Of a DNA stretch of 64,000 nt, positions 1 through 64,000 are shown in pieces. Within the stretch, counting starts at the first letter, position 1. Every line of letters starts with the position of its first letter. The stretch comes from Balanoglossus misakiensis (taxonomy: Eukaryota; Animalia; Hemichordata): contig CM082577.2 in the NCBI GenBank assembly GCA_040954595.2, positions 11,813,654-11,877,653 on the forward strand, in the 5' to 3' direction. The notes below the pieces were generated by a model, which was not told the origin of the DNA, made no database searches, and worked only from the letters and a program-made list of their open reading frames with translations. The position numbers and the translations under genes were made by a program.

Positions 1-130
1 AATATAAAGCAAGGAAGGGACACCCCAACCCGCGTACAGCTTTACAAATGCAATAAACACTAGGTAAAAAAACCCGAAGTGTTTGAACAATAAAAGTCTC
101 TGGCACTATACTAAAAGTCTCTGGTCACGT

Positions 131-814
131 CTACGTCTCATGCCAAATCTCTCCCTGGCGTTAGTGGAATGCTCTCTTCCGGGCTCAGCTCGGGCAGGTG
201 CAGGTGGGCCTTCCGGCTCTCTTTCTTCGGATGTCGTCTCTTTTTCTTCGGGGGCGGCGCGGCATCGTCTTCGCCGTTGGTCTTTACCCCCCTCCTAGAC
301 AATAAAGCTGGGTATGGGCAGGTGGCCTGGTCCCATGCTGAACGTTAACGGCTACTGTACGGGCGCAGAAGGAGACGGTCGCTGCCGCTGGCGGCCTCCT
401 CGGTTCGGTCGGCAGCTGCAGAATGGCCCCTGGCTCCACAGGTGGACTAGGAGTTGATGTTGTGGCCGGGTTCAGCAGGTAGTATGTTCGCTTGGTATTT
501 GTCTCCGCTTTGATGACTCCATGGGAGTATTGGCGGTGAGTGTGAGAGTCCTCCACTCTCTCCACCCGATTGAGATCGAGTGGGGCGAATACATCACCAT
601 GACGGATGGGTTGAGGTGTTGACGATCGGCGCCGTGTGGAATCTGCGGATGGGGCTGGATCTGCCTCGGCGACGGACACGGTACTGGTAGCTACGCTGCC
701 GGTGTTTCGGTTGGCGAGGCACGGGTGTTCGTTGTACTCGAACGAGTGCTCAAACACACAACCACACCTAACACAAATTCGCCTCCCTGCTTGGTCCCGC
801 CTGAAGGAATTCAT
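131..814 (-). CDS. Small intronless ORF of unknown function; N-terminal CxxC..HxC motif, likely continuing past a G-run frameshift or splice into a C-terminus with a PPKKKRR NLS-like motif
   Basis: ORF 284..814. A TATAAAAAGG box lies on the minus strand near 891-900. The shifted frame from ~286 to stop at 131 reads VKTNGEDDAAPPPKKKRRHPKKESRKAHLHLPELSPEESIPLTPGEIWHET*. Confidence 0.4.
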
Positions 815-968
815 CGTTTCGTACTCTCGTGGTTAGTTTCTGTGCTTGCCGGATCGGGTGAGAAGAGCAACGTTCCCAGCTCATCGTTGCCCTTTTTATA
901 CCGTTATAAGAAAAATGCATAAAATGTTCGAAAATGACTGAAGTCTAGTAAAGAGTTCAATAGTAACA

Positions 969-1128
969 TTACTCGTCGTCTCTCCCCGATGTCCGTGGCG
1001 GCAGATTTAAGTTTTCTTCGTCTTCGGGGCTGGCATGGCTGGTAGTTCCCTTCTTTGCTGATGGGGCTCCCCTCCTTCTCTTCTTGGTCTGGGTCCCCGG
1101 GGTGTTGGCAGGTGGCTTGTTGGTCTTC
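969..1128 (-). pseudogene. 3' fragment of a basic NLS-bearing ORF, paralog of 1835-2040
   Basis: TNKPPANTPGTQTKKRRRGAPSA...PEDEENLNLPPRT; near-identical DNA to 1835-2040 with an internal deletion. Confidence 0.4.
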
Positions 1129-1834
1129 GTTGTTATTATTACGTTGAGACTGGTCGGGTGATCAGTAAGGGTAACGACCTTACACCCGAGTGATAGAGTG
1201 CACAAGGACAAAATAATAAAGTGTAGAAGCCAACGTGGCGTATTTATTAACTGTGAACACGAAAAAACGATCAACAAAACTGCCTAAAATGAAGAGCTGT
1301 ACCTTTTTAAATGTTGCTGGTGTGGCCTCGGTAATAAAACCCCTTGAGCGACTCCCCTTTTTAAAAGGTATTGCTATTTATATACCCTCGGGTCGGATTC
1401 AAAATTAGAAAAGCTAATTTGCATATCGGACGTCGGAGAAAGCACCAAAAATCTACATATCATGTCGGCTTCACGCCATGAAAAGTAGCTAAATAAATGA
1501 TTGACAGCTGTCGCTCGAAGTCGTCGTTGCTAAACAACCAAAGGCAAACATTGAATGAAAACTGAACGTGCGTAGTAACATGCTAATCGGTTTTGGCGCG
1601 TGTGCCGCGCCGGCTGAGTAATTACAAAAACCGCAAAGGCATTTAGAAACGTAAAATGGGCCTCGTTAAACCACTACATTACCCCCCTCTAAGACAATAA
1701 AGTTTCGACTATTGTACAAGAAAAAAGTTGAATCGCAAAATGTTTTTAAGGGAAGGGACACCCCACCCCGTACAGCTTTACAATGAGATACGAAAAATGC
1801 ATAAAATGTTCAAGAAAAAAGTTAAATAGTAACA

Positions 1835-2040
1835 TTACTCGTCGTCTCTCCCCGGTGTCCGCGGCGGCAGATTTAAGTTCTCTTCGTCTTCGGGGCTAAA
1901 CTCTAGTAGCTGTAATCTTGGTCGACCGGTGGTGCTGGTTCTGGCATGGCTGGTAGTTCCCTCCTTTGCTGATGGGGCTCCCCTCCTTCTCTTCTTGGTC
2001 TGGGTCCCCGGGGTGTTGGCAGGTGGCTTGTTGGTCCCTT
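1835..2040 (-). pseudogene. 3' fragment of a basic NLS-bearing ORF
   Basis: Same peptide as 969-1128. Its downstream flank (ggaagggacacccc..cgtacagctttacaa, ~1750-1785) is also present at ~12-48. Confidence 0.4.
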
Positions 2041-2050
2041 GCTGAACGGC

Positions 2051-2810
2051 AAAATGTAATGTTGAAGTTCTTCTTTGGCCTTCTTGGATCATAGCTAAAT
2101 AGTATCAATATATGTGATAGGTTGTCAGGCTTGAAAGGGTTAATAGTCCTGAACAGGGTCTGTCTGTGTCTGTTACTGTCTGGCTGTCTTCATGAATGTC
2201 TTTTCTATGACTATGGCTGAAATTTCTGCAATTAACTTACATGTCTGTAATAGGTAGAGCTGACCGAGCCAGGATACCAAGACAATGCCAGAGGTTTGCA
2301 GAAATTTCCGCCAAGGGCCCTATTTGTTTGTGTCTAAATCCATATGCAGTGAAATTGAGTCTGACATAGAGATAAGCCTTTAGCAAAATATAATGTTGAA
2401 GTTCTTCTTTGGCCTTCTTGGATCATAGCTAAATAGTATCAATATATGTGATAGGTTGTCAGGCTTGAAAGGGTTAATAGTCCTGAACAGGGTCTGTCTG
2501 TGTCTGTTACTGTCTGGCTGTCTTCATGAATGTCTTTTCTATGACTATGGCTGAAATTTCTGCAATTAACTTACATGTCTGTAATAGGTAGAGCTGACCG
2601 AGCCAGGATACCAAGACAATGCCAGAGGTTTGCAGAAATTTCCGCCAGGGGCCCTATTTGTTTGTGTCTAAATCCATATGCAGTGAAATTGAGTCTGACA
2701 TAGAGATAAGCCTTAGCAAAATGTAATGTTGAAGTTCTTCTTTGGCCTTCTGGGATCATAGCTAAATAGTATCAATATATGTGATAGGTTGTCAGGCTTG
2801 AAAGGGTTAA
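2051..2810. repeat. ~334-bp tandem repeat (about 2.3 copies), each copy containing a piggyBac-type end (GGCTTGAAAGGG|TTAA)
   Basis: Units start at 2051, 2385 and 2718 and are near-identical. The reverse complement TTAA-CCCTTT matches piggyBac termini. Confidence 0.75.
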
Positions 2811-5056
2811 ACCAACTGGACAAATTGTTTTGGAGATATTTTTTGTCTACCAAAAATTGATATAAATTGCCCATTAACAATAATATGAATTTTTTTCTTA
2901 TTTTGAAAAAAATTAGAGTTGGCCATCCCTAGAAAGTTGAAAGCGATTTGACAAGAGGTTTCAGAGATTCTTTTTTGCCTAAAACATCCAAAGCAAATGT
3001 GTAAAATTACAAAGCCTTCTTCTTATTTGCTCCGGTTAAATTTATGTCAACCAGTGCCTCATATTTGAAAAACACTCGGAGAAGCAGTCTGATCTCAGCC
3101 TATTGAAATTCGCCAAAATCTTACAACAGAGAGCCTCGTTTTCACTTCTATCCAATATGGCGGCCTACCGAAAACTTGAAACCTGCATGCTGGCATGAAA
3201 AGAGGTGTACACGCTTTAATTTTGGATGACAAGGTTCGTTTTCCATCAATTATTGTCTAAAAGGATGTTGTCTTACGCTTTATGACGCTCGTTTTAGCTG
3301 TAATAAATTATTTTGAAACCCTGCATACTGGCGATGTGGCAGTGACTCGATCGTACGATGTTATGAATGTGAATGCTAATTTTTGAGAAGCGATACAAAA
3401 ATTAGAGGGTCTTGAGCAGAAGCGTAAATACGGTTTTTCACAGGGTCTATGTATTAGCTATAACTGTGCCAAATTTGGTTTGCCTACGGTGAAGCACTTT
3501 GACGCGGGGCAGTGTTGAATGTGACCTCTCAAGCAACATACTATATGTATAGGACCTCCGTAAGGGTGTTTCGATTGCGTAACACGGAAACTCGGCAGAT
3601 CACTTTACACTGAACATAACATTGCAGATGAGTTATGAGACAATCAATGCTCGATAACAGCCTAGGTTTTGACAATAGATATTCATGTGTTTTAGAGATT
3701 AACCCGGATAAGTGGCGGTCTGCATAGACAGTATGTACATAGTATGCATAGTGGTGACTGTGAGGTTAATCTGACAATGAAATCATGGTGTACTACAACA
3801 GACTACACTGGTCCAACTCTCCTTTTTCTGACATTGATTGGTAATTTGGCAATTTTTAAAAACATTTTTTTTTTCTTTTTGATTATTTCTAATTTAAGAA
3901 TTTTATGTATATTTTTTCAATCAATAAAATTATTGCCAGCCTTATAATTCTACATTTAGTTTTCTAACTCCATATCTGAATAATCACTGTAATTATTTGT
4001 ATCATTTTCATATGCATTTGTTGTACTCTCTTGTAAATCTTCCTCAGGTAATTGGTATTCCTGTTCTACCTCTTCTATCTCTAGTATGTCAAACGTTTCA
4101 AAAGTATCCACCATTTCTTCATTCATAATCATTTCTAGAATTGAATCATCTTCACTTACTCTGTCAATATAACTTCTACTGGTGTTTTTACCACTTCTAG
4201 TGTTTTCACAGTTTGTTATGTATAGTGGTCTTTATGGAGTTTAGAATGTTATTCCTTCCATCCGTGGCATTTGCCATAGACCTCAGCAGCCTATTTAAAA
4301 CCAGCAAACTATCTCTACACTTGGAGGAACACACAAACGACCCCTTTCTCACCATTATGAAAAGCTTCACAAAGACAAAGTATGTTGCAGTTAAAAGACT
4401 GAAAATGACTATAGAAAAATATGACTTGCATAGACAGACTGATAAATGCCCAATCAGTTACTATGCCCAGACTGGACAAAAGCCTTTCACTGTCACTCTG
4501 CACAGACAGCCCAGACAAATGCCAGTTCACACACACACACACACACCCTGCAAAGACTAGACTAAATATCAGTTCACAAAAACTCTGCACAGTGCAGACT
4601 AGACAATTGTCAGTCAAACTAAAACCACACAGACTACTCCTACACAGACTGGAAAATGCCTGTTCAGTAATACTCAAACAATAACAGTTAATGAAATTTA
4701 CCTTTTTAATTTTTATTGTCAAATAAATACAATATAATATATAAAAGGTAACAACTGAGGAAAGCAAGATTAATAAAGGAAACTCCTGAATGCAAAAATG
4801 TGTGGGAACTGGCCACCAACCACACTACAGGCAGTAAAACACCGATCGATCAGCACAGACGCACTTCTTTCTTCGTTGTCTCCTGAAAGACAAAGAAACA
4901 AACTGTAAGGCGTACGATAATTATTGGTGAAGTTCTCAACAAGAGATTTAAGAAACACTTGCTCCGGCTTCCACACACACACGACACTGCTGCAACAGTG
5001 CACGCCAAGCAAGGAATGATGCTGCCCGGGAAACTTTCCCTCCGGCGCGCTTACTT

Positions 5057-5405
5057 CAAGGGACAAAGTCTCTCTCACTGCCCTTTTTCCACTAATTATG
5101 TTTGATACAAGACACTGTTTATGTTAATGTACATGTGGATATATAGTAAATCTACATTCGACCACACACAACTTCCATCCCACTTGTAAGATATGAGAGT
5201 AAAACTCGCCCAAAATGAATAAATGGTAAAGAACGATTATTCATTTTGGCGAGTTTTTTCACTCTCCTGTCTATAAGAGGGATGGAAGTTGTGTGTGGTT
5301 GAACGTCGATTCACTATATATCCACATGTAGAATAACAAACGGTGTCTTGTATCAAATATAATTAATGGAAAAAAAAGGCAACTAGAGAGAGACTTTGTC
5401 CCTTT
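5057..5405. repeat. Imperfect palindrome with ~170-bp arms and a ~14-nt spacer (MITE-like)
   Basis: aagggacaaagtctctctc...aaaatgaataa is mirrored by ttattcatttt...gagagagactttgtccctt. A single arm recurs at ~13152-13322. Confidence 0.75.
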
Positions 5406-5407
5406 AA

Positions 5408-6100
5408 GGTCTACGATGACGTCTGGACACCTACTGTCCCATCATTGCGCCAAAAATCATGTCCAATCAGAGCTCTCAGCAAGAAAATTACGAAATTGGA
5501 CCGGGACATAATGATCTAAAATAGCTTGCCACAGTCGCGCATTCGCTACTTCCGGGTATGGATTCCTTCCGCCGCCATGTTAGAACACGGTACATACACA
5601 CACTCAGTAAACAGGCGTTCGCAATTTTTCCGGACCTTGAGCAGACTAAAAATACGCAAATTTCGATAAAACAATAATCAACTCAACGATTTATGTCAAT
5701 TTTCGATTTTTAAAAACCGGCACTTAGACGCAGGGCAGTGTTGAAAATCACGGAAAAATCGTGAAAGTCTGTACGGGCACACCACTCGAAACGCGTATAA
5801 CCTAATTCTTTGGACTAACAATGGCGTGAAATATGATAGAAACAGCAACTTACCGGGTATACGTCAGTTTCGGGATGAGAATAATTCTTCTAACGCAGTA
5901 TTAAGCTGGAAAAGTGAGATTATCGGTACCTCGGAAAAAATCCTAACGGACACATACTTCAGCACGGGGGCGCTGTTCATTTGAAATGATTTTATGCAAA
6001 TGCATGTAAATTAGGTACCCTGAAATCAGACTGGAAGGTGCAAAGCACAGCATGTTCCACCGTGTTTGAGCTTTCTTTCAGCAACACATAATTGCGATTC
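5408..6100. mobile_element. Probable Kolobok-type terminus / non-autonomous element starting at TTAA|GG; far end not found
   Basis: TTAA at 5404-5407 is followed by GGTCTACG, whereas the paralogous arm at ~13320 continues differently after TTAA. Shares motifs with 3410-3520. Confidence 0.35.
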
Positions 6101-6744
6101 ATACAGGTACACTTCTGAACAATATTCAAGGGCTTCTCCACTGTAAATGTTCGGCCAACCTGTGCGGTCGGTCAATGGCCACTTAATTACAGAGCTCTTT
6201 GAGAATTATAATAAATATACCAATGAGTACCACTGATACAGAAGGCTTACATACCAGTAGGGAAAACACATCTACCCTGTAACTTGGTGCGTCTTGCCTT
6301 GCTTGCTATTGTTGACAACCGATTTCGCAGCGCCCTTTTTATGTTGGTCTCCTCACAGTACTGTAACCTGCAAAATGCACATTGATGTAAAAGTCAATCA
6401 TATTCCAAACAAGTGCACCTACTGCTCAGTGAGATACAGCTGTATAGGAATAAAGAGTCCAAAATGCAACTACTCGAGTGAAGAATGAATATATAGTATT
6501 ATATTCTCATCCAGACATAGATTCATTTTTTCATAAGAATATGTTTCAGCCTGGAATCAAATATATTTCTTCAAAAGAATGACACAAAAATGTAAAAAAG
6601 CTTGAAGATGCCTGTTCTATAACCAGGTCAGACTGTGAACATTAACAGCAGCTTCAAAAAAGCAACCTTTGGTACATTCATTATTTTAGTCAACTGTTTT
6701 TGAGGAATCGGTCAAAATAAAAGAAACTACAGGCGTCTTACAAG

Positions 6745-7669
6745 TACGTGTATTAGGACGTTGATGTTCTTACGTCCCTCGTACTCATTACTGAGTTGGG
6801 TTAAGAGCTGGATTTCCTCGGTCGCCCACACCGAGGATCGTGTCGTGACTCCGGATGTTGTTGGAGTTACCCGTGGGCAACCCACGTTTCTCTTCGGCCT
6901 TAGGCGGTGGACATTGCACAGGGATGGGAATGCCTGACGTGTTGTCCTAGGCCGGACTTGGTCTTAAATTTCATGTCGCATTCGGTGCACGGGAATGGTT
7001 GTGGGCTTACACTGAAGCCGCTTCGCACCTTGCATTTTGCGTAGTGTGTTGCCACACTTCGCATGCTGTCACTGATGCGATCGCATGCAGAGCATACGTA
7101 CTTGAATGAGTCGTACTTGTGAGAGGATAGGTGACGACGCAAACCTCGGTGATCTTGAAACATCGCTCCAGGACAGAGGTGACATTCAAGAGTCTCCGTA
7201 TTGGGATACGCGATCAAGATGGCTCCCATCCCATCAAGGATGTATCCATCTATATTGCAGTGGTCCCTCCCTACCGCTGCATGGGCCGAAATCGTGTCCT
7301 CTGCTGCAGGCGCCCTCCCCACAGCAGACATCAGGGCCGGGATCGGTTCGTTAACAGTGTCAGTCCGAGTCATTTGTTCATTTTCTGTTACAAGAGGCTT
7401 TGGCTCAGCATTCAGGGAGCAGCACCTCGCTCATGCCATTCCCGCACTCGTTTGAATTTCTTCACTTTGATATTCTGAGCACTGGGCAAGTGCGTATAGT
7501 GGCCGTCCTCGAAAGTTTACCTACGACTTACGTTGGGCTGTAAACCCGCGGTAAGACGCCCCCGAGCGTTAGTTCTCTGATTGGCCCACGCTGTGGTTGA
7601 TACAGTGCGGATACGGTGTGGTCAGATTAACAACTCTCGCCACGAGAAGGCCCTCAGGGGAAGAGAGTC
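6745..7669 (-). mobile_element. 5' fragment of an R2-type non-LTR retrotransposon: 5' UTR, three zinc fingers and a Myb-like domain; no RT or endonuclease
   Basis: ORF 6900..7373 has CHLC..H..H, CSAC..H..C and FPCTECDMKFKTKSGLGQHVRHSHP. Beyond its stop, SVWATEEIQLLTQLSNEYEGRKNINVLI is an R2-type Myb motif. The 5' end begins GACTCTCTT, matching 28S sequence upstream of the R2 site. Confidence 0.85.
7577..7669 (-). ncRNA. HDV-like self-cleaving ribozyme fold at the R2 5' end, possibly degenerate
   Basis: Hand fold: P1 GACUCUC/GAGAGUU with G1-U wobble; P3 GCC/GGC around L3 UUCUCGU; P4 closed by CCAC/GUGG; J4/2 GCCAA; P2 CUGA/UCAG. Confidence 0.65.
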
Positions 7670-7885
7670 TTCAAGAATCACTCTTGCTTCGTCGTATGCC
7701 CCTTCACTTCTAAGTAGAAAGCATCCAACTACTGCTTCTTTGGCAGGACCGCCTAAATATTTCTTCAGGTAATGAATTCTTTCAAGTGGTGGTACACCTC
7801 GCGATTCAACTAGGGTCGTGAATGATGATATCCAATCTGGATAAGCGAATGGGTCTTCCATGAATATTGGTGGTTCGGGTGTAGT
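7670..7885 (-). mobile_element. BEL/Pao LTR retrotransposon gag fragment (DUF1759-like)
   Basis: PEPPIFMEDPFAYPDWISSFTTLVESRGVPPLERIHYLKKYLGGPAKEAVVGCFLLRSEGAYDEARVILE. Confidence 0.8.
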
Positions 7886-8047
7886 AAGTGATGGAGGAGG
7901 TGGAGGAAACGAACGAAAAACTAAATCAGAGTCGCAACGAAACTTAGAAAAAGAAGGATCAGAAAATGAGCGAGAAAGAACAGATGGTTGATAGCAAGAA
8001 AGAGAGGCAGGTGGGGAATTTAAAAAAGGGCGAGACAGATCACGAAC

Positions 8048-8830
8048 AGAAGAGCTACGGGCCAGACTACACCGAGAGGACAGCCCAACAAAAGGAACTC
8101 TAGAGAAAACAGGCAAATCATAAGGACAATCATAAAAAACTGCTAGGATACAGGGAGAGTCTGCTGCTCTGGGAAGAGACATAACTTAAGTCTTAAATAT
8201 ACTAAAAAAATGGCCCGAAATCAGACAAAGAGTTTAAGTAGAAAAAAGAGCCGACCAGGGGTGCTGTATAAAGGTAAATTTGAACTGCTCTCTGCTGCTA
8301 CTGCATTAATCATGTCATTAAATAAATATGGAGACGTGGCATTGTGCATCAAGTTAAACATGTCAATATTATGAACACTGATTTGACTGCTATTTCAAGA
8401 CTGCACATTCCAATAACTGCCGCAAGGCCGCTCTTGCTATTATGTTGACGGTACCTGTGAATAATTTGTTGCCACTCTCGTCTATTCTTGGATATACATA
8501 TCTGTCAAATCAATCACTTCTTCGTCTCAGTTCCCTTTTTCATACATATAGACTGTATGAAGATTGCGGTTACTTCTCTTTTTGGAATAAGTGATATGGC
8601 TATAAAAGGGCAGTTTATGGTTGATTGGAAAAATCACTCCGTTGTTTCATTCTTCTTTTAAATTTATGGTGTTGCTTGGCACAGTCTTGGGATCGTCTGT
8701 TTGCAGTAAGTTGGACATGATTTGATTGTACCGGGTATTTCAGCACTGATTGTGCCATATTAAGTACAACCCAATCCCAATATGATTTGGAGTTGACCTT
8801 GGTCTTTTCTACCTGAAAAAAATAAATAAA
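8048..8830. repeat. Dispersed duplication of ~17733-18490 (with indels), including a minus-strand exon-like piece
   Basis: Long shared blocks such as gctacgggccagactacac and gactgcacattccaat..., plus the shared peptide KVNSKSYWDWVV. Confidence 0.7.
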
Positions 8831-9732
8831 ATTAAAGCTGCAAGCAGCGACGGCGGGGCCCAAGTGGTTTCCATGTCTTTTGGTTCTTGTAAACAAGAAT
8901 TTTGAATATCATATTGTTTTTGTGAAAATGAATATGGCTGCTACATCTAATGACTAATCCACATGACTTGTACAAACTTCAAGTACCCATGTCAGGGATG
9001 ATATTAGAAACATTTCAGTTAAAATGGTGAGTTGCTTCTGAAGAAGGAAATTTTGGAATATTATTTGCTGGTAATCATGTGTTTTGCACAGTGTTTGCAC
9101 AACTTGAAGCGTCGTCGGCTTTTGCATGTGTACTGCCACGTGATCAATCACGATGCTGCGTAAATATGGTAACAGGAACCCGGGTAGTAGTTTATTTACC
9201 TACTACCCGGGTACAGCCTTTTTTTCTCGTGAAAAAGCACATGGGGGCATTCTCTGCTGACAGCTGAACAGTATATCGTGGTTTTTAGTTTTTCTTCTTT
9301 CCTTTTATACAGATTCTACAGAACATCCCATTGTCCTGGAAGTACAACCAGTGCCATGTGGACAGCCATCTCTCCTGTAGATAGAAGAATTCGCCCAATA
9401 TGATTATTGATAATTACAGTGTGGATTTATAATTAATAAAGTTCATTGTCCAACAATTTTCATTTATCCCGGTTATGACTCCCTTGCCATTTCGACCGTG
9501 GGTAAATTTGAGTACAGAATGTATTATCCCCAAGGTTGTTAAAAAATTAAAGTGATACCGCTAGATTTTCGACTGTTCATGAACTCTAGAAAATCGAAAG
9601 TCCCCCCCCCCACCAATACGCTCGTACTGTATATCGTACTGCCATCTCTCCTACCAACAAAACGCTTAATTGTTCGTACGGCATGTCAGTCTTACAGACA
9701 AAATGCTATTATTACCGAAACAACTAGAAATT

Positions 9733-10020
9733 CCCTTACGAAAAAGTTCGATAGAACTTCTATAGCTTTTCAATAAAAATTTCTATTAAGAATCAATAGA
9801 TATTCCATGGAAACTCAATGGAATTTCTATAGAAATTCTATTGACTTCTATGGACTTTTGGCCACTTTTCAATTAAACTTCTATAGAAGAGATATAGATT
9901 TGATTTTCTATTGAACTTCTATAGAAGAGTTATAGATGTGTATTGATTTTCTATAGAAGAGATATAGATTTCAATTGATTTTCTATTGAACTTCTATAAA
10001 AGAGTTATAGATGTGTAATG
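9733..10020. repeat. Array of short palindromic TTCTATAGAA-like motifs following a CCCTTACGAAAA end; probable MITE subterminal repeats
   Basis: Repeated ttctatagaa / ttctattga units. Confidence 0.5.
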
Positions 10021-10401
10021 ATCCTGTATTATCTGGTTACCAAAGACAGAGGGGTGGGATTGGGGCAAAAAGATTGATATTTATAAAAAAAAAATACTTC
10101 ACTGAATACTCGGCATATTCTTTCAGTCAATTGTTTAATATTAACACATAAATGTGCTAAATACAGTGTTGCCTCAGTCAAATTAGTTTTCTGCTGGCTT
10201 TCAGTGAAATATTTGAGAAAAAACCAACATGCTCATCAAATTAAAACTTAACATTTTATTGCAATAAATCAATAAAAAAGGTGACATGAAAAATACAGTT
10301 GAAATAAATAAAGATAAGCAAAACACATAAGTGAAACAGTTAACCACACTACTTGAGTTTTGTTTCGGAGTAAATTTTCATTTTAATATACTGCTCCCAT
10401 A

Positions 10402-10660
10402 CTAAGCACATACCTGAGGGCGGCGTAGAGATCCCGACTCATGATTGCATTCCTTTGCGTCTGTACACTTGTTGTTCACGCTGGACGATGGTTCTATCGA
10501 CGGCTGTGCCTCATCAACTTTGTTTGAAACTGTTGCACTGTCACCGATCGATGGCTCTGCTTCTCGTACTTCATTGGAAGCTGTTGCTGCTTCACCAACA
10601 GCTGGCGAACGTAGAAAGTCAAACAAGAGCCGCTGGCGTTTCGCCATCGCCATCGGCCCA
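10402..10660 (-). pseudogene. Possible hAT transposase N-terminal fragment
   Basis: MAKRQRLLFDFL followed by a low-complexity S/E-rich linker, typical of ZNF862-like hAT N-termini; weak evidence. Confidence 0.3.
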
Positions 10661-10699
10661 TGTTGCTGCGCACGCGGTCTGCAAGTCAAACAGCATGTG

Positions 10700-11172
10700 A
10701 TTTAGATTTTCAGCAAACTCTAATCACATGATATATAATAGTGATTTTTTTGTAATTGATGTTGAATTTTATCAGAAAAGTCACATACAAGCTTCCCTCA
10801 CCTGATGTTCGACTCTTTGCAAACAATTATGGCAGATCATGCTTCCTATAGTATTCAGACCTTTCTGTCCTAATTCAACCAAAACCTGCATTGGGCATGA
10901 TTTTAATGACCTCGAATGACTAGTTGTTGACGGATATATGCAGATCTTGATTCGGCGGCTCTTGTCATAATGAAACCTGCATAAAAATTCACCTTCCTCC
11001 AATGCAGTAAACAATGCATTATCTACCATAGACTCGACGGCGCTCACCACTACATAAATCTTGGTATTGAGACTGTGTACGTGGTGACAAAGCGCATATC
11101 ATCGCCATCGTCAGGTTTGGCGTAGTACTGACTGGCTTCCTTATGAGTGAATGATTTCAAATTTCCAACTTC
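10700..11172 (-). pseudogene. Cys/His-rich exon fragment, probably transposon-derived; duplicated at ~19650-20125
   Basis: EFLCRFHYDK..CIYP..H..CP..ICHNC, with a near-identical second copy. Confidence 0.45.
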
Positions 11173-13681
11173 GAAGTTTCGACCACCCCTCCAGTGATAA
11201 TCGACGAACCATTGTCAAAGAATGCGCACAACTATGCGCAATGCATTTGTACAACGTTTGTAACAACAACAGCAGCAGTAAGTACGGTTGAGGGCGCTTT
11301 TCAAATTAGAGTTTCGTCTGCTGTCTGCTATCAACTTTTTTTCACTGCAAAGTAAAAAAACAACAATATTTGCCCAAATGAACAACAGATTGATAATTCA
11401 AATGGTATTTTGTGCAAAAAAATACTTAATAAATTTGAGAAAAATGGGGGGAAAAACTCGCCGCGCTGCCAAGTTCTTACATGTATGTTGAGTGTGTAAC
11501 GTACGTGTTGTAGTACATGTAGTACCGTTTACTTTTGACGTTTACAAAAACACTTACTTGTTTGGGTATCTTCTATCATTACTGCAATTAAAAACAGCAC
11601 ATCGATCTCCTCCACCCATATTTACCACTATTATAAGTAACTGAACCTGTTATTTGGAAACAAAAATTACCCCGCGCTGCGCGGCCGGCTATCATTCGCA
11701 CAAACGGGACGCTGCACTGTTGTATGTTGCGGGGCAACAGGACAGTGCCCCCAATGCCCCCACAATGCACCACGCGCTTTAAAGATGGCGGTACCCACGA
11801 ACGGACTACCGGTATGGTGTACTAATTAGTCTAGATTGGCATGTGTACTGTTTGCGGTCTTGTTGCTGTTGAGGATTAAATTGTGAGGATTGTAAGGAAG
11901 TTTAAGGTCTGTATGTGTTCTATACTTCTCATTTCATCGACAGTAATACTACAGTCATCTAAGTAAAAGCCCACAAACTGGTTCACATGAAGTTGATGCG
12001 CGCCGCAGATCATACTTACCGGTATAACAACAATAACACAGCCCTGCTAGTGCTTGTTAAAACAGCAACTGTCTCTCGAACGTCATCCAGCTGTAATGTA
12101 AAGGAGCTTGTCAGTGGTTTCATGTTTTTATGATTGCTGCGAGTCCGTATAGGGCTGCATTCGCAAACCCCTCTGGAGGGGGGGGGGGGGAGAATTCAAT
12201 TTGTTCAACCATGCTGGAATCTGCGTACTTTCTTTAATTTCAAGACAGTTCTTACAGTCATTTGGGGAGTTCATTGCCTGGTCAATCAAACAGCACCCCC
12301 TTACAGCTGAATCAGCCTGCAGTTGTGGAAATGAAGATTTAACTCACTTCTGTATTAAGATTCAACGATTAAGCTGGGCTGCTGAGTGCACAGATGAGGG
12401 CCATTTACCCACACGTGGTCTAAGCCAAAATGTATATTGTGTTCATTCATTTATTCATTGCATCAATATATTTTGTCTATCCCCAGCCTCCTGAAATCAT
12501 CTCATCTGCTGTTGGCCTTTAGCCTGTGCCAATTGGCAAACAGAGGCCACGTGGGATTCCTGCCAGCCCACCACGTAAAATTTTTGGTCTACTGGTCGCA
12601 GAGAAGTGTATCTGCCTGTCAACACAGATGCCAGCATGAATATGTGAGTGTCTGTCCTTGTCTTTGCTTAATTGAAAATGCCTACTTTAGATCTGTAATG
12701 AAAATTAAGAAAGTACCCCATTTTTTCTGTGAAATAGACATTTAATTGGCACGCCATCTAGCATCAATTAGTCAGCGTGTATGCACTGAAGCACACACAA
12801 GGGGCTTTGCATGGTACATTGTTTATATTTATTTAAGTATTTGTATTCTGTGTTGGCAGACATTGTAAACTGAGAAGTGAAGGGGGTGTAGAAAATTTTA
12901 TAAAATACATAGCTCAAAGCTGCATTTTAATGAACCCAAAAGCAAATTAACTCAACTACTGGTATGTTGGGGAGGACAAATCTAACCTTCACCGCTCAAA
13001 GTCAGCATTGGGGTGGGGGGGGGGGGGGGCAAGTCTCCTGACCTGTGACACTAGATAAACCAGTCAATGATTGAAAGGTGTTGATGAATTTCGGGGGTGG
13101 GTGTGGGATGAGAGTAAAAATCTTGTCAAAATGAATAAATGCTTGAGACAGATTATTCATTTTGGCGAGTTTATCACTCTCGTGTCTACAAGTGGGATAG
13201 ACGTTGTGTATGGTCGAACATTGATTCACTATATATCCACATGGAGAATAACATAAGCAGTGTCTTGTATCATACATAATTAATGGAAAAAGGGCAGCAA
13301 GAGAGAGACTTTATCCCTTTTAAGTAACCCCACAACACTAGGCAAAACTTCTAGTACCGGTACGGTAGGGCAGCCAGAAGAAACGTCGAGGGGGCGGGGC
13401 AGCTTCATACTGTTTTTTTGTGATCGATGCCACATTGTTTTCGTGATACACCAGGCTGGTAATTCACATTGTTAATTGATGTCATTATTTACTTTTTCAG
13501 GAAATTCACGAATACGAAGGTAATGATCAATCACTTCATTAATTGATACTGAAATTTGCCCGGATACTTTTGATTTGTTTATCTAGTGACCTGAGCATCT
13601 ACAAGAAGCTAAAGTTCTGTAAGTAAATATTACTTAATACATTGTATTTACTTTTGTCCTTGCTTGTTTCTTATTTTGCAG

Positions 13682-16260
13682 AATGCATGTTCCATTGTAG
13701 ATATCATTTATAAAATGATATTAAAAAAGGAGACTGGAAGTAACATGGTAGGATGTTCATATTGTCCAAATTTCAAGCCAACATTTCCCAGTAAACTGAA
13801 AAAGCACGCAAAAGCTCATCAGAACAGTGCAGTGTCAGTGCCAGAATTAGGTAAGCATTTTTTAGTTTCTGAATAATATCAGAGATATCTTCATCTGTGC
13901 TACATATGACAGATTTACATGTACTTTTTGGCATTTGTAATGAATGTAAATTTCAAGAAAAAATGGGAAATTACAAATACACATGGATATGTTATTAGTA
14001 CATGTATGACTGGTGATTGATTAAAGTTCTTGTCTTTCGGAAGAATCCAACTTTTTTGTCATCCCATTACAACTTACTTGAATATAATGGCACTACAAAT
14101 GGACTTAGTTTCTTTTATGTTTATGTTTGCCTACCAGAAGATCCAGTTCTTGCCTGTCATTTAAAATGTCGAATTGAAAGTGGACACAGTGAGGGAGATG
14201 GCCATGGTCATTACCACTGTCCTCGATGTGAAAGAACATTGTCACGCAAAGATAGATTTGAAAAACACTGGAATAAAATGTGCAAAAGCAAACATACAGG
14301 ATCGGAAGCTGGTAACACAGGGTATATTTGTGAGTTTCATACATAATAATGGTTATTTCTTGTAAGTTTATAATACTAATACTGTTTATGTAACCATGTT
14401 TATAAATAATTTAGGTGGCGATAAATGTTACATACATATTTCTCATCAGAGACAATGTCAGAACTCCACAACAGATTTTTTTTATAATGCTGAGTATCTT
14501 TGGTACAGTTTAGTTTCACCAGAATCAGAAATTTGTAACCCACATTTAGATATACAAACCTACCTAAAACTGAAATTTGGCAGAAATCATTGTTTTAAGG
14601 TACAATATCACCTGTCAATTTGTCTTGGAGGTATGTGTATTACAACTGTGACATTGGAAAAATTCTGATCTCTAAGAATAGTAGATGGCGTATAGTAATT
14701 GTAGATTGCTAAGCGAAATAGCTAATATTTTCTCCACTTACACATATGTTTTTTTTTACAAAGATGACACTCTGCCTACAAAAATAAAGGATGGGAATGG
14801 CGAATCTGCGAAGAAAAGATGTCTACCAATGCCAATAAGCCCTGAATCTGGAAAAAAGAGACGACAATCAGCTCCCTCTGTCACACAAATGAAGGGTCCA
14901 GCTTCTGCGAAACGTAAACTGGAACAAACACAAGGACCTCCCCAAAAGAAGGCATTTGTTACATCAACACAACCTACTGATTCCCCTGATAAAGATTTCC
15001 CCTTGCAAAATGTCTATGTAAGTTAAAGTTTGAATCCAGCGTTGTACTTTGATGTGTAGGAAGAAGTATTTCGGATAAATTTTCACCAAGTGAAGAGGTC
15101 CAATATTCCTTTTCACTGACTCGTTATTTGATCTTTTTTCCAGTCTGGCTCTGGAGGCACAACTTCTGATGAATGTTATACTGATACAGGAAGAACGATA
15201 ATGTTCCCATCAACAGAAGTTGAGATGTCAACCCCAAATGATGGTCACAGAATAGACATGTTCCGCGTGAAGTTTAACACAATATTAACATTCATGACAC
15301 AAGTGAGTTAATTCAGGAAATTTCAGTTTCTGAGATAGACATTGTGTTCAACTGTATGGTGTGCTGTTAGGTGCTCATGACTTTGAAAAGACTTACAGAT
15401 GAAGAAAGATTATTTGCAGATATGCTTCTTTTAGTATCGAGTTTTGAATAAGAATTTCAGAACTTGATACGGTAATGGCAAAAATAAGTTCCAGGCAACA
15501 ACAAAGAAAAAAAAGCGGTAAGCCACAAAAGCAATGGAAGTGGGATCATTTTCAAATCCTCTAGTAAGCTTGTATTTTACTCGTACTCAAACTTTCAAAG
15601 ATCATTCAATGTACCACTGAACTAACAAACCATTTGTCAAATACAGGAATCTACCTACGAAACTGATAGCTCTTTCGATTTTCGAGCATCCAATACGGTT
15701 GAGAAAACCCTATCTTCCCCACACCCATGGAGGATGTTGGATAGAAAAGAACAAGTTGCTGCTCCAGATATGTCCATAGCTCCAGATCCAGTTATGTTCC
15801 CAGGAACTAACCAAAAGCCACCCTGGCTATCTGGGTACTTCCCTGAACATATACAGCTAGAGACTGACTATGACAACATCAGAACACTTCCATCTGAGGA
15901 ATTTGGTACGTATATAATTTTTTTCTTGTGAAATACCTGGATTTTAATCTAAGTAAATGGCAGTTACACATGGATGTATTTCATGGTAGTGTTTCCCCAT
16001 GATTCGGTCCAAATCTGTTGGTCCTACGGTAAGATTGAACGTAACCTCTATACAGGGAAGTGGGGGAGAAATATTGCCAACTATGTGTTCAAATCACGTT
16101 GTTACTTCAGTTTTGATAAACATATTAGTGTAGAGTCAGGCGATTAATATATATCCTAGCTTTAAGCCTTCATTGCAGTAATACCATATCTTTTATTTTT
16201 TTGCAGGGTGAACCAATTTATAGCCATCTTTCGATCGTCGATTTATGTGCTCATTTGAAA
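13682..16260 (+). CDS. Multi-exon gene or gene relic with C2H2/Cys-His zinc fingers followed by a basic, low-complexity region
   Basis: GT-AG bounded exons at about 13682-13850, 14138-14321, 14764-15017, 15144-15302 and 15647-15906. Peptides CSYCPNFKPTFPSKLKKHAKAH and LACHLKCR..HYHCPRCERTLSRKDRFEKH. AATAAA at ~16915. Confidence 0.55.
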
Positions 16261-19200
16261 GTTACTCATTCACAGTCAGTGAAATATTAAAGGAACGTAC
16301 ATGTATTTGAATACTCAATAATATTGGATTGATGACAGAGATATTTGCCAGTATAGGCATTTGCATAATTTTTGTATTAAGTGACTGAGTGTGTTTAGTC
16401 AGTCCCTGTTTCAGATTTATGCAGAAGTTCAGTGTCATCACCAAAATTATCATAGTTATAGAAGCATTTTGCTGTAGTCGTGTGTGAAAAACAGAGTAGT
16501 GCAAGTTCAATATTTGTGACCAATAGAACCAGTAACTTTGACGGTCTTTTGCAAAAGCAGATTGATGGGTTGAGACATACTACTCTTCTTGAAGAGTAGT
16601 AATACAAATGTGACATTCTGTACTTAATTCTGATATATTTAAGGTGACTGGCAAGATTATTTTTATTTGACTCTGATTAATTATATCAACCAGTTATATG
16701 AAACAGGACACTTAATTTGTTTTTAAAGAATCTGTAATAATCTGTCATAAATAATATCTTGTATTTCTTTTGTTTTTATGATTTCTCTTTTCCACTTTTG
16801 TGTTTGTAATTTACCAAAGTAAAACAAGCGCCTTTGCTTATCAAGAAATGTATGCTTTTGTTTTGTGGTTTCGTGAGTGTTGTTTAAAGTTCCAGTTTAC
16901 AATTTTTTTTCTTCAATAAACCTTACTTACTGAACAATCTTTGTATTTGTCTTTTTGTGTGTGTATTACCCCAGGGCCCGTCTTATCAGTGATTAATCCA
17001 AAATACAAGCTATCAAGTTTCCCATTAAGCACCTGCTAATTACTTTAATTGTACCCCATTGACGGATTAACTGAGTAAGTTGATAAAGTAAACATTCGTA
17101 CTGGGTATAACAGTTACATGTATACGGCTTCATGTACCCCAGGAAACAAGCAGCTGTGCCACACACCACTGTACTTTGTGTTGCTGTAGCTTTAGACACA
17201 CAAGCCTGCCACGCAGAGCTGGTGTTGTTTAACCAGCTATTAAATTTTTAATTACCAGTGGCAGGTCAGTGAGCGTCTTTGTCTGTCCGTGTGTCTGTTC
17301 CTGGGCTGACTGAAAGAAGTTGCTTGTCATATGTGTTTGTACAGACAATTTCTGGTCGAAAATAAAATTTTCTAGGACCACTTATAAGACTGCCATGACA
17401 CATGACAGTTTATTGGGCATGTTCCTTGTTAATTATTTTTCATTCCATATTTCTTTATGATTACATCATATCTGCTTGCAATGTCACCTGTAATTTTTAT
17501 TCTGGTGTATCCCTATTTCTGCGTAATCCTCCTTGACACTATTTTTAGTAAGAACTAATCAAACCTACCACTAAACTCTCAAATGTCGGTGATGCAGTTA
17601 GGCTACTACTATAACTACATCTCTAAGAAACCCCTGGCCGTAAAGTGCCTGCATAAATAAAATCTGAAGAGGCTGAACTGAAAAGAAGGCCCATCACTCG
17701 GAAGAGAAGGCGGAAAACAATAATGATAAGAAGAGAATAGCTACGGGCCAGACTACACTGAGAGGACAGACAGCCCATTAAAAGGAACACTAGTAGAGAG
17801 AACAGGCAAATCATAAGGACAATCATAAAAAACATATTTGTCTAAATTATTAAAAGAATTCCCAGAACTTGCTGTCTCTGATGCTAGGATACAGGGAGAG
17901 TCTGCTGCTCTGGGAAGAGTCATAACTTAAGTTTTAAATATACTAAAAAAATGGCCCGAAATCAAAGAGTTTAAGTAGAAAAAGAGCTGACCAGGGGTGC
18001 CGGGTGTACTGTAAACGAACTTTTGGTCACTGCACTGCTGCTGTATTAATTCTGTCGTGTATAAAATAAATATGGAGACATGGCATTGTGCATCAAGTTA
18101 AACATGACAATATTATGAACACTGATTTGACTGCTATTTCAAGACTGCACATTCCAATGACTGCCGCAAGGCCGCTCTTGCTATTATGTTGACGGTACCT
18201 GTGAATAATTTGTTGCCACTCTTGTCTATTCTTGCATATACACATCTGTCAAATCAATCACTTCTTCATCACAGTTCCCTTTTTCATACATATAGACTGT
18301 ATGAATATTGCGGTAGTTCTCTTTTTGGAATAAGTGATATGGCTCTAAAAGGGCAGTTTATGGTTTGATTGGAAAAATCACTCCGTTGTTTCATTCAGTG
18401 GCGAAGCTGCAGTGCTGCCCGAGTATACAACCCAATCCCAATACGATTTGGAGTTGACCTTTAGTCTTTTCCACCTGAAAAATAAAAAAAATATATAAAA
18501 TAAATTAATACCCTCCAAAATAGATGTGAAAAAAATCCACTGATTGATGCTATGTGTAAATAAATGCAGCAACCTAATATTTTTAATTTTTGTTACTATC
18601 AATACAGTAATGACCACTTTGTATTTAACAACCTGGGTTTTGCAGCTCTTAACATTGTATGATAAACCATTCTTCATGTACTCACCAAATCAAATGGCAT
18701 AGGAAACTGAAGACATATGTATCATATCTTACTATTTTGGATCGTGTATGCAGCAACATGTCTTTCCTCCCAGATGTGAAAATGTTCTGCTACTTCTTTG
18801 TCACCATCTTCAATTGCATAGCACAGCTGTCTGAATTCAATTTCCAAGAGGGTGTACCTTGAATCCTTCAGTGATTTACCACCATCTCTGGAAGTTTTTT
18901 ACAATGCATCAAAAACGTAAATGAGATTAATATCTCTATCAGGAGCATTTCTGCATACTTTAGTCCACACGGTGAACATCACATAATAACAAGATCATGA
19001 TTTTGGCATTGTAAAGATTTCTCGCCAGTGCAGACTTTTCAGTGGTGTCACCTCACAAAATCAAGATGGTGGTGTGTGTTTTGTGAGTGATTTTCTGCAG
19101 ATGCGCAGTACAAATGCATATTACCTTGGGAATGATTTTCTTTTCTTTTGGCTTTCATGCATGTACTGGTAGATCTCAAGTAGGTTACTGCCTATTTATT

Positions 19201-20957
19201 ACACAACTTGTCTAAATATAGGTACTTTACCTGCAGTACATGCCAGAACCACAATGTACCGGTTTGATCATAGACCTAATCTTTTCCACATTTTCTGTCC
19301 TGCAGTGGCCTATCTGGCGGTCTGGGTGATGCTCAGTCAGAAGTGGGGCAATATTGAATGTCCTCATCTTCTTAGGTGTTAGGCTTTAACCATGTGATAC
19401 TTACATTACAGTTTGTCTCATGCTCTTCACAGGCAAAGAGTGGTGGGAATGGAACTCAGCAAGAGCTCCTCCCTTTTTGTGCTAATGAAAATGAAAAGTT
19501 ATTATATTAAGCACAGTTGCTAGAAAAGTTTTCTAGTAACCGTGATTTAACTTTAAGTATTGCTGGCCAGTATCCATTCATTTGCCAGTTAAATTTTCAT
19601 ATTTTGAACAGATAAAATTAAAAATCGTACTACCTTTGTGTTACGTGATTTAGATTTTGAGCAAACTCTAATCACATGATATATAATGGTGATTTTTTTC
19701 TCATTGATGTTGAATTTTATCAGAAAAGTCACATACAATTGCAAGCTTCCCTCACCTGATGTTTGACTCTTTGCAAACAATTATGGCAGATCATGCTTCC
19801 TATAGTATTCAGACCTTTCTGTCGTAATTCAACCAAAACCTGCATTGGGCATGATTTTAATGACCTCGAATGACCAGTTGTTGACGGATATATGCAGGTC
19901 TAGATTCGGTGGCTCTTGTCATAATGAAGTCTGCATAAAAATTCACCTTCCTCCACTGCAGCATTCAATGCATATCTACCATAGACGCGACGGCGCTCAC
20001 CACTACATAAATCTTGGTATTGAGACCGTGTACGTGGTGACAAAGCGCATATCATCGCCATCGTCAGGTTTGGCGTAGTATTGACTGGCTTCCTTATGAG
20101 TGAATGATTTCAAATTTCCAACTTACAGCAATCTTGTTGCTTAAGGACGCCGTCATGGTTAGTTCAAAATTTGCGCCACGCTATTGTAATGTTAATTACA
20201 TCCGTTCAGTAAACGTGCGAATTTTGCGGCAAGACTGACTTCCGCATCAAAACATGTATATTGTGTTCATTCATTCATTCATTGCATCAATATATTTTGT
20301 CTATCCCCAGCCTCCTGAAGTCAACTCATCTGCTGTTGGCCTTTAGCCTGTGCCAATTGGCAAACAGAGGCCACGTAATCCGTTGTCGTCAACGTAGCCA
20401 ATTTATCGTCGACTAAACTAGCGTTTAATTACCGTCCTGTGCGTAGTTATTGCCTGGGATCCATGTACACAGCTGTTTTAAAGGGGGACCACACATATGC
20501 AAGATCAATTTCTAATTAAAAGCATATTGAAATTGATACAATTGAAAATAAATAACCACCAGTCTGTGTTTTGACATATGTTAAACATTTCCAGAGGAAC
20601 AAGTGGCTTTGATAGCTTGAATTATGGTTATTCACTTACGCTTTTCCAGGGATTATTTTGCCCTCATGAACATTACTTACTAGGTATTTGAGGTTTTTAC
20701 CCTGGTTTTTAGTGCGGAGTGATTGTAGTTGTAAATGTATCTGCTGTATTTTGCAGAATATTTAGCATGTGAGACTGAGCTTTTCTCCTCAAAAACAGCT
20801 GGGGAGCATTGTAATAAAATATCAGAAAATGTGAAATGAAATTAACTGTGGAGTTGGTTATTAATTAATTAACAAACAAACAAACAAGCAATGTGCAAGG
20901 CAGACTTTACCCAGAGAACAAATTTACTGTCAAATCTGTAATAATATCTAATACCTT

Positions 20958-21318
20958 TCATGATAGCGAAAGGTCAAGCCTGCACACCCTGAAAGGGCCG
21001 TGACCTACACACTGAGTTTTAGCCTTGCAGTACTGTCTGTTGTTATTGATATGGTGTGGTTCCAGTGAAAGGTGTTCTGGCTTGATACAGAGGGAATTAT
21101 GGCATACATGTGAAACATCCAGAGTTTTGACAAGCACTGTGGTATTGTGGTCCACCATGTAAGATACACGATGGACCACAATACATTTCCACGAAGAAGT
21201 GCTCGACAGTTTCACATTTTATGACACCATATTTTCCCCCTGTTTTCAAGGAACCAATGGCCAAGAATGAATTTTCGTGTAGCTTGGTGCGGTATTTCTC
21301 TAGCGTGTCGGGGTCCAT
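20958..21318 (-). pseudogene. His-Me finger endonuclease (zf-His_Me_endon / I-PpoI-like), frameshifted
   Basis: KYGVIK in ORF 21097..21318, then VHRVSYM..DVSHVCHNSLCIKPEHLSLEPHHINNNRQYC..C.GH..C in ORF 20958..21215. Confidence 0.85.
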
Positions 21319-21457
21319 TGCTAATGATAGGTTAGACCCGCCAAAACATAAAAAAATGACACATTGTATCCAATGGGACCTTACCTTAATTTCTTAACAG
21401 TTACTCGGTTGACAGGCCGGTCAAGCTGTCCACGTTTATATCGATGTTTACTCTCAG

Positions 21458-22600
21458 TTACATTCCTCTTGTGTTGATAATAATGTTTGGCCTTTCTGAT
21501 CTGCATTTCAACTGCCTTTGTTTAAATGCAAGTGTCTTTTTGTACATTTTATCATATTGCTTTTCCATTGCCATTGATTTCAGACTTGCTGCTGCACTAC
21601 CACCCCTGGTCAAAGGACAGCCTAAGGCTTCAAGCTTTTTATGTGTTGATTCAGCCAATCCATTATTTAGACGATGAATTGCTGAAGCTACACGTGAAGT
21701 CGCATTGCGAGAGAAATTGACATTTTTAGGTAAGGAAGTACTAATGCCCCGATTCACTGCCTCACACCGTTGAGTATTGGTGCCAAATCTAAGCTTTTCA
21801 AGGCTTTCTTCACTTAATTTTATAGCTATAATATCCCTCAGCAGTATTTCATCATTTTCATTCATGTTGACTTTTGTGAGCCCATAGGGCGACAGATGTA
21901 CAGACCGCTTCATCCAATTCTTTCTTTTCCCACCCTCACAAACGATGGAATTATATCTACACTTTGAGCAGTCTCCCTTATAGCACAAAAGAGTTGCTGC
22001 TGTAACTTTTGGTAGGCGGTCCCCGATTAGTTTTGTGTTTGGCCCATATTTAATGAGTAGTTGTTCCAGAATTTGGTGGCAGCGTGATTTTACATCCATG
22101 GCAAACACTTTCTGGGCAACTGCTCTCTCAGATTTGGTTTCCCCAGGGAACATGTTATCACTAAATGTAGCAGACAGGGTTGCTCTAAACTGGCTTTGAC
22201 CCAGATGGATGGGGTCTGCTAAACGTGTCACATTCCAGAGCGGATGTAAAAATTGAAGACCCTCTTCTAAGCCAGCTGCGCTACGTCCATCGCCATCAGT
22301 GGTGGCATATTTTGTGAGAAGTTCATTGAAGCCAAATTTGAGTCCTAGCTCTTTGCCAATTGTATATTCAGACAATGGCTCATGTGCCTTGAGATTTGCC
22401 GTGCAATTTACATGGTTCCCAGGGCAATGTACATCATATCCTCTCCCCTTAAGCCAAGCCCCTGTCCAACAGAGTTTATTTTGTAGTACCATGCCAATAA
22501 TTTGGTGCTGGTCTGTTTGATCTTCACAACAGATACCTACTGCCTGGGAAGCGGCCTGCCCTAGTTTTTTGCGACTGGCAATCGTATTTGAGTTGTCCCA
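21458..22600 (-). CDS. Kolobok/Mutator-like DDE transposase, C-terminal portion (5'-truncated)
   Basis: NKLC..CPGNH..CTAN, TTDGDGRS, ADPIH, NTQRCEAVNR..SLPKNVNFSRN; the frame extends upstream of the Met to ~22600. Confidence 0.8.
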   Translation of the reverse strand, partial: WDNSNTIASRKKLGQAASQAVGICCEDQTDQHQIIGMVLQNKLCWTGAWLKGRGYDVHCPGNHVNCTANLKAHEPLSEYTIGKELGLKFGFNELLTKYATTDGDGRSAAGLEEGLQFLHPLWNVTRLADPIHLGQSQFRATLSATFSDNMFPGETKSERAVAQKVFAMDVKSRCHQILEQLLIKYGPNTKLIGDRLPKVTAATLLCYKGDCSKCRYNSIVCEGGKRKNWMKRSVHLSPYGLTKVNMNENDEILLRDIIAIKLSEESLEKLRFGTNTQRCEAVNRGISTSLPKNVNFSRNATSRVASAIHRLNNGLAESTHKKLEALGCPLTRGGSAAASLKSMAMEKQYDKMYKKTLAFKQRQLKCRSERPNIIINTRGM

Positions 22601-23550
22601 ACATTGTTCGAGGTTGTCTGCATAGAACTCCGGGAAGGTGGGTGAATATCTGCTGCTGCTAAAAGACTAACTTACCCCCCTACGTCAATTTATATGCACT
22701 TTTAGGGTTTCCTGCATACGTTACCCAATATAATTTAGAAGCCAATAACTCGAAAACGCCCCAGTGCCCAGATGGCAAACAAAGTGAATTTTACTCAGTA
22801 TATGATAGGCTTTCAGAAAAAAAGGGGGGGGGGGGTAAACCTATATACTAGCTCATGGTTTATGAACATTTACTGACTGACCTGTTTCTTAATTGCCAAG
22901 AAATGGCTAGCCATCTTTGTGCTCCTTATCCTTTTTTATTGACCTGGTTTTCTGGTTGTTCAGTGATTTTAGCCCGTGATTTCAATGTTTGATTGAGACG
23001 AGAAAAGCTGAACGAAAGCCCTACATAGTCCTGGCCAACGTCGTCTCACCAACCTTTAACCTTATACAGCCTTACATGTCCAGATGGCTGCCTTCGACAG
23101 CAGAACTATGTTCGTCTGCTGCCCATAATCTGACCCGGTTCTTCACAAAACTGGCAGGTCTTCCTTCCTCGACCGCTTATCCTATTAATGTCTGAAACTT
23201 TTTAAAACTCTGTCTTTAAATAAACAGAATACATAAGAACAATGTTATGAAATTAACAAATACTCAAACGCCTATACTATTGTATGTCAATTATAATAGT
23301 CTAATATACCGGTAGTTTCTATCCAGCAACAAGTGTTCTGTTATCATCTTGAATCATTAACCCACTATAGTTACAGCCGGTAGAATATATATATGCGGTA
23401 TTGATATATTCGCGTTCATCTCAATCGCCAGTAATCCGTTGTCATCAACGTAGCCAATTTATCGTCGACTAAATTAGCGTTTAATTACCGTCCCGTGCAT
23501 AGTTATTGCCTGGGATCCATGTACACAGCTGTTTTAAGTTAGTGTGCTTC

Positions 23551-24008
23551 TCAAATACAGCTTCGACGAGCGCATAGAAGTATTTCTGCCTTTGGTGTTG
23601 ATGAACATACATGTTCCAGTGCGTCTTTGTCGTATTGTGTGTGCGGGTTTGGGTTACCCAAATTCACATGTTGTAACTGGGTCATGCGTGGATATGTGAG
23701 TATTTGTTCAAAGAAACAACGCTCGCCGTAAAATTCCACCAGATTGGGAAAATTTGCCAATGTTGCAAAAGCCGATTGCTTACCTTATGGTAAAATAAAA
23801 GGATACTGAGTAGTAGATTGGATAGGTAACTTCGTAGAATTTCTAGGAGCTCAGATAGTAGCGTGTTGCTTGTAGCTGGACTCGTAGTAGGAAGGGTAGA
23901 ACCATTTCTGCCCAAGGGGTGAGTGGGGTCGGTGACGTCATGACAGATGTAGATACACAACACCAACCATTTCATTGAACATCCGTCAACTACGTATAAG
24001 TTTCCCAA
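23551..24008 (-). pseudogene. Frameshifted ORF of unknown function, paralogous to 26397-26670, 30123-30360 and 33408-33690
   Basis: HDVTDPTHPLGR..KVSNRL versus NDVIEPTHPFGR..KVSNRL/QL. Confidence 0.45.
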
Positions 24009-24059
24009 ATTATATTATAACTTATATCCAACACCCTTAATGTATGCATAGACGGCAAA

Positions 24060-24557
24060 CTAGCCATACCGCGTAATATACTCACAATTGACGAGCGGCA
24101 AAACTTCGAGTGTAGTCAACACTCCCAGATCCTTATTCATAATGCCCGAGTTGTTCAGACGTAGTTTCCGCAGTTTGGGTAGACTTGGAAAGTGGTTAAG
24201 TGAATTCACGTTGGTGTTTGACAGGTCCACTTCGCGAAGTTGTTTATTGTTTGTCAGCCATTCCAAATCGTTATTGGAGAATTCAGTTCCATGTAGATTC
24301 AATGAACGTAGGTTTCTGGCCGAGTTGAGGAAACCAAATCTATCCATCGATCCATACATGTGTCCGTTTACACATAATCTGGTTAAATTCAGGTGGGATA
24401 AACAGTTGGACTTGCTGACAAAACGCGTGAGGCATGCTTCCGCCGATGTTATGTTTTGCGTAACAAAGTGATTACTCGCTATGGCACGTGTATATCTAGC
24501 CGTTCGCACGAATGACTTGCGCGAGATAAAACATCTTCGAGTTTTGTATAGTCGCAA
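24060..24557 (-). CDS. Intronless leucine-rich-repeat protein fragment
   Basis: LSHLNLT, LRSLNLHGT, LREVDLSNT, LRKLRLNNS, LEVLPLVNCEYIT (LxxLxL periodicity). Confidence 0.7.
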   Translation of the reverse strand: MRLYKTRRCFISRKSFVRTARYTRAIASNHFVTQNITSAEACLTRFVSKSNCLSHLNLTRLCVNGHMYGSMDRFGFLNSARNLRSLNLHGTEFSNNDLEWLTNNKQLREVDLSNTNVNSLNHFPSLPKLRKLRLNNSGIMNKDLGVLTTLEVLPLVNCEYITRYG

Positions 24558-24859
24558 ATGGCCACCATCCGCCGAGCTTTATGTTTTTCCAGACTTGCGG
24601 ATACTTATAAAGTTATTTCTATTTCATCATCCCCACTGTCTACATTCATTTCCTCTAACAATAACTCAGTTGTGGCTTTCTACCGGCAATGTGTGTCTAC
24701 CATCAGTGACAGGGTCTTCAGTAGTGCCAGGATTTGTATTTAAACATTTTCTACATGTACTTCAAGGCCCACACAGATTATTTTTTTACATCTACAAAAT
24801 TTTGTTTCACAAGACTGTCCCTGCTGTCCCTGTTTAGAAGTGTGCTTCTCTTGATTTTA

Positions 24860-25170
24860 AAACTTAGAACTCGCATTGCTGTGTCTTTCTTCTCCCAATA
24901 ACTTAAAAGATAATTTTAATAAGTCCTACGGTCAGAGAGCTTTTTCGGTATGTGCCCTTTGCTGTGGAATATTGCACTGCCTTCAGAAATTCGTTGTGCC
25001 AGAAATACTTCTTCTTTTAAACGTTGTTTGAAGACCCATCTTTTTAACAAGTTTTACTCGTAATTGTAGTAGTTGTTTTTGTATCTTTTTAATACTTGTG
25101 TTCAGCGCACTGAGACGTTGTGGAGTGCGTTTTTAAGAATTAAATATTATTATTATTATTATTATTATTG
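24860..25170 (+). mobile_element. 3' end of an L2/CR1-group LINE with a 3' stem-loop and (ATT)n tail
   Basis: YGQRAFSVCA..WN.LPSEIRCARNTSSFKRCLKTHLF*, then gcgcact..agtgcgt and ATT repeats. Confidence 0.75.
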
Positions 25171-25425
25171 TTGTTGATACGCGGCACATTGATCAGAGTG
25201 GATAATGGATCCGGGTACAACAACATCTTCGATGATCGGTAGTAGTGTCGCTGCATCACGCCTTTCCACCGTCTGCATGAAGCCAATCGCGGGTTGATAA
25301 AACCGGTCCACCATTCTGAACGCACCCTTCTCTCTTGTGTCGGGGATTGTCCGAGATAATGCTTGCACTTGTGGCAAAACAGACTTTCATCAATCTTAAT
25401 CACAGTGCCCGGGCCGCCTATATGG
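25170..25425 (-). mobile_element. Merlin (ISXO2/IS1595-like) transposase fragment; copies at ~28895-29140 and ~32352-32435
   Basis: IGGPGTVIKIDESLF..K, then FMQTVERRDAATLLPIIEDVVVPGSIIHSDQCAAY. Confidence 0.8.
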
Positions 25426-25728
25426 AAGTTTTCACTATGTTTCCGGGCACAAAATGGAACACTCGGCAGTTAAGTATACCAAATGTGAACATTTGCTGAC
25501 TGACCGGTTTCTTAATTGCCAAGAAACAGCTAGCCATCTATGTGCTCCTTATCCTTTTTTATTGATCTGGTTTTCTGGCTGTTCAGTGATTTTAGCCCGT
25601 GATTTCAATGTTTGATTGAGACGAGAAAAGCTGAACGAAAGCCCTACATAGTCCTGGTCAACATCGTCTCGCCAACCTTTAACCTTATACAGCCTTACAT
25701 GTCCAGATGGCTGCCTTCGACAGCAGAA

Positions 25729-25960
25729 CTATGTTCGTCTGCTGCCCATAATCTGACCCGGTTCTTCATTAAACTGGCAGGTCTTCCTTCCTCGACCGCT
25801 TATCCTATTAATGTCTGAAAACTCCATCTTTAAATACTTCATTTTCCGTGTGCATTGGTCTGGGCTACGAAAACCCTGCTTAGACAAACGCTGTGAGATA
25901 TTAATGATGTATGCAATTCTATCTCTCGATGTTCTGTCAAATTTTTGACGTCTTCGTTCC
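25729..25960 (-). pseudogene. Myb/SANT-like (trihelix) DNA-binding fragment of the Harbinger accessory-protein type; copies in the other units
   Basis: ISQRLSKQGFRSPDQCTRKMKYLKMEF..NRISGRGRKTCQF.E....IMG.R. Confidence 0.7.
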
Positions 25961-26214
25961 AAATCGCTAGAAGACACTTGAAGGAGACACCAGTTCGATG
26001 ATTGCTGGGACTGGTTCTGTGTGGTCCTGTACATGTCCAAAATCAACAGTTTCTATAATCTCAGTTCTATTAGAGAGAAGGAAAAACTTGAATAGACAAG
26101 TAATAAATACATTTCACATATCAAATTATTCCAATTCAACAATAATACGGATGCCTGTGGGTATGACATCTTGTTGTCAGCAAAGCCCTGAAGTTTCCAA
26201 CATGCCAGATTAAT

Positions 26215-26400
26215 TGATGGTTGATATTGTTCTCTTCTATAAATGCCCTCTTGTACTTTTGCTGACATGTTAGGAGTCATATGTCCTGCTGGAATCTGGT
26301 GAGTCGGAAAGTTTGTTTTGATGAATGGTAGTAAATGTGTCTCCAGTATCTTCTGGTAAAATTCGCTATTTATAATGCCTGTAAAGATGCAGATTGCTAA
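26215..26400 (-). mobile_element. Tc1/mariner (DDE_3) transposase fragment; copies at ~29935-30120 and ~33225-33410
   Basis: AICIFTGIINSEFYQKILETHLLPFIK..FP. The 29935 copy has IFTGIMDSKFYQKILE and an FQQD..P.H-like motif. Confidence 0.7.
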
Positions 26401-26824
26401 TTAGCCCCTCTCTTGAAAATTTGCCGCCAACAAATAGACTGTTGTGAAAGCTGATTGCTCACCTTTAATAGAGTTATAAAGGATACTAGTCGAAGGTTTC
26501 GGTTAAGTTTGTAGATCTCTTGGAGTTTGTAGATAAAGCGTGTTGCTCGTCTCTGCTCCTCGAAGGTAGTAAGAGAAAACCATATTCGCCCAAAAGGGTG
26601 GGTATGTTCGATGACGTCATTGTGGGTCTTGTGCAGATCCACAACAAGACCAACGAAAGGAAACTGCAACAACATACAATATGAGTACTTGCAGCCACAA
26701 TAGTACTGATATGTCAGCAATTTTCATACTGATGATTATTTTCACGGAGATGTGAATTATTACTTATCTTTTGTTAAAATACTTTTTTCCACCTACATGT
26801 ACCTATGATTCTGTTTACTTTTTC

Positions 26825-27500
26825 TTCTGGAAAACCCCTCTTCTCTGAGCCCGTTGTTTTGATGTGAACGGTCTTTGCCCCGATGTGTTCAAGTGTGTGG
26901 TTACCATGCATGTCGAATCGCAGGGGTGTTTCATCCATATTGTAGATGGTAGTTTAGCTCTGTGTGGCAGGGCTGTGTTGTTACGGCGAGCCCTCCACCC
27001 TCCACCCATCCACTGTGGGTGGAGGGCTCGCCGTAACAACACAGCCCTGCCACACAGAGCTAGTGGTAGTTGTGCATCTCTCGGAGTTGTATGATGTATC
27101 TGTGGAAATGCTGTCATCTTTTCCTCGAAATCTTTCGGTAGTTTCTGACCGATAGATGTCTTCCCGCGCTTTGACAGTCCGTGGCGACGCTTGAAACTCT
27201 GCAGCCAGCCGTCAGACGCCTTGAATCGGTACCGTTCGTAGCGCCTGACGCTGGAGCTGCTTCCCGGTGACACCATTGCCATTCTTCCGATGAGTGTCGA
27301 CCCACTTCAGCAGTTGATCATCCAGGGTGACGTCTTTCACTGGTCTGCCAGCTCCCTGCATTCGCTTCGCGGCTTTGGACGTGATGGCCAGTTGGTCTTT
27401 TTTCTTGAGCCAGTCTCTAACCCATTTTTTTCACTGATGCCAAAATGGTCAGCAATCTTCCTGTTGCTACCAAACTCGCCTGTTCAATTGTTCTTTCCGA
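26825..27500 (-). mobile_element. pogo/Tigger transposase fragment (CENP-B HTH to start of DDE_1), interrupted by a palindromic MITE; copies at ~30385-31060 and ~33835-33975
   Basis: FKASDGWLQSFKRRHGLSKRGKTSIGQKLP; NYHLSDIYNMDETPLRFDMP..TLEHIGAKTVHIKTTGSEKRGF. Confidence 0.85.
26955..27062. mobile_element. 108-bp palindromic MITE (46-bp perfect arms, TAG...CTA), AcademH-like
   Basis: Arms at 26955-27000 and 27017-27062, flanked by ggtagtt and gtggtagtt. Confidence 0.75.
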
Positions 27501-27654
27501 CGGGTCGGCATAATTAAGTTGAGTGTTGATGAAACAAAGAGAAATGGCGAAAGAGGATTTGGCGATTGATTATTATAATTTATAACAGGTTCTCAATGTC
27601 TTCAATGTTGTATGAAGGTCCCATATGTTGCCTTCAATAGTACTGCTGGCTTTA

Positions 27655-28167
27655 ATAGTACTGCCTTTATGATATATTTCATTAGGTACAGCTGTTTGCC
27701 TTCTTTTGTAATCCTCTCAGTTTTAGTTGGTCCCTGTGTGATTTTTTCCAGGAGAGTTACCTAATAGATGGAGAATGTACCAGTACAGTTAAATAACATA
27801 AGCAGATTTGCTGGTGAAGTTTAATGATAAAAACGCCATTGTTGTCGTGTTGGAAATTTAAAAACAGAGCAAAGAGCTTCATACTGATCAGTATAGTATG
27901 AAGTATTGGTAATAGTACTGCCTTTATGATATATTTCATTAGGTACAGCTGTTTGCCTTCTTTTGTAATCCTCTCAGTTTTAGTTGGTCCCTGTGTGATT
28001 TTTTCCAGGAGAGTTACCTAATAGATGAGAATGTACCGGTACAGTTAAATAACATAAGCAGATTTGCTGGTGAAGTTTAATGATAAAAACGCCATTGTTG
28101 TCACGTTGGAAATTTAAAAACAGAGCAAAGAGCTTCATACTGATCAGTATGGTATGAAGTATTGGTC
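27655..28167. repeat. 257-bp tandem repeat, 2 copies (3 copies at ~31215-31985, 1 diverged copy at ~35520-35775)
   Basis: Period of 257 bp (ORFs 31316 and 31573). The unit spans a CR1-like 3' region and part of an OB-fold-like exon. Confidence 0.85.
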
Positions 28168-28700
28168 TTCAAAACACAGGTATTTTACAAATTTCCTTTG
28201 GGCACTCTCTAACGTTGATATGCGAGACTTAATTTGCCATGGATTCCACACAAAAGAACAATATTCAAGACCATTTCTTGCAATAGATAAGTAAAGTGTT
28301 CCTAAAGTCCACCCTTGATTAAAATTTTGGAATTGCTTTTTAAAAACCCCAGGATATATTGCTAGACATGCTGAGACTTGATTGGAGAATAACTCCCAAA
28401 TCTTTGACCTGGTTTAATTACCCCTTTTAAGGAAGGAATATGCAATACAGTAATTAAAATTAATGAAAGATTTCTTGTTGGTAATAATAATAGAGAAACA
28501 TTTTTGAACATTCAAATCAAGTTTCCTCACCAAATCTCGACTCTGTTAATGTCATCTTGGAGTTTTAAACATTCTGATCATTTGTTAATGTGTCTAAAGA
28601 TTTGTGCATCATCTGCATACCGGTATAACAGACATTTAGAATTTGAACAAATCACAAATGTTTGGTAAATCATATAATTATGTAATTAGTATACTTACTG
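28160..28700 (-). mobile_element. CR1/Jockey-group reverse transcriptase C-terminal fragment; copies at ~31980-32350 and ~35770-36310
   Basis: DLPN...NSKCLLYA(D/G)DAQIFRHI....CLKLQDDINRV..W; NAFRMLGFLK. Confidence 0.7.
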
Positions 28701-30513
28701 GCTGGTCAATGTTTCTTTGTGATTTTATATCCTGTATTGACAATACTTGAATTGATGGAGGAAGAGCGCGAGTAAACGGCAATGCCCTGTCAATGGGTTT
28801 GATGTAACTCAGGTCTGAATGTCCCCCTGTCAAAATCAAAATCGTTGTGGAGTGCGTTTTTAAGAATTAAATGTTATTATTATTATTATTATAATTGTTG
28901 ATACGCGGCACATTGATCAGAGTGGATAATGGATCCGGGTACAACAACATCTTCGATGATCGGTAGTAGTGTCGCTGCATCACGCCTTTCCACCATCTGC
29001 ATGAAGCCAATCGCGGGTTGATAAAACCGGTCCACCATTCCGAACGTACCCTTCTCTCTTGTGTCGGGGATTGTCCGAGATAATGCTTGTGGCAAAACAG
29101 ACTTTCATCAATCTTAATCACAGTGCCCGGGCCGCCTATATGGAAGTTTTCACTATGTTTCCGGGCACAAAATGGAACACTCAGCAGTTAAGTATACCAA
29201 ATGTGAACATTTGCTGACTGACCGGTTTCTTAATTGCCAAGAAACGGCTAGCCATCTTTGTGCTCCTTATCCTTTTTTATTGATCTGGTTTTCTGGCTGT
29301 TCAGTGATTTTAGCCCGTGATTTCAATGTTTGATTGAAACAAGAAAAGCTGAACGAAAGCCCTACATAGTCCTGGCCAACGTCGTCTCGCCAACCTTTAA
29401 CCTTATACAGCCTTACATGTCCAGATGGCTGCCTTCGACAGCAGAACTATGTTCGTCTGCTGCCCATAATCTGACCCGGTTTTTCACAAAACTGGCAGGT
29501 CTTCCTTCCTCGACCGCTTATCCTATTAATGTCTGAAAACTCCATCTTTAAATACTTCATTTTCCGTTTGCATTGGTCTGGGCTACGAAAACCCTGCTTA
29601 GACAAACGCTGTGAGATATTAATGATGTATGCAATTCTATCTCTCGATGTTCTGTCAAATTTTTGACGTCTTCGTTCCAAATCGCTAGAAGACACTTGAA
29701 GGAGACACCAGTTCGAGGATTGCTGGGACTGGTTCTGTGTGGTCCTGTACATGTCCAAAATCAACAGTTTCTATAATCTCAGTTCTATTAGAGAGAAGGA
29801 AAAACTTGAATAGACAAGTAATAAATACATTTCACATATCAAATTATTCCAATTCAACAATAATACGGATGCCTGTGGGTATGACATCTTGTTGTCAGCA
29901 AAGCCCTGAAGTTTCCAACATGCCAGATTAATTGATGGTTGACATTGTTCTCTTCCATAAATGCCCTGGTACTTTTACTGACATGTCATGGGTCGATGTC
30001 CTGCTGGAATCTGTGGGATGTCGGGACGTGTGTTTTCAATTGATGAATGGTAGTAGATGTGTCTCCAGTATCTTCTGGTAAAATTTGCTGTCCATTATGC
30101 CTGTAAAGATGCAGATTGCTAATTAGCCCGTCTCTTGAAAAAGCCGATTGCTCACCTTTAGAGTTATAAAGGATACTAGTCGAAGGTTTCGGTTAAGTTT
30201 GTAGATCTCTTGGAGTTTGTAGATAAAGCGTGTTGCTCGTCTCTGCTCCTCGAAGGTAGTAAGAGAAAACCATATTCGCCCAAAAGGGTGGGTAGGTTCG
30301 ATGACGTCATTGTGGGTCGTGTGCAGATCCACAACAAGACCAACGAAAGGAAACTGCAACAACATGATTCTGTTTACTTTTTCTTCTGGAAAACCCCTCT
30401 TCTCTGAGCCCGTTGTTTTGATGTGAACGGTCTTTGCCCCGATGTGTTCAAGTGTGTGGTTACAAGGCATGTCGAATCGCAGGGGTGTTTCATCCATATT
30501 GTAGATGGTAGTT

Positions 30514-30621
30514 TAGCTCTGTGTGGCAGGGCTGTGTTGTTACGGCAAGCCCTCCACCCTCCACCCATCCACTGTGGGTGGAGGGCTCGCCATAACAACA
30601 CAGCCCTGCCACACAGAGCTA
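30514..30621. mobile_element. Second copy of the 108-bp palindromic MITE, carried by the segmental duplication
   Basis: Same sequence and flanks, with two substitutions. Confidence 0.75.
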
Positions 30622-33600
30622 GTGGTAGTTGTGCATCTCTCGGAGTTGTATGATGTATCTGTGGAAATGCTGTCATCTTTTCCTCGAAATCTTTCGGTAG
30701 TTTCTGACCGATAGATGTCTTCCCGCGCTTTGACAGTCCGTGGCGACGCTTGAAACTCTGCAGCCAGCCGTCAGACGCCTTGAATCGGTACCGTTCGTAG
30801 CGCCTGACGCTGGAGCTGCTTCCCGGTGACACCATTGCCATTCTTCCGATGAGTGTCGACCCACTTCAGCAGTTGATCATCCAGGGTGACGTCTTTCACT
30901 GGTCTGCCAGCTCCCTGCATTCGCTTCGCGGCTTTGGACGTGATGGCCAGTTGGTCTTTTTTCTTGAGCCAGTCTCTAACCCATTTTTTTCACTGATGCC
31001 AAAATGGTCAGCAGTCTTCCTGTTGCTACCAAACTCGCCTGTTCGATTGTTCTTTCCGACGGGTCGGCATAATTAAGTTGAGTGTTGATGAAACAAAGAG
31101 AAATGGCGAAAGAGGATTTGGCGATTGATTATTATAATTTATAACAGGTTCTCAATGTCTTCAATGTTGTATGAAGGTCCCATATGTTGCCTTCAATAGT
31201 ACTGCTGGCTTTAATAGTACTGCCTTTATGATATATTTCATTAGGTACAGCTGTTTGCCTTCTTTTGTAATCCTCTCAGTTTTAGTTGGTCCCTGTGTGA
31301 TTTTTTCCAGGAGAGTTACCTAATAGATGGAGAATGTACCAGTACAGTTAAATAACATAAGCAGATTTGCTGGTGAAGTTTAATGATAAAAACGCCATTG
31401 TTGTCGCGTTGGAAATTTAAAAACAGAGCAAAGAGCTTCATACTGATCAGTATAGTATGAAGTATTGGTAATAGTACTGCCTTTATGATATATTTCATTA
31501 GGTACAGCTGTTTGCCTTCTTTTGTAATCCTCTCAGTTTTAGTTGGTCCCTGTGTGATTTTTTCCAGGAGAGTTACCTAATAGATGGAGAATGTACCGGT
31601 ACAGTTAAATAACATAAGCAGATTTGCTGGTGAAGTTTAATGATAAAAACGCCATTGTTGTCGCGTTGGAAATTTAAAAACAGAGCAAAGAGCTTCATAC
31701 TGATCAGTATAGTATGAAGTATTGGTAATAGTACTGCCTTTATGATATATTTCATTAGGTACAGCTGTTTGCCTTCTTTTGTAATCCTCTCAGTTTTAGT
31801 TGGTCCCTGTGTGATTTTTTCCAGGAGAGTTAACTAATAGATAGAGAATGTACCGGTACAGTTAAATAACATAAGCAGATTTGCTGGTGAAGTTTAATGA
31901 TAAAAACGCCATTGTTGTCGCGTTGGAAATTTAAAAACAGAGCAAAGAGCTTCATACTGATCAGTATAGTATGAAGTATTGGTCTTCAAAACACAGGTAT
32001 TTTACAAATTTCCTTTGGACACTCTCTAACGTTGATATGCGAGACTTAATTTGCCATGGATTCCACACAACAGAACAATATTCCCACACAACAGAACAAT
32101 ATTCAAGACCACTTCTTGCAAGAGATAAGTAAAGTGTTCCTAAAGTCCACCCTTGATTAAAATTTTGGAATTGCTTTTTAAAAACCCCAACATTCTAAAA
32201 GCATTAATAACAATGCAGGATATATTGCTAGACATGCTGAGACTTGATTGGAGAATAACTCCCAAATCTTTGACCTGGTTTAATTACCCCTTTTAAGGAA
32301 GGAATATGCAATACAGTAATTAAAATTAATGAAAGATTTCTTGTTGGTAATTGTCGGGGATTGTCCGAGATAATGCTTGCACTTGTGGCAAAACAGACTT
32401 TCATCAATCTTAATCACAGTGCCCGGGCCGCCTATATGGAAGTTTTCACTATGTTTCCGGGCACAAAATGGAACACTCGGCAGTTAAGTATACCAAATGT
32501 GAACATTTGCTGACTGACCGGTTTCTTAATTGCCAAGAAACAGCTAGCCATCTATGTGCTCCTTATCCTTTTTTATTGATCTGGTTTTCTGGCTGTTCAG
32601 TGATTTTAGCCCGTGATTTCAATGTTTGATTGAGACGAGAAAAGCTGAACGAAAGCCCTACATAGTCCTGGCCAACATCGTCTCGCCAACCTTTAACCTT
32701 ATACAGCCTTACATGTCCAGATGGCTGCCTTCGACAGCAGAACTATGTTCGTCTGCTGCCCATAATCTGACCCGGTTCTTCATTAAACTGGCAGGTCTTC
32801 CTTCCTCGACCGCTTATCCTATTAATGTCTGAAAACTCCATCTTTAAATACTTCATTTTCCGTGTGCATTGGTCTGGGCTACGAAAACCCTGCTTAGACA
32901 AACGCTGTGAGATAATGCTGTACGCAATTCTATCTCTCGATGTTCTGTCAAATTTCTGACGTCTTCGTTCCAAATCGCTAGAAGACACTTGAAGGAGACA
33001 CCAGTTCGATGATTGCTGGGACTGGTTCTGTGTGGTCCTGTACATGTCCAAAATCAACAGTTTCTATAATCTCAGTTCTATTAGAGAGAAGGAAAAACTT
33101 GAATAGACAAGTAATAAATACATTTCACATATCAAATTATTCCAATTCAACAATAATACGGATGCCTGTGGGTATGACATCTTGTTGTCAGCAAAGCCCT
33201 GAAGTTTCCAACATGCCAGATTAATTGATGGTTGATATTGTTCTCTTCTATAAATGCCCTCTTGTACTTTTGCTGACATGTTAGGAGTCATATGTCCTGC
33301 TGGAATCTGGTGAGTCGGAAAGTTTGTTTTGATGAATGGTAGTAAATGTGTCTCCAGTATCTTCTGGTAAAATTCGCTATTTATAATGCCTGTAAAGATG
33401 CAGATTGCTAATTAGCCCCTCTCTTGAAAATTTGCCGCCAACAAATAGACTGTTGTGAAAGCTGATTGCTCACCTTTAATAGAGTTATAAAGGATACTAG
33501 TCGAAGGTTTCGGTTAAGTTTGTAGATCTCTTGGAGTTTGTAGATAAAGCGTGTTGCTCGTCTCTGCTCCTCGAAGGTAGTAAGAGAAAACCATATTCGC

Positions 33601-35289
33601 CCAAAAGGGTGGGTAGGTTCGATGACGTCATTGTGGGTCGTGTGCAGATCCACAACAAGACCAACGAAAGGAAATTGCAACAACGTACAATATGAGTACT
33701 TGCAGCCACAATAGTACTGATATGTCAGCAATTTTCATACTGATGATTATTTTCACAGAGATGTGAACTATTACTTATCTTTTGTTAAAATACTTTTTTC
33801 CACCTACATGTACCTATGATTCTGTTTACTTTTTCTTCTGGAAACCCCTCTTCTCTGAGCCCGTTGTTTTGATGTGAACGGTCTTTGCCCCGATGTGTTC
33901 AAGTGTGTGGTTACAAGGCATGTCGAATCGCAGGGGTGTTTCATCCATGTTGTAGATGTCTGACAGGTGGTAGTTTAGGGGTACGCATCAGCACCAAGCA
34001 CCAGTAAGAAGATTCAAGATGCACTTAAAGGACACTAATAGATACAACACTTGAAGGAGACATGATGATTGTAATGCATTTTGATAATTTATTGACACTG
34101 AAAGTATAGTACAAAAACAAGTAAATACAAAAAAAAATACACATGAAATGAAATGAATGATGAATATAATTACTAACAAGAAAACAGACATATGAAGTTA
34201 CATAAAAGTTACATATTGTCCACGACCCACTGTAAAGTGCCTTCCAACTTGGCGAGATTACAGGTGTCTTTCAAAATACTAAAATTATCAACTAAAAACT
34301 GAAGGATAAAATTGACAGAATCTTCATCTAAAGCTAAAACTGCACAATGCTTCTCGTGCTGTTGTGGCTGCTGATATTTGAATAGGAGCATGTCAGCTGG
34401 GTTGGTCATCCTTCACAAAGGTGAAGGCTGACATGTTCTCACATACTCGTCCAGCTCACTGCTCCTCTTCAGGGCCATCAACTTTTTCTCTATTCTTGTA
34501 GTTTCCTGTTGCCGACTCTTCTCGCTTCTCTTTTTCTTCCTCTTCGAAGTTCTTGTTTCTAACCCTGAGAAAATATAGTAGGATAGTGGGTGAAATATAA
34601 AGATTTAGTTACAAAAAAGAAAAATGTGGTTAGTATTCCTTGCCTATATAGCCTCAGCATTATTATTGCTGATAAAATCCACTAAAATTGAAAAATGTGT
34701 TCAAAGATTGTACAGTTTCAAAGCTATAGTGTCTCCTGAAAAACACATTAGCCTACATTTGGTCCATCATTTGCGCTGAGTTTAGTCGTGTTATTCCTTA
34801 CATGCGATCATGTCGCAACCACCGAGACTACAAGTTTATAAAATTTGCTACATGTACTTGTGCCAGGCTACCACAATCATCCGATTTCAATTTATTTCTT
34901 ACTAACTTATGACAATGATATAATCGCTTGGAGGGGAGACCTCATCTTCATTCTAGTTCTCTTCAAAGACACGCTCCTAGATAATTCGGCTTTAATACTG
35001 TTAGCAGTGGTCGCGTACTTCTTCCATTTTGTTAGTTTTATTTTGCACATGTGGCGCAAGATCTGTCTAGATTTTTCGCTATGACTCCTCCGCTAGATGT
35101 AGCCCCGGTGGTCGCCATTTTGTTATTGGATCCAGGGTGCACCGCTTGATTAGTCGAAGTTACATTTGAAAGAACTGACTAAATAAGCCAGTGAGCGAGG
35201 AGGAAAGAAGGAAAAACTGCTTCGAAAACTCTCATCACCATCATTACATTACACTCCCCACTCAGCTGTATGAGCTGATGACAGAATCG

Positions 35290-35430
35290 TCACATTTCTC
35301 TCTTGTTTTGCCACTTTAAAGCCAGCACGTTTCCTCTCCGCCGCCATATTACCTTTCCTTGTTTCAAGGTCCTCTTCAAGGCTTTGAGCATTTCCTTGTG
35401 GTTCCCACGGACAGTACCCGGCACAGTGAC
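35290..35430 (-). mobile_element. piggyBac transposase fragment
   Basis: GTVRGNHKEMLKALKRTLKQGKVIWRRRGNVLALKWQNKREM (GTVRxNR..KWxDKR motif). Confidence 0.75.
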
Positions 35431-35434
35431 TGTA

Positions 35435-35630
35435 TCAAATGATTTTGTGGTTGCATATTGGAATTTGTGAGAACTACCTGACTTCAATGTGGTATGCAAA
35501 TCCCATATGTTTCCTTCAATAGTACTCCTTTTATCTGCAATGATGAACTTCGTGAGGGAAAGCTGTTTACCTTCTTTTGTGTTACTTTCTGTTTTTGATG
35601 GTCCCTGTATGATTGTTTTCCAGGTGAGTT
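35435..35630 (-). pseudogene. OB-fold (RPA/SSB-like) exon fragment
   Basis: IIQGPSKTESNTKEGKQLSLTKFIIADKRSTIEGNIWDLHTTLKSGSSHKFQYATTKSF. Confidence 0.5.
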
Positions 35631-36519
35631 ACCTAATAGATGGAGAATGTACAGTTAAATAACATAAGCAGATTTGCTGGTGAAGTTTAATGATAAAAAC
35701 GCCATTGTTGTCACGCTGGAAATTTAAAAACAGAGCAAAGAGCTTCATACTGATCAGCATGGTATGAAGTATTGGTCTTCAAAACACAGGTATTTTACAA
35801 ATTTCCTTTGGACACTCTCTAACGTTGATATGCGAGACTTAATTTGCCATGGATTCCACACAAAAGAACAAAATTCAAGACCACTTCTTGCAATAGATAA
35901 GTAAAGTGTTCCTAAAGTCCACCCTTGATTAAAATTTTGGAATTGCTTTTTAAAAACCCCAACATTCTAAAAGCATTAAAAAGCAATGTAGGATATATTG
36001 CTAGACATGCTGAGACTTGATTGGAGAATAACTCCCAAATCTTTGACCTGGTTTATTTACCCCTTTTAAGGAAGGAATCTGCAATACAGTAATTAAAATT
36101 AATGAAAGATTTCTTGTTGGTAATAGAAATAGAGAAACATTTTTGAACATTCAAATCAAGTTTCCTCCCCAAACCTTGACTCGGTTAATGTCATCTTGGA
36201 GTTTTAAACATTCTGATCATTTGTTAATGTGTCTAAAGATTTGTGCATCACCTGCATATAACAGACATTTAGAATTTGGACAACTGTTTGGTAAATCATA
36301 TGTAATTAGTATACTTACTGGCTGGTCAATGTTTGTTTGTGATTTGATCTCCTGTATTGACAATACTTCAATCGATATGGGAAGAGTGTGAGTAAACGGC
36401 AATGCGCTGTCAATGGGTTTGATGTAACTCAGGTTTGAATGGCAATGTCCTCCTGTCAAAATCAAAATAATTTTAAAAAGTCACTAATGCGAACAAACAC
36501 TAGTGTTTTGACAATACTG

Positions 36520-39500
36520 CTGCATAACATGTGCAACATTCCTATTTGATGCTACCATATCATTACTATTATAGTACTGAACTGCTCTGACTAAATTACC
36601 ATCCCTGACTGTCTTGTATACCTGTTTCCTGTCAATAAAAACATTGTCACATGATGATTCTACCTGTGTGATATCTATGTTGAATTCATCTTCAGAACCC
36701 TCAATTTCTGAAACATCACTCTGCAGATCAGAATCAGATGCCTGCAGTACCTCCAAAATAATGTCCCAAACTCTATCAACATGTTCACCAGAGAAAAGGC
36801 AAAAACTTGACTGGAGCAAGGCTTTGTTCTCAATGAACTGGACATATTTCACAATTTGTGATATTAATGCTCTTGAAAACCCAGTTACAATATCTGCCCC
36901 AATAAACATTTCATTCTCACTTCTCAAATTCACAGGAACATACTGTATCATGACTGGAGCACAGGCACCTACATTGTAATGAACATACATCACAGCATGT
37001 GTGTAAAATAACATTGGAATTTGGGTTATCAACAAATGACTTGAGTATAAACTCTCTCCTGCAGGAAGACTGGTTTTTACAGTAATCTTTCATCAATGTT
37101 GAAATTCTACTGTTTCTAAGGCAACCTGTATGACACTGGTCATAACAGTAGAATCCCTGCCAGCTCCTACCAGTCTCCTGCAGATAGTCATCTATATCAT
37201 TTGGCATTTAGAATTTGAACAACTGATTGGTAAATCATATATGTAATTAGTATACATGTACTTACTGGCTGGTCAATGTTTGTTTGTGATTTTATATCCT
37301 GTATCGACAATACTTGAATTGATGGAGAAAGAGCGTGAGGAAACGGCAATGCGCTGTCAATAGGTTTGATGTAACATGACATGTGCAACATTCCTATTTG
37401 ATGCTATATCAATACTATTATAGTACTGAACTGCTCTGACTAAATTACCATCCCTGCCTGTCCTATATACCTGTCTCCCGGAAATAAAACTGTCCTTGGC
37501 ACCCCAATATTGATAAACAGCCTCACGCATGGACAATCTAAGCTACGGTGGCAAAAACAATTGACCCTGAGGAAAAGTGGAAAATTCATAAAGGAGGAAA
37601 GAATTTCAGATTTCATTGCATCTGTTTGTGGAGAGTGGTACTGATTATTTAGTGAGAAATCATCGAGTACCCAATGATTGATTCTGATCCTTACCAAGAA
37701 TTGGATCAAACAAGAATTAAGCATACCCACACCATTCCACTGAAAGATAAATAAAAGTCAATGGAAAGTCCAACTATTTGTCCATTAAATCTTCTGCATG
37801 ACTTGGGTCATGGTCAACAATTTTTTCCAGGAGCTCATTTTTCTCTTCTTCAGACATTGAGGCGATGTTAATTAGTTTGAGACTGAACATACTTTGAGTT
37901 GCCGTTTCCTTTCCTCAAGCTGTTGAAATGCTTCTTCGCCACTGCGACCAAGTGGTCCTCCTGGTCTTCCTCTTCCCCTGGGCCTTTACCCCCTCCCCCT
38001 GCATCTGCCCCCTCTACCTCTATATGTAGTTGGTCTTGCAGTGTCCGTATCAGTTGAAGGTATTGAACCAGAACTCTGAAAAGAATGGTTGATACAGATC
38101 TTGCATAATTTAGTATGGGGTGGGTATAGAGTTTGGATGAAGAAATTTGGTAAATCTGTAAATGTTAATAGGATGTTCGGAATGGACTAAAATGTTTGCT
38201 TGCATGGTACTTACGGACAGTTTGCGTTACAGAATGTAACATGACTATTTCGTTTTTAGCAATGTGTAACTAGATGTAAAATTCAAATGCTATTGGGCAC
38301 ATCCACTTTTGCTTTGTTTAATCGGCGATATGTTGTGCGCTATGTGCATTGTGTTGAGTGGTAATGTAGAAAAATTTGGTTTCAACTTTATCGTCCTCTT
38401 TGTCTTCAGTCTGGTTGTTCAAATCCTGATTGGAAACGCAATTTTCAACAAGTTGTTGCTCCCAGTTTCCTCTTTGTTCGATCTGGCATACAATCACTCT
38501 AAAATTATTCTAACATAACACAGCGTCTGTGTCATATGATGACTAATTGTTACAAATACATATGACTACTATCACAAACAGTTATTATAATATTAACCCT
38601 TTACATTTACAATTACAACTTCTGTACTGTCCATTCTAGGGTACTCTGTAAACAATTTCTTAGCGATGTATTATGGCGATGCTATCAGCTTCATGTTGCT
38701 GCATTTTCTTACTTGGATGTCTTTGCCGTTTTGGTCTTAGAACAGATGTCTTGCCTCTGGTAAATTACCATGTTAGTTAATAGTCGAATGTCCATCATCA
38801 AAGCTGCCCATGGTGATGTAGAATAAGTTGGTTGTGGATGATGATTTCCGTTTTGTGGCTAGTGATGTTTTTATAATTAGATGCAAATTAGTCCAATGCT
38901 GCATTGAATTAGTCGACTGAGATAGATGGGTAAAAAAGTCTACCACATATAAATTAGTCAGCAGTGAATGGTGAAGTTATTGGCAGAGCAGAAAGCTATA
39001 AAATGTACAGTGGTCCAGAGTGTGAAGTGACTGCAGTTAATACAATTAGATGTAATCTTAAGACCTCATCTTCCAGTAGCTCCTTTGCTCTGCAATTGCC
39101 TTCCTTTGCTCATCCCATAGAATATGCAAATCCTGGTTGTCCCCACAGACTTCTTCTGCATTTGTGCAGCTGAAGATATTCTGGACATCTTCATGACTGT
39201 CAGCAGAAAATTCCAGCATTTCTCCTGATAACTTAATTGTCACGAAGTCTCCTTTCTCTTTTCACTGCATTGATATCAGTTACTTCAGGGATCAGCATCC
39301 AGCTACACAACAGACCACGTCGGTCAGGCTGACACAATGCAGACAGTGTGCTTCTATCATTGTAACACAGGGTTAAGTCTTCTGCCTCTTTTCTTCCGAG
39401 AGATTTTCTTCATTCATTGCCGACTCTCTTTTGAATTTTGATGCTGGTGCTGTGGGTTTTTCACACATGTCTCTGCCACAGTTTTCTTTAAACAAGCACA

Positions 39501-40456
39501 GCGTTTACAAGAGAGTTCGGAATATTGCATTGACAGCAAAACTTCACACTGCACAGATCTGTGAATGAGAGATGCCTCTGGTAGCTTGTTGCAGTTGTTT
39601 TTCACCCAGCTTTCTGCTCTGCCAAGAACTTCACTGCTGACTTTGTATCCCTGATGCACCAGTATGATGACACCAAACCCTGGACAAAGCTTAGCACTTG
39701 CTGAAGCCACAAACTAGCTAGTTAAAATAATTCAGATCAGTTATATTGGTAGTACCGTACATACACCCATATGCATGAACAAAAACTCACAGCAATTGGA
39801 CGAATAGATATCAGAGTAATATTACTTCTCCTTGTTTGGGCAGATGTTAATTACTTTACAGTCCTGGATTATTAAACTCTCTTTAACTTGTGCTTGTAAC
39901 TGCCTGGAAGCAGTGCCAGAACTCTAACATTGGGAAAGAATGAGCGTAGCTCGCCAACATTTGAAAAATATTCCCGAAATGCACCCTCTTGAATTTTTCT
40001 TCGATCTCGATTGCCGAGGTTTGGCTTATCTCCCCTGCAGAGAGAATGAAATTCCAAGCCATTACTGACCATTTAAATAGGTTTGTTTGAGCAAGGAAAA
40101 TACTAAATTGTCATATTTATCTGTAAATTAATATAAGTGCAATTCGAAACCAATGTCAAGGTCAGCTTATGTTGAAGATAGGACCACCATTGCACATTTC
40201 TTACACAAGTCAAGAGTTCATGTACAAAATAAGCTTACCACTTTGGTATAGTATGAACTTCGTCTACAACTAATAGCACAATCTTGTCTCCATACTTTGC
40301 TTTCAAAGTCTCAGGCACGTTGTTTTTCGATTGCAAATAGGCTTCTGGAGACCCAAAAACATAGGTTGGCACGTCATCACTTTGCAGGATATCTTTTACC
40401 ATCCCTGCTTTAAATCCAAGTGAGGAAAGAGTTGATATCTGTAAAAAATGTGACAA
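36520..40456 (-). mobile_element. Scrambled RecQ-like SF2 helicase fragments, consistent with an AcademH transposon
   Basis: YVFGSPEAYL..IVLLVVDEVHTIPKW (40235-40456); AFREYFSNVGELRSFFPNVRVLAL (39872-40040); QYHSPQT..LDCPCVRLFINIGVP (37440-37730); MPNDIDDYLQETGR..CRREFIL..CCDVC (36917-37207). Confidence 0.7.
39058..39710 (-). pseudogene. Cys-rich region resembling the part upstream of P-element-like transposases
   Basis: HRSVQCEVLL..CKRCACLKK and SHEDVQNIF..LWDEQRKA; family assignment is uncertain. Confidence 0.3.
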
Positions 40457-40499
40457 TACAAAACATAGAATGTAAACTCACATATACCGGGGGTGAGGG

Positions 40500-40797
40500 G
40501 GTGGGTTATGTAAGTGATGCACCCAATTTTAAGGAGCGATGTTGGACAGATCCACTCTTTCCATTTACTTTTTTTTAAATCATCAGCATATGAACTATAA
40601 TGGAATGCAGCTCACACAAAGTTAGCACGTATCAACAGCTCGCAAAATGATTAAACATGAGACTTACATAATTAGTGTTTTTTTATGTCATACTACACAA
40701 TTTGGAACATGCCATCTACCGGAAGCCTAATGTAGTTTTGAAAAAAAAAATTATTTTACAACCTATAAAACTATGATTTTGTTAAGTGACCCTTTAA
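40500..40797. mobile_element. Kolobok-type terminus GTGACCCT|TTAA (inner boundary unknown)
   Basis: Sequence at 40786-40797, adjacent to Kolobok transposase exons. Confidence 0.4.
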
Positions 40798-40939
40798 CCC
40801 CAAGTGTCAATGAACTCATTTCCAAGCTAAACTTGACATGTTTCTTGCACAAAAAATTGATTTCGGCAACAACATACCATATGCAATGCCAGAGTATGCT
40901 CTGCTGGTGTCTGTTGGCATCATGAAAATGACCAATTGT

Positions 40940-42330
40940 GTTACCTGAAATTCAGAAGGTAGTTGATCTTCTTTAAAAAAAGCCTTGTCAAATGTTACAT
41001 TCCTCAGAGCCAAATGGGTGGCACTGTTCTTCTTTAGGTAGTGTCTTTCAGTGTCACCAGTATTGGCTAGTGGTCCATGGTCGCATTCCATGGAATTACT
41101 GTTGCCATAATTGACATGCCAAGTGTGCTCAGCTATGACATGATGAATCACACCACCCCATATCTCCTGCACAAATAAGAAATTGTAAAAGAAACTATAT
41201 CAAATTCAAATCAAAATCAGAGGTATTAAAATAAATGAATTTCTGACATAGAAGCAAACAAGTTGAAAACAACTGCATAACTGCACAATTTCAATACTGT
41301 CATGGCTATTTTTACAGGTAGTTTGACCCCCACCTTATGATAGGATGATCAGTTAGTAACATTGTCTCTAAAGTTAAATAAATAAAAGACTGATTACAAG
41401 ATGGAAAGCTGGTAAAATCTTTATCTTCTTGGATAAGTTCTTGGCAGCATGCCAAATGTTGAATGTGTGAATGCTTGATGTCTGGGTGATCATTTCCTAT
41501 AAGATTGGCATTTAAAGTAAGTCTTGAAAAACATCAACCACGGCTTCTCGACGACCACCAATATTCACAAAGTTCCGACTTCAGTCACAATCTTCAAACC
41601 AATGAACCGGTAGGCACCACACAAGACAGGCAAATTACTATTAGGTTGGATCGTCCTCTTTTGAGCCTGTGTACAGCAGATGTGTCATTCAAATAAATGT
41701 TTTTGTATTTTCTTCACTGTGAACCCAATTGCAAAGCCATTGCCTGTGCAAACCAAAAACTTTAGTTATGGACATCAATTGCAAGAACACTATAACTGAA
41801 ATCTTAAGGGTTAAAGGCCGAGCCACTTGAGAAGAACAATCTCTCACTTGATGATATTAACAAAAATTGACTGTTCTCCAGCGAAGTGATAAGCGTAAAT
41901 GTTTCCGTAATAACGCTGTGTCTAATGGACGAGACCCTGTCTCAAAATTGGGGAAATGGTGGTTTCTTCCAAACCTATCCAGCATCGTGACAAGGGTGGT
42001 GCCTCTTGTTTTTCGATTGGAATTGTAGACGATGTTGTACGGGCGTTTCACACACTGCATCTTTGTAAGACAACTGACATCTTTTGGCATCATGAAAATG
42101 ACCAATTATGTTACCTGTAATTCAGAATGTAGTTGATCTTCTTTAAAAAAGCCTTGTCAAATGTTACATTCCTCAGAGCCAAATGGGTGGCACTGTTCTT
42201 CTTTAGGTAGTGTCTTTCAGTGTCACCAGTATCGGCAAGTGGTCCATGGTCGCATTCCATGGAAGTACTGTTGCCATAATTGACATGCCAAGTGTGCTCA
42301 TCTACGACGTGATGTATTACACCACCACAA
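40940..42330 (-). mobile_element. Kolobok-type transposase exons, with one exon duplicated (~40945-41170 and ~42115-42330)
   Basis: WGGVIHHV..EHTW..CDHGPL..YLKKNSATHLALRNVTFDKAFLKKI; DHPDIKHS-like exon at ~41420-41750. Confidence 0.7.
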
Positions 42331-42759
42331 TAATGTAGGCACGACACAAGACAGGCAAATTACCGTAAGGTTGGAACCAAACTCCACAGCAAGGCTACTA
42401 GACCTGAGTATCAATTCAATGTGGCAACGCGTGGCTTTTATAGGAGCAAAACTAATCAATTCACTGACACCTGGTCACGCTTATATGTAAATAAAGTAAG
42501 CAACAGATCTAGAGGTACATCTGGCCTCGAACAAACCTCATCACAGTTAACGTACGCTCCGAATGCACAATGCTGTCATGGTGGTTGACATGTATACCTT
42601 CTGGCAGAAAATCATGAAAGTGTCGTTGAACCAGCAGCTAATGACGACAAAACAATGCCTAAAATCACCATGGTGTTATCATCATGTGCTGATGGTTTTA
42701 AGAGGGTGTCTAACACTATGTCATGATTGGACAGGTCTGCTGTTGTAAGAGGTTCTACT

Positions 42760-43330
42760 GGTGCTGTTCTGAGTGTTTTTGTGTGTGTGGAAAGCATCTT
42801 GCAGCCTCTGTTGACAGATGTTTTGTATTTCTTGCTTCCTACAATGCAACTTCTTCCGTTCTTTGCGAGCTTGTATTGAAGCTGCTGCCACCAGCTCAGA
42901 CTTCTCATCATCACTTTTGGCTTCTAACCACACAGTCTTATTCATGGTGAACAATGATGTACGCCTCAGAGACTAGAGTGGTGATGTTTGGTTTGACTGT
43001 GAGGAGGTGATCTAAATACGCAAACATGCGCTCTGTTTGTTTGTTGTGTTGAGGTACGCTCTGGGTGGATTTTGTCATGCTGGGTGTTACATTAACATAC
43101 TTTCCTGCTGGAAGAAAATCACTGAAATGGCGCTGAACCAGTTCAGACGGACAAAACAATAACTTATTTAAATCATCATGTGGTGATGGTTTTAGGAGGG
43201 TCTAACACTATGTCATGATTGACTGGAACTGAATCAAACATGATACACTTTCCTTGTACAAAATCATCAAGGTTTAATGGAAGCAGCCTGACAGAAGTAA
43301 ATGAGAGGTCTAGTATAGTATGTATGCACA
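42760..43330 (-). mobile_element. DDE transposase C-terminal fragment, superfamily uncertain
   Basis: DFLPAGKY..TQSVPQHNKQTERMFAYLDHLLTVKPN..EAYI / MFTMNKTVWL. Confidence 0.5.
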
Positions 43331-44210
43331 TCAGTTATGGCTATGTCGATTCTATAACTTTCCATGCAATGAATGGGTCCAGGAACTGTAGCTTGTCCAG
43401 CAGCCAACTCCTTCTCTTGGTTGTGTTCCATGCGCTCCCACTACTCTGGGGTTTCTTTTGCCTTGACGTAGTTGTTTCTGAGATATCGCAATTTTATTTT
43501 AACCCATTCAGCATTCAGCTGAAAAATAACACCGTTTTATCAAGTCAAACACAATAACTACTGTGATCAATACAAATCACAATTTTACTCAGAATCAAAG
43601 TACTGAATGCCTGTCCATGAAGACTGTATTTTAGCAGCAGACATATTTTTTTCAAGTAACCCCCCCCCCCCCTACAATAACTACCCCGGTATGTGAAATG
43701 CAGTATTTTAAAATCGAGACATTGGTTTAGCTGGTGGGCCTTTGTAGGTGTCTCCACTTTTTATTTCGTCAGCAACATCGTACTCTTAACTTTTACCTGT
43801 TTTTCCCGGTCATGATCCAATTTCTTCGAGTGCATGCTCCTTTTTGTCCCTGTTTTTAAAATCAGGTGAACGTACGTTGAACAGTAAAGTAATACTCGCC
43901 CTACAGGGGGTAAATACCGTACTACTTGTGAGTGCACCGACTGCGTGTACCGGTATAATACCTACACTAAGCGACCGATCCTTGCCTTAACCACTAACTT
44001 AACAACTATCTTAATACTAGAGAAATGTGAGACAAAACTGTCAGCGATGACGGACTTTAACATTTCCTGGCAGCTTGCAATGGTCTTCAAGTTCATATTT
44101 ATCTCTCACAGTATAAAGACGGCATTTTTTGTTTTTGTTTAATATTTTGACATGAGACTGAACGCCTGCTGGCGACACAAATACACGCATGCAAGAATAA
44201 ATCAGTCCAT

Positions 44211-45144
44211 TTGACGGTCTCTACACACCCTCTGAAGTCCCGGAGATGGATCTGTTGGTGTTCGTTACAGTGGCGCGTCATGGTGAGAAGAGTCCAGGCC
44301 GCCGTCTGCCTGTCGTATCTGTCTTCGGAGGTCCCTCTGACGGTGACTACCACCGGCTTCCTGCCCTGGTTCATACAGAGCAATTCTGTGAAGCTTTGTC
44401 CTGGGCTTCCCAGGTCGAGGGATCTTCCGTTCTCTCCAGGCCAATGTCTCCCAGCGCAGCCACGCCCGGGTGTTGTAAGAGTTCGCCGACGGTCTGGCGT
44501 TGGTCCTTGGTCATGTATGGTGCCACTCGTGGGTTAACTCCAAGGGCTATTGGAAAATCTTTTTCCCCCGGCAGCGGGTCCGGGTATCGATCTGGCTCGG
44601 AGAATACCTGTAGGCCTCCGAGGAGTCGGATCCGATAGTCTGGAAGGACACCAACATCGTAGTCAGTGAGGTCTTGTGGAGTTATTGGAGCGTCCTCCAC
44701 CCTACATTTCTCTGCGCAAGCTTGAGGGTAGAAACAGGCATCGATTCCCCCGGGTGTTGATGGGTCCCGCGCTACTGTTTCCGCCCTCGTCATTTCTGGT
44801 GGCTGTGTCCGGGTTGATGATGGTCTCCGGTGAGGCCGGATTTCCCGGAACTCTTCTTCACGCGCTTGCGACACCTATCTGAGCAGCACGCTCAGAATGC
44901 GCCAGTGGATGAGGATCGCTGGTGTGGTGGGGGAGCTCAGCCGGAACTTGTACGGTACCTCCCATCCCTGGAAAACGCACAGGCGTTTCATCATTACCAT
45001 ACTTTCGGGTGAACACAAGGATTCAGACGGGATCCGTCCAGGTCCGCCCCTGCGAATATAGAAGTCCAGTAAGTCAGAGATCTCCTTCCCCGGACCACAC
45101 AGCACCGGAAACTTGGACCAAAGTTCCACTAATTTGTCTTCCAA
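44211..45144 (-). pseudogene. TatD-fold protein copy A (internal stop, frameshift, 3'-truncated)
   Basis: IALGVNP, AALGDIGLE, PVVVTVRG, IHLRDF; upstream FRLSSPTTPAILIHWR motif. Confidence 0.75.
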
Positions 45145-45224
45145 GACCCCCGTAACTATGGAACAGAGGCCCTCATTAACAAACCCGAGTGATGTGAGAG
45201 ATGACTAAAAGTATGACTGCTCTT

Positions 45225-45600
45225 ACCTAATAAATGTTCTTGGCCATGATGCACATATACATGAACGGACAACATGTCTTAGGCAGCATGCCCAGTCTTC
45301 TGTTCTGTCGACGATTTCTCGTGGATCCGTCTTAGGATTGGCATATAAAATGTCCATAGGCCACCACACCGGTTTGGTCTCTGGTTTGCTTCACTTGCAT
45401 TTGTTATCCTTTAAAAATGGAACCAATGATCGGAGCGTGTGCAGGTTGACGTGCGAAAGTGATCCACCGCTGTATTCAGGTCGCCTGAGGTCAGGAAGTT
45501 CAATACTCTTGGCACGTGATGAGGTTTCTTCTTGGGACGCGTCCAGATCGGTATGCAGAGAGTGTGATATTATCGACAGAATGTGCTGACTTATTGATGC
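45225..45600 (-). pseudogene. NRF1/EWG-like DNA-binding domain fragment
   Basis: Hand translation: LSHVNLHTLRSLVPFL...KPETKPVWWPMDILYANPKTDPRE....EDWACCLRHVVRSC. Confidence 0.65.
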
Positions 45601-46074
45601 GGTGAGGTGCTGAGATCTGCTCTTCTCTTTGCTCTTCTATCTGGTTTTGTCATAATTATTTCAATATGTTTCGAACGAATTACGGCGAAAACACGCATAT
45701 ATAGTTGTCTGACTTCGTTGGCTGGTTGACACTGTGGGTCTCTTCAGTTAAGGTTTATTAACTAAAATGTTTAAAATTCAAGCAGAGTTGGCAGTTCGGT
45801 ATTTAATTAGGGATCAACAGGTACCGAGATACCATATACGCAACGTGAAACATCAGCAGTTTATTGATATATGACTCTGACCTCGTTAACACTGAGGTCA
45901 CGTATATATGAATTGAGCAAAGTGGCGGGAACAAAATTAGTTACAATGTAAACTCTCTATCTCTAGTGTTCTTTCCGCTATAGAAATCTAATTCACTGAA
46001 GAAATGACATAAATGTTCTGTGTTTCGTGAAATATGTGATAATTTACATAACATTTGCATATAATTTAAAATAA

Positions 46075-46306
46075 CGGGTGGTGGTTGTGAGGCGGTTAGG
46101 ATAGTGTCTACATTTTGGGTCACCGAAGTTCTCAGCAGCTCAGTTCCATGGATGAGGTATTTTCTTTTGCTGGTGATTGGGTCAAGGAAAGATGTGATGA
46201 CTGCTACTTCAAAGGCCGTTTTTTTTTCTGAAATCTGATCACGTTGTTGCACAGCATCTGCCAGGCTATTATATTCCACACACATTAAATTACTCATTGT
46301 GGTCAA
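46075..46306 (-). pseudogene. N-terminal part of an NRF1-like paralog
   Basis: KKTAFEVAVITSFLDPITSKRKYLIHGTE matches KKTSLEVATVTTFVDRLTGERKFIVHGSE of ORF 58262. Confidence 0.6.
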
Positions 46307-46453
46307 TTCTTAATTCCTATTTTATTTCTATACAATAGGATCCATGAAAGTACAAAGCAATACAATCAATGAAAATAATTCAGTGTACACATGGCAATTG
46401 AAACTGGTTGAAGACAGAGACCTTAACATTAACATCAAACTTTATGGTGTTTT

Positions 46454-46615
46454 TCAATAATCTAACTTCCTGTTCTTCATCTTGGCCCAGACAGCCGCAG
46501 CCTTGGACACATCAAACTTCATTATGTCTTCTCCTTCCACACTAATGAAGAGCAACTGCTTCAGTGTCCTTTCAGCAAGTCTGTTTGCGAGAGATGTTTT
46601 AATCCTGCCAATTAT
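46454..46615 (-). mobile_element. hAT transposase C-terminal (dimerisation) fragment; copy at ~51583-51745
   Basis: RIKTSLANRLAERTLKQLLFISVEGEDIMKFDVSKAAAVWAKMKNRKL (ZNF862-like). Confidence 0.75.
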
Positions 46616-46719
46616 ATACAGTGCGTATACTTGTAACCAGCTTCCGTGCCTCCACACTAATGCCTTTACCAATCTCTTTAGGGCAGCAGGGACAGTGCCT
46701 CCATTTCTCTTTCTTCTGA

Positions 46720-47218
46720 CCGGCGTTTTACTGTGGATCTTCCTTGGGGCCGTCAGTCCGTTCAACCATATCCTGTCCCCCTGCTTCAGAGAGACAGGGG
46801 AGATCCCTGGTACCGCCAAGCTGGGCTGCGGCTCTGAAGAGCTGGGAGGACCCCACCAACCGGACGCGACTTCTTGGGTCTCGTTGTCCTTGCCACTCTC
46901 TATGGTGCGCCGTATGGGTAGATCGGGTTGTGTTAGCAGGCGGATGTCCCTGCACATTCCTTGCTCGGCATACTCAACCGGCATCGCCATCGCCTTTTGG
47001 GGGCGTGGGGGTTGGGGGTTCGTGTGTGGCATGTTTTCGACAATCCAGGGTATCGGGAACATGACGTCCGCTTCTCTTTGTATGTTGAAGATCCACCCCC
47101 ACTTTCCCTTGGATTTCGCCAGGGAGTATTGGTCCAAGATTGCCTCTTCGGCTTCTCCCCTCGGCGCCATCATGACGCCATGTACCGTATTACCTCTCGG
47201 GGGTCGAGGTGACGGCAT
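46720..47218 (-). CDS. Unknown ORF X, divergent from the TatD-like gene; copies at ~50760-50950 and ~51850-52340
   Basis: MMAPRGEAEEAILDQYSLAKSKGKWGWIFNIQREADVMFPIPWIVENM is conserved, with many synonymous changes, in the 50760 paralog. Confidence 0.5.
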
Positions 47219-47241
47219 GCCCGAGTGGCTCTTCTCACGTC

Positions 47242-48375
47242 ATGGTAATGATGAACCGCTGATGTGTCTTCCAAGGGTGGGAAATGGCAAACCGATTCTG
47301 ACTCAGCACCCCCAACACGCCGGCAATTCTAATTCATTGGCGGGTCCTCAGCATACTGCTGAGGTGGATACCCCAATCACGGAGGGATGAGTTCCGAGAA
47401 ATCCAACCCCGCATGAGATCGTCATCACACCGGAGGGAGGAGAGTCGGGGCTATCTGAGAGAGACAACACAGGAATGGCAACCAGAGAGGACGGGGGCGG
47501 AAGCAGTCGCACGGAATCCATCGACGCAAGAAAGGAGAGAGGACGCGCCAGGGGGTTTTAATGCATTTTTTAACCCCCAAGCGTGCGCGGAGGAGTGCCG
47601 AGTGGAAGACGCGCCCACTACCATAGATGACCTCACTGACTACGATGTTGATGTCCCCCCCGATAACCGCATATGACTCCTCGGGGGGTCTCCAAGTTTT
47701 TTCCGAACCAGATCGCTACCCGGACCCACTGCCGGGGGAGGAGGGATTCCCACTGGCCATCGGCGTGAACCCCCGAGTAGCGCCTAACATCACCGCGACC
47801 AGCGCCAGACAGTCGGCGAACTTCTACAACACCCGGACGTGGCCGCGCTGGGAGACATTGGCCTGGAGCGAACGGAAGATCCCTCGACCTGGGAAGCCCA
47901 GGACAAAGTATTCACAGAATTGCTCTGTATGAACCAGGGGAGGAAGCTGGTGGTAGTCACCGCCCGGGGAACCACCGAAGACAGATACGACAGGCAGACG
48001 GCGGCCTGGACTCTTCTTACCATGACGCGCCACTGTAACCAACACCAACAGATCCATCTCCGGGACTTCAGAGGGTGTCTACAGACCATGGGGGACTGGC
48101 GGCGGTATTTTCCGGACACCTATTTTGGATTTTCGGCGGCCGTCCGCCAATTCGACGAACGGCAGGTGGAGGCGTTGCAGGCCATCCCGGAGGACAGAAT
48201 CCTGAAGGAGACGGAATCACCCGGCGGACGTGTGTGGGAGACACAACTAATGAACACCCCAGCCTTCCTGGAAGACGTGGCGCTGGAGGTGGCGAGGCTG
48301 CGTTGGAACGTCCACCCGACAGCTGCTGGCGCAGACGTCCGAGAACGCCCGCTGTCTGTACAGGCCATAGACTGA
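47242..48375 (+). pseudogene. TatD-fold protein copy B (frameshifted)
   Basis: ORFs 47413, 47627 and 47839 together give the copy D peptide. Confidence 0.8.
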
Positions 48376-49034
48376 ATGAGCAGTGAGATTGCAAGCTGCC
48401 AGGAAATGTTAAAGTCCGTCATCGCTGACAGTTTTGTCTCACATTTCTCTAGTATTAAGATAGTTGTTAAGTTAGTGGTTAATGCAAGCATCGGTCGCTT
48501 AGTGTAGATATTATACACGCGGTCGGTGCACTCACAAGTACCGTAGTACGGTATTTTCCCCCTGTAGGGCGAGTATTACTTTACTGTTCAACATACGTTC
48601 ACCCGATTTTAAAAACAAGGACAAAAAGGAGCATGCACTCAAAGAAATTGGATCATGACCGGGAAAAACAGGTAAAAGTTAAGTGTACGATGTTGCTGAC
48701 GAAATAAAAAGAGGAGAGACCTACAAAGGCCTGCCAGCTAAACCAATGTCTCGATTTTAAAATACTGCATTTCACATACCGGGGTAGTTATTGTAGGGGG
48801 TGGGGGGGTACTTGAAAAAAAAATGTCTGCTGCTAAAATACAGTCAGCAGTGTCTTCATGAACAGACATTCAGTACTCGTCTGCGCGTGTATAATATCTA
48901 CGCTAAACGACCGATGCTTGCCTTAACCACTAACTTAACAACTATCTTAATACTAGAGAAATGTGAGACAAAACTGTCAGCGATGACGGACTTTAACATT
49001 CCCTGGCGGTTTACAACCTCGCTGCTCGTTCCGT

Positions 49035-50150
49035 CTATGGCCTGTACAGACGGCGGGGTTTCTCTGCTGTCTGTGCCAGCAGCTGCCGGGTGGACGTTCC
49101 TCTAAGTCTTGCCACCTCCAACGCCACGTCTCCCAGGAAGGCTAGAGTGTTCATGTGTTGCGCTTCACATACGCGCTCGCCGGGCGACTCAGTCTCGACC
49201 AGGACTTTGTCTTCAGGGATGGCCTGCAATGCCTCGAATTGCCGGACGGCCGCCGAGAATCCGAAATAGGTATCCGGAAAATACCGCCGCCAGTCCCCCA
49301 TGGTCTCTACGCACCCTCTGAAATCCCGGAGATGGATCTGTTGGTGTTCGTTACAGTGGCGCGTCATGGGAAGAAGAGTCCAGGCCGCCGTCTGCCTGTC
49401 ATATCTGTCTTCGGTGGTCCCTTTGACGGTGACTACCACCGGCTTCCTCCCCTGGTTCATACAGAGCAATTCTGTGAATACTTTGTCCTGGGCTTCCCAT
49501 GTCGAGGGATCTTCGGTTCTCTCCAGGCCGATGTCTCCCAGCGCGGCCACGTCCGGGTGTTGTAAGAGTTCGCCGACCGTGTGGCGCTGGTCGTCGGTTC
49601 GGTAAGGCGCTACCCGGTGGTTCACGCCGATGGCCAGTGGGAATCCCTCCTCCCCCGGCAGTGGGTCCGGGTATCGATCTGGTTCGGAGAAAACTTGGAG
49701 ACCCCCGAGGAGTCGTATGCGGTAATCGGGGGGGGGGGACACCAACATCATAGTCAGTGAGGTCATGTATGGTGGTGGGCGCGTCTTCCACTCAGCACTC
49801 CTCCGCGCACGCTTGGGGGTTAAAGAATACATCGAAACCCCCTGGCGCGTCCTCTCTCCTTCCCTGCGTCGATGGATTCCGTTCGACTTCCTCTGCCCCC
49901 ATCCTCTCTGGTTGCCGTTCCTGTGCTGTCTCTCTCAGATAGCCCCGACTCTCCTCCCTCCGGTGTGATGACGATCTCATGCGGGGTTGGATTTCTCGGA
50001 ACTCGTCCCTCCGTGATTGGGGTACCCACCTCAGCAGTATGCTGAGGACCCGCCAATGAATAAGAATTGCCGTCGTGTTGGGGGTGCTGAGTCGGAATCG
50101 GTTTGGCACTTCCCACCCTTGGAGGACACATAAGCGCTTCATCATTACCA
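49035..50150 (-). pseudogene. TatD-fold protein copy C (frameshifted)
   Basis: ORFs 49792..50181 and 49035..49832. Confidence 0.8.
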
Positions 50151-52366
50151 TGGCCAAATACAAATCAATACAATCAATCAATCAAAAGAAGCAATACCAA
50201 TCAATGAAAATAATTCAGTTTACACATGGCAATTGAAACTGGATGAAGCAATATTGACCACATCTTTCTCAGTTAGTCTTTTCTGACCTTTCGATATCAC
50301 TGGTCCACTTGTATTGTTAACTGCTTCTGTATCATTTTTGCGTTTTGACTTCTTACTGCAAGTGGTGACTTTGTTTTTGTTTACCTATCTTCCAAAGCAG
50401 TAGTAGACTTTCTTTTACAGGAAATGTGCTCTCCTTTACTCTCATTTTCTTTTGAAAGTTCATCCATGAACATCCGGAACTTTCTCGCTGCGCCTCTCTT
50501 CCCACTTTTTCCGGCTTCCTCCAAATCGTTCTTACCTTCTGTCAGTAACATTTCCACTCGCTCTGATTTTGGAGTACCGTTTACGGTACATGTCAAATTT
50601 TTTTTATATCTTGCAAGTTTTTCTGTGCAAGACTGGAATGAAAACATGTCACGGTACATGTAAGTAAAAGAGAAATAAAAGAGGGTAATCCCCATCAATA
50701 TAACTACAAATGTGTTTCGGTCACAATGGATTTTAGAATTTCAATAGCTCATGCACCACTTAGGGGCTTGGGGGCCGGTGGTTCCGCGTTGGGTTGACGT
50801 GCGACATGTTTTGAACAATCCACGGTATAGGGAACATGACATCCGCCTCTCTCTGTATTTGGAAAATCCATCCCCAGTTTCCCTTGGATTTCGCCACGGA
50901 GTATTGGTCTAAGAGTGCCTCTTGGGCTTCTCTTCTCGGTGCCATCATAATTCCGTGGATTACATCCCGAGGACCAAGTGGCTCTTTTCATGTCATCTAT
51001 GGTCAACTTAATTGGGCATTGGTCTGGGCATGTTCTCGCACGGTCACCAATATGCCTGTAGTTACCACTCTCATGGTCGCTAACCATTATCCCTCTCTCC
51101 CACTGAGATGGACGAAAAACATGACGAGGGGTCTGTCTCCTGAACGAAACCTGTGAAGGCAACAATTGATTATTGCCTGACTCTTACTTCCACTACCCTT
51201 ACAGCTGTGTGAGCGGGTAGTCACCTCTGCCAATGAAACATTCACAGGAAAGACAGGTGCTGTAACCTCACATGTAGGGATATCCGATTTCAACCTCTCA
51301 TGATTAAGTCTGTCAATAAGTCTGACCTGAGCATTTTGGTAGCCTGTCACACTTTCAACTGCCAATTCTGTACTGAGTGTTTGGTTAGTTTTCAACCTAT
51401 TGAATTGATGCAATCCATATGATAAGTAGATGAGATGCATTTGTGCTTTGGTGAATTTAGACAATAGGATCCATGACAGTACAAAGCAATACAATCAATG
51501 AAAATAATTCAGTGTACACATGGCAATTGAAACTGGTTGAAGACAGAGACCTTAACATTAACATCAAAGTTTATGGTGTTTGTCAACAATGTAACTTCCT
51601 GTTCTTCATCTTGCCCCAGACATCCGCAGCCTTGGACACATCAAACTTCATTATGTCTTCTCCTTCCACACTAATGAAGAGCAACTGCCTCAGTGTCCTT
51701 TCAGCAAGTCTGTTTGCGAGAGATGTTTTAATCCTGCCAATTATATACAGTGTGTATACTTGTAACCAGCTTCCGTGCCTCCACACTAATGCCTTTACCA
51801 ATCTCTTTAGGGCAGCAGGGACAGTGCCTCCATTTCTCTTTCTTCTGACCGGCGTATTACTGTGGATCTTCCTTGGGGCCTTCAGTCCGCTCAACCATAT
51901 CCTGTCCCCCTGCTTCAGAGAGACAGGGGAGATCCCTGGTTCCGCCGAGCTGGGCTGCGGCTCTGAAGAGCTGGGAGGACCCCACCAACCGGATGCGACT
52001 TCTTGGGTCTCGTTGTCCTTGCCACTCTCTATGGTGCGCCGTATGGGTAGATCGGGTTGTGTTAGCAGGCGGATGTCCCTGCACATTCCTTGCTCGGCAT
52101 ACTCAACCGGCATCGCCATCGCCTTTTGGGGGCGTGGGGGTTGGGGGTTCGTGTGTGGCATGTTTTCGACAATCCAGGGTATCGGGAACATGACGTCCGC
52201 TTCTCTTTGTATGTTGAAGATCCACCCCCCAGTTTCCCTTGGATTTCGCCAGGGAGTATTGGTCCAAGATTGCCTCTTTGGCTTCTCCCCTCGGCACCAT
52301 CATGACGCCATGTATTACCTCTCGGGGGTCGAGGTGACGGCATGCCCGAGTGGCTCTTCTCACGTC

Positions 52367-53497
52367 ATGGTAATAATGAAGCGCTTATGTGTCTTCCAAG
52401 GGTGGGAAGTGCCAAACCGATTCAAACTCAGCACCCCCAACACGCCGGCAATTCTAATTCATTGGCAGGTCCTCAGCATACTGCTGAGGTGGGTACCCCA
52501 ATCACGGAGGGACGAGTTCCGAGAAATCCAACCCCGCATGAGATCGTCATCGCACCAGAGGGAGGAGAGTCGGGGCTATCTGAGAGAACGACAGGAACGG
52601 CAACCAGAGAGGATGGGGGCAGAGGAAGTCGCCCGGGCTCCATCGACGCAGGAGAGGAGCGAGGACACGCCAGGGGGTTTTGATGCATTTTTTAACCCCC
52701 AAGCGTGCGCGGAGGAGTGCCGAGTGGAAGACGCGCCCACCACCATAGATGACCTCACTGACTACGATGTTGGTGTCCTTCCAGACTATCGGATCCGACT
52801 CCTCGGAGGCCTACAGGTATTCTCCGAGCCAGATCGATACCCGGACCCGCTGCCGGGGGAAAAAGATTTTCCAATAGCCCTTGGAGTTAACCCACGAGTG
52901 GCACCATACATGACCAAGGACCAACGCCAGACCGTCGGCGAACTCTTACAACACCCGGACGTGGCCGCGCTGGGAGACATCGGCCTGGAGCGAACGGAAG
53001 ATCCCTCGACCTGGGAAGCCCAGGACAAAGTATTCACAGAATTGCTCTGCATGAACCGGGGGAGGAAGCCGGTGGTAGTCACCGTCAGAGGGATCACCGC
53101 AGATAGATACGACAGGGAGACGGCAGCCTGGACTCTTCTCACCATGACGCGCCACTGTGATGAACGCCAACAGATCCATCTCCGGGATTTCAGAGGGTGC
53201 GTAGAAACCATGGGGGACTGGCGGCGGTATTTTCGGGACACCTATTTTGGATTTTCGGCAGCCGTCCGCCAGTTCGACGAACGGCAGGTGGAGGCAATGC
53301 AGGCCATCCCGGAGGACAGAATCCTGGTGGAGACGGAATCACCCGGCGGACGTGTGTGGGAAACACTGAGAATGAACACCCCAGCCTTCCTGGGAGACGT
53401 GGCGCTGGAGGTGGCAAGGCTGCGTTGGAACGTCCACCCGACAGCTGCTGGCGCAGACGTCCGAGAACGCCCGCTGTCTGTACAGGCCCTAGACTGA
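52367..53497 (+). CDS. TatD-fold protein copy D: uninterrupted ~376-aa frame with non-canonical active-site residues
   Basis: ATG at 52367 is in frame with ORF 51473..53497; GVNP, ALGDIGLE, PVVVTVR, IHLRDF, YFGFS, IPEDRILVETESP. Confidence 0.8.
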   Translation: MVIMKRLCVFQGWEVPNRFKLSTPNTPAILIHWQVLSILLRWVPQSRRDEFREIQPRMRSSSHQREESRGYLRERQERQPERMGAEEVARAPSTQERSEDTPGGFDAFFNPQACAEECRVEDAPTTIDDLTDYDVGVLPDYRIRLLGGLQVFSEPDRYPDPLPGEKDFPIALGVNPRVAPYMTKDQRQTVGELLQHPDVAALGDIGLERTEDPSTWEAQDKVFTELLCMNRGRKPVVVTVRGITADRYDRETAAWTLLTMTRHCDERQQIHLRDFRGCVETMGDWRRYFRDTYFGFSAAVRQFDERQVEAMQAIPEDRILVETESPGGRVWETLRMNTPAFLGDVALEVARLRWNVHPTAAGADVRERPLSVQALD

Positions 53498-54087
53498 ATG
53501 AGCAGTGAGATTGCAAGCTGCCAGGAAATGTTAAAGTCCGTCATCGCTGACAGTTTTGTCTCACATTTCTCTAGTAGTATTACGATAGTTGTTAAGTTAG
53601 TGGTTAAGGCATGCATCGGTCGCTTAGTGTAGGTATTATACATGCGGTCGGTGCACTCACAAGTAGTACGGTATTTTCCCGGCCCCTGTAGGGCGAGTCA
53701 TGGATCATGACTGGGAAAAACAGGTAAAAGTTAAGAGTACGATGTTGCTGACGAAATAAAAAGTGGAGACAGTCCACAAAGGCCCACCAGCTAAACCAAT
53801 ATCTCGATTTTAAAATACTGCATTTCACATGCCGGGGTAGTTATTGAAGGGGGGGGGGGGGGGGGTACTTGAAAAAAAAATATGTCTGCTGCTAAAATAC
53901 AGTCAGCAATGTCTTCATGAACAGACATTCAGTACTCGTCTGCGCGTGTATAATACCTACACTAAACGACCGATGCTTGCCTTAACCACTAACTTAACAA
54001 CTATTGTAATACTAGAGAAATGTGAGACAAAACTGTCAGCGATGACAGATTTTACATTCCCTGGCGGTTTACAACCTCGCTGCTCGT

Positions 54088-54470
54088 TCAGTCTATGGCC
54101 TGTACAGACGGCGGGCGTTCTCTGCTGTCTGTGCCAGCAGCTGTCGGGTGGACGTTTCTCTGAGCCTCGCCACTTCCAACGCCACGTCTCCCAGGAAGGC
54201 TGGGGTATTTATGTGTTGCGTTTCCCACACGCGCTCGCCCGGGCGATTCGGTCTCGACCAGGACTTTATCTTCAGGGATGGCCTGCAATGCCTCCACCTG
54301 CCGTTCGTCGAATTGCCGGACGGCCGCCGAGAATCCGAAGTAGGTATCCGGAAAATACCGCCGCCAGTCCCCCATGGTCTCTACGCACCCTCTGAAATCC
54401 CGGAGATGGATCTGTTGGTGTTCGTTACAGTGGCGCGTCGGATGGACGTTTCTCTGAGCCTCGCCACTTC
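54088..54470 (-). pseudogene. TatD-fold protein copy E (3' part only)
   Basis: TRHCNEHQQIHLRDF..KVLVETESP. Confidence 0.8.
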
Positions 54471-55081
54471 CAACACATACATTATAACAATACAATACTT
54501 CTTTAGATCACGCTTCCAAATGGACATTTTTTCCAATCGATCTTTGGTGCACTCGCTCAAAATGTTCACGAAAACTCTTCCCACATCTTCGCCGAAAGAC
54601 CAAAATGTCAAACTCATGGTTGGTGGTTGGCAAAATAAGTTTGCAGCACAGAGGACGCTCGAAACAAAAGTTGTTCACTTTCGAATTGATGTGATAATTA
54701 TGAGTTTTGCTCACTACACTGCTGCGATGCGACATGAGTCGATAACAATGCAGGGGTGGGTGGTTAGTTGATGCGTTCGTATTTGCTTCATTTTTTTCGC
54801 CGCTAACTGGGGGAATCTTGCCATCTGGGTCGTATCAGCGACTTCATACTAAATGAGGACACGTCAACTCACCTAATATTGCCGCCGATACAGACGGAAG
54901 GTATATTTCTGTCGTAGATTGTGGACCAATTCTTCTGGAATTCGAAGAGAACGATAGTGTTTCTTGGTATCAGGAATCAGTCTGGCGTCCCTCGCCTTCA
55001 TCCGGAGATCCTGGGGCTGAGTATGGGATCCCCGGGCTGACCCCTAGGTCATTAGGTGATTCATCTGGGCGTTGGGGGGCT

Positions 55082-56340
55082 TCAAACCCCCTGATACAAC
55101 ATCTGTGGGGTAGGGTTTACTGCCGGAGGAATGCACGCAGCGTCGCTGAAAACAGGTCCCAGTAGTTGTTTCGCGAGCATTGTCGCAGCTTGTATAAGTT
55201 CCTCATCCGATATTTCATCAAGTTGCTCAAGATTAAAATTCAAATCAAAATCTGACTCTAGCCTTTCAGACATGGTGGCCGGCTGCATTTTGAGCTCTTC
55301 TTGATGTTTCAAAATTTGCACGAGCTGATGTTGTATCGGTGACTCGCCTCGTGTAGTCGTCGACTCGATCGGGAAGTAGAAGTAGTTCTCGATAGTATTC
55401 GGTAGTTGTGATTGATGCGCTAGAACAGCAAGGCTGATAGACTGGTGGCTGGCTGGAAGTTGGCTGATAGACTGGTGGCTGGAGAATATGGCTGGTTGGT
55501 TGATGGTGTTGTGACGTTTCCAATGATGGGGCCATGCTTATGTTAAATGAAGCGACTGATATGTCCATGGGGATGGGGTGACTGCAGGTGTGAATCACTG
55601 GCTGGAACTCTGGCTGCTCGGGTGTAGATGTCCTGAAAACTAAAACAAAGAAACAAATATTAACATTGACATCTTGGCAGACCCTGGAGCGATCTCTGCT
55701 TAACATTAAACTGAGTGGCCGGTTTAGCTTATTAAAAATATTATTTTTATTATTATAAACTTTATTTCGGACTCATGGTCCATATTACAATGTACATAGT
55801 ACATATGTAATCAAATCAGAGGTTTGTTGGTCAAGGGTTTATAAAATGTTCACTCACCAATTTCACTAGATGAATCGCCATAGGCCATGAAAAGTTGATT
55901 CATGGCATCCGGAATATCATGTACATCTACCGTTACCAGTTGCTCGAGGGGCTCATCAGAACTCATCAGAATATTTGTGTCACCTAATAAAAAAAAAAAT
56001 ACAAAAAATGTGTTATACTATGTTTGACAAATGTGTGTTGAACAAACTGCATAACAAATACTATTTCAATTATCATAATAATTTCATAAATTATGTATTA
56101 CACTCACCAGTTTTTTCAGATACATTGTAAAATGCATAGCACGCCCTGATGGTTTTCTTCATTATTTCAGTCCATCCACAGCCACCTGCAGTCCCCGGTT
56201 TGCTCAGATTGACGTAGGGTACATCAGCCGGCCACCAGTCTGGTTTCTTGTCATCCTTCCCCCAAAGTGGATGACCGCGCTTCTCCGTGTTGAGAACTAA
56301 CTTGGGAATCAGGTTGCGTAAACGCTTATCATTCAGCTTT
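55082..56340 (-). pseudogene. Spliced NRF1/EWG-like gene fragment: DNA-binding exon followed by Q/P/S-rich and acidic exons
   Basis: ~56107-56340 reads KLNDKRLRNLIPKLVLNTEKRGHPLWGKDDKKPDWWPADVPYVNL..WTEIMKKTIRACY. GT-AG bounded exons follow at ~55858-55983 and below 55632. Confidence 0.7.
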
Positions 56341-58261
56341 GAAACAGATCCTAGGAGATAGTATTTATGCTTGTTCTAGGGAGCCTATTTTTTGCTCAGT
56401 TTATGAAGTCAATTCTGCTGCCACATTTTTGAAAACTGTAAAAGTTTCAACATTCTTCCATTACGTCCAGAGATATGACCAAAGAGTTGACACAAACAAG
56501 CTTGTGATTGTGTTCATTCCCTGAATGTTTGAAAAAAAAGGCAGCCGAATTGACCCCTCACAATCCTGCTTAGTTTACCTCGAATCAGACGTCCCTATTT
56601 ATGTGTGTGATGCATTGTAATCGTACAGTCTGATTCGAGACGGTGTACGTGTTTACCATATTACACTTGTCTGCACATTACTTGGAAACTTTCACCACAA
56701 AAGAAACAGCATGTAGGTAGATGGTTTGTAATATTGCCGGCCTGAGGTAGATAAGTTTTTCACCGATTCAGATTTAGATATGCACAGTTGACAATAGTAT
56801 GCAAATCCTCATCTTGGCCCCCTACTCCGATGGAAATGTAAACTTTAAACATGCAGACAGTAAATAAGGAAACAAGTACATCAGCAGAAATAAACTGAGC
56901 TTACCTTGGTGTATGTAGATCAAAGTACACAGCCATGATGTAAACTGTAATGTCACTTTATTCAAAATTATCAATTCGTATCTGTGAAGAAAATCAGTAA
57001 AATATTGCTATTAATTGTAAACTCCCATAAATGTAGATAAATAGAAACATTGTATTAACCCTATTAATAAAGCGACAAAACCAGATAATTAATTGAAAAC
57101 TGAATAATATCATAGAAAGTAGAAAGCAGACATTTAGTGGTTAAACAATTTAAGGCAATTCTAACGTTAACGAAGCCTATTCTTCTCCAAGAAATGCCCT
57201 TCTTCTTCTTTCGTCCCTCTCCATCCAATATTCCCATTTCCCTTCCCTCCTATCTTCTAAGCATCGCTTGTAATATGCATGGTAACTATAGTATAGCTGA
57301 TTTTCAATGGGTGACCGTATACCTTTAACATGAATTCAACTCCATAAAAGTGAAGAAGCATGAGTGTCCTATCGGCAAATGCAAAAAAAAAAAAAAAAAA
57401 ATACTTGTGTTTATTAGAAAAAATATTTTAATCCAACCACCAGCAAATTCAAATTTTATGTTTTTTAGTTTGAAATAGAATGGTTTCTATGGTTGAAATA
57501 AAGGGTTTCTATGGTATATCCCTGTTGAGTATTTGACAAATGTATTTAATATTGCATGTATTAATTATGGTGATTTAGATGAAAATATTGACAAAATCAA
57601 ATGTGGTACTAACCATCATTAAAGTCTTATTAAGCATGCCTTCCAGATTTACATCCCTAATTTGGAAGTACGGTCTCCACAGCAGTTTGTTAAGTTCCTT
57701 TATTGGAATCCCTCTCGTGCTTTGACTTCTTAGGAGCTGTATAGATAAAAAAGACGAATGAACCATGTATGACTCGAACATAAAGTATGCAATTATGAAC
57801 AAAGGCATACTATGCAGGTCTCGGCTCCAGACGACCGCCGCTCCATACAAATCGACAACTTTACCGTATTTTTGGTAGATTAGGGAAAATGTCTACAGAC
57901 ATATCTGAAAGTTGAAAATTTAAATACAGAATACATCTCGATTTTAGAAATATGGTATTATGCAAGGAGTATTTTTAAATTTCAAATTCCAGTTTGTGAT
58001 GGGAAACGAAGGGTTAAAATTGGATTGAAGAAAAAAAGTATCTACTACATACTCTCTGTCGTATCTTGAGGCGTGGGTTCTTCCTCTTCTCGGAAATCAC
58101 CTGTATGGGGAGTTTAAGTACAAATTGTTAAAATCCAGAAAGAAACGAGCACTTAATTAATCCAAACTTGCAAACCATTTATTCTGCATTTATTTAAAAG
58201 CGTATCTGTTAAAAGCAAAAGTGACATAGTAAAACGGATATCAACTTACCTGTCAAAAGCA

Positions 58262-58816
58262 TCATTTTATAGAAAGAACAGCATGATGCCGCTGCACTTC
58301 CCTTCTAAGCATCTTGGTCCACTGGCCACGGGGTCCTTGTTTAAGTTCTGCGGGCGTCTCCGACGGGTCGCTGAACGGCACATCACTCGGCCGCCACTCC
58401 GGAGCGTTGTCCTGCTGGCCCCAGAGGGGGCGTGAACGGTCAACGGTCTTCCGGATGATGTCCGGCACTAGCTTGCGTAGCCCTTCATAAGCCATTACGC
58501 TTAGGGTACAACCCCATAGCGATAGCGCGACACAGTCTGGAAGGCGTTTGGGGTTGTCACTGTCACTGGATGGTGTTGAGGCTGTTGCTGTGGACACCGG
58601 CGTCGTGTTGCTGTTGGCGATGATGGTTGGCATGGATGCAGTGATCGATGATTGCAGACCTTCGCTGCCGTGAACGATGAACTTTCGCTCACCGGTCAAA
58701 CGATCTACAAAAGTTGTCACTGTGGCGACCTCGAGAGACGTCTTCTTCGAGAACATGTCGACCTGGCTCGACAAAATTCTCCAGCTACTGGTCTGCTTCT
58801 TGTTTAAACTCTCCAT
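58262..58816 (-). CDS. NRF1/EWG/P3A2-like DNA-binding domain protein, divergent
   Basis: LRKLVPDIIRKTVDRSRPLWGQQDNAPEWRPSDVPFSD..QWTKMLR aligns by eye with NRF1 LRAFIPEMLKYSTGRGKPGWGKESCKPIWWPEDIPWAN..SWTQALR (recalled sequence). Confidence 0.75.
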   Translation of the reverse strand: MESLNKKQTSSWRILSSQVDMFSKKTSLEVATVTTFVDRLTGERKFIVHGSEGLQSSITASMPTIIANSNTTPVSTATASTPSSDSDNPKRLPDCVALSLWGCTLSVMAYEGLRKLVPDIIRKTVDRSRPLWGQQDNAPEWRPSDVPFSDPSETPAELKQGPRGQWTKMLRREVQRHHAVLSIK

Positions 58817-60099
58817 TGTGATGCGTGTATTACTCAGAATTACGATGTAATGACATGAACTAGAAAGTTTCCCATATTTATATAGATTGCAACAATGAAA
58901 GGTGACAAACATGATCTTGACCGCACTTTCGCGATTGCCGACAATGCCGCATACACATTCACACTTTCATAATGACCTTTTTGGTAACATTATCATAGAG
59001 TGTGATTGACAGGATCGGCCCCTTTGACTCTATTAGGAGGTGGATATATCAGATGCACCGACCGTTTATTCCAAGTGCCGCTAACCGATTAATAATAATT
59101 ATAAACGTGTGAATGGGAGTGGTCGGTACCTTTGGATCATGCTTAGCGAAAGGCGTCGGCAGTATAGTGGGGCAGTTAACCAAAAAATCGTGCACTTTGG
59201 GTTAAAAGCATGAAACTTGGTATACTTATGCATTGACCCATGGCGGACATTTTCCAATATGGATCCCAAAATACACCGCCCTCTAGTGGCCAGAAACTGA
59301 CATTTACACTTTTTCCCCCATTGATGGAACGTTTTGGTCAAGTTTAACACTCAAACACAGGAAAGTTGGTTGTAAAACATGATTGCTACCATACATGCCT
59401 CTGTATATTATCCTAATTTTGGAACTCTTATATTGCCCTGTTCAATAATGGCAAACTTTGTGTGCATAGTATCGCCAAAATTACAATTAAATATCAAAAT
59501 TTGTAAACAGATGTTTTGGTTGTCATGAACATAGAATGCTATGAGGTTATCACTTGATGTCATATGTTCGTTGTTAGCGATCTGTGCTGTACAGAAGCTA
59601 TTTTCACTTATGATGCTGCTCTCATGAAAGTACTGCCGCAGAATACACTGCCTATGGTACATATCAGATCATAGTACATTATCATTGTCCAAACTTTAGA
59701 TGAAACTGGTTCAAACACTAACAGTACTAAAAATTATAGGCAATTAATCCACCTATCTGATAAGCTTTGTGTAGATCTCCATTATGTACTGACAGATGAT
59801 CTGTATGCTCTACCACTAGCACTAGTGCTGCATTTAGAATTAATGCATATCGTAATGTCTCTGTCAGACATTATGAGTGTGTTCCGGGCATATTCTAGAA
59901 CAAAAGATGAAGACATTTTAAGTGATTTGTCCTGTAGCGTTGAAATGAAGTTTTGTTGAGTGAATGGAATTCTGGACTTTGCAACAAGTTCTTTCCTGAG
60001 TTCAATCCACTTCTTCTTCTCTAGAAATATTCTCATTATTCCTGCATTCGCTCTACCAGGATCCATAACTTTTCTGTCAGAATTCGCGGTATTTAAATT

Positions 60100-60388
60100 C
60101 AGTAGGAGACGTGAATAATTAACTAAAAATAGTCAGCAGCGCGTCCCTGGAGATTTCAATCACTGATAGGGGCAAAAGTTCAAATGGTCACATGATATTT
60201 TCTTGGCAGGAAATGAGAGCCTAACATATGTTTAATACGTCATTAGAAAAAAGATAACACGTATTTCACAAGAAACCGTTACGTATCCCACACTTTTTGA
60301 ATCGCCCGATGTTCTGGAATCTTCGGACGCTTTGGCAGCATGCACCCATGTAGGACGTCTGAGGGCGCTCTGGGCTGCACAGGGTTAA
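60100..60388 (-). mobile_element. piggyBac-type terminus (TTAA|CCCTGTGCAGCCC on the minus strand)
   Basis: CACAGGG|TTAA at ~60378-60388; inner boundary unknown. Confidence 0.5.
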
Positions 60389-60769
60389 CTACTAACTTAA
60401 CTACTAACTAGCACTAAGGAAATGTGAGACTGAAAGCAGATATCAAAAACTCTCAATAAACGGTTATCTATTGCAAGGATATAACTTATGTGTATGTTAG
60501 ATTCGGTTTCAGTTCAGTCTGATCAGCTCTCAGCCCGCGAGACGGCATGGTTTCCAGTTCCGCCCCACGCTTCAGCCGGCCTCATCGATTGGTGCCGCCC
60601 CTGTCAGTCAGGTCCCAATGCTCCGCCCTCCTAGGTTCTGGCTGGCCGTCGCCCTGGGCAACCAACTTCGGCTGTCAGTCATCTGGGGACCAGAATGTAG
60701 TTCCACTGCGAATAAAAAAGTTCCCACTTCCCATCAGACGAGCCCTGAATTTAAAATATGACACCAATG

Positions 60770-61200
60770 TGCACGTAAAGTACATTTTGTGAGAGGTTTT
60801 TCAACTTTTTGATTTCGGCATACTGTCAAGTGTGTTTTGACACGTTGTACGTGATCCTTGAATTCAGCGACTTGCTTTTTGAACGTGTCAATAAAGTCCC
60901 ACACTGTCTGAGTCGATTATTCACATGACGCTCTTACTTTTGTCTTTATCGTTAACTACAACCCTTTTCCATTGACTGGCTTTTTGTGGGAGTTTCTCTG
61001 CAAATCTGTCGATGTCATGTTTTCAATTTCTTGTAGAAACGATACAGGGTTGACTGGTACAGTGACTTCCCGCCGACGAGTTTTCATTTGCAAAGGCATG
61101 TTTTGATGTTTTGTACACAGACAGGTATGACGGGTATATTCTTTTATTCATGCAATGGGACATCAGTTGCAGCCCAATATTGTTTTGGGTGATACGTATA
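60770..61200 (-). mobile_element. Sola2-like transposase fragment
   Basis: Hand translation: RHTCLCTKHQNMPLQMK ... DFIDTFKKQVAEFKDHVQRVKT. Confidence 0.45.
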
Positions 61201-61257
61201 ATTGCAAGCCTGGGAATCAAGCGACGGACTGTGGAACATAAATGTAACTTCTATGGA

Positions 61258-61521
61258 TTAGCTGTCAAACCTCAGGCTTTGTTCGCTTATGATGGCATTT
61301 AGAGGAGATATGATGATAATCGTCACTGCCCTGTTCTCTCCAATGTAGGGAAGGGACTCAAATATAAGTGTTTTCCCGTAGACTTTTGGCAGGACACCAA
61401 TGCAATCACCATTCAACGATGCCTTCAGACAGTCTAGTAGTTGCTTTGGCTTGTATCCATAGTATGGTACAGATTGTTTCTTATTAAGGTTTGCCAAAAG
61501 CATATTTAGTTTTGCATACAA
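61258..61521 (-). pseudogene. RecQ-like helicase N-terminus (Q motif, Walker A, motif Ia), AcademH-like
   Basis: KPKQLLDCL..DCIGVLPKVYGKTLIFESLP..IIISPLNAIISEQ. Confidence 0.7.
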
Positions 61522-61649
61522 ACTTCAACTTTGAAGTTAGCGCCATGTTTTTTACTTTTTGCCTCCAGCCGTTTCTGTGTTGGGAATACCTTTCTGCCAA
61601 TCACACTGCTCGTATTTATTAACCTCCCAGCAGAATAACAAACCACACA

Positions 61650-62520
61650 ATTGCGCCACATGTCAGTGTATTCCAAGCGATGGTCAGGTAGTTGCCTAAA
61701 ACAGTATGTTATTTTCGTGTTGCCTTACGGTAACATCGACAGCATTGACCTCGCTTGGATTTTGACTATCCACCCCCAAACCCTGTAGCTGTCGTACCAG
61801 CAACATCGCTTTGGTCTTTGTAATTGTGGATTGTCAGGGTATTTACTCCGCAAATATTGGAAAAGAACATAGGAATCACCATATCAATGAAATGATAAAA
61901 TAAAGTTTTCCACCTCTTTTAGTCGATCTTAAAACATTATACTTCGAAATTACTTGATCAGAATAGCCTTCGGTTGTCGAACAAATACACGCCAAAACCT
62001 CCCATTATCTTTCCGGCGTCTTCTGACAAATCTGTGATCATCTCCACGATGGATTGTGGACATGACACACACTGGTCTATTGTCTTTCCATTGCTTTGTT
62101 AAGACTTGCCCATCCCTAAAATATCGCATCCCACCCTGTTGTGTACTCCTCTCCCACTGTGGATCTTTGAACAAAAAAGGAAACCCCCGCCTCGTCTTCA
62201 AAACAGTCCCACAAGATAGTGTCCCATGATCATAAGTGCATTTAGCAAATTAGGTGGTGTATAGTAATTATCAAAATAAACCTGGTATCCCTGCGCATTA
62301 ATTCTTTCACCTAATCTCATAATAACATCATAACCCAACTCATTCTCAGCTGTCATCAATAGGACATCAGCGCGATGAATAAAGAAAAACTTACCTTGCA
62401 CCACAACGATTGACGGTTTATCGGTTCATCTCTGCCGGATTCTTCTGACGAGTCAGTTGAAAACTCATCGAAAACATCATCGGAGTCACTGCTACTTGAA
62501 CTTTCACGGTCACTCATCAT
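61650..62520 (-). mobile_element. Internally deleted piggyBac transposase
   Basis: Acidic N-terminus; LGYDVIMRL..GYQVYFDNYYT; KQWKDNRPVCVMSTIH..VRQP.AI. Confidence 0.85.
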
Positions 62521-63254
62521 TGTACAATCAAAACAAAACTTCCGAAGACTCAATGATGAATATTCTGCAGATAATGAATAATTCAGTTAGGTTGCAAGTC
62601 ACTGCGTAAATATTTGAATAAAAAATGCGCTGACTAATTTGCATATTTGCAATCGGAATTTTTTCGGCGCAGCAGAAAACGCATCGAACTGCTTTATAAC
62701 AACTACAAGTTATGGAAAAATATTCTGTATCTTCAATTTGTTTAACAAATTCCACCAATCTCTTAATTCAAACTCCAGGAATTGATGGTATATAGTCACA
62801 CCCTCCTAAAACACTGAATGTAAATAAACTTCAGGAATGACCATTTCTCCATTTCAAAGCACTTCTGAAGTTCACTGGCATCAACCATAAAGTGCTGTTC
62901 CAAACTCGGTATCGGTTTTGGTGAAAACCTGTAATCATATTTGGAAAACAATATAACTCAGAAAATACTACTACATGACATACTTTCTATTGTAAGCAAA
63001 ATCCAAAAATGTTAAGATCGTCATACTTTAACTAGACTAATGACACTTTAATACTCTAGCTGCTCCATAAGCAATGACATCAGAGTCTATTGTGATGATG
63101 CCATAAACTTTGCCACACATCGACAAATAGGCCGTCTGGGCATCTGCCTCATATGGTGCAACTATGTATTCTACGTTATGTTCACGAAGACTCTATAAAA
63201 ACAGGCGTTTTTAATTAATATAGAAAATGTGTATCTGTTTTCTGTTACAGACAG

Positions 63255-63530
63255 CATACTTACTATTTTTTCTCAATGGCAAAGGCGATGTTGGTGGTGT
63301 GGGCGTCAACAGCTCCTCCCCCAAGTACTTCACAAAGTTTGCTGGGAATGACCCAGCAAACTCCCTACCTCTGACTGTACCAATAAGCCATCCTCTTGGC
63401 TGTTGAGGGGTACTATGGAACTTCCATGGTAACCCCCCAACTTCAATGATATCATCCGTTTTCATAGACAGTTCAGTACTGCTCTCTGCAGTAAAAGTAT
63501 GACACACTTTGTACAGGAACATTTTCTTTT
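63255..63530 (-). pseudogene. SH3 domain resembling that of the PI3K regulatory subunit p85
   Basis: YKVCHTFTAESSTELSMKTDDIIEV..GWLIG..GSFPANFVKYLG..PTPP, with a long n-Src-loop insert and a Pro-rich tail. Confidence 0.65.
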
Positions 63531-63774
63531 GGGAGATGAATAAAGACAAAAGACAACTTACAAGTCACAGAAACAGAGGGATTCATTAGTTTCATGACTT
63601 TATTATAATATGCTTGGTGTGAATCCTGCTTGCTGATTGGCAAGAGCCAGGGTTTATATTCTCGCAAAAAAATGGACCAAGAACAGTGAATTGAAGGTTA
63701 CCTAAACCAGACACTTTTTTTCTCAAAATGGACAGTTTACTTACAAATCAGATGTGGTTACTGAACATGTGTTC

Positions 63775-64000
63775 TTAATTAATATAGAAAATGTGTATCT
63801 GTTTCTGTTAAAGACAACATGCTTACTATTTTGTCTAACTGGCAATGGCGGCGTTGGTGGTGTGGGCGTCGACAGCTCCTCCCCCAAGTACTTAACAAAG
63901 TTTGCTGGGAATGACCCAGCAAACTCGTTACTCTCACTTTACCAATAAGCCATCCTCTTGGCTGTTGAGGGGTACCATGGAACTTCCATGGTAATCCATC
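63775..64000 (-). pseudogene. Second, tandem copy of the SH3 fragment, running off the window
   Basis: Near-identical to ~63211-63435, offset ~565 bp. Confidence 0.65.

Follow-up and report, generated by a model that had tools for sequence, protein, structure and literature searches.

Background

The marks of a uni-strand piRNA cluster are dense, uniquely mapping small RNAs of 24-32 nt with a 1U bias from one strand, a long precursor made from a single promoter, and a wealth of transposon remnants with few intact genes. In Drosophila, flamenco and the flam-like clusters are long gene-poor blocks in which transposon fragments lie nearly all on one strand. As described in the account of these clusters by van Lopik et al. 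(2023; PMC10643416), the bias is driven by Gypsy LTR elements alone, and the clusters were predicted from strand bias alone; expression in somatic gonad cells and a position away from centromere and telomere are further traits of this class. In Lymnaea and Crassostrea, piRNA clusters are enriched in Kolobok, hAT, R2, BEL and Academ (Jehn et al. 2018; PMC6128900); they were defined by small-RNA data, and in the results consulted there an orientation bias of insertions within clusters is not reported. The Seed (type A) and Spread (type B) clusters of planarians are described as one-strand loci (bioRxiv 10.64898/2026.01.28.702291), Seed clusters being antisense to transposons, poorly polyadenylated and depleted of antisense genic sequence. 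According to the cluster descriptions, marmoset pachytene clusters contain antisense pseudogenes (PMC4105748), and in Nematostella most clusters, 402 of 457, are one-strand (PMC5731801). Polarity alone is not diagnostic, because the one-strand clusters described in Rhodnius are not necessarily polarised (PMC11614815). For hemichordates, no piRNA-cluster study was found in the part of the literature covered by a targeted search.

The window examined here, i.e. the whole stretch of 64,000 nt from the acorn worm Balanoglossus misakiensis, resembles the Drosophila blocks in its strong strand bias, with 11 families confined to minus and a single gene on plus. Unlike in flamenco, the bias is carried by DNA transposons, LINE pieces and intron-bearing gene pieces, and it is known here from sequence alone. 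No Gypsy reverse transcriptase, integrase or gag was found in 530 + 536 frames, in which the only LTR domain was one weak BEL gag piece. The term flamenco-like, used in a preliminary description of this DNA, is therefore too strong, since the polarity reported for flam-like clusters is limited to Gypsy, and DNA transposons dominate here. As in the mollusk clusters, Kolobok-type, R2 and BEL pieces are present, and hAT and Academ are probable. The one-strand character is shared with the planarian loci; however, Seed clusters are described as antisense to LTR elements, and DNA transposons there lie mostly sense in type B. Antisense copies of host-like genes in a one-strand locus recall the marmoset, but the copies reported there are processed pseudogenes, whereas introns and splice sites are kept in the pieces here. 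The pattern is also like the antisense bias in introns, where, as reported by Sela et al. (2010; PMC2911107), insertions antisense to transcription are favoured and, in some animals, DNA transposons share this bias. Unlike in that case, no host gene is seen to span the 64 kb.

Strand polarity of the fragments

Both strands were scanned equally with Pfam, using 530 stop-to-stop frames of at least 50 aa (239 plus, 291 minus) at E<1e-3. Matches were obtained for 26 of the 530 frames in the 64-kb window, 24 on the minus strand and 2 on the plus strand, and both plus matches (47788 and 51461) are TatD copies that form arms of inverted duplications. With duplicates collapsed before counting and TatD left out of the family-strand count, all 11 Pfam families were minus-only and none was plus-only (p=0.00098). 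They comprise R2-type zinc fingers, KolobokP (HNH and transposase), LRR, Merlin/IS1595, Myb/SANT, pogo/Tc5, RecQ-Zn, Nrf1-like, piggyBac, XPG-I and SH3. When the plus-strand zinc-finger gene is counted, the minus strand holds 11 of 12 within the window (p=0.006), and if RecQ and XPG are counted together, as parts of a possible Academ element, the figure becomes 10 of 11 (p=0.012). To our knowledge, the four DNA-transposase superfamilies among the minus-only families have no strand preference. The features recognised in the window are as follows.

1..64000, both strands: strand-polarised mosaic of transposon and gene pieces (Pfam); both ends are open and it may continue past the window
6730..7430, minus: R2 N-terminal piece, zinc fingers and then Myb in a different frame (Pfam; PDB R2 9nl2, E 4.8e-8 and 0.0045)
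7625..8185, minus: weak BEL/Pao gag-like piece, DUF1759 (Pfam E 0.0064)
9288..9413, minus: weak zf-C17orf113-like finger (Pfam E 0.0028), presumably linked to hAT elements
20961..22666, minus: internal fragment of KolobokP; the transposase covers residues ~198-654 of 654, is interrupted by two frame breaks and is followed by the HNH nuclease
24063..24578, minus: leucine-rich repeat gene piece (Pfam E 3e-5)
25116..33958, minus: chimeric unit of ~3.6 kb with Merlin, Myb/SANT, pogo, a 257-bp repeat and a CR1-like piece
35293..36468, minus: piggyBac-like and CR1-like reverse-transcriptase pieces, motif level only (no Pfam or PDB match)
36920..37207, minus: RecQ zinc-binding domain, possibly Academ-derived (Pfam E 5e-6)
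39800..40477, minus: RecQ-like helicase piece with intron retained, motif level only (translation; no PDB match)
40819..42359, minus: duplicated pieces of Kolobok-like transposase, recognised by motif only
45226..46309, minus: Nrf1-like gene piece, copy 1, intron-split (Pfam, tblastn)
56094..58966, minus: second and third copies of the Nrf1-like gene piece, bearing splice donors (Pfam, tblastn)
61261..61524, minus: weak DEAD/RecQ helicase motif I piece (Pfam E 0.013; no PDB match)
61953..62425, minus: piggyBac transposase piece (Pfam E 1e-6 and 7e-4)
63040..63192, minus: XPG-I nuclease piece (Pfam E 1e-15)
63200..64000, minus: exon with an SH3 domain and a splice donor; its duplicate is 91% identical
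13391..16300, plus: GC box at 13391 and multi-exon zinc-finger gene, the main exception
16740..16935, plus: likely LINE-type 3' tail, in which a short repeat comes after a poly(A) motif (sequence inspection)
43599..54474, both strands: TatD block with three minus and two plus copies (Pfam, self-comparison)

An annotation-free count agrees with the family count: outside duplicates and the TatD block, open frames of at least 150 aa number 0 on the plus strand and 11 on the minus strand (p=0.001). Motifs of CR1, Kolobok, hAT, piggyBac and RecQ helicase are visible in minus-strand translations, and with such putative, motif-level pieces included, about 19 of 21 are minus (p=2e-4). Outside three duplicated stretches, 536 shorter frames of 33-49 aa were scanned, 283 of them on plus and 253 on minus, and neither strand gave a Pfam match at E<1e-3. 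Read-through frames, in sets of 24 and 30, gave no new family at E<1e-3, only RecQ-Zn being found again in the 24-frame set. By tblastn within the window, the only clear distant paralogues were the Nrf1-like copies and one unlabelled pair, all minus; cross-strand rows were weak and resembled noise or palindromes.

The one-strand orientation bias is confirmed as genuine. The preliminary description had placed nearly all coding fragments on the minus strand, which the Pfam matches bear out, and a strand test of the kind that it proposed, run within the window on collapsed Pfam families, gave p=0.00098 to 0.012. Its figure of about 20 unrelated fragments is reached with the motif-level calls and shrinks to 10-11 on tool-confirmed families alone. 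The richness in DNA transposons that it noted holds among Pfam-called families. As to its labels, R2 was confirmed against solved R2 proteins, whereas Tc1, CR1, hAT, Kolobok, Sola2-like, OB-fold and the second piggyBac are supported by no tool. The XPG-I piece was absent from that description. By the Pfam frames, the block is rich in transposon remnants and poor in intact genes, with one possibly intact plus gene of ~2.5 kb.

Composition of the minus-strand pieces

The minus-strand pieces are genomic DNA with introns retained, and they are short and abrupt, without termini. No rDNA was found in the window (Rfam, 0 matches), and the whole window holds no Rfam family and no tRNA. TALE rows in the PDB search with the R2 piece were rejected as repeat-summed artefacts with 0 significant stretches. 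The KolobokP fragment is 83% identical to its best relative and lacks the first 197 residues, a long open frame being retained; metagenome scans with its protein and with one junction gave no matches. Searches gave no usable Atlas match for the Kolobok-like pieces, no more than a borderline Atlas match for the Nrf1-like piece and no relative for the SH3 exon. PDB searches with the CR1, second piggyBac, helicase, Tc1 and DEAD pieces returned nothing relevant. The chimeric unit is present in ~2.5 head-to-tail repeats at 94-99% identity.

Plus-strand exceptions

The zinc-finger gene has its first four coding exons in phase (13682-13850, 14138-14311, 14764-15017 and 15144-15302) and a further piece at 15626-15928, and its named relatives are mostly acorn worms. 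The GC box precedes this gene, and polarised pieces also lie upstream of the box. The 3' tail is probably of LINE type. The two plus TatD copies represent a single duplicated unit, and only two relatives of TatD, both distant, were found. The plus-strand exceptions named in the preliminary description (an L2-type 3' tail, one zinc-finger gene and two TatD inverted-repeat arms) hold up.

Duplications and junctions

Self-duplicated sequence amounts to 24,964 bp, or 39% of the window. Of the repeat matches, 55 are direct and 16 inverted. Nine of the inverted ones fall within the TatD block, 6 belong to palindromes or MITE arms, and the last measures 27 bp; dispersed repeats outside the TatD block and palindromes are direct. 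The definable junctions show an overlap of 0-2 nt, i.e. blunt joins, which is typical of ordinary repair.

Poly(A), splice-donor and methylation signals

A depletion of poly(A) motifs was expected on the plus strand, and this expectation failed: AATAAA occurs 69 times on plus and 37 times on minus (p=0.002), and the longest stretch free of AATAAA measures 3.7 kb on the plus strand and 9.4 kb on the minus strand. These counts show no sign that stop signals were purged from plus, and the excess there argues against an ordinary plus-strand mRNA. It can be explained by the U-rich introns and 3' ends of the fragments themselves. GTAAG is found 36 times on plus and 64 times on minus (p=0.007), which, like the long open frames, agrees with the polarity without recourse to annotation. 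Strong splice donors (MAG/GTRAG) number 1 and 11, respectively, with 8 on minus when near-identical duplicates are removed. Copies differ by C/T about twice as often where a G follows (0.054 vs 0.025-0.027, p=1e-7), which points to germline methylation. CpG decay is linked to gene-body methylation, and germline methylation marks transcribed DNA in invertebrates, so that the decay lends weak support to a transcribed region.

Origin of the polarity

The reading favoured here, at somewhat short of an even chance, is that of a plus-transcribed region which keeps antisense insertions and would yield piRNAs. The polarity, the mixture of unrelated families, the retained introns, the blunt junctions and the repeated local duplication in direct orientation are seen directly. 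A long plus-strand transcript, antisense to nearly all fragments, would be cut into piRNAs. We infer that elements and genomic pieces would have inserted in either orientation, that antisense insertions would have been retained and sense ones lost, and that deletion and tandem duplication would then have chopped and amplified the fragments without flipping them. If polyadenylated as poorly as described for planarian Seed clusters, such a transcript would tolerate plus-strand AATAAA. In favour of this reading are the minus-only families set against one plus gene, the long open frames, the direct orientation of the dispersed repeats, the family make-up known from mollusk clusters, the one-strand majority in Nematostella and the antisense pseudogenes of marmoset clusters. 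Counting against the piRNA reading are the plus gene of ~2.5 kb with in-phase exons inside the block, the plus excess of AATAAA, the failure to find a Gypsy domain, the antisense bias also reported for introns of ordinary genes (PMC2911107) and the choice of the window out of very many. The interpretation in the preliminary description is partly supported: polarity, DNA-transposon wealth and exceptions stand, and the piRNA role is that of a candidate.

A very long plus-strand intron, or a long non-coding RNA from that strand, could be polarised in the same way without being a special source of piRNAs, if insertions in sense were eliminated for interfering with transcription through their promoters, splice sites and poly(A) sites. 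Such an origin seems rather unlikely. It agrees with the antisense fixation in introns reported for LTRs and, in chicken and Drosophila, for DNA transposons (in the intron results of PMC2911107), with the scarcity of strong splice donors on plus and with a CpG decay compatible with gene-body methylation. However, the bias is near total over many families, recent self-duplication covers 39% of the window with fold-backs of >1 kb, the block encloses a distinct plus-strand gene that has a GC box, and AATAAA is undepleted on plus. Polarity might instead have come from the minus strand, by copying of an unspliced transcript, by strand-preserving capture or in a sense-transcribed target ('spread') cluster. 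More splice donors and fewer AATAAA on minus form the signature of a transcribed strand, the pieces are short, abrupt and without termini, with KolobokP keeping a long open frame despite its missing first 197 residues, and planarian type B clusters are described as mostly sense DNA-transposon copies (bioRxiv 10.64898/2026.01.28.702291). Yet co-oriented gene pieces would bring the same signature anyway, neither an intact gene nor capturing machinery was found on minus, and the junction overlaps are those of ordinary repair; we judge this origin unlikely.

Chance combined with non-independence, i.e. a heterochromatic graveyard in which fewer founders were tandemly amplified and an extreme window was selected, is still to be weighed. 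The window was picked among some 250,000 windows, 24,964 bp of it are self-duplicated, and the strict tool-confirmed tally is only 10-11 vs 1 (p ~0.006-0.012). But duplicates were collapsed prior to counting, motif-level pieces are also nearly all minus, and the test on long open frames agrees, which leaves this explanation quite improbable. Less probable still is one giant mobile element, or a chain of them, Helitron or Terminon-like, with captured co-oriented fragments. Intron-containing host-like pieces (SH3, LRR, Nrf1-like, XPG) would suit it, and Helitrons and Terminons are described as known for such capture, maize Helitrons being reported to reach 39 kb and up to nine fragments (PMC6431247, in its treatment of capture). 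There is, however, no convincing Helitron 3' end, the only candidate being one weak plus match inside the R2 piece, with none on minus; Pfam shows neither a RepHel nor a Penelope domain in the 530 frames; and no hammerhead (Rfam, 0 matches at gathering score) and no tandem TTAGGG or TTAGG were found. Both element types were rejected because termini are missing: within the window, neither the 3' hairpin with CTRR and the RepHel of a Helitron nor the hammerhead, the telomeric repeats at junctions and the Penelope-type reverse transcriptase of a Terminon were seen, and element ends may lie outside it. The preliminary description had held that its reading would fall if the block were one Helitron or giant element; without termini, a Helitron domain or an Rfam match, the block does not appear as such.

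Significance

Should the window prove to be a source of piRNAs, a hemichordate would have a candidate cluster whose flamenco-style polarity is aimed at DNA transposons, whereas the polarity reported in Drosophila is Gypsy-specific. The trap model would then be testable outside insects with one small-RNA library, and one confirmed case would make strand polarity a cluster predictor for unstudied animals. If the window is a long intron or a lucky draw, the locus is an ordinary one. It is conceivable, though doubtful, that acorn worms, and perhaps many marine invertebrates, possess one-strand piRNA archives whose polarity targets DNA transposons and gene families with introns, not Gypsy viruses. 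These would grow by capture of short genomic pieces and in-place reshuffling, would be detectable from the genome sequence alone, and might also give long hairpin RNAs from internal fold-backs. In the TatD block, the arms of the fold-backs reach up to 1.29 kb at 90% identity, with a 362-nt loop.

Strand polarity and identity of the pieces

The window is confirmed as a real, unusually polarised graveyard that is rich in DNA transposons. A Pfam search of every stop-to-stop frame of at least 50 aa (n=530; 239 plus, 291 minus) matched 26 of them at E<1e-3, 24 on the minus strand versus 2 on the plus strand, both of the latter being TatD. At the same threshold, the 536 frames of 33-49 aa outside three duplicated stretches gave zero matches on either strand. 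Duplicates and neighbours were collapsed before families were tallied, and TatD was excluded, being present on both strands through inversion. By Pfam, 11 families were minus-only and none plus-only (p=0.00098). When a plus-strand zinc-finger gene is added, the strict tally becomes 11 minus versus 1 plus (p=0.006), or 10 versus 1 (p=0.012) if the RecQ and XPG pieces, which we presume could both come from one Academ element, are merged. Inclusion of pieces recognised at motif level places about 19 of 21 on the minus strand (p=2e-4). Among annotation-free measures, frames of at least 150 aa outside the duplicates and the TatD block (43599-54474) number 11 minus and 0 plus, and GTAAG occurs 64 times on minus versus 36 on plus. 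The strand bias claimed in the preliminary description is thus borne out by the Pfam frames and, with duplicates collapsed, by the family tallies.

The R2 label proposed there is likewise upheld by a match to solved R2 proteins. For its CR1, Kolobok, hAT, second piggyBac, Tc1 and second helicase labels, the searches run gave no database support; most of these are, in our judgement, recognisable by motifs in the minus-strand translations. Its Sola2-like and OB-fold labels are tentative. The KolobokP piece (20961-22666, minus) begins near residue 198 of 654 and continues into an HNH gene. Its best relative is 83% identical; those relatives around the 50% identity level that carry a name come from molluscs. 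Several further pieces were observed.

Additional coding pieces in the window
284-832, 12100-12750 and 42548-43201, minus: coding-like unlabelled pieces without Pfam match, the last present as two diverged copies
6730-7430, minus: R2 5' piece, distant from any rDNA (the usual R2 target is 28S rDNA)
18750-18980, minus: helical host-like domain piece with a weak CID match (E 0.002)
45226-46309, 56094-56375 and 58265-58966, minus: three diverged Nrf1-like paralogues inside 14 kb, 33-53% identical over aligned pieces, with differing intron layouts

Duplication and junctions

GC content is mostly 35-45%, with a peak of 54% in the TatD block, and tRNA and Rfam searches of the 64-kb window gave no match. 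The pieces are about 0.1-1.8 kb long and lack their own ends. Since the helicase, Nrf1-like and SH3 pieces retain introns and splice donors, they are genomic copies and not processed cDNAs. Self-matches span 24,964 bp (39% of the window) and include head-to-tail repeats, 94-99% identical, of a roughly 3.6-kb chimeric unit. Direct matches account for 55 of the 71; the 16 inverted ones comprise 9 within the TatD block, 6 formed by palindromes or MITE arms, and a single 27-bp match. The repeats being mostly direct, local deletion and duplication preserved and amplified the polarity; these processes could not have originated it among unrelated families. Most definable junctions show 0-2 nt of overlap. 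C/T differences between copies are about twice as common when the next base is G (odds ratio 2.2, p=1e-7), suggesting methylation in the germline.

Other repeats were also noted. Two related MITE-like palindromic elements (5054-5408 and 13108-13327) carry no orientation information. A 108-bp palindrome (26955-27062 and 30514-30621) arose within the pogo fragment and was copied along with the tandem unit. At 2049-2810, a 334-bp tandem unit in 2.3 copies, with TTAA at its end, adjoins a minus-strand terminus that we take to be piggyBac-like.

Possible origin of the polarity

Transcription through the region would be the simplest link of the coding strands of unrelated elements to one direction. 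The reading favoured, at a little under an even chance, is a plus-strand precursor that would retain antisense pieces and supply the piRNA pathway. Mollusc piRNA clusters resemble the window in family mix (PMC6128900), most Nematostella clusters are one-strand (PMC5731801), and marmoset clusters contain antisense gene copies (PMC4105748). AATAAA counts against a plus-strand precursor, with 69 on plus versus 37 on minus and a longest AATAAA-free plus stretch of 3.7 kb; a purge of plus-strand stop signals is not seen in these counts across the 64-kb window. U-rich introns and 3' ends belonging to the pieces themselves can explain the excess, and in planarians the polyadenylation of Seed transcripts is poor (bioRxiv 10.64898/2026.01.28.702291).

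Residence in a long intron, for which PMC2911107 is the cited basis and gives the size of intronic bias in its supplement, is the main rival, though unlikely. Capture or transcription on the sense strand is more doubtful. Chance, combined with selection of an extreme window, is slightly less probable again. A single giant element has a capture precedent in PMC6431247, but is very improbable; a Helitron or giant element had been named as one of the refuting cases, and termini are absent within the 64-kb window. Helitron capture is also treated in PMC4224331, which leaves the orientation question undecided.

The layout resembles that of flamenco. No domain of the Gypsy elements that characterise flam-like clusters, the one-strand Drosophila clusters resembling flamenco (PMC10643416), occurs among the scanned frames of the window, which is therefore not to be classed as flam-like. 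Of the earlier interpretation, polarity and DNA-transposon richness stand, and the term "flamenco-like" is dropped. Because Rhodnius shows that a one-strand cluster can lack polarisation (PMC11614815), polarity is not a defining feature of clusters, nor does its presence prove one. On its sequence, the window is a good, cheaply testable piRNA-cluster candidate. No study of hemichordate piRNA clusters was among the matches listed in a literature search thin on subscription papers, and the word "piRNA" is absent from the hemichordate genome paper PMC11175523. Polarity carried by DNA transposons was not reported among the papers listed or cited here, where subscription papers were thinly covered.

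The zinc-finger gene and the TatD block

The plus-strand exception, a multi-exon zinc-finger gene, has a GC box upstream at 13391 and four exons, open and in phase.

Exons of the zinc-finger gene
13682-13850, plus: exon
14138-14311, plus: exon
14764-15017, plus: exon
15144-15302, plus: exon

One exon has 20 protein matches; of 7 examined, 5 are from Glandiceps, Ptychodera or Saccoglossus and 1 is from a fish. From these matches an acorn worm is the likely source of the window; the molluscan KolobokP relatives keep this from being firm. A later piece aligns weakly to an acorn-worm relative. The gene (13391-16300, plus) belongs to a family expanded in acorn worms, with the repeat CHLxC...HYHC, and we suspect this family of a transposon link. 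Either an intact host gene or a recent copy of one may be present here. Because minus-oriented pieces also lie upstream of it, the gene alone is insufficient to explain the polarity.

A divergent TatD nuclease gene, for which the protein search gave just two relatives, both distant, occurs in five copies at 44216-54474 and could be the cargo of some element not yet described. The copies form fold-backs at 47241-50152 (1.29-kb arms, 90% identity, 362-nt loop) and 53146-54439 (0.5-kb arms, 88% identity, 296-nt loop), with 11 perfect runs of at least 21 nt. RNA from either strand through this block could fold into long hairpins, a possible source of endo-siRNA.

What the first reader, a model, noticed from the sequence alone, without database searches (positions are those of the whole stretch)
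7577..7669. HDV-like ribozyme, with the element boundary at the predicted self-cleavage site
Seen: a nested double-pseudoknot pattern (P1 GACUCUC/GAGAGUU, P3 GCC-UUCUCGU-GGC, J4/2 GCCAA, P2 CUGA/UCAG). GACTCTCTT equals the start of the 13 nt of 28S upstream of the R2 site (GACTCTCTTAAGG), and 28S similarity stops at G1. Known: some R2 ribozymes use this 28S segment as P1 and cleave 13 nt upstream of the insertion site. Inference: this copy derives from a ribozyme-processed RNA. Caveat: P2 is short and a non-canonical GG separates P2 from P3.
Basis: partly seen in the sequence, partly recalled or inferred. Interest (0 to 1): 0.7.

Follow-up and report, generated by a model that had tools for sequence, protein, structure and literature searches.

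The report
R2 ribozyme relic outside ribosomal DNA
A dead, cut-down copy of an R2 jumping gene that lies outside the ribosomal RNA genes begins, to within two bases, where its own predicted self-cutting RNA (a hepatitis-delta-like ribozyme) would cut, so it is likely a fossil of a ribozyme-trimmed RNA: a tidy new example of a known kind, not a new kind.

Summary
On the minus strand, G7669 opens a 7-bp P1 (G-U first pair), a 3-bp P3 and a 7-nt L3, in HDV order. This core occurs once in the window; 9 of 300 shuffles have any. Downstream lies the N-terminus of an A-clade R2 protein, with three zinc fingers and part of Myb.

A stronger P2 (nt 10-18 with 102, 104-111) gives -11.9 against -2.0 kcal/mol. 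It abuts P3 and puts the catalytic C at nt 98 (7572). The ribozyme is then 7669-7559.

A metagenome R2 sitting in 28S (L001) has the same design, with 6 of 8 P2 pairs changed on both sides.

Contigs of the same sample show the upstream flank is a multi-copy gag-like repeat. Its consensus leaves the window below 7668, so the junction is at G1 within a 2-nt GA overlap.

The copy is dead: it is frameshifted, stops inside Myb at about 6747 and has no RT. Cleavage is untested, no rDNA parent was seen and no RNA run was listed.

Verdict: a new member of a known kind (-13-type R2 ribozymes). Interest is modest.

The parts
7559..7669 (-). Predicted HDV-like ribozyme, nt 1-111 (nt n = 7670-n); the predicted cut lies 5' of G7669
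   Evidence: Helices listed; the full descriptor hits once in the window and in 0 of 300 shuffles
7661..7669 (-). 28S-derived leader GACTCTCTT (28S -13 to -5). Its first 7 nt are the P1 5' strand. G7669 and A7668 are also shared with the flanking repeat.
   Evidence: Identical to L001:115-123, which lies in a eukaryotic LSU rRNA match; repeat contigs align down to 7668
7632..7638 (-). P1 3' strand GAGAGUU (nt 32-38)
   Evidence: 7 of 7 pairs with nt 1-7
7639..7651 (-). P3 (19-21/29-31) with L3 UUCUCGU (22-28). C24 (7646) pairs with G39 (7631) as a 1-bp P1.1.
   Evidence: CCUUCUCGUGG matches 10 of 11 letters of the motif CCUCCUCGUGG, quoted as the most conserved R2 5' sequence in PMC5035012.
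7652..7660 (-). Revised P2 5' strand (nt 10-18)
   Evidence: 8 of 8 pairs with 104-111, plus G18-C102; duplex -11.9 kcal/mol
7559..7568 (-). Revised P2 3' strand (C102, G103 bulged, 104-111)
   Evidence: Given the core, a P2 of 8 bp or more behind C-N-R-A occurs in 7 of 5000 shuffled tails.
7576..7626 (-). P4: 44-48/90-94, 59-63/81-85, 65-68/76-79
   Evidence: Minimum-energy fold of nt 39-97 taken alone
7569..7575 (-). J4/2 GAACUAA; predicted catalytic C98 = nt 7572
   Evidence: C-N-R-A placed before P2. L001 has GAAC at the same spacing. The catalytic role is inferred.
7430..7488 (-). 28S-like relic inside the R2 5' UTR (aligns to 28S -81 to -21)
   Evidence: 28 of 30 in the best block, E 4e-7 against the whole window. 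Local alignment score 65 against a maximum of 36 in 500 shuffles.
6903..7430 (-). R2 ORF start with three zinc fingers; likely ATG at 7373
   Evidence: 9nl2_A R2 protein E 5e-9 and R2Tg 9dou_A E 2.8e-6; P0001 57% identity over 101 aa
6747..6963 (-). Frameshifted continuation (first part of the Myb domain). R2 likeness ends at about 6747.
   Evidence: R2 chains aa 120-152, E 0.0045. P0001 aa 126-182. A sister copy reads on differently below 6755 and has 4 extra nt after 6921.
7668..7884 (-). Flanking gag-like repeat fragment (weak DUF1759 match at 7673-7828). It is about 83% like a contig family with 25-40 times the word depth of the neighbouring contigs.
   Evidence: Pfam E 0.0064, below the cut-off; depth and loose ends

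Best explanation
Minus strand 7669-6747 is the first ~922 nt of a dead, truncated A-clade R2 retrotransposon copy lying outside rDNA. Its first ~110 nt are predicted to fold into an HDV-like ribozyme that would cut 5' of G7669, so the copy was likely made from an R2 RNA already trimmed at that site.

Shown:
- The R2 protein homology.
- The helices.
- The 9-nt 28S leader.
- A junction with a gag-like repeat at G1, uncertain by 2 nt.
- The frameshifts and the truncation.

Inferred working in the rDNA parent: RNA polymerase I co-transcribes 28S and R2. 28S bases -13 to -7 (GACUCUC) pair with the R2-encoded GAGAGUU as P1. P3/L3, a 1-bp P1.1, an 8-9-bp P2 and P4 complete the nested double pseudoknot. 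C98 in J4/2 acts as the general acid or base, and the RNA is freed with 9 nt of 28S at its 5' end.

Inferred origin of this copy: complementary DNA of that RNA ran to the 5' end. It was then joined through a GA microhomology to a gag-like repeat, either to its DNA at a break or to its RNA by a template jump. The 3' part is missing, either because synthesis started internally or because of a later deletion.

Here and now the ribozyme most likely has no role, though all its helices are intact.
For: R2 identity:
- The best PDB matches of the ORF are R2 proteins, across three fingers and Myb.
- P0001 is a 1143-aa RT-bearing protein, 57% identical over the fingers, that aligns only up to its aa 182.

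Fold:
- P1 7 of 7, P3 3 of 3, P2 9 of 9 (with one bulge), P4 14 of 14 standard pairs.
- The core is unique in the window and is found in 9 of 300 shuffles. The full descriptor is found in 0 of 300.
- Given the core, a P2 this long occurs in 7 of 5000 shuffled tails.

Comparator:
- L001 is an R2 with an RT ORF sitting in eukaryotic LSU rRNA.
- It has the same 28S...CTT|R2 junction, the same P1, J1/2 UU, P2 with a 1-nt bulge, 3-bp P3, L3 U.CUCGU, J1/4 GYUAA and J4/2 GAAC plus 5 nt.
- 6 of 8 P2 pairs and 1 of 3 P3 pairs differ on both sides and stay paired.

Literature:
- PMC3774820 (Results and Discussion read) reports R2 ribozymes that use 28S as P1 and cut at -13 in Nasonia vitripennis and flour beetle B.
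- PMC11331408 (passages) calls the beetle element A-clade.

Boundary:
- Repeat-family contigs align 7884-7668 and then read on as ...ILEERYGNSFA, while the window switches to the R2 leader.
- A random breakpoint would fall in this 3-position slot about once in a thousand (my estimate).
Against: - No cleavage assay exists, and no RNA run was listed for this organism.
- No rDNA-resident parent or second copy of the ribozyme was seen at 80% likeness or more. Contigs resembling human rDNA may have been filtered out.
- There is only one comparator, and it was fetched with a pattern that fixes P1' and four L3 letters. P1 and L3 agreement is therefore by construction.
- P1.1 has one pair only (U23/U40 mismatch), and G103 is bulged.
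- The plain minimum-energy fold lacks P1 and is unremarkable: z = -1.48, and 19 of 200 shuffles fold as well.
- No Rfam family matches. Rfam also misses the ribozyme of L001.
- The GA overlap leaves the RNA 5' end uncertain by 2 nt.
- A 3'-truncated R2 is not what target-primed reverse transcription normally yields.
Confidence: 0.72

Rival explanations
1. One reading: P2 = CUGA/UCAG (13-16/90-93), J4/2 = GCCAA with C86 or C87 catalytic, and the ribozyme ends at 7577.
For: The four pairs exist and C-C-A-A directly precedes the 3' strand. MAFFT aligns the P2 3' strand of L001 (GCCGAUC) with the window's GCCAAUC.
Against: - The duplex is only -2.0 kcal/mol, against -11.9 for the alternative.
- With P3 enforced, the fold reaches -20.6 against -28.9 kcal/mol.
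- Two unpaired G separate P2 from P3.
- PMC3774820 describes R2 P2 stems of at least 5 bp.
- The same UCAG pairs with 45-48 as the base of P4.
- In L001 the matching letters pair with GAUCGGC, which the window lacks.
Confidence: 0.1
2. The ribozyme is real, but the boundary at G1 is a coincidence of a DNA-level rearrangement or deletion of an rDNA/R2 fragment. It would not be the end of a processed RNA.
For: The locus is rearranged: R2 is cut at about 6747, single-copy DNA follows, and a segmental duplication ends at 8044. The junction has only 2 nt of overlap.
Against: The breakpoint falls within 2 nt of the site fixed independently by P1 geometry and by published -13 cleavage. It keeps exactly the 28S leader that a cleaved RNA would carry.
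Confidence: 0.1
3. It is a chance look-alike with no ribozyme ancestry.
For: No Rfam match. The minimum-energy z-score is not significant. The descriptor was designed after the fact.
Against: The fold sits exactly where R2 elements carry their ribozyme, directly upstream of an R2 ORF. The full descriptor hits in 0 of 300 shuffles. L001 has the same design. The core matches 10 of 11 letters of the R2 core motif.
Confidence: 0.04

Closest known systems
R2 ribozymes that cut at 28S -13: Nasonia vitripennis R2 and Tribolium castaneum R2-B (TriCasB, A-clade). Sources: Eickbush, Burke and Eickbush 2013, PMC3774820 (Results and Discussion read); PMC11331408 (passages).
   Same: An HDV-like fold at the R2 5' end. 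The P1 5' strand is supplied by 28S from -13. The element is A-clade, with three zinc fingers as in TriCasB. A 28S leader is left on the RNA.
   Different: - Their sequences could not be read here: the figures and supplements were not available. Likeness beyond P1 is therefore untested.
- This copy is outside rDNA, truncated and dead.
- Its junction lacks the last 4 nt of 28S (AAGG), so the cut lies 9 nt before the junction.
L001, an R2 in 28S on metagenome contig Ga0105211_1000216
   Same: Same junction type, and the same helix order, lengths and spacers. Similar J1/4 and J4/2. P2 and P3 co-vary.
   Different: The L001 protein has one zinc finger before Myb, which is a different R2 clade. Its P4 is short and its P1.1 has 2 bp. 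It is rDNA-resident and has an RT ORF. It is also untested at the bench.
Vertebrate R2 ribozymes that cut at -28: zebra finch and ZoAl (predicted), medaka R2Ol (PMC3774820; PMC11331408 and PMC6795142, passages)
   Same: R2 elements whose HDV-like 5' ribozyme uses upstream 28S for P1; the two bird elements are A-clade.
   Different: Those pair with -28 to -22 and leave 28 nt of rRNA. This one pairs with -13 to -7.
HDV genomic and antigenomic ribozymes (features recalled, and as summarised in PMC3774820)
   Same: Nested double pseudoknot, G1-U wobble, 7-bp P1, 3-bp P3, 7-nt L3 with U...C.CG, and a C in J4/2 followed by purine-A.
   Different: The P1 strand is borrowed from host rRNA. P1.1 has 1 bp. 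P2 has a bulge after its first pair. P4 is long and branched by an internal loop.
[quoted passage not shown]
   Same: R2 sequence outside the 28S site.
   Different: Those are families. This is one single-copy fragment, and no sign of its own mobility was found.

Membership tests
HDV-like self-cleaving ribozymes | Nested double pseudoknot in the order P1, P2, P3, L3, P3', P1', (P1.1), P4, J4/2, P2' | tested here: met
   All helices are present in that order. The descriptor hits once in the window and in 0 of 300 shuffles.
HDV-like self-cleaving ribozymes | P1 of 6-7 bp that starts at the cleavage site with G1-U and is followed directly by P1.1 | tested here: met
   7 of 7 pairs with G1-U38. 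C24-G39 forms a single P1.1 pair; the second pair (U23/U40) is missing.
HDV-like self-cleaving ribozymes | Conserved L3/P3 active-site letters | tested here: met
   CCUUCUCGUGG against CCUCCUCGUGG as quoted in PMC5035012: 10 of 11. The L3 U and G said to be conserved in PMC3774820 are present.
HDV-like self-cleaving ribozymes | Catalytic C in J4/2 just before the P2 3' strand | tested here: inconclusive
Which C acts, if any, needs a bench test.
HDV-like self-cleaving ribozymes | Self-cleavage in Mg2+ 5' of G1 | not testable with these tools
HDV-like self-cleaving ribozymes | Match to a curated Rfam model | tested here: inconclusive
   There are 0 matches at gathering score and only unrelated weak hits at E up to 10. 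The same library also misses the ribozyme of the rDNA-resident L001, so the blank says little.
HDV-like self-cleaving ribozymes | Covariation that supports the helices | tested here: inconclusive
   Against one comparator, 6 of 8 P2 pairs and 1 of 3 P3 pairs change on both sides and stay paired. Two sequences are too few for statistics.
R2 non-LTR retrotransposons | R2-type N-terminal zinc fingers and Myb | tested here: met
R2 non-LTR retrotransposons | Reverse transcriptase and C-terminal endonuclease | tested here: not met
   Likeness stops at aa 182 of the 1143-aa relative. No RT family was found among the 92 ORFs scanned, out of 122 ORFs of 90 aa or more. This is a fragment, not a whole element.
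R2 non-LTR retrotransposons | Insertion at the R2 site of 28S | tested here: not met
   The upstream flank is a gag-like repeat, not 28S. Only 9 nt of 28S are present.
-13-type R2 ribozymes | P1 5' strand made of 28S -13 to -7 | tested here: met
   GACUCUC is identical to L001:115-121 in 28S. The -13 class is described in PMC3774820.

The most novel reading that the evidence does not exclude
The locus is a genomic snapshot of R2 reverse transcriptase at work off target. Complementary DNA ran to the ribozyme-cut 5' end of an R2 RNA. It then jumped, through a 2-nt overlap, onto the RNA of a gag-bearing retroelement, making a chimeric retrocopy outside rDNA. The R2 lineage itself is a hybrid: a -13 ribozyme head sits upstream of an internalised 60-nt copy of 28S (-81 to -21), left by an older 5' end.
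Probability: 0.15. Interest if true: 0.5.

Novelty: new member of a known kind. Interest (0 to 1): 0.3.

Why it matters
R2 ribozymes and their -13 and -28 cut sites are textbook for this element. The fold itself therefore adds only another member.

What the locus adds is natural evidence for the cut site. [quoted passage not shown] It also shows that the 5' junction formed through a 2-nt microhomology, as the published model for second-strand priming expects.

The corrected P2 and catalytic C matter for anyone who would test or reuse this ribozyme, for instance as a 5' module for R2-based gene insertion.

The 28S-like stretch inside the 5' UTR is a small unexplained extra. It may bear on how R2 5' ends are rebuilt.

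Tried and rejected
- The whole genome of the window is not held.
- Sequencing runs: three DNA contig sets of one sample were listed, and no RNA holder was listed.
- Laying the three contig sets found no joint or empty-site contig over 6500-7900. It found no second copy of the ribozyme at 80% likeness or more. X3 laid nothing.
- Pattern scans for 28S + L3 + P1' gave 0 loci in viral contigs and 0 in prokaryote genome contigs. Metagenomes gave 1.
- The supplements of PMC11331408 and PMC3774820 could not be read. The published -13 ribozyme sequences therefore could not be compared, and they may bear on the P2 question.
- MAFFT of the two ribozymes misaligned the 3' halves. The pair table was therefore made from explicit helix coordinates.
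- The continuation of the repeat family was sought in the window with up to 3 mismatches and gave 0 matches. The rest of the repeat does not follow the R2 fragment.
- The idea that 6746-6673 is an R2 3' tail at a 28S-like target was dropped. Its depth equals that of the window's own contig alone, and the likeness to the 28S target, judged by eye from memory, is weak.
- A second, -28-type ribozyme behind the 28S-like relic was looked for by eye and with the core descriptor. None was found.
- Earlier notes of this scan hold nothing for this genome.

Full report
WHAT IS THERE

Read on the minus strand, the window from G7669 runs GACUCUC UU CCCCUGAGG GCC UUCUCGU GGC GAGAGUU G.... Nucleotide n of the element is window base 7670-n.
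- P1 (1-7/32-38) has 7 of 7 standard pairs and opens with G1-U38.
- P3 (19-21/29-31) has 3 of 3 pairs.
- L3 is UUCUCGU.
- C24 can pair with G39 as a one-pair P1.1.
- The string CCUUCUCGUGG differs by one letter from CCUCCUCGUGG. Kojima et al. 2016 (PMC5035012, passages) quote that string as the most conserved 5' sequence of fly and zebra-finch R2.

IT IS AN R2 5' END

The ORF 7430-6903 (minus) carries three zinc fingers.
- Among solved structures its best match is an 'R2 retrotransposon protein' (9nl2_A, E 5e-9, query 82-172 on chain 13-102), and it also matches R2Tg (9dou_A, E 2.8e-6). The remainder of the 76 matches at E up to 1 include one further R2 chain (9nl3_A, E 7.9e-6); the others shown are general C2H2 proteins.
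- The next frame (6963-6730) matches the same R2 chains at aa 120-152 (E 0.0045 to 0.048). The 27 TAL-repeat rows in that call have no stretch that passes on its own and are artefacts.
- One longer relative was found in the 5.8-billion-protein search. P0001 is 1143 aa and carries Pfam RT. It is 57% identical over 101 aa of the fingers.
- The window follows P0001 only to aa 182, inside Myb.
- A sister R2 copy in the same sample is 87% alike over 6755-7030. It has 4 extra bases after 6921 and one base fewer at 6769. Below 6755 it reads on as ...NVLIQEHLPNIRR, while the window turns to unrelated single-copy sequence.

So the R2 part is about 922 nt (7669 to about 6747). It consists of a 296-nt 5' UTR (likely ATG at 7373) and about 180 frameshifted codons. 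No RT family was found among 92 ORFs scanned, out of 122 ORFs of 90 aa or more. The 30 left out were 26 overlapping ORFs in the 46.9-55.2 kb repeat block and 4 at the finding, two of which had been scanned.

THE FOLD, CORRECTED

The plain minimum-energy fold instead pairs 11-17 with 104-110.
- Written out, P2 is C10-G111 through G17-C104 (8 of 8 pairs, one G-U), plus G18-C102 with G103 bulged. Its duplex energy is -11.9 kcal/mol, and it abuts P3 as in HDV.
A distal hairpin follows (59-63/81-85 and 65-68/76-79). This is the minimum-energy fold of nt 39-97 taken alone.
- J4/2 becomes GAAC98UAA, so the predicted catalytic C is nt 7572 and the ribozyme ends at 7559/7560.

CHANCE

- A descriptor of the core (P1 with G-U, P3, L3 U.C.CG.) hits once on both strands of the window, at 7669. 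It hits in 9 of 300 dinucleotide shuffles.
- Adding P1.1, C-N-R-A and a P2 of 6 bp or more gives the same single hit (C98, 8-bp P2) and 0 of 300 shuffles.
- Given the core, shuffling the downstream 121 nt gives a P2 of 8 bp or more behind C-N-R-A in 7 of 5000 trials.
- The descriptor was written after seeing the sequence, so these figures are generous.

Against the fold:
- The ordinary minimum-energy fold has no P1, and its z-score is -1.48. 19 of 200 shuffles fold as well. Nested folding cannot show a pseudoknot.
- Rfam gives nothing: 0 matches at gathering score and two unrelated weak hits in each. It also gives nothing for the ribozyme of L001, which sits in a clear LSU rRNA match (100.5 bits). 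The blank is therefore uninformative.

A COMPARATOR

A pattern made of 28S -18 to -5, a gap of 0-30, four L3 letters and GAGAGT found the following:
- 0 loci in viral contigs;
- 0 loci in prokaryote genome contigs;
- 1 locus in metagenome contigs, L001.

L001 reads 28S...TATGACTCTCTT, then an R2 with one zinc finger, Myb and RT in a 647-aa open frame. As in the window, the last four 28S bases before the canonical site are absent at the junction.

The pattern fixed P1' and L3. The rest was free, and it matches the window's revised design:
- J1/2 is UU.
- P2 has 7 bp, then one more pair (C17-G73) after a bulged A.
- P3 has 3 bp, and L3 is UGCUCGU.
- J1/4 is GCUAA (window GUUAA).
- J4/2 is GAAC plus 5 nt (window the same).
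- 6 of 8 equivalent P2 pairs and 1 of 3 P3 pairs differ on both sides and remain standard pairs.

This supports the revised P2. One comparator is no statistics.

THE BOUNDARY

Contigs of three runs of one sample, probably the source of the window, were laid on 6500-7900.
- The R2 part has the word depth of its own contig only: 24.8 in X1 and 75.2 in X2.
- The stretch 7675-7862 has depths of 620-710 in X1 and 2600-2880 in X2. The tool warns that depth is no copy number, so I say only that the flank belongs to a multi-copy family.
- That family's contigs align 7884-7668 (36 differences in 217) and then leave the window. On the minus strand they read ...CTTGAAGA and go on with codons for ERYGNSFAVT, the continuation of a gag-like frame.
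- The window's frame 8185-7625 has a weak DUF1759 match ending at 7673 (E 0.0064, below Pfam's cut-off).
- G7669 and A7668 are common to the repeat and to the R2/28S leader. From 7667 on, the window is R2. The junction is therefore at G1, A2 or C3.
- The bases upstream of G7669 do not resemble the 28S of L001.

HOW IT FITS WHAT IS KNOWN

Eickbush, Burke and Eickbush 2013 (PMC3774820; Results and Discussion read) report the following:
- R2 5' ends fold as HDV-like ribozymes.
- Many use upstream 28S as the P1 strand.
- Cleavage lies at the junction or 9-36 nt upstream: -28 most often, and -13 in Nasonia vitripennis and flour beetle B.
- P1 is 6-7 bp, P2 is at least 5 bp, and P4 and J1/4 vary.
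- 5' junctions form by annealing or by microhomology.

PMC11331408 (passages) calls the beetle -13 element A-clade and predicts -28 for an avian A-clade R2. PMC6795142 (passages) reports -28 for medaka R2Ol.

The window's element is thus a further -13-type ribozyme on an A-clade R2. A copy that begins at G1, with a 2-nt overlap to its flank, is what a cDNA copied to the end of a cleaved RNA and joined by microhomology would look like.

WHAT REMAINS OPEN

1. Cleavage is untested.
2. No rDNA parent was seen. Junction contigs may have been filtered for likeness to human rDNA.
3. The copy lacks its 3' three quarters, and the repeat does not resume after it. The possibilities are an insertion followed by a deletion, or a chimeric cDNA made by an internal start and a template jump onto gag RNA. 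I cannot tell these apart.
4. Inside the 5' UTR, 7488-7430 aligns to 28S -81 to -21. The best block is 28 of 30 (E 4e-7). The local score is 65 against at most 36 in 500 shuffles.
   - The published model of 28S duplications places such relics in J1/2, upstream of the core. This one lies downstream of the whole ribozyme.
   - Fish R2s with 28S-like 3' UTR pieces are known (PMC5035012, section 14), but I found no 5' UTR precedent in the texts read.

Notes from other windows of this scan describe orphan R2 ribozymes outside rDNA that start at their cut site. They are unchecked leads and no support.

VERDICT

This is a real, well-formed relic of a known kind. Novelty: a new member of a known kind. 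Interest is about 0.3.

Noticed in passing
window 7430-7488 (minus strand): A 59-nt stretch of the R2 5' UTR, 70 nt downstream of the ribozyme, aligns to 28S -81 to -21 (28 of 30 in its best block, looser afterwards). It is too diverged to be fresh 28S, and the published J1/2-duplication model does not explain it.
   Followed up: partly
window 7668-7884, possibly up to about 8043 (minus strand): A gag-like (weak DUF1759) fragment, about 83% like a contig family with 25-40 times the word depth of neighbouring single-copy contigs. The family consensus reads on as ...ILEERYGNSFAVT where the window switches to R2.
   Followed up: partly
window 6755-7089: Other R2 copies exist in the same sample. 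One contig is 87% alike over 6755-7030 and continues into Myb. Another (7001-7089, 3 differences, about three times single-copy depth in X2) diverges upstream of 7089. Neither covers the ribozyme.
   Followed up: partly
window 8044-12552 and 17730-20376: Colinear blocks 84-97% alike (8044-8652/17730-18396, 10697-11171/19645-20124, 12427-12552/20251-20376). This is a segmental duplication whose lower edge (8044) lies close to the start of the gag-like fragment.
   Followed up: partly
L001:115-195 (metagenome contig Ga0105211_1000216): An rDNA-resident R2 (one zinc finger, Myb, RT) with an 81-nt predicted HDV-like ribozyme of the -13 type. No Rfam family detects it.
   Followed up: partly
window 21461-22666; 25100-36400; 43600-54500: A Mutator-like transposase ORF (E 7e-26). 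Tandem units of about 3.3-3.7 kb with Myb/SANT-like and Tc5 HTH ORFs. A block of direct and inverted repeats with TatD-DNase-domain ORFs, including a 678-aa open frame at 51461-53494.
   Followed up: no

Follow-up and report, generated by a model that had tools for sequence, protein, structure and literature searches.

When every catalytic motif of an enzyme family has been altered in a cluster of damaged gene copies, the alterations could be a product of decay, or they could have come before it and describe a protein that was kept. This question is raised by a stretch of 64,000 nucleotides from the hemichordate Balanoglossus misakiensis (hereafter, the window), where a cluster of about 11 kb holds rearranged and frame-damaged copies of an ORF related to the TatD nucleases, which are ancient and ubiquitous enzymes. 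An earlier note on the same DNA had proposed that the copies encode a pseudo-nuclease or an altered-metal nuclease, possibly a nucleic-acid-binding or anti-silencing factor, and that an unclassified mobile element carries them.

Organization of the array

Searches by tblastn with the 376-aa frame of copy D, DNA alignment and a family HMM all recovered the five GC-rich TatD-fold copies (A to E, within 43590-54510) that the earlier note had counted (Table 1). GC content is 0.57-0.60 in the 1-kb bins that bear copies, as against 0.33-0.45 across most of the window. The array is a tandem repeat with a unit of 5.1 kb, itself made of inverted pairs (tail-to-tail and head-to-head), and in the flank alignment its homology with the flanks of B and D ends on the left at about 43590. 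Conservation among the five copies continues for approximately 170 nt past the stop codon, and gene-conversion tracts run between copies, as at positions 52780-52960 of D, which are identical to copy A. Locally, the picture is of segments duplicated in tandem and in inverted orientation, with gene conversion among them.

Table 1. Coordinates of the TatD-fold copies, the NTD1 segments and the flanks and junctions of the array.
Feature	Position in window	Strand	Description
Copy A	44099..45204	-	family HMM positions 325-686; tblastn, DNA alignment
Copy B	47242..48375	+	short-form ORF, LHWR and TatD domains; tblastn, HMM
Copy C	49035..50181	-	ATG at 50151; family HMM positions 358-423 and 524-763
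Copy D	52367..53497	+	376-aa open frame from ATG
Copy E	54088..54510 (TatD homology ~54470->54088)	-	5'-truncated, from ...RHCNEHQQIHLRDF to stop; family HMM positions 653-763
ORF X copy 1, NTD1 (261 aa)	46454..47239	-	head-to-head with ATG of copy B; family HMM positions 47-151, E 1.2e-20
ORF X copy 2, NTD1	51583..52384 (51583-52299, then after frameshift ORF 52103-52384)	-	head-to-head with ATG of copy D; HMM positions 19-167
NTD1 fragment, copy 3	50772..50975	-	upstream of and colinear with copy C; 83% identical to copy 1; HMM positions 32-102, E 1.8e-14
3' flank of copy A	43590..44098	-	type-1 flank (~450 nt), then inverted last ~75 nt of type-2 flank; inverted repeats I5, I23, I24
Tail-to-tail junction B/C	48376..49034		type-1 3' flank of B (to ~48822) meets type-2 3' flank of C; repeats D13-D15, I7
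Tail-to-tail junction D/E	53498..54087		type-1 3' flank of D (to ~53861) meets type-2 3' flank of E

Measured against the family frame, each of the five copies carries at least one frame-breaking lesion, with the caveat that some of the frameshifts lie in homopolymer runs (the poly-C run of C and a G run in B) and could be assembly errors. Copy A, the most diverged, extends farther 5' than its counterparts and includes the helical region that precedes the LHWR motif; its 3' third has been replaced. It has lost 39 and 21 nt in frame, meets a stop after ...LLR, and is shifted by -1 after 44393 and by -2 after 44214. Copy B has shifts of +1 at 47683 and -1 after 47794 and shares a third, +1 at 48300, with D; four in-frame stops interrupt it. 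The frame of copy C is broken by a +4 insertion in the poly-C run at 49738, besides an in-frame deletion of 15 nt, and its longest ORF encodes 299 aa (49035-49934). Copy E comprises the C-terminal ~125 codons only, with a +1 frameshift at 54240 and, at its 5' edge, a fused duplicate of a C-terminal snippet (LEVARLRETS); the C-terminus of the family, ...LLAQTAE(K/N)(P/A)RRLYRP-stop, is kept in both C and E. The uninterrupted frame of about 376 residues described earlier belongs to copy D and is indeed open from its ATG, but its last ~22 residues lie outside the family frame owing to an inserted nucleotide near 53422, which B has too. Most of the contig depth at 53425 is without this inserted base. 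Copy D lies within a stop-to-stop frame of 678 aa (51461-53497), the upstream part of which is chance-open antisense of ORF X copy 2.

Domain architecture and family membership

Copy D consists of a helical LHWR domain (residues 1-55), a disordered linker (~56-95) and a TatD barrel (~100-353). The Pfam profile PF01026 (TatD_DNase) matches it over positions 57-233 of 253 with 64.1 bits (cut-off 27; E 1.7e-17), far more than chance would give, and phmmer found YcfH in the PDB at 3e-5 and 753 matches among 1.8 billion representatives (best E 5e-57, 35% identity). The predicted fold is the (alpha/beta)8 TIM barrel of TatD, in agreement with the earlier assignment: The AlphaFold2 model of D has a mean pLDDT of 83.4, exceeding 90 across most of the barrel, and Foldseek against the PDB returned 2gzx, 6l25, 4p5u and 1yix at E about 1e-12 and target-normalised TM of 0.71-0.75 (the best being 2gzx, E 1.2e-12, TM 0.75), with TatD-family chains making up 17 of the first 20 rows listed.

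The copies are members of an uncharacterised animal gene family in which an NTD1 helical domain, a Cys/His motif and the helical LHWR domain precede a class II (HxH) TatD barrel. The members with a named source are from one hemichordate, Ptychodera, and from the molluscs Ostrea, Mactra, Gigantopelta and Pinctada; relatives are 26-42% identical to D over alignments that cover its residues 3-353, and PF01026 is present in all 21 that were scanned. The same domain order is found in XP_070541281 (Ptychodera flava), XP_056014015 (Ostrea edulis) and XP_041357723 (Gigantopelta aegis). Members are labelled 'uncharacterized protein' or '3'-5' ssDNA/RNA exonuclease TatD-like', and labels of the latter kind are probably wrong for part of the NTD1-LHWR-TatD family.

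Two features that the earlier note had singled out, an extra N-terminal domain and an accompanying divergent ORF (ORF X), turn out to be parts of the family itself. The FRLSTPNTPAILIHWR domain is present family-wide and shared by many relatives, whose short forms begin at the same point as D. Directly upstream of the barrel, the LHWR domains of relatives align from D residue 3-10 (e.g., P0002, P0003, P0006, P0009) and have the motif ...F.L.P.NSPA.L.HWR... in common. ORF X, as tblastn, HMM and alignment together show, is the far-N-terminal domain (NTD1) of the long forms in inverted orientation, with the signature QY.LA...W.W...WI.EN.PH.DP...CRDIRL. Its copy 1 is matched in tblastn by relatives P0044, P0026, P0048 and P0014 (E down to 1.8e-12), copy 2 is shifted by +1 in a run of G, and the differences between copies 3 and 1 fall 9/1/18 on the three codon positions of the minus strand. 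Two of the NTD1 copies are inverted against B and D, and the third is upstream of C, with ~620 bp of no detectable homology between. NTD1, the Cys/His motif and LHWR are all without a Pfam entry.

The best sequence and structure matches of the window copies are class II TatD nucleases, including E. coli YcfH (1yix), S. aureus TatD (2gzx, 6l25) and human TATDN3 (2y1h) and TATDN2, with which they share the TIM barrel and the order of motifs (HxH, GxHP, GExGLD, PxxxHxR, HCF, ETDxP). In contrast to these nucleases, the window copies are multicopy, have no HxH and have all eight metal-site residues replaced, and both they and their relatives possess the additional N-terminal domains.

Replacement of the metal site

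According to PMC10085689, the HxH motif of class II TatD proteins helps to bind two metals, and a Glu, two His and an Asp act as ligands in the metal site. None of these residues (HxH; Glu, two His, Asp) occurs at its position in the window copies. In an alignment with the best 150 of the 753 relatives, copy D keeps none of the eight metal-site residues: the ligand positions read D204 (Glu of GExGLD), T239 (His of PxxxHxR), R273 (His of HCF) and E324 (Asp of ETDxP), H175 has become N, D208 has become E, and the HxH position reads FFN (as in B and C; CFY in A). Motif by motif, GxHP reads GVNP (GVNH in C), GExGLD reads GDIGLE, PxxxHxR reads PVVVTVRG (VVVTARG in B, VVVTVKG in C, VVVTVRG in A), HCF reads IHLRDF and ETDxP reads ETESP. 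The substituted form is present in every copy that covers a given motif, as the earlier note had observed from the letters alone.

Most of the family is unlike the window copies in this respect. The full set of eight residues is kept in 110 of the 150 best relatives, and the two HxH positions are kept in 117 and 113 of the ~130 relatives that cover them. Between three and six positions have been lost in 17 of the 150, which belong to ~10 separate clades, and all eight in none.

The acidic ligands of the window copies are swapped conservatively (E to D, D to E, D to E), so that a metal site built of carboxylates only is conceivable, as is catalysis that persists in residual or altered form.

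Selection on the coding sequence

The simplest account of these changes is that the copies are decaying pseudogenes of an active TatD nuclease, in which neutral wear altered the motifs and GC-rich sequence left the 376-aa frame open by accident. The array is rearranged, with frame-breaking lesions in every copy; the long antisense stop-free frame through ORF X shows that open frames arise easily there; and omega is 0.5-0.7 in the N-terminal stretch over which B, C and D diverged recently, in line with relaxed constraint on these copies in particular. This account is nevertheless already contradicted by three results, and we regard it as highly improbable. First, although none of its eight catalytic positions is kept, D retains 26 of the 27 other family columns whose conservation is 85% or higher (Fisher p 3.8e-7). 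Second, the six pairwise comparisons of A, B, C and D all give a Nei-Gojobori dN/dS of 0.11-0.25 when read in the real frame, versus 1.1-2.4 in the two control frames, values that describe the family and not single copies because gene conversion mixes their histories. Differences by codon position number 22/22/70 in an example pair, a threefold third-position excess that is confined to the real frame. Third, the substitutions are common to paralog types separated by dS >1.

The deep blocks, i.e., the N-terminal 114 codons of A against B, C and D, and the type-1 against the type-2 block at 52780-52960, combine this dS with an omega of 0.04-0.11, and copy E against C, D and B gives 0.10-0.13. 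Third codon positions account for 28 of the 40 best-supported variants in the sequencing contigs of the source organism over 52860-53360. The coding sequence evolved under strong purifying selection, and the core of the structure was preserved.

Both deep paralog types already have GVN(P/H) and have lost the HxH site, and by this comparison the metal-site replacements are older than the lesions and than the divergence of the paralogs, which bears out the relative timing that the earlier note had suggested. Because dN/dS is low and the substitutions are common to deeply diverged paralog blocks, the loss of the metal site is old and selectively maintained, as opposed to a consequence of decay. 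Phase-specific purifying selection and the retention of 26 of 27 conserved columns likewise disfavour random decay and favour a maintained pseudo-nuclease or altered-site protein, in keeping with the earlier proposal. That proposal had named canonical close relatives combined with a dN/dS near 1 as one observation that would tell against it; what we find is that distant relatives are canonical (the 110 of 150) and that dN/dS in this lineage is 0.04-0.25, so that the proposal withstands this test. Since all five window copies are damaged and no intact one was seen, it is only the selection signal that speaks for a present function in B. misakiensis.

Copy number and the question of a mobile carrier

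Further copies probably exist elsewhere in the same genome, and those in the window are probably recent, non-functional derivatives of functional 'dead-TatD' genes. Of 68 contigs of sequencing run X1 aligned to 501 nt, 45 were less than 95% alike, and the contig depth at 53425 that lacks the inserted base of D likewise speaks for additional copies. Word depth reaches ~3000 in one contig matching the N-terminal part of A, compared with ~20-40 in exact single-copy contigs, a figure that is not a copy number.

These observations bear on a possible, if not probable, alternative, namely that the gene is the passenger or the sole ORF of an unclassified mobile element, with selection acting on the element as a whole and nested insertions giving rise to the cluster. 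The gene is intronless, GC-rich and multicopy, and its family is scattered over animal phyla; clusters of relatives at least 90% identical to one another lie on four chromosome-scale contigs in Gigantopelta aegis and on four in Mactra antiquata; the high word depth and the common start of the short forms, which resembles that of 5'-truncated copies, point the same way, as does the transposon-rich setting. Carriage by a mobile element, which the earlier note had proposed, is nonetheless unproven. Pfam scans of ORFs of at least 75-80 aa in 42000-56000 found no RT, integrase, transposase or recombinase, and the 21 relatives scanned carry TatD only, with no mobility domain. No TIR or LTR bounds a unit, the repeats found being copy-to-copy only, with flank junctions common to the units; these junctions and the 5.1-kb periodicity fit segmental duplication. 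No poly(A) tract follows the conserved 3' flank in the flank alignment. Viral contigs yielded no family members, all seven matches there being generic TatD at 27-29% identity.

A dN/dS signal of this kind would equally arise if selection acted on a gene that travels with a mobile element. A processed retrocopy is not supported, as the A-tract expected 3' of the conserved flank is missing. Transposons are common in the region around the array; the closest transposase fragments, Mutator-like at 21.5 kb and piggyBac-like at 62 kb, do not fall within it.

A more far-reaching version, which we consider decidedly unlikely, is that the NTD1-LHWR-TatD family consists of selfish, self-amplifying nuclease genes of marine invertebrates, possibly a new mobile element that uses TatD, and that the dead lineage is a selected trans-acting antagonist or decoy, one of ~10 independent inactivations. 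The KP protein of the P element is a truncated, inactive repressor encoded by a transposon. It offers a possible analogy only, in that dead copies recurring in a multicopy nuclease family might compete with active ones.

A probable non-catalytic TatD-fold protein and its counterparts

The explanation that we prefer, and think fairly likely, is that the cluster comprises locally amplified and rearranged copies of an intronless gene whose protein would be a non-catalytic TatD-fold pseudo-nuclease that binds and does not cleave. Under this model, the TatD cleft may have been kept as a binding surface for nucleic acid or for a partner, the LHWR domain could serve as a targeting module, and the dead protein may compete with or regulate active nuclease paralogs. 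The anti-silencing role that the earlier note had also considered finds no support in these results.

It is also conceivable, but in our judgment unlikely, that the protein is still an enzyme, i.e., a TatD-fold hydrolase with a remodelled carboxylate-only (Mg2+/Ca2+) or metal-independent site and maybe a new substrate. All three acidic positions remain acidic (E204D, D208E, D324E) while all five His positions are lost, the Arg in place of the HCF histidine could supply a positive charge, and strong purifying selection would be expected of an enzyme no less than of a binder. Some members of the amidohydrolase superfamily, such as LigI, do without metal, and 4d8l is in the Foldseek list. Group I TatDs function without the HxH pair (PMC10085689), and the last residue of FFN in D matches the Asn of the group I (G/A)xN motif. 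Against an enzyme, the B-site metal has lost its two remaining His ligands as well (T239, R273), and alanine at the equivalent bridging Glu strongly cuts activity in TATDN1 and TATDN3 (PMC10085689). Moreover, the HxH positions vary between paralogs (FFN vs. CFY), as expected of a site that is out of use, and a TatD with such a set of residues was not described in the literature found.

Returning to the pseudo-nuclease reading, the protein encoded by the window copies likely acts non-catalytically, by binding: An erased metal site on a retained scaffold, with omega of ~0.04-0.25, is the mark of a pseudo-enzyme whose job is not catalytic. Our literature search found no description of an inactive TatD-fold protein, and a dead one would provide a concrete case for testing what the TatD cleft does without chemistry. 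Beyond this, the analysis brings to light a large and unstudied animal family in which the N-terminal domains are new, copy number is high and catalytic residues have been lost repeatedly (the 17 of 150 best relatives).

The textbook inactive members of the amidohydrolase superfamily are the CRMP/DPYSL (dihydropyrimidinase-like) proteins, which have the fold of a metal-dependent TIM-barrel hydrolase without its metal ligands and have been selected for a non-enzymatic role. They resemble what is proposed for the window copies in that metal ligands were lost while selection kept the fold, but they differ in belonging to another branch of the superfamily and in being single-copy vertebrate genes of cytoskeleton signalling, and we propose no evolutionary link. 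CRMP2 chains (5mkv, 2gse) are among the weaker Foldseek matches of the copy D model.

TatD fold and family membership

The five GC-rich copies of one ORF at 43590-54510 (A-E; GC 0.57-0.60, in animal DNA of about 39% GC with much transposon debris) encode a TatD barrel whose entire metal site has been replaced while its scaffold has been conserved. The TatD fold proposed in the earlier note was borne out by both sequence and structure: Copy D, whose 376-aa open frame is used here for residue numbers, scored 64.1 bits against Pfam TatD_DNase (cut-off 27; E 1.7e-17), its phmmer matches in the PDB were YcfH, S. aureus TatD and E. coli TatD, and its AlphaFold2 model (65-row alignment; mean pLDDT 83.4, above 90 through most of the barrel) placed TatD-family chains first in a Foldseek search of the PDB (E 1e-12 to 1e-10), led by 2gzx, 6l25, 4p5u, 1xwy, 1yix, TATDN3 2y1h and TATDN1 8efg.

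Word-indexed searching for homologues, with the 376-aa frame as query, returned no match at E <= 0.001, and relatives were recovered only by a full HMMER scan of 1.84 billion representatives, which gave 753 matches at E <= 0.001 and 70 at E <= 1e-30, the best having E 5.2e-57 and 35% identity. The relatives span 180-1543 aa and have a C-terminal TatD domain; all 21 that were scanned with Pfam contain PF01026, and the sole other match was an ASCIZ zinc-finger in one relative (P0005), in which no stretch passed alone. Named members are an uncharacterised Ptychodera flava protein and proteins of Ostrea edulis, Mactra antiquata, Pinctada imbricata and Gigantopelta aegis, the last bearing the database label "3'-5' ssDNA/RNA exonuclease TatD-like"; two family entries are filed under a clam-symbiont MAG, on short contigs. 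The titles and abstract openings covered by a full-text literature search describe neither this family nor a transposon-carried or inactive TatD. TATDN2-like genes appear among transposon-like genes of the squid Hox region in a figure legend of PMC6962438; as far as excerpts of that paper and of PMC5840709 go, their TatD mentions concern ordinary TATDN2, and PMC5840709 has no bearing on this family.

Because many relatives align from D residue 3-10 onward, with a common motif (..GW..P..F.L.P.NSPA.L.HWR), the N-terminal domain that had been considered extra to these copies is common to them as well, and short-form relatives (368-392 aa) start at the same point as D. Nor is ORF X, as the earlier note labelled it, a divergent ORF that merely accompanies the copies: It is the far-N-terminal domain (NTD1) of the same family. 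When the relatives were searched against the window by tblastn (1182 HSPs), three minus-strand stretches matched residues ~20-170 of the long relatives P0044, P0026, P0048, P0014 and P0015 (E down to 1.8e-12), and a profile of 11 long relatives placed these stretches at HMM positions 19-167 (E 1.2e-20, 1.8e-14, 1.4e-13) and the short-form copies at positions 356-763. In the B and D units, NTD1 abuts the ATG head-to-head, such that HMM position ~19 on the minus strand is joined to ~356 on the plus strand; the third NTD1 fragment, upstream of C, is colinear and 83% identical. The predicted structure of ORF X (mean pLDDT 54.5) is confident only for a helical hairpin at residues 30-70. An ESM Atlas search with the first 400 residues of P0026 was uninformative, its best scores (0.80-0.81) being to unnamed clusters.

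The minus strand is the selected frame of NTD1, since two NTD1 copies differ at 9, 1 and 18 sites at codon positions 1, 2 and 3 of that frame. The 678-aa stop-free plus-strand frame that includes copy D is partly an antisense accident; it was rejected as a longer protein because its first 302 codons run antisense to NTD1 and the selection signal lies on the minus strand. Copy B has an equivalent open antisense frame of 309 aa (46461-47390). It is unusual for two long open frames to overlap on opposite strands, and the codon-phase signal favours the minus strand for the upstream part.

Features of the array and its surroundings
Feature	Position	Strand	Remarks
Copy A	45204->44099	-	TatD-fold ORF
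Copy B	47242-48375	+	TatD-fold ORF
Copy C	50181->49035	-	TatD-fold ORF
Copy D	52367-53497	+	TatD-fold ORF
Copy E	about 54470->54088	-	TatD-fold ORF
NTD1 stretches	46859-47250, 50772-50954, 51988-52378	-	
Stop-free frame	51461-53497	+	678 aa; antisense of ORF X running into copy D
Conserved ~170 nt past stop	48376-48545, 53498-53665, 44098->43930, 49034->48870, 54087->53920		copies B, D, A, C, E, respectively
Mutator-like transposase ORF	21458-22666	-	402 aa; domain E 7.4e-26
Tc5/pogo-type HTH ORFs	26815-27306 and 30374-30865	-	163 aa each; near-identical matches
RecQ zinc-binding fragment	36920-37207	-	
piggyBac-type transposase fragments	61953-62425	-	
Nrf1 DNA-binding/dimerisation ORFs	56094-56375 and 58265-58966	-	Pfam PF10491, E 3.8e-14 and 2e-10

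Targeted replacement of the metal site

Passages of Dorival & Eichman 2023 (PMC10085689) state that the HxH motif defines the group II TatDs (TATDN2, TATDN3, YcfH, YjjV) and that, in TATDN1 and TATDN3, the two metals are coordinated by the Glu, the two His and the Asp. When the C-terminal 420 residues of the 150 best relatives were aligned with the window copies, all eight metal-site columns proved non-canonical in the latter, in agreement with the earlier reading that the active-site motifs are replaced and that HxH is missing.

Metal-site residues in the 150 best relatives (counts of 150 aligned, gaps included) and in the window copies
Position	Relatives	Window
HxH, first His	H in 117/150	F (A: C)
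HxH, second His	H in 113/150	N (A: Y)
GxHP	H in 133/150	N
GExGLD, Glu	E in 136/150	D
GExGLD, Asp	D in 149/150	E
PxxxHxR	H in 133/150	T
HCF	H in 136/150	R
ETDxP	D in 127/150	E

Because copy D has kept 26 of the 27 non-catalytic columns with conservation of at least 85%, but none of the eight catalytic ones (Fisher p 3.8e-7; 46/58 versus 0/8 at a 75% threshold), the loss was aimed at the metal site and does not reflect general wear. These patterns lead us to propose that the lineage encodes a non-catalytic TatD-fold protein, one that would bind but not cut. The main rival to this reading is that the active site was remodelled into a carboxylate-only or metal-independent one, in that the three acidic ligands were swapped conservatively.

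Among the relatives (n = 150), all eight positions are retained in 110, one is lost in 19, two in 4, and three to six in 17. In a FastTree tree of 149 rows, constructed with the catalytic columns masked and with window copies C and E and two relatives of fewer than 150 aligned residues dropped, these 17 are scattered over about ten places, mostly next to fully canonical sisters, and the nearest neighbour of D is a partly dead Gigantopelta relative (P0115; support 0.77, 31% identity). Relatives with three to six losses include P0004/P0043, P0123/P0124/P0133, P0041/P0100, P0051, P0067, P0089 and P0115. In the partly dead relatives, the histidine position of PxxxHxR is often Lys, and some are long, apparently intact predicted proteins (e.g., Ostrea edulis XP_056014015, 1102 aa).

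Selection and the age of the substitutions

The earlier note had pointed to dN/dS among the copies as a check, and the ratio was low in the reading frame: Nei-Gojobori values were 0.11-0.25 for six pairs among A-D, with differences concentrated at third codon positions (e.g., 22/22/70), and the two shifted control frames gave 1.1-2.4. Neutral decay of the copies is effectively excluded.

The copies are mosaics: Over 52780-52960, D is identical to A (0-1 differences per 180 nt) and about 23% different from B and C, and the N-terminal third of A differs by about 33% from the other copies. Between the two deep paralog types (type 1 and type 2, a block of 58-60 codons), dS exceeds 1 and omega is 0.04-0.08; the N-terminus block of A (112-114 codons) likewise has dS above 1, with omega 0.04-0.11, and comparisons of E with C, D and B give omega 0.10-0.13. 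Both deep types read GVN(P/H) and both have lost HxH, and RDF and ETESP are present in E-type and D-type alike. Because the substitutions are common to the deep types, they are older than the divergence of these paralogs, after which constraint continued. The substitutions are, as previously suggested, older than the decay of the copies, and purifying selection has been strong. Over the N-terminal part of B, C and D, which diverged recently, omega is 0.5-0.7 with even codon positions, which fits relaxed constraint on the local copies.

Array structure and damage

Locally, the copies are arrayed both inverted and in tandem, and gene conversion has taken place among them. Inverted pairs lie within a 5.1-kb tandem repeat (direct-repeat spacings 5052-5151), with long inverted arms that are 87-93% complementary; B-C and D-E are arranged tail-to-tail, with two kinds of 3' flank (type 1 and type 2) meeting at the same position in both pairs, and the same junction, truncated, marks the array edge to the left of A (~43590). 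DNA alignment showed the ~170 nt past the stop codon to be conserved (93-99%) in all five copies. This segment, which is more conserved than the synonymous sites of the ORF (dS 0.2-0.3), may be a 3' UTR element under constraint or may have been homogenised recently. An Rfam search of the window gave no match.

The local copies are damaged, as judged from lesions counted by DNA alignment relative to the family frame. The uninterrupted frame of ~376 aa reported for D is indeed open, but its last ~22 residues are out of the family frame owing to a 1-nt insertion near 53422 that is common to B (at 48300); C and E retain the family ending ...LLAQTAE(K/N)(P/A)RRLYRP*. Further lesions affect B (+1 at 47683, -1 after 47794), C (an in-frame 15-nt deletion, and +4 within a poly-C run at 49738), A (one stop, two each of frameshifts and in-frame deletions, and a 3' third that has been replaced), E (5'-truncated, +1 at 54240) and the second copy of ORF X (+1 in a G run). 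Some of the indels, being in homopolymers, could be assembly errors. We suggest that the window copies are recent casualties of a larger gene set.

Possible further copies in the source genome

Three DNA runs are available from one sample of the source organism; two match part of the stretch, their contigs including many diverged matches, and one matches next to none of its words. Over 52860-53360, 45 of 68 contigs from run X1 are less than 95% alike, and 28 of the 40 best-supported variant positions are third codon positions (manual count); among the variant positions listed (66 further rows lie beyond these), none falls in a motif codon. At 53425, most contig depth is without the inserted base of D. 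A contig on the N-terminal part of A has a word depth of ~3000, as compared with 20-40 for exact-match contigs, although depth is not copy number. Contigs on 44802-45268, 47137-47603 and 52274-52740, which cover the helical domain just before the barrel (LHWR) and the linker, reach depths of ~3000 in X1 and 9000-28000 in run X2, versus only ~20-60 for contigs on the TatD part or unique flanks. The LHWR and linker segment may be present in the genome in many more copies than the whole gene, and contig depths hint at further copies, but not at copy numbers.

Possible carrier and genomic surroundings

The copies may have a mobile-element carrier, as the earlier note envisaged, but Pfam detected no RT, integrase, recombinase or transposase domain in family proteins (21 scanned) or in ORFs across 42-56 kb, and we found no terminal repeats bounding a unit in the array and no A-tract at the end of the conserved 3' flank. 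Walking out from relatives, in the spirit of the check that the note suggested for other copies, revealed no carrier. Of 80 loci from the metagenome scan, 79 were generic TatD (26-34% identity) that look bacterial; all seven viral contig matches were generic TatD, and a scan of prokaryote-genome contigs with P0167 gave one weak irrelevant match. The one usable locus, the metagenome contig L001 (2699 nt), contains the gene alone and was the only family member recovered as DNA in these scans. The gene on L001 is spread over three frames (Cys/His motif, LHWR part, TatD part), implying either frameshifts or introns; it retains canonical DSHFH, GLHP, GEVGLD, LHLRG and HLHCF motifs, but ETDxP reads GTDAP. 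Some evidence does favour amplification or mobility: In Gigantopelta and in Mactra, clusters of relatives at >=90% identity are dispersed over four different chromosome-scale contigs each, to which the depth hints can be added.

Among the surrounding features, the Mutator-like ORF has unnamed relatives at 82-83% identity and others in Patella, Haliotis, Lottia and other molluscs at ~50%. The two Tc5/pogo-type ORFs, with near-identical HTH matches ~3.5 kb apart, represent another local duplication, and the Nrf1-like ORFs to the right of the array are possibly another multicopy or transposon-derived gene.

Follow-up and report, generated by a model that had tools for sequence, protein, structure and literature searches.

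The window, by which we refer here to the whole stretch of 64,000 nucleotides of Balanoglossus misakiensis DNA analysed, carries three members of an NRF1-like gene family, all on the same strand and referred to hereafter as copies A, B and C. Four related NRF1-type segments had been described in an earlier note on this DNA, and all of them are present where that note placed them, on the minus strand and far beyond chance. They represent three gene copies rather than four domains, the segments at 46075-46306 and 45225-45600 being the two halves of copy A. The features of the three copies are as follows.

58877-58884, minus strand: possible core promoter element of copy C, TATATAAA, 61-68 nt upstream of the ATG
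58250-58816, minus strand: first coding exon of copy C, ATG at 58816, dimerisation and DNA-binding halves in one open frame (PF10491, E 2e-10)
58053-58100, minus strand: candidate second exon of copy C, AG acceptor and GT donor, phase 1 in and out
56108-56350, minus strand: exon b1 of copy B, DNA-binding half only, open, canonical splice sites (PF10491, E 3.8e-14)
55858-55983, minus strand: candidate exon b2 of copy B, phase 1 in and out
55266-55639, minus strand: candidate last exon b3 of copy B, Q/P/S/T-rich, stop at 55266-55268
46085-46297, minus strand: dimerisation half of copy A (tblastn and profile), whose ATG (46297-46295) coincides with residue 1 of the relatives
45226-45501, minus strand: DNA-binding half of copy A, broken, with an in-frame TGA (PF10491, E 1.5e-6)

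Identity and domain organisation of the NRF1-like copies

Nine ORFs of the window were scanned with the Pfam profile PF10491 (Nrf1_DNA-bind; profile length 213, gathering score 23.5 bits) and three of them are matched, with E-values from 1.5e-6 to 3.8e-14: ORF 58262-58966 of copy C (41.2 bits, profile 33-197), ORF 56091-56375 of copy B (53.3 bits, profile 126-204) and ORF 45223-45390 in the DNA-binding half of copy A (28.6 bits, profile 156-200). All three copies exceed the gathering score. ORF 45941-46309, which contains the segment 46075-46306, has no Pfam match on its own but is recognised by a profile of the acorn-worm relatives (E 1.4e-9 among 3490 ORF pieces) and by the related protein P0003 in tblastn (E 4e-9). 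The human NRF1 chains 8k4l_A and 8k3d_A match a profile built from the window pieces (E 4e-17). The same profile, run against 2072 six-frame ORF pieces, found no further NRF1-like copy in the window (next best E 0.32). The proposed NRF1/EWG-like identity is supported alike by the Pfam profile, the sequence match to the solved NRF1 structures 8K4L and 8K3D and the predicted fold, and an absence of any profile or structure match can be dismissed.

The P.W[WR]P.D[IV] and W...[LM][RK] motifs are confirmed in three segments, in the forms KPVWWPMDIL and WACCLR (copy A), KPDWWPADVP and WTEIMK (copy B) and APEWRPSDVP and WTKMLR (copy C). Pairwise identity among the copies is 22-38%. Copies A and C carry both modules of the NRF1 layout, in which a flexible linker joins a MADS-like dimerisation domain to a helical DNA-binding domain; both modules of copy C lie in one exon. 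Copy B carries the DNA-binding module only. All three copies are clustered within 14 kb.

Copy C aligns with P0003 from residue 1, with 41% identity over 179 aa. Its open frame of 184 codons stops at a TGA (58262-58264) ahead of the conserved exon end, and a second frame from ~58298 reads ...CC.FY....LLTG to a GT donor at 58249-58248, a weak match of only 3.9 bits; the sequence thus suggests a frameshift near 58296-58303. A one-base assembly error is also a possible cause of this shift. The candidate second exon reads GDFREEEEPTPQDTTE after the LLTG frame, its similarity to the tails of relatives being not significant (E 0.4-0.6). The AlphaFold2 model of copy C (mean pLDDT 85.3) shows a helix-strand-strand-helix arrangement (H6-26, E31-37, E44-50, H52-70), a disordered, low-confidence linker (71-100) and then helices (H110-125, H165-183). 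Foldseek ranked 8k4l_B first for this model (E 1.6e-6, probability 1.00) and 8k3d_A third (TM 0.60 on target, rmsd 2.5 over 78 columns). Two substitutions of otherwise conserved residues were identified, W to R in the WWP motif and N to D at the position of NRF1 N242, and together with the early stop they indicate that copy C is probably dead or dying.

Exon b1 of copy B lies between an AG acceptor at 56352-56351 (phase 1) and a GT donor at 56107-56106 that follows ...KTG, and retains all the nearly invariant residues of the family (LR, LWG, P.WWP, VPY.N, W and CY), with 49% identity to P0007 over 76 aa and 42% to P0008 over 102. In-frame stops occur just upstream of b1, and the 1.9 kb before it yielded no dimerisation half. 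Candidate exon b2 begins with D after ...KTG, like the LTG/D junction of the family, and splicing of b1, b2 and b3 gives an open frame of 246 codons, which is open only with the acceptor at 55639. The b3 tail shows no significant homology to the family, scoring 5.5 bits where 200 shuffles reached as much as 8.6 (blastp E 1.3). Copy B may be a working, DNA-binding-only member of the family or the 3' part of a gene with an unfound first exon.

The dimerisation half of copy A matches residues 1-71 of P0004 (E 5e-7) and residues 24-63 of P0003 (50% identity, E 4e-9), and is separated from the DNA-binding half by ~470 bp, representing an intron or an insertion. The DNA-binding half is 48% identical to P0006 over 86 aa, stop and gap included. 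It is interrupted by an in-frame TGA at 45391-45393, lacks ~5 residues where relatives carry R..P.WG, so that the conserved W motif is lost, and has a possible frameshift near 45260-45280, ahead of a GT donor at ~45226, where the alternative-frame match reaches only 3.8 bits. Because of the in-frame TGA and the lost W motif, copy A is a dead gene (pseudogene).

Relatives, phylogeny and comparison with NRF1

An exhaustive profile search against 1.84 billion representatives gave 291 protein matches at a cutoff of E<=1e-3, of which 90 reached E<=1e-10. The six best matches are four proteins of Ptychodera flava, one of Glandiceps talaboti and one unnamed record (E 1e-36 to 4e-18), with a fifth P. 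flava protein (P0025) lower on the match list. The nearest relatives are thus uncharacterised predicted proteins of these two species, followed by amphioxus "NRF1-like" proteins. These best matches by themselves, at 40-50% identity, would point to an enteropneust hemichordate as the probable source of the DNA.

Ptychodera flava, predicted proteins: XP_070537888, XP_070541359 ('Ewg-like'), XP_070542580, XP_070532876 and XP_070548960 ('pinin-like')
Glandiceps talaboti, predicted proteins: LOC144436394, LOC144452195 and LOC144450923
Amphioxus, 'nuclear respiratory factor 1-like' paralogs: XP_019625441, KAI8516328 and CAH1271518

The family is expanded, as had been proposed earlier, with at least five paralogs annotated in P. 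flava, at least three loci in G. talaboti and several in amphioxus; Table 1 of a published catalogue lists three NRF1-type genes in Branchiostoma floridae against one in human (PMC8122590). In P. flava the five clusters comprise one member on one contig each, the five paralogs lying on five different large contigs, and P0156 of G. talaboti comprises six member sequences on three contigs; repeat masking before annotation could conceal element-borne copies in such counts. P0004 is an NCBI model with three isoforms at one locus, and P0008 and P0135 are annotated as separate proteins without a dimerisation half. In the two sets of related proteins scanned, PF10491 is the sole Pfam domain in 17 out of 18 and in 133 out of 134 members, and none of the 152 proteins carries a mobile-element domain.

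The window copies do not fall inside the canonical NRF1 clade. In the IQ-TREE phylogeny of 63 rows, they form together with hemichordate and amphioxus paralogs a clade of 22 rows (SH-aLRT 93), apart from 38 canonical-type rows, none of the tree rows being a named hemichordate canonical NRF1 ortholog; FastTree on 134 rows recovered the same grouping (SH-like 88). The window copies occupy long branches in the IQ-TREE tree. The copies are not exons of a single host ortholog, since A, B and C all cover profile positions ~156-197 and lie in a clade apart from canonical NRF1. Each is nearest to a different P. flava protein, copy A to P0006 (48-50%), copy B to P0007/P0008 (47-49%) and copy C to P0003 (41%), and constraining the three together costs 28.2 log-likelihood units (p-AU 0.038, marginal). 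Their low mutual identity, their different nearest P. flava proteins and the cost of the constrained tree argue for old paralogs rather than recent duplicates.

The window copies share the Pfam family PF10491 with human NRF1 (PDB 8K4L and 8K3D; Liu et al. 2023, PMC10810270), Drosophila Erect wing and sea-urchin P3A2, as well as the two-module layout, including a DNA-binding domain built of helices in which a long loop bears P.WWP..P. However, they score 29-53 bits, compared with 228-349 for the four canonical-type proteins with listed scores. In the alignment with relatives, the start codons of A and C coincide with residue 1, and positions 1-32 of the profile are unmatched; the window family begins at dimerisation helix alpha-3, without the alpha-1/alpha-2 or NLS region of NRF1, and has short Q/P/S/T-rich tails (in copy B, the candidate exon b3) instead of the activation region. 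The base-reading residues of human NRF1 are given as R206, N242 and R244 in the account of its structure (PMC10810270). The R206 equivalent is retained in all three copies and that of N242 in A and B, with D in copy C, whereas the base-contacting R244 is replaced in the window family by K (A) or S (B and C), and by C, S or K in all relatives but one. With R244 replaced, and N242 changed to D in copy C, binding to GCGCATGCGC would not be expected.

The P. flava and G. talaboti proteins have the same start as the window copies (M.SL.KKQ..SW), the same exon end (...CY..Y....LTG/D) and the same replacement of R244, and some of them, like copy B, are without the dimerisation half. They are only 40-50% identical to the window copies. 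Their models are intact and are spread over different large contigs, in contrast to the partly broken cluster in the window, which spans less than 14 kb. The amphioxus paralogs share the non-canonical clade with the window copies but are more distant, lacking the N242 equivalent and carrying FWD where the window family has WWP.

Genomic neighbourhood and origin of the cluster

A GC-rich block of TatD-like element copies (43622-54439) lies outside the NRF1-like genes, flanks copy A on both sides and separates it from copies B and C.

43622-45000, minus strand: TatD-like copy
46329-48574, plus strand: TatD-like copy
48649-50152, minus strand: TatD-like copy
51458-53698, plus strand: TatD-like copy
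53701-54439, minus strand: truncated TatD-like copy

Adjacency to the TatD-like copies does not reflect a homologous arrangement at copies A and B. Apart from the TatD-like copies, every Pfam-recognisable remnant lies on the same strand, as had been claimed. The minus-strand remnants include C2H2, Mutator, LRR, Myb (three), Tc5 (two), RecQ_Zn_bind, NRF1 (three), PiggyBac DDE, XPG_I and SH3, a ratio of ~9 or more to 0 outside the TatD-like block with tandem copies counted once; ORFs shorter than 90 aa were scanned in 42000-46400 and 54400-64000.

The cluster is genuine, a rather ordinary relic of a gene family and not demonstrated transposon cargo. It is best explained, with reasonable though not high confidence, by an array of old NRF1-like host paralogs that would have decayed in part, with repeats later inserting between the copies and breaking the array up. 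Phase 1 introns at the LTG/D junction, NCBI models with isoforms and the lack of mobile-element domains in the relatives support a host-gene origin. With the P. flava paralogs on five contigs, a simple old tandem array would nevertheless not be expected to appear as a tight cluster of divergent, variously damaged copies in a repeat-dense stretch.

A much smaller probability is given to an NRF1-like gene carried or captured by a mobile element, the three copies then being separate insertions of diverged element lineages into a stretch of old repeats. PIF/Harbinger elements have a Myb-like second gene, an accessory gene for a small sequence-specific DNA-binding protein beside the transposase, and offer an analogy for such an origin; the window is dense in mobile-element remnants (Mutator-like, Tc5/pogo HTH, Myb_DNA-bind_4 and PiggyBac-type DDE), the copies are not each other's closest relatives and differ in their damage, the P. 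flava paralogs are scattered over different contigs, and Atlas clusters provide a lead to lineage-specific sets of short NRF1-domain proteins in arthropods and molluscs. However, no transposase partner, termini or repeated copies of this kind were found for the NRF1-like copies in the window. The description of the copies as probably element-borne is not upheld, since within the 64,000-nt window none of the copies was found to be bordered by terminal repeats (inverted or long) or by repeated flanks, neither 45000-46328 nor 54440-60000 occurs a second time, and the adjoining ORFs encode no transposase, KDZ, CxC, integrase or reverse transcriptase domain. The nearest transposase remnant, of PiggyBac type (61953-62425), is 3 kb from copy C. 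Moreover, most of the annotated relatives looked up consist of a single sequence on a single contig, in some cases with isoforms (P0156 has six member sequences on three contigs), mobile-element domains are absent from the 152 related proteins scanned, and 291 matches among 1.84 billion representatives are few for a transposon gene. An element-borne origin is thus considered unlikely.

Still smaller chances are given to two other explanations. Copies B and C could belong to one gene with two NRF1-type DNA-binding modules, or B could be an alternative 3' cassette, as its exon starts at a phase 1 acceptor without a start codon of its own, the LLTG-frame end of the copy C exon and the candidate second exon are also in phase 1, so that joining keeps the frame, and proteins with several matching stretches occur in the database (P0073 has five). 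The main frame of copy C, however, stops at 58262, ahead of the donor, and the separate existence of DNA-binding-only proteins (P0008, P0135) makes a DNA-binding-only gene equally possible; a joint transcription unit is improbable. It is just as doubtful that the whole stretch is a one-strand piRNA-type source locus, with the NRF1-like copies as trapped fragments targeting the family. Such a locus would account for the minus-strand orientation that all Pfam-recognisable coding remnants share apart from the TatD-like block, but this orientation bias is all that speaks for it, a number of the remnants may belong to host exons instead of transposons, and a same-strand tandem gene array accounts for the NRF1 copies without it.

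As the amphioxus paralogs show, there are invertebrate deuterostomes with additional NRF1-type genes. By analogy with NRF1, intact members of the present family would pair via their N-terminal domains and recognise a bipartite DNA site, the half-site of which would differ from the TGCGC of NRF1 because R244 is replaced throughout the family.

NRF1-type domains and the state of the three copies

The earlier note had reported four NRF1/EWG-like DNA-binding domains in this region. The domain call is correct: in a first Pfam scan of nine ORFs, three matched the Nrf1_DNA-bind family (PF10491) above its gathering score of 23.5 bits, and when 177,635 PDB sequences were searched with a profile built from the window pieces, chains 8k4l_A and 8k3d_A of human NRF1 matched at E 4e-17. 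The four flagged segments are present, all on the minus strand, with every motif as quoted, and they are genuinely of NRF1 type; the count of four domains was revised, however, since the segments belong to three gene copies, referred to here as A, B and C. The piece at 45941-46309 had no Pfam match by itself; it is 38% identical to copy C in the latter's N-terminal half, and a search of 3490 ORF pieces with a profile built from the closest relatives picked it out at E 1.4e-9. No further NRF1-like copy was found in the window when 2072 six-frame ORF pieces were searched with the window-piece profile (next best E 0.32).

Features of the NRF1-like copies
58262-58966, minus: NRF1-like ORF of copy C; PF10491 E 2e-10, 41.2 bits, profile 33-197 of 213
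58816, minus: ATG of copy C, opening a 184-codon single frame with both domain halves
56091-56375, minus: NRF1-like ORF of copy B; PF10491 E 3.8e-14, 53.3 bits, profile 126-204
56350-56108, minus: copy B exon, DNA-binding half only, single and open
55983-55858 and 55639-55266, minus: candidate downstream exons of copy B, giving a 246-codon open frame with all introns in phase 1
46297-46085, minus: dimerisation half of copy A, its ATG aligned with residue 1 of the relatives
45501-45226, minus: DNA-binding half of copy A, with an in-frame TGA at 45391-45393
45223-45390, minus: NRF1-like ORF in the DNA-binding half of copy A; PF10491 E 1.5e-6, 28.6 bits, profile 156-200

The window thus contributes three clustered members, of which one is dead, one is probably damaged and one is open. 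In copy A, the dimerisation half is followed by about 470 bp (an intron or an insertion), about five residues are missing at the R..P.WG of the family and a frameshift possibly precedes the donor; with the in-frame stop, copy A is, as judged from its sequence, a pseudogene.

Copy C carries TATATAAA 61-68 nt upstream of its ATG, and its main frame terminates at TGA 58262-58264. An alternative frame from about 58298 reads ...CC.FY....LLTG and runs into a GT donor at 58249-58248; in the family, the exon ends with ...CY..Y....LTG and the following exon opens with D. The match of the alternative frame is weak by itself (3.9 bits), but as it ends like the exon of the relatives, a frameshift near 58296-58303 is likely, though it may stem from an assembly error. 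In the WWP motif, otherwise invariant, copy C also has R at the second W. Matches to a central motif (57646-57584) and a C-terminal motif (57233-57201), picked by eye as downstream exons of copy C, were dropped; both lay outside the top 8 of the 3490 ORF pieces ranked with motif profiles.

Copy B retains the nearly invariant residues of the family, and its exon extends from an AG acceptor (phase 1) to a GT donor after ...KTG, with in-frame stops immediately upstream. No dimerisation half could be detected between it and copy C, a distance of 1.9 kb, and the candidate tail showed no significant similarity to the relatives (5.5 bits, with 200 shuffles giving up to 8.6; blastp E 1.3). The Q/P/S/T-rich stretch at 55082-55772, which holds a 15-bp tandem repeat at 55432-55481, has two long open frames of 151 and 168 codons that overlap in different reading frames of one strand; only one of the two agrees with the splicing proposed for copy B.

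Relatives, phylogeny and predicted DNA recognition

When 1.84 billion representatives were searched exhaustively with a profile, 291 proteins reached E<=1e-3, of which 90 reached E<=1e-10 and one E<=1e-30; 30 of the representatives were identified by name. Of the six top-ranking matches, four come from Ptychodera flava (XP_070537888, XP_070541359 'Ewg-like', XP_070542580 and XP_070532876), one is Glandiceps talaboti LOC144436394 and one is an unnamed record; XP_070548960 ('pinin-like'), the fifth P. flava protein, ranked lower, and two further G. talaboti loci were found. Both species are enteropneust hemichordates, and the window itself is probably of enteropneust origin. The five P. flava clusters have one member on one contig each, on five different contigs. 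The relatives begin at the dimerisation domain (M.SL.KKQ..SW...) and have tails that are short or rich in Q/P/S/T. Among the proteins of this search, tblastn aligned copy C with P0003 (41% identity over 179 residues, from residue 1), copy B with P0007 (49%, 76 residues) and the DNA-binding half of copy A with P0006 (48%, 86 residues). A word-index protein search gave no match with copy C as the query and five proteins with the family alignment. A scan of metagenome contigs with a family alignment produced eight pattern matches, none of them confirmed.

A FastTree phylogeny was inferred from 134 rows, namely 131 matches with at least 60 matched profile positions and the three window copies (with X at the stop of copy A). 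The window copies fell in a 19-row group (SH-like 88), itself within a 22-row side of the midpoint root (support 17, weak), opposite 112 canonical-type rows. A quick IQ-TREE analysis (LG+C20) of 63 rows, 20 from the side of the window copies and 43 hand-picked across the other 112, recovered a 22-row clade, which includes the window copies, with an SH-aLRT of 93. Copies B and C grouped with P0007, P0008, P0003, P0004 and P0135 (89), and copy A adjoined P0006 with the branching not resolved; the terminal branches of the window copies are long (1.5-2.3). A tree constrained to unite the three copies lost 28.2 log-likelihood units and was weakly rejected (p-AU 0.038). By these trees, which include no named hemichordate canonical NRF1, and by this constraint test, the copies are old paralogs, a different P. 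flava gene being nearer to each, rather than products of recent tandem duplication.

Amphioxus 'NRF1-like' proteins belong to the same clade as the window copies, in agreement with the three Nrf1 domain genes of Branchiostoma floridae in Table 1 of PMC8122590, which gives one for human, none or one for six tunicates and none for Caenorhabditis elegans. This is a non-canonical NRF1-like family common to hemichordates and amphioxus, present in the databases only as unnamed automatic models. Among the papers listed in a literature search none described the family; one was a transcription-factor catalogue.

An AlphaFold2 model of copy C from a 46-sequence alignment (mean pLDDT 85.3, pTM 0.54) consists of a helix at residues 6-26, strands at 31-37 and 44-50, a helix at 52-70, a low-confidence linker and helices at 110-125, 156-159 and 165-183. 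Its first Foldseek match in the PDB was 8k4l_B (E 1.6e-6, probability 1.00, 176 columns), whose high rmsd fits a flexible linker between two domains, and the third was 8k3d_A (TM 0.60 on the target, rmsd 2.5 over 78 columns). The MADS domains of SRF and MEF2, to which the NRF1 dimerisation domain has been likened (PMC10810270), ranked lower.

According to PMC10810270, NRF1 forms a dimer through residues 54-172 and reads two TGCGC half-sites through residues 201-284, with base contacts by R206, N242 and R244. In the alignment, the R206 equivalent is retained in all three copies and the relatives, and N242 is retained in A, B and the hemichordate relatives and replaced by D in copy C. The R244 position holds K in A and S in both B and C, with C, S or K in all relatives but one. 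Because this base-reading residue is changed, the family probably reads other sites, and intact members would be expected to dimerise and bind a two-part site unlike that of NRF1. Canonical NRF1 sites, GCGCNTGCGC with at most one mismatch, are not enriched in the window (5 against 2.9 expected; 22 of 100 shuffles reach 5).

Repeat surroundings and the question of an element-borne origin

The window is eukaryotic DNA of 36-54% G+C with many mobile-element remnants. Copy A occupies a 1.3-kb spacer between two copies of a TatD-like element of about 2.25 kb, whose copies, 84-94% identical, form a GC-rich block at 43622-54439 (G+C 48-54%) that separates A from B.

Copies of the TatD-like element
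43622-45000, minus: lone copy, unpaired
46329-48574, plus: copy, 93% identical to that at 51458-53698
48649-50152, minus: tail-to-tail partner of 46329-48574, forming a palindromic pair
51458-53698, plus: copy, 93% identical to that at 46329-48574
53701-54439, minus: tail-to-tail partner of 51458-53698, truncated

The 376-codon ORF of the element (52367-53494, plus) matches TatD_DNase over profile 57-233 only, and may therefore lack the N-terminal metal-binding part; it had no match in a word-index protein search. Long ORFs occur on both strands in the 5' part of the element, such as that at 46454-47239 (minus, 261 aa), which matches no Pfam family. A fusion of NRF1 and TatD was rejected, as the TatD-like ORF starts independently and no related protein has a TatD domain. 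Adjacency of the NRF1-like copies to the TatD-like gene was likewise examined, and no conserved arrangement was found: the spacers 45000-46330 and 50150-51460 are not related to each other, their global alignment score falling within the range of shuffled sequences, and the TatD-like copy next to B has a different break point, being truncated at 54439.

Pfam-recognisable remnants outside the TatD-like block
6900-7430, minus: C2H2
21458-22666, minus: Mutator-like transposase, 402-codon open frame, PF20700 E 7e-26
24060-24578, minus: LRR
minus strand: three Myb_DNA-bind_4
minus strand: two Tc5 HTH
36920-37207, minus: RecQ_Zn_bind
61953-62425, minus: PiggyBac DDE
63040-63192, minus: XPG_I nuclease fragment, E 1e-15
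63214-63564, minus: SH3

The remark that the copies lie on the same strand as the transposon fragments holds for every such remnant outside the TatD-like block, at about nine or more to none with tandem copies counted once and ORFs below 90 aa taken from 42000-46400 and 54400-64000 only. Chance, a large host gene or a small-RNA source on one strand may each account for this bias. In the stretch 25150-35950, a 3.3-3.7-kb unit occurs three times in tandem at 98-100% identity; the unit has a Myb_DNA-bind_4 ORF, a Tc5-type HTH ORF (both minus) and an internal 257-bp repeat array. The XPG_I and SH3 fragments are 22 bp apart on one strand, an unnatural combination, and a 563-bp tandem duplication at 63200-63997 covers the SH3 portion. 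Scans for tRNAs and Rfam families found none in the window.

The family had been supposed to be probably element-borne. It could be argued that some unrecognised lineage of DNA transposons in invertebrate deuterostomes has an NRF1-type dimerising DNA-binding protein as its sequence-specific partner, the window being a one-strand repeat graveyard that trapped three diverged lineages; we consider this improbable. Neither 45000-46328 nor 54440-60000 has a second copy within the window, and neither bears inverted or direct terminal repeats. No transposase, of the KDZ/CxC type or any other, adjoins the copies among 159 further ORFs scanned with Pfam (11 and 57 of at least 90 aa from the whole window, and 91 of 121 of 45-89 aa from 42000-46400 and 54400-64000, the other 30 overlapping scanned NRF1 or TatD pieces), the nearest transposase remnant being the PiggyBac-type fragment at 61953-62425. 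Among the related proteins, PF10491 was found in 17 of 18 and 133 of 134, and a mobile-element or TatD domain in none of either set (E thresholds 1e-3 and 1e-4). An element-borne origin is thus unsupported within the window; repeat masking may hide element-borne copies from annotation. Were the proteins transposon partners, this would account for the scattered, fast-evolving 'paralogs' of a supposedly single-copy factor; as transposon cargo, they would represent a new kind of transposon accessory protein from which new transcription factors could arise.

For annotation, the window yields a clear pseudogene (A), a likely one (C) and an open copy with the DNA-binding half only (B), all amid repeats. 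NRF1 is usually regarded as a conserved single-copy regulator; acorn worms and amphioxus have a separate, fast-evolving gene set that retains its dimerisation-plus-DNA-binding module.
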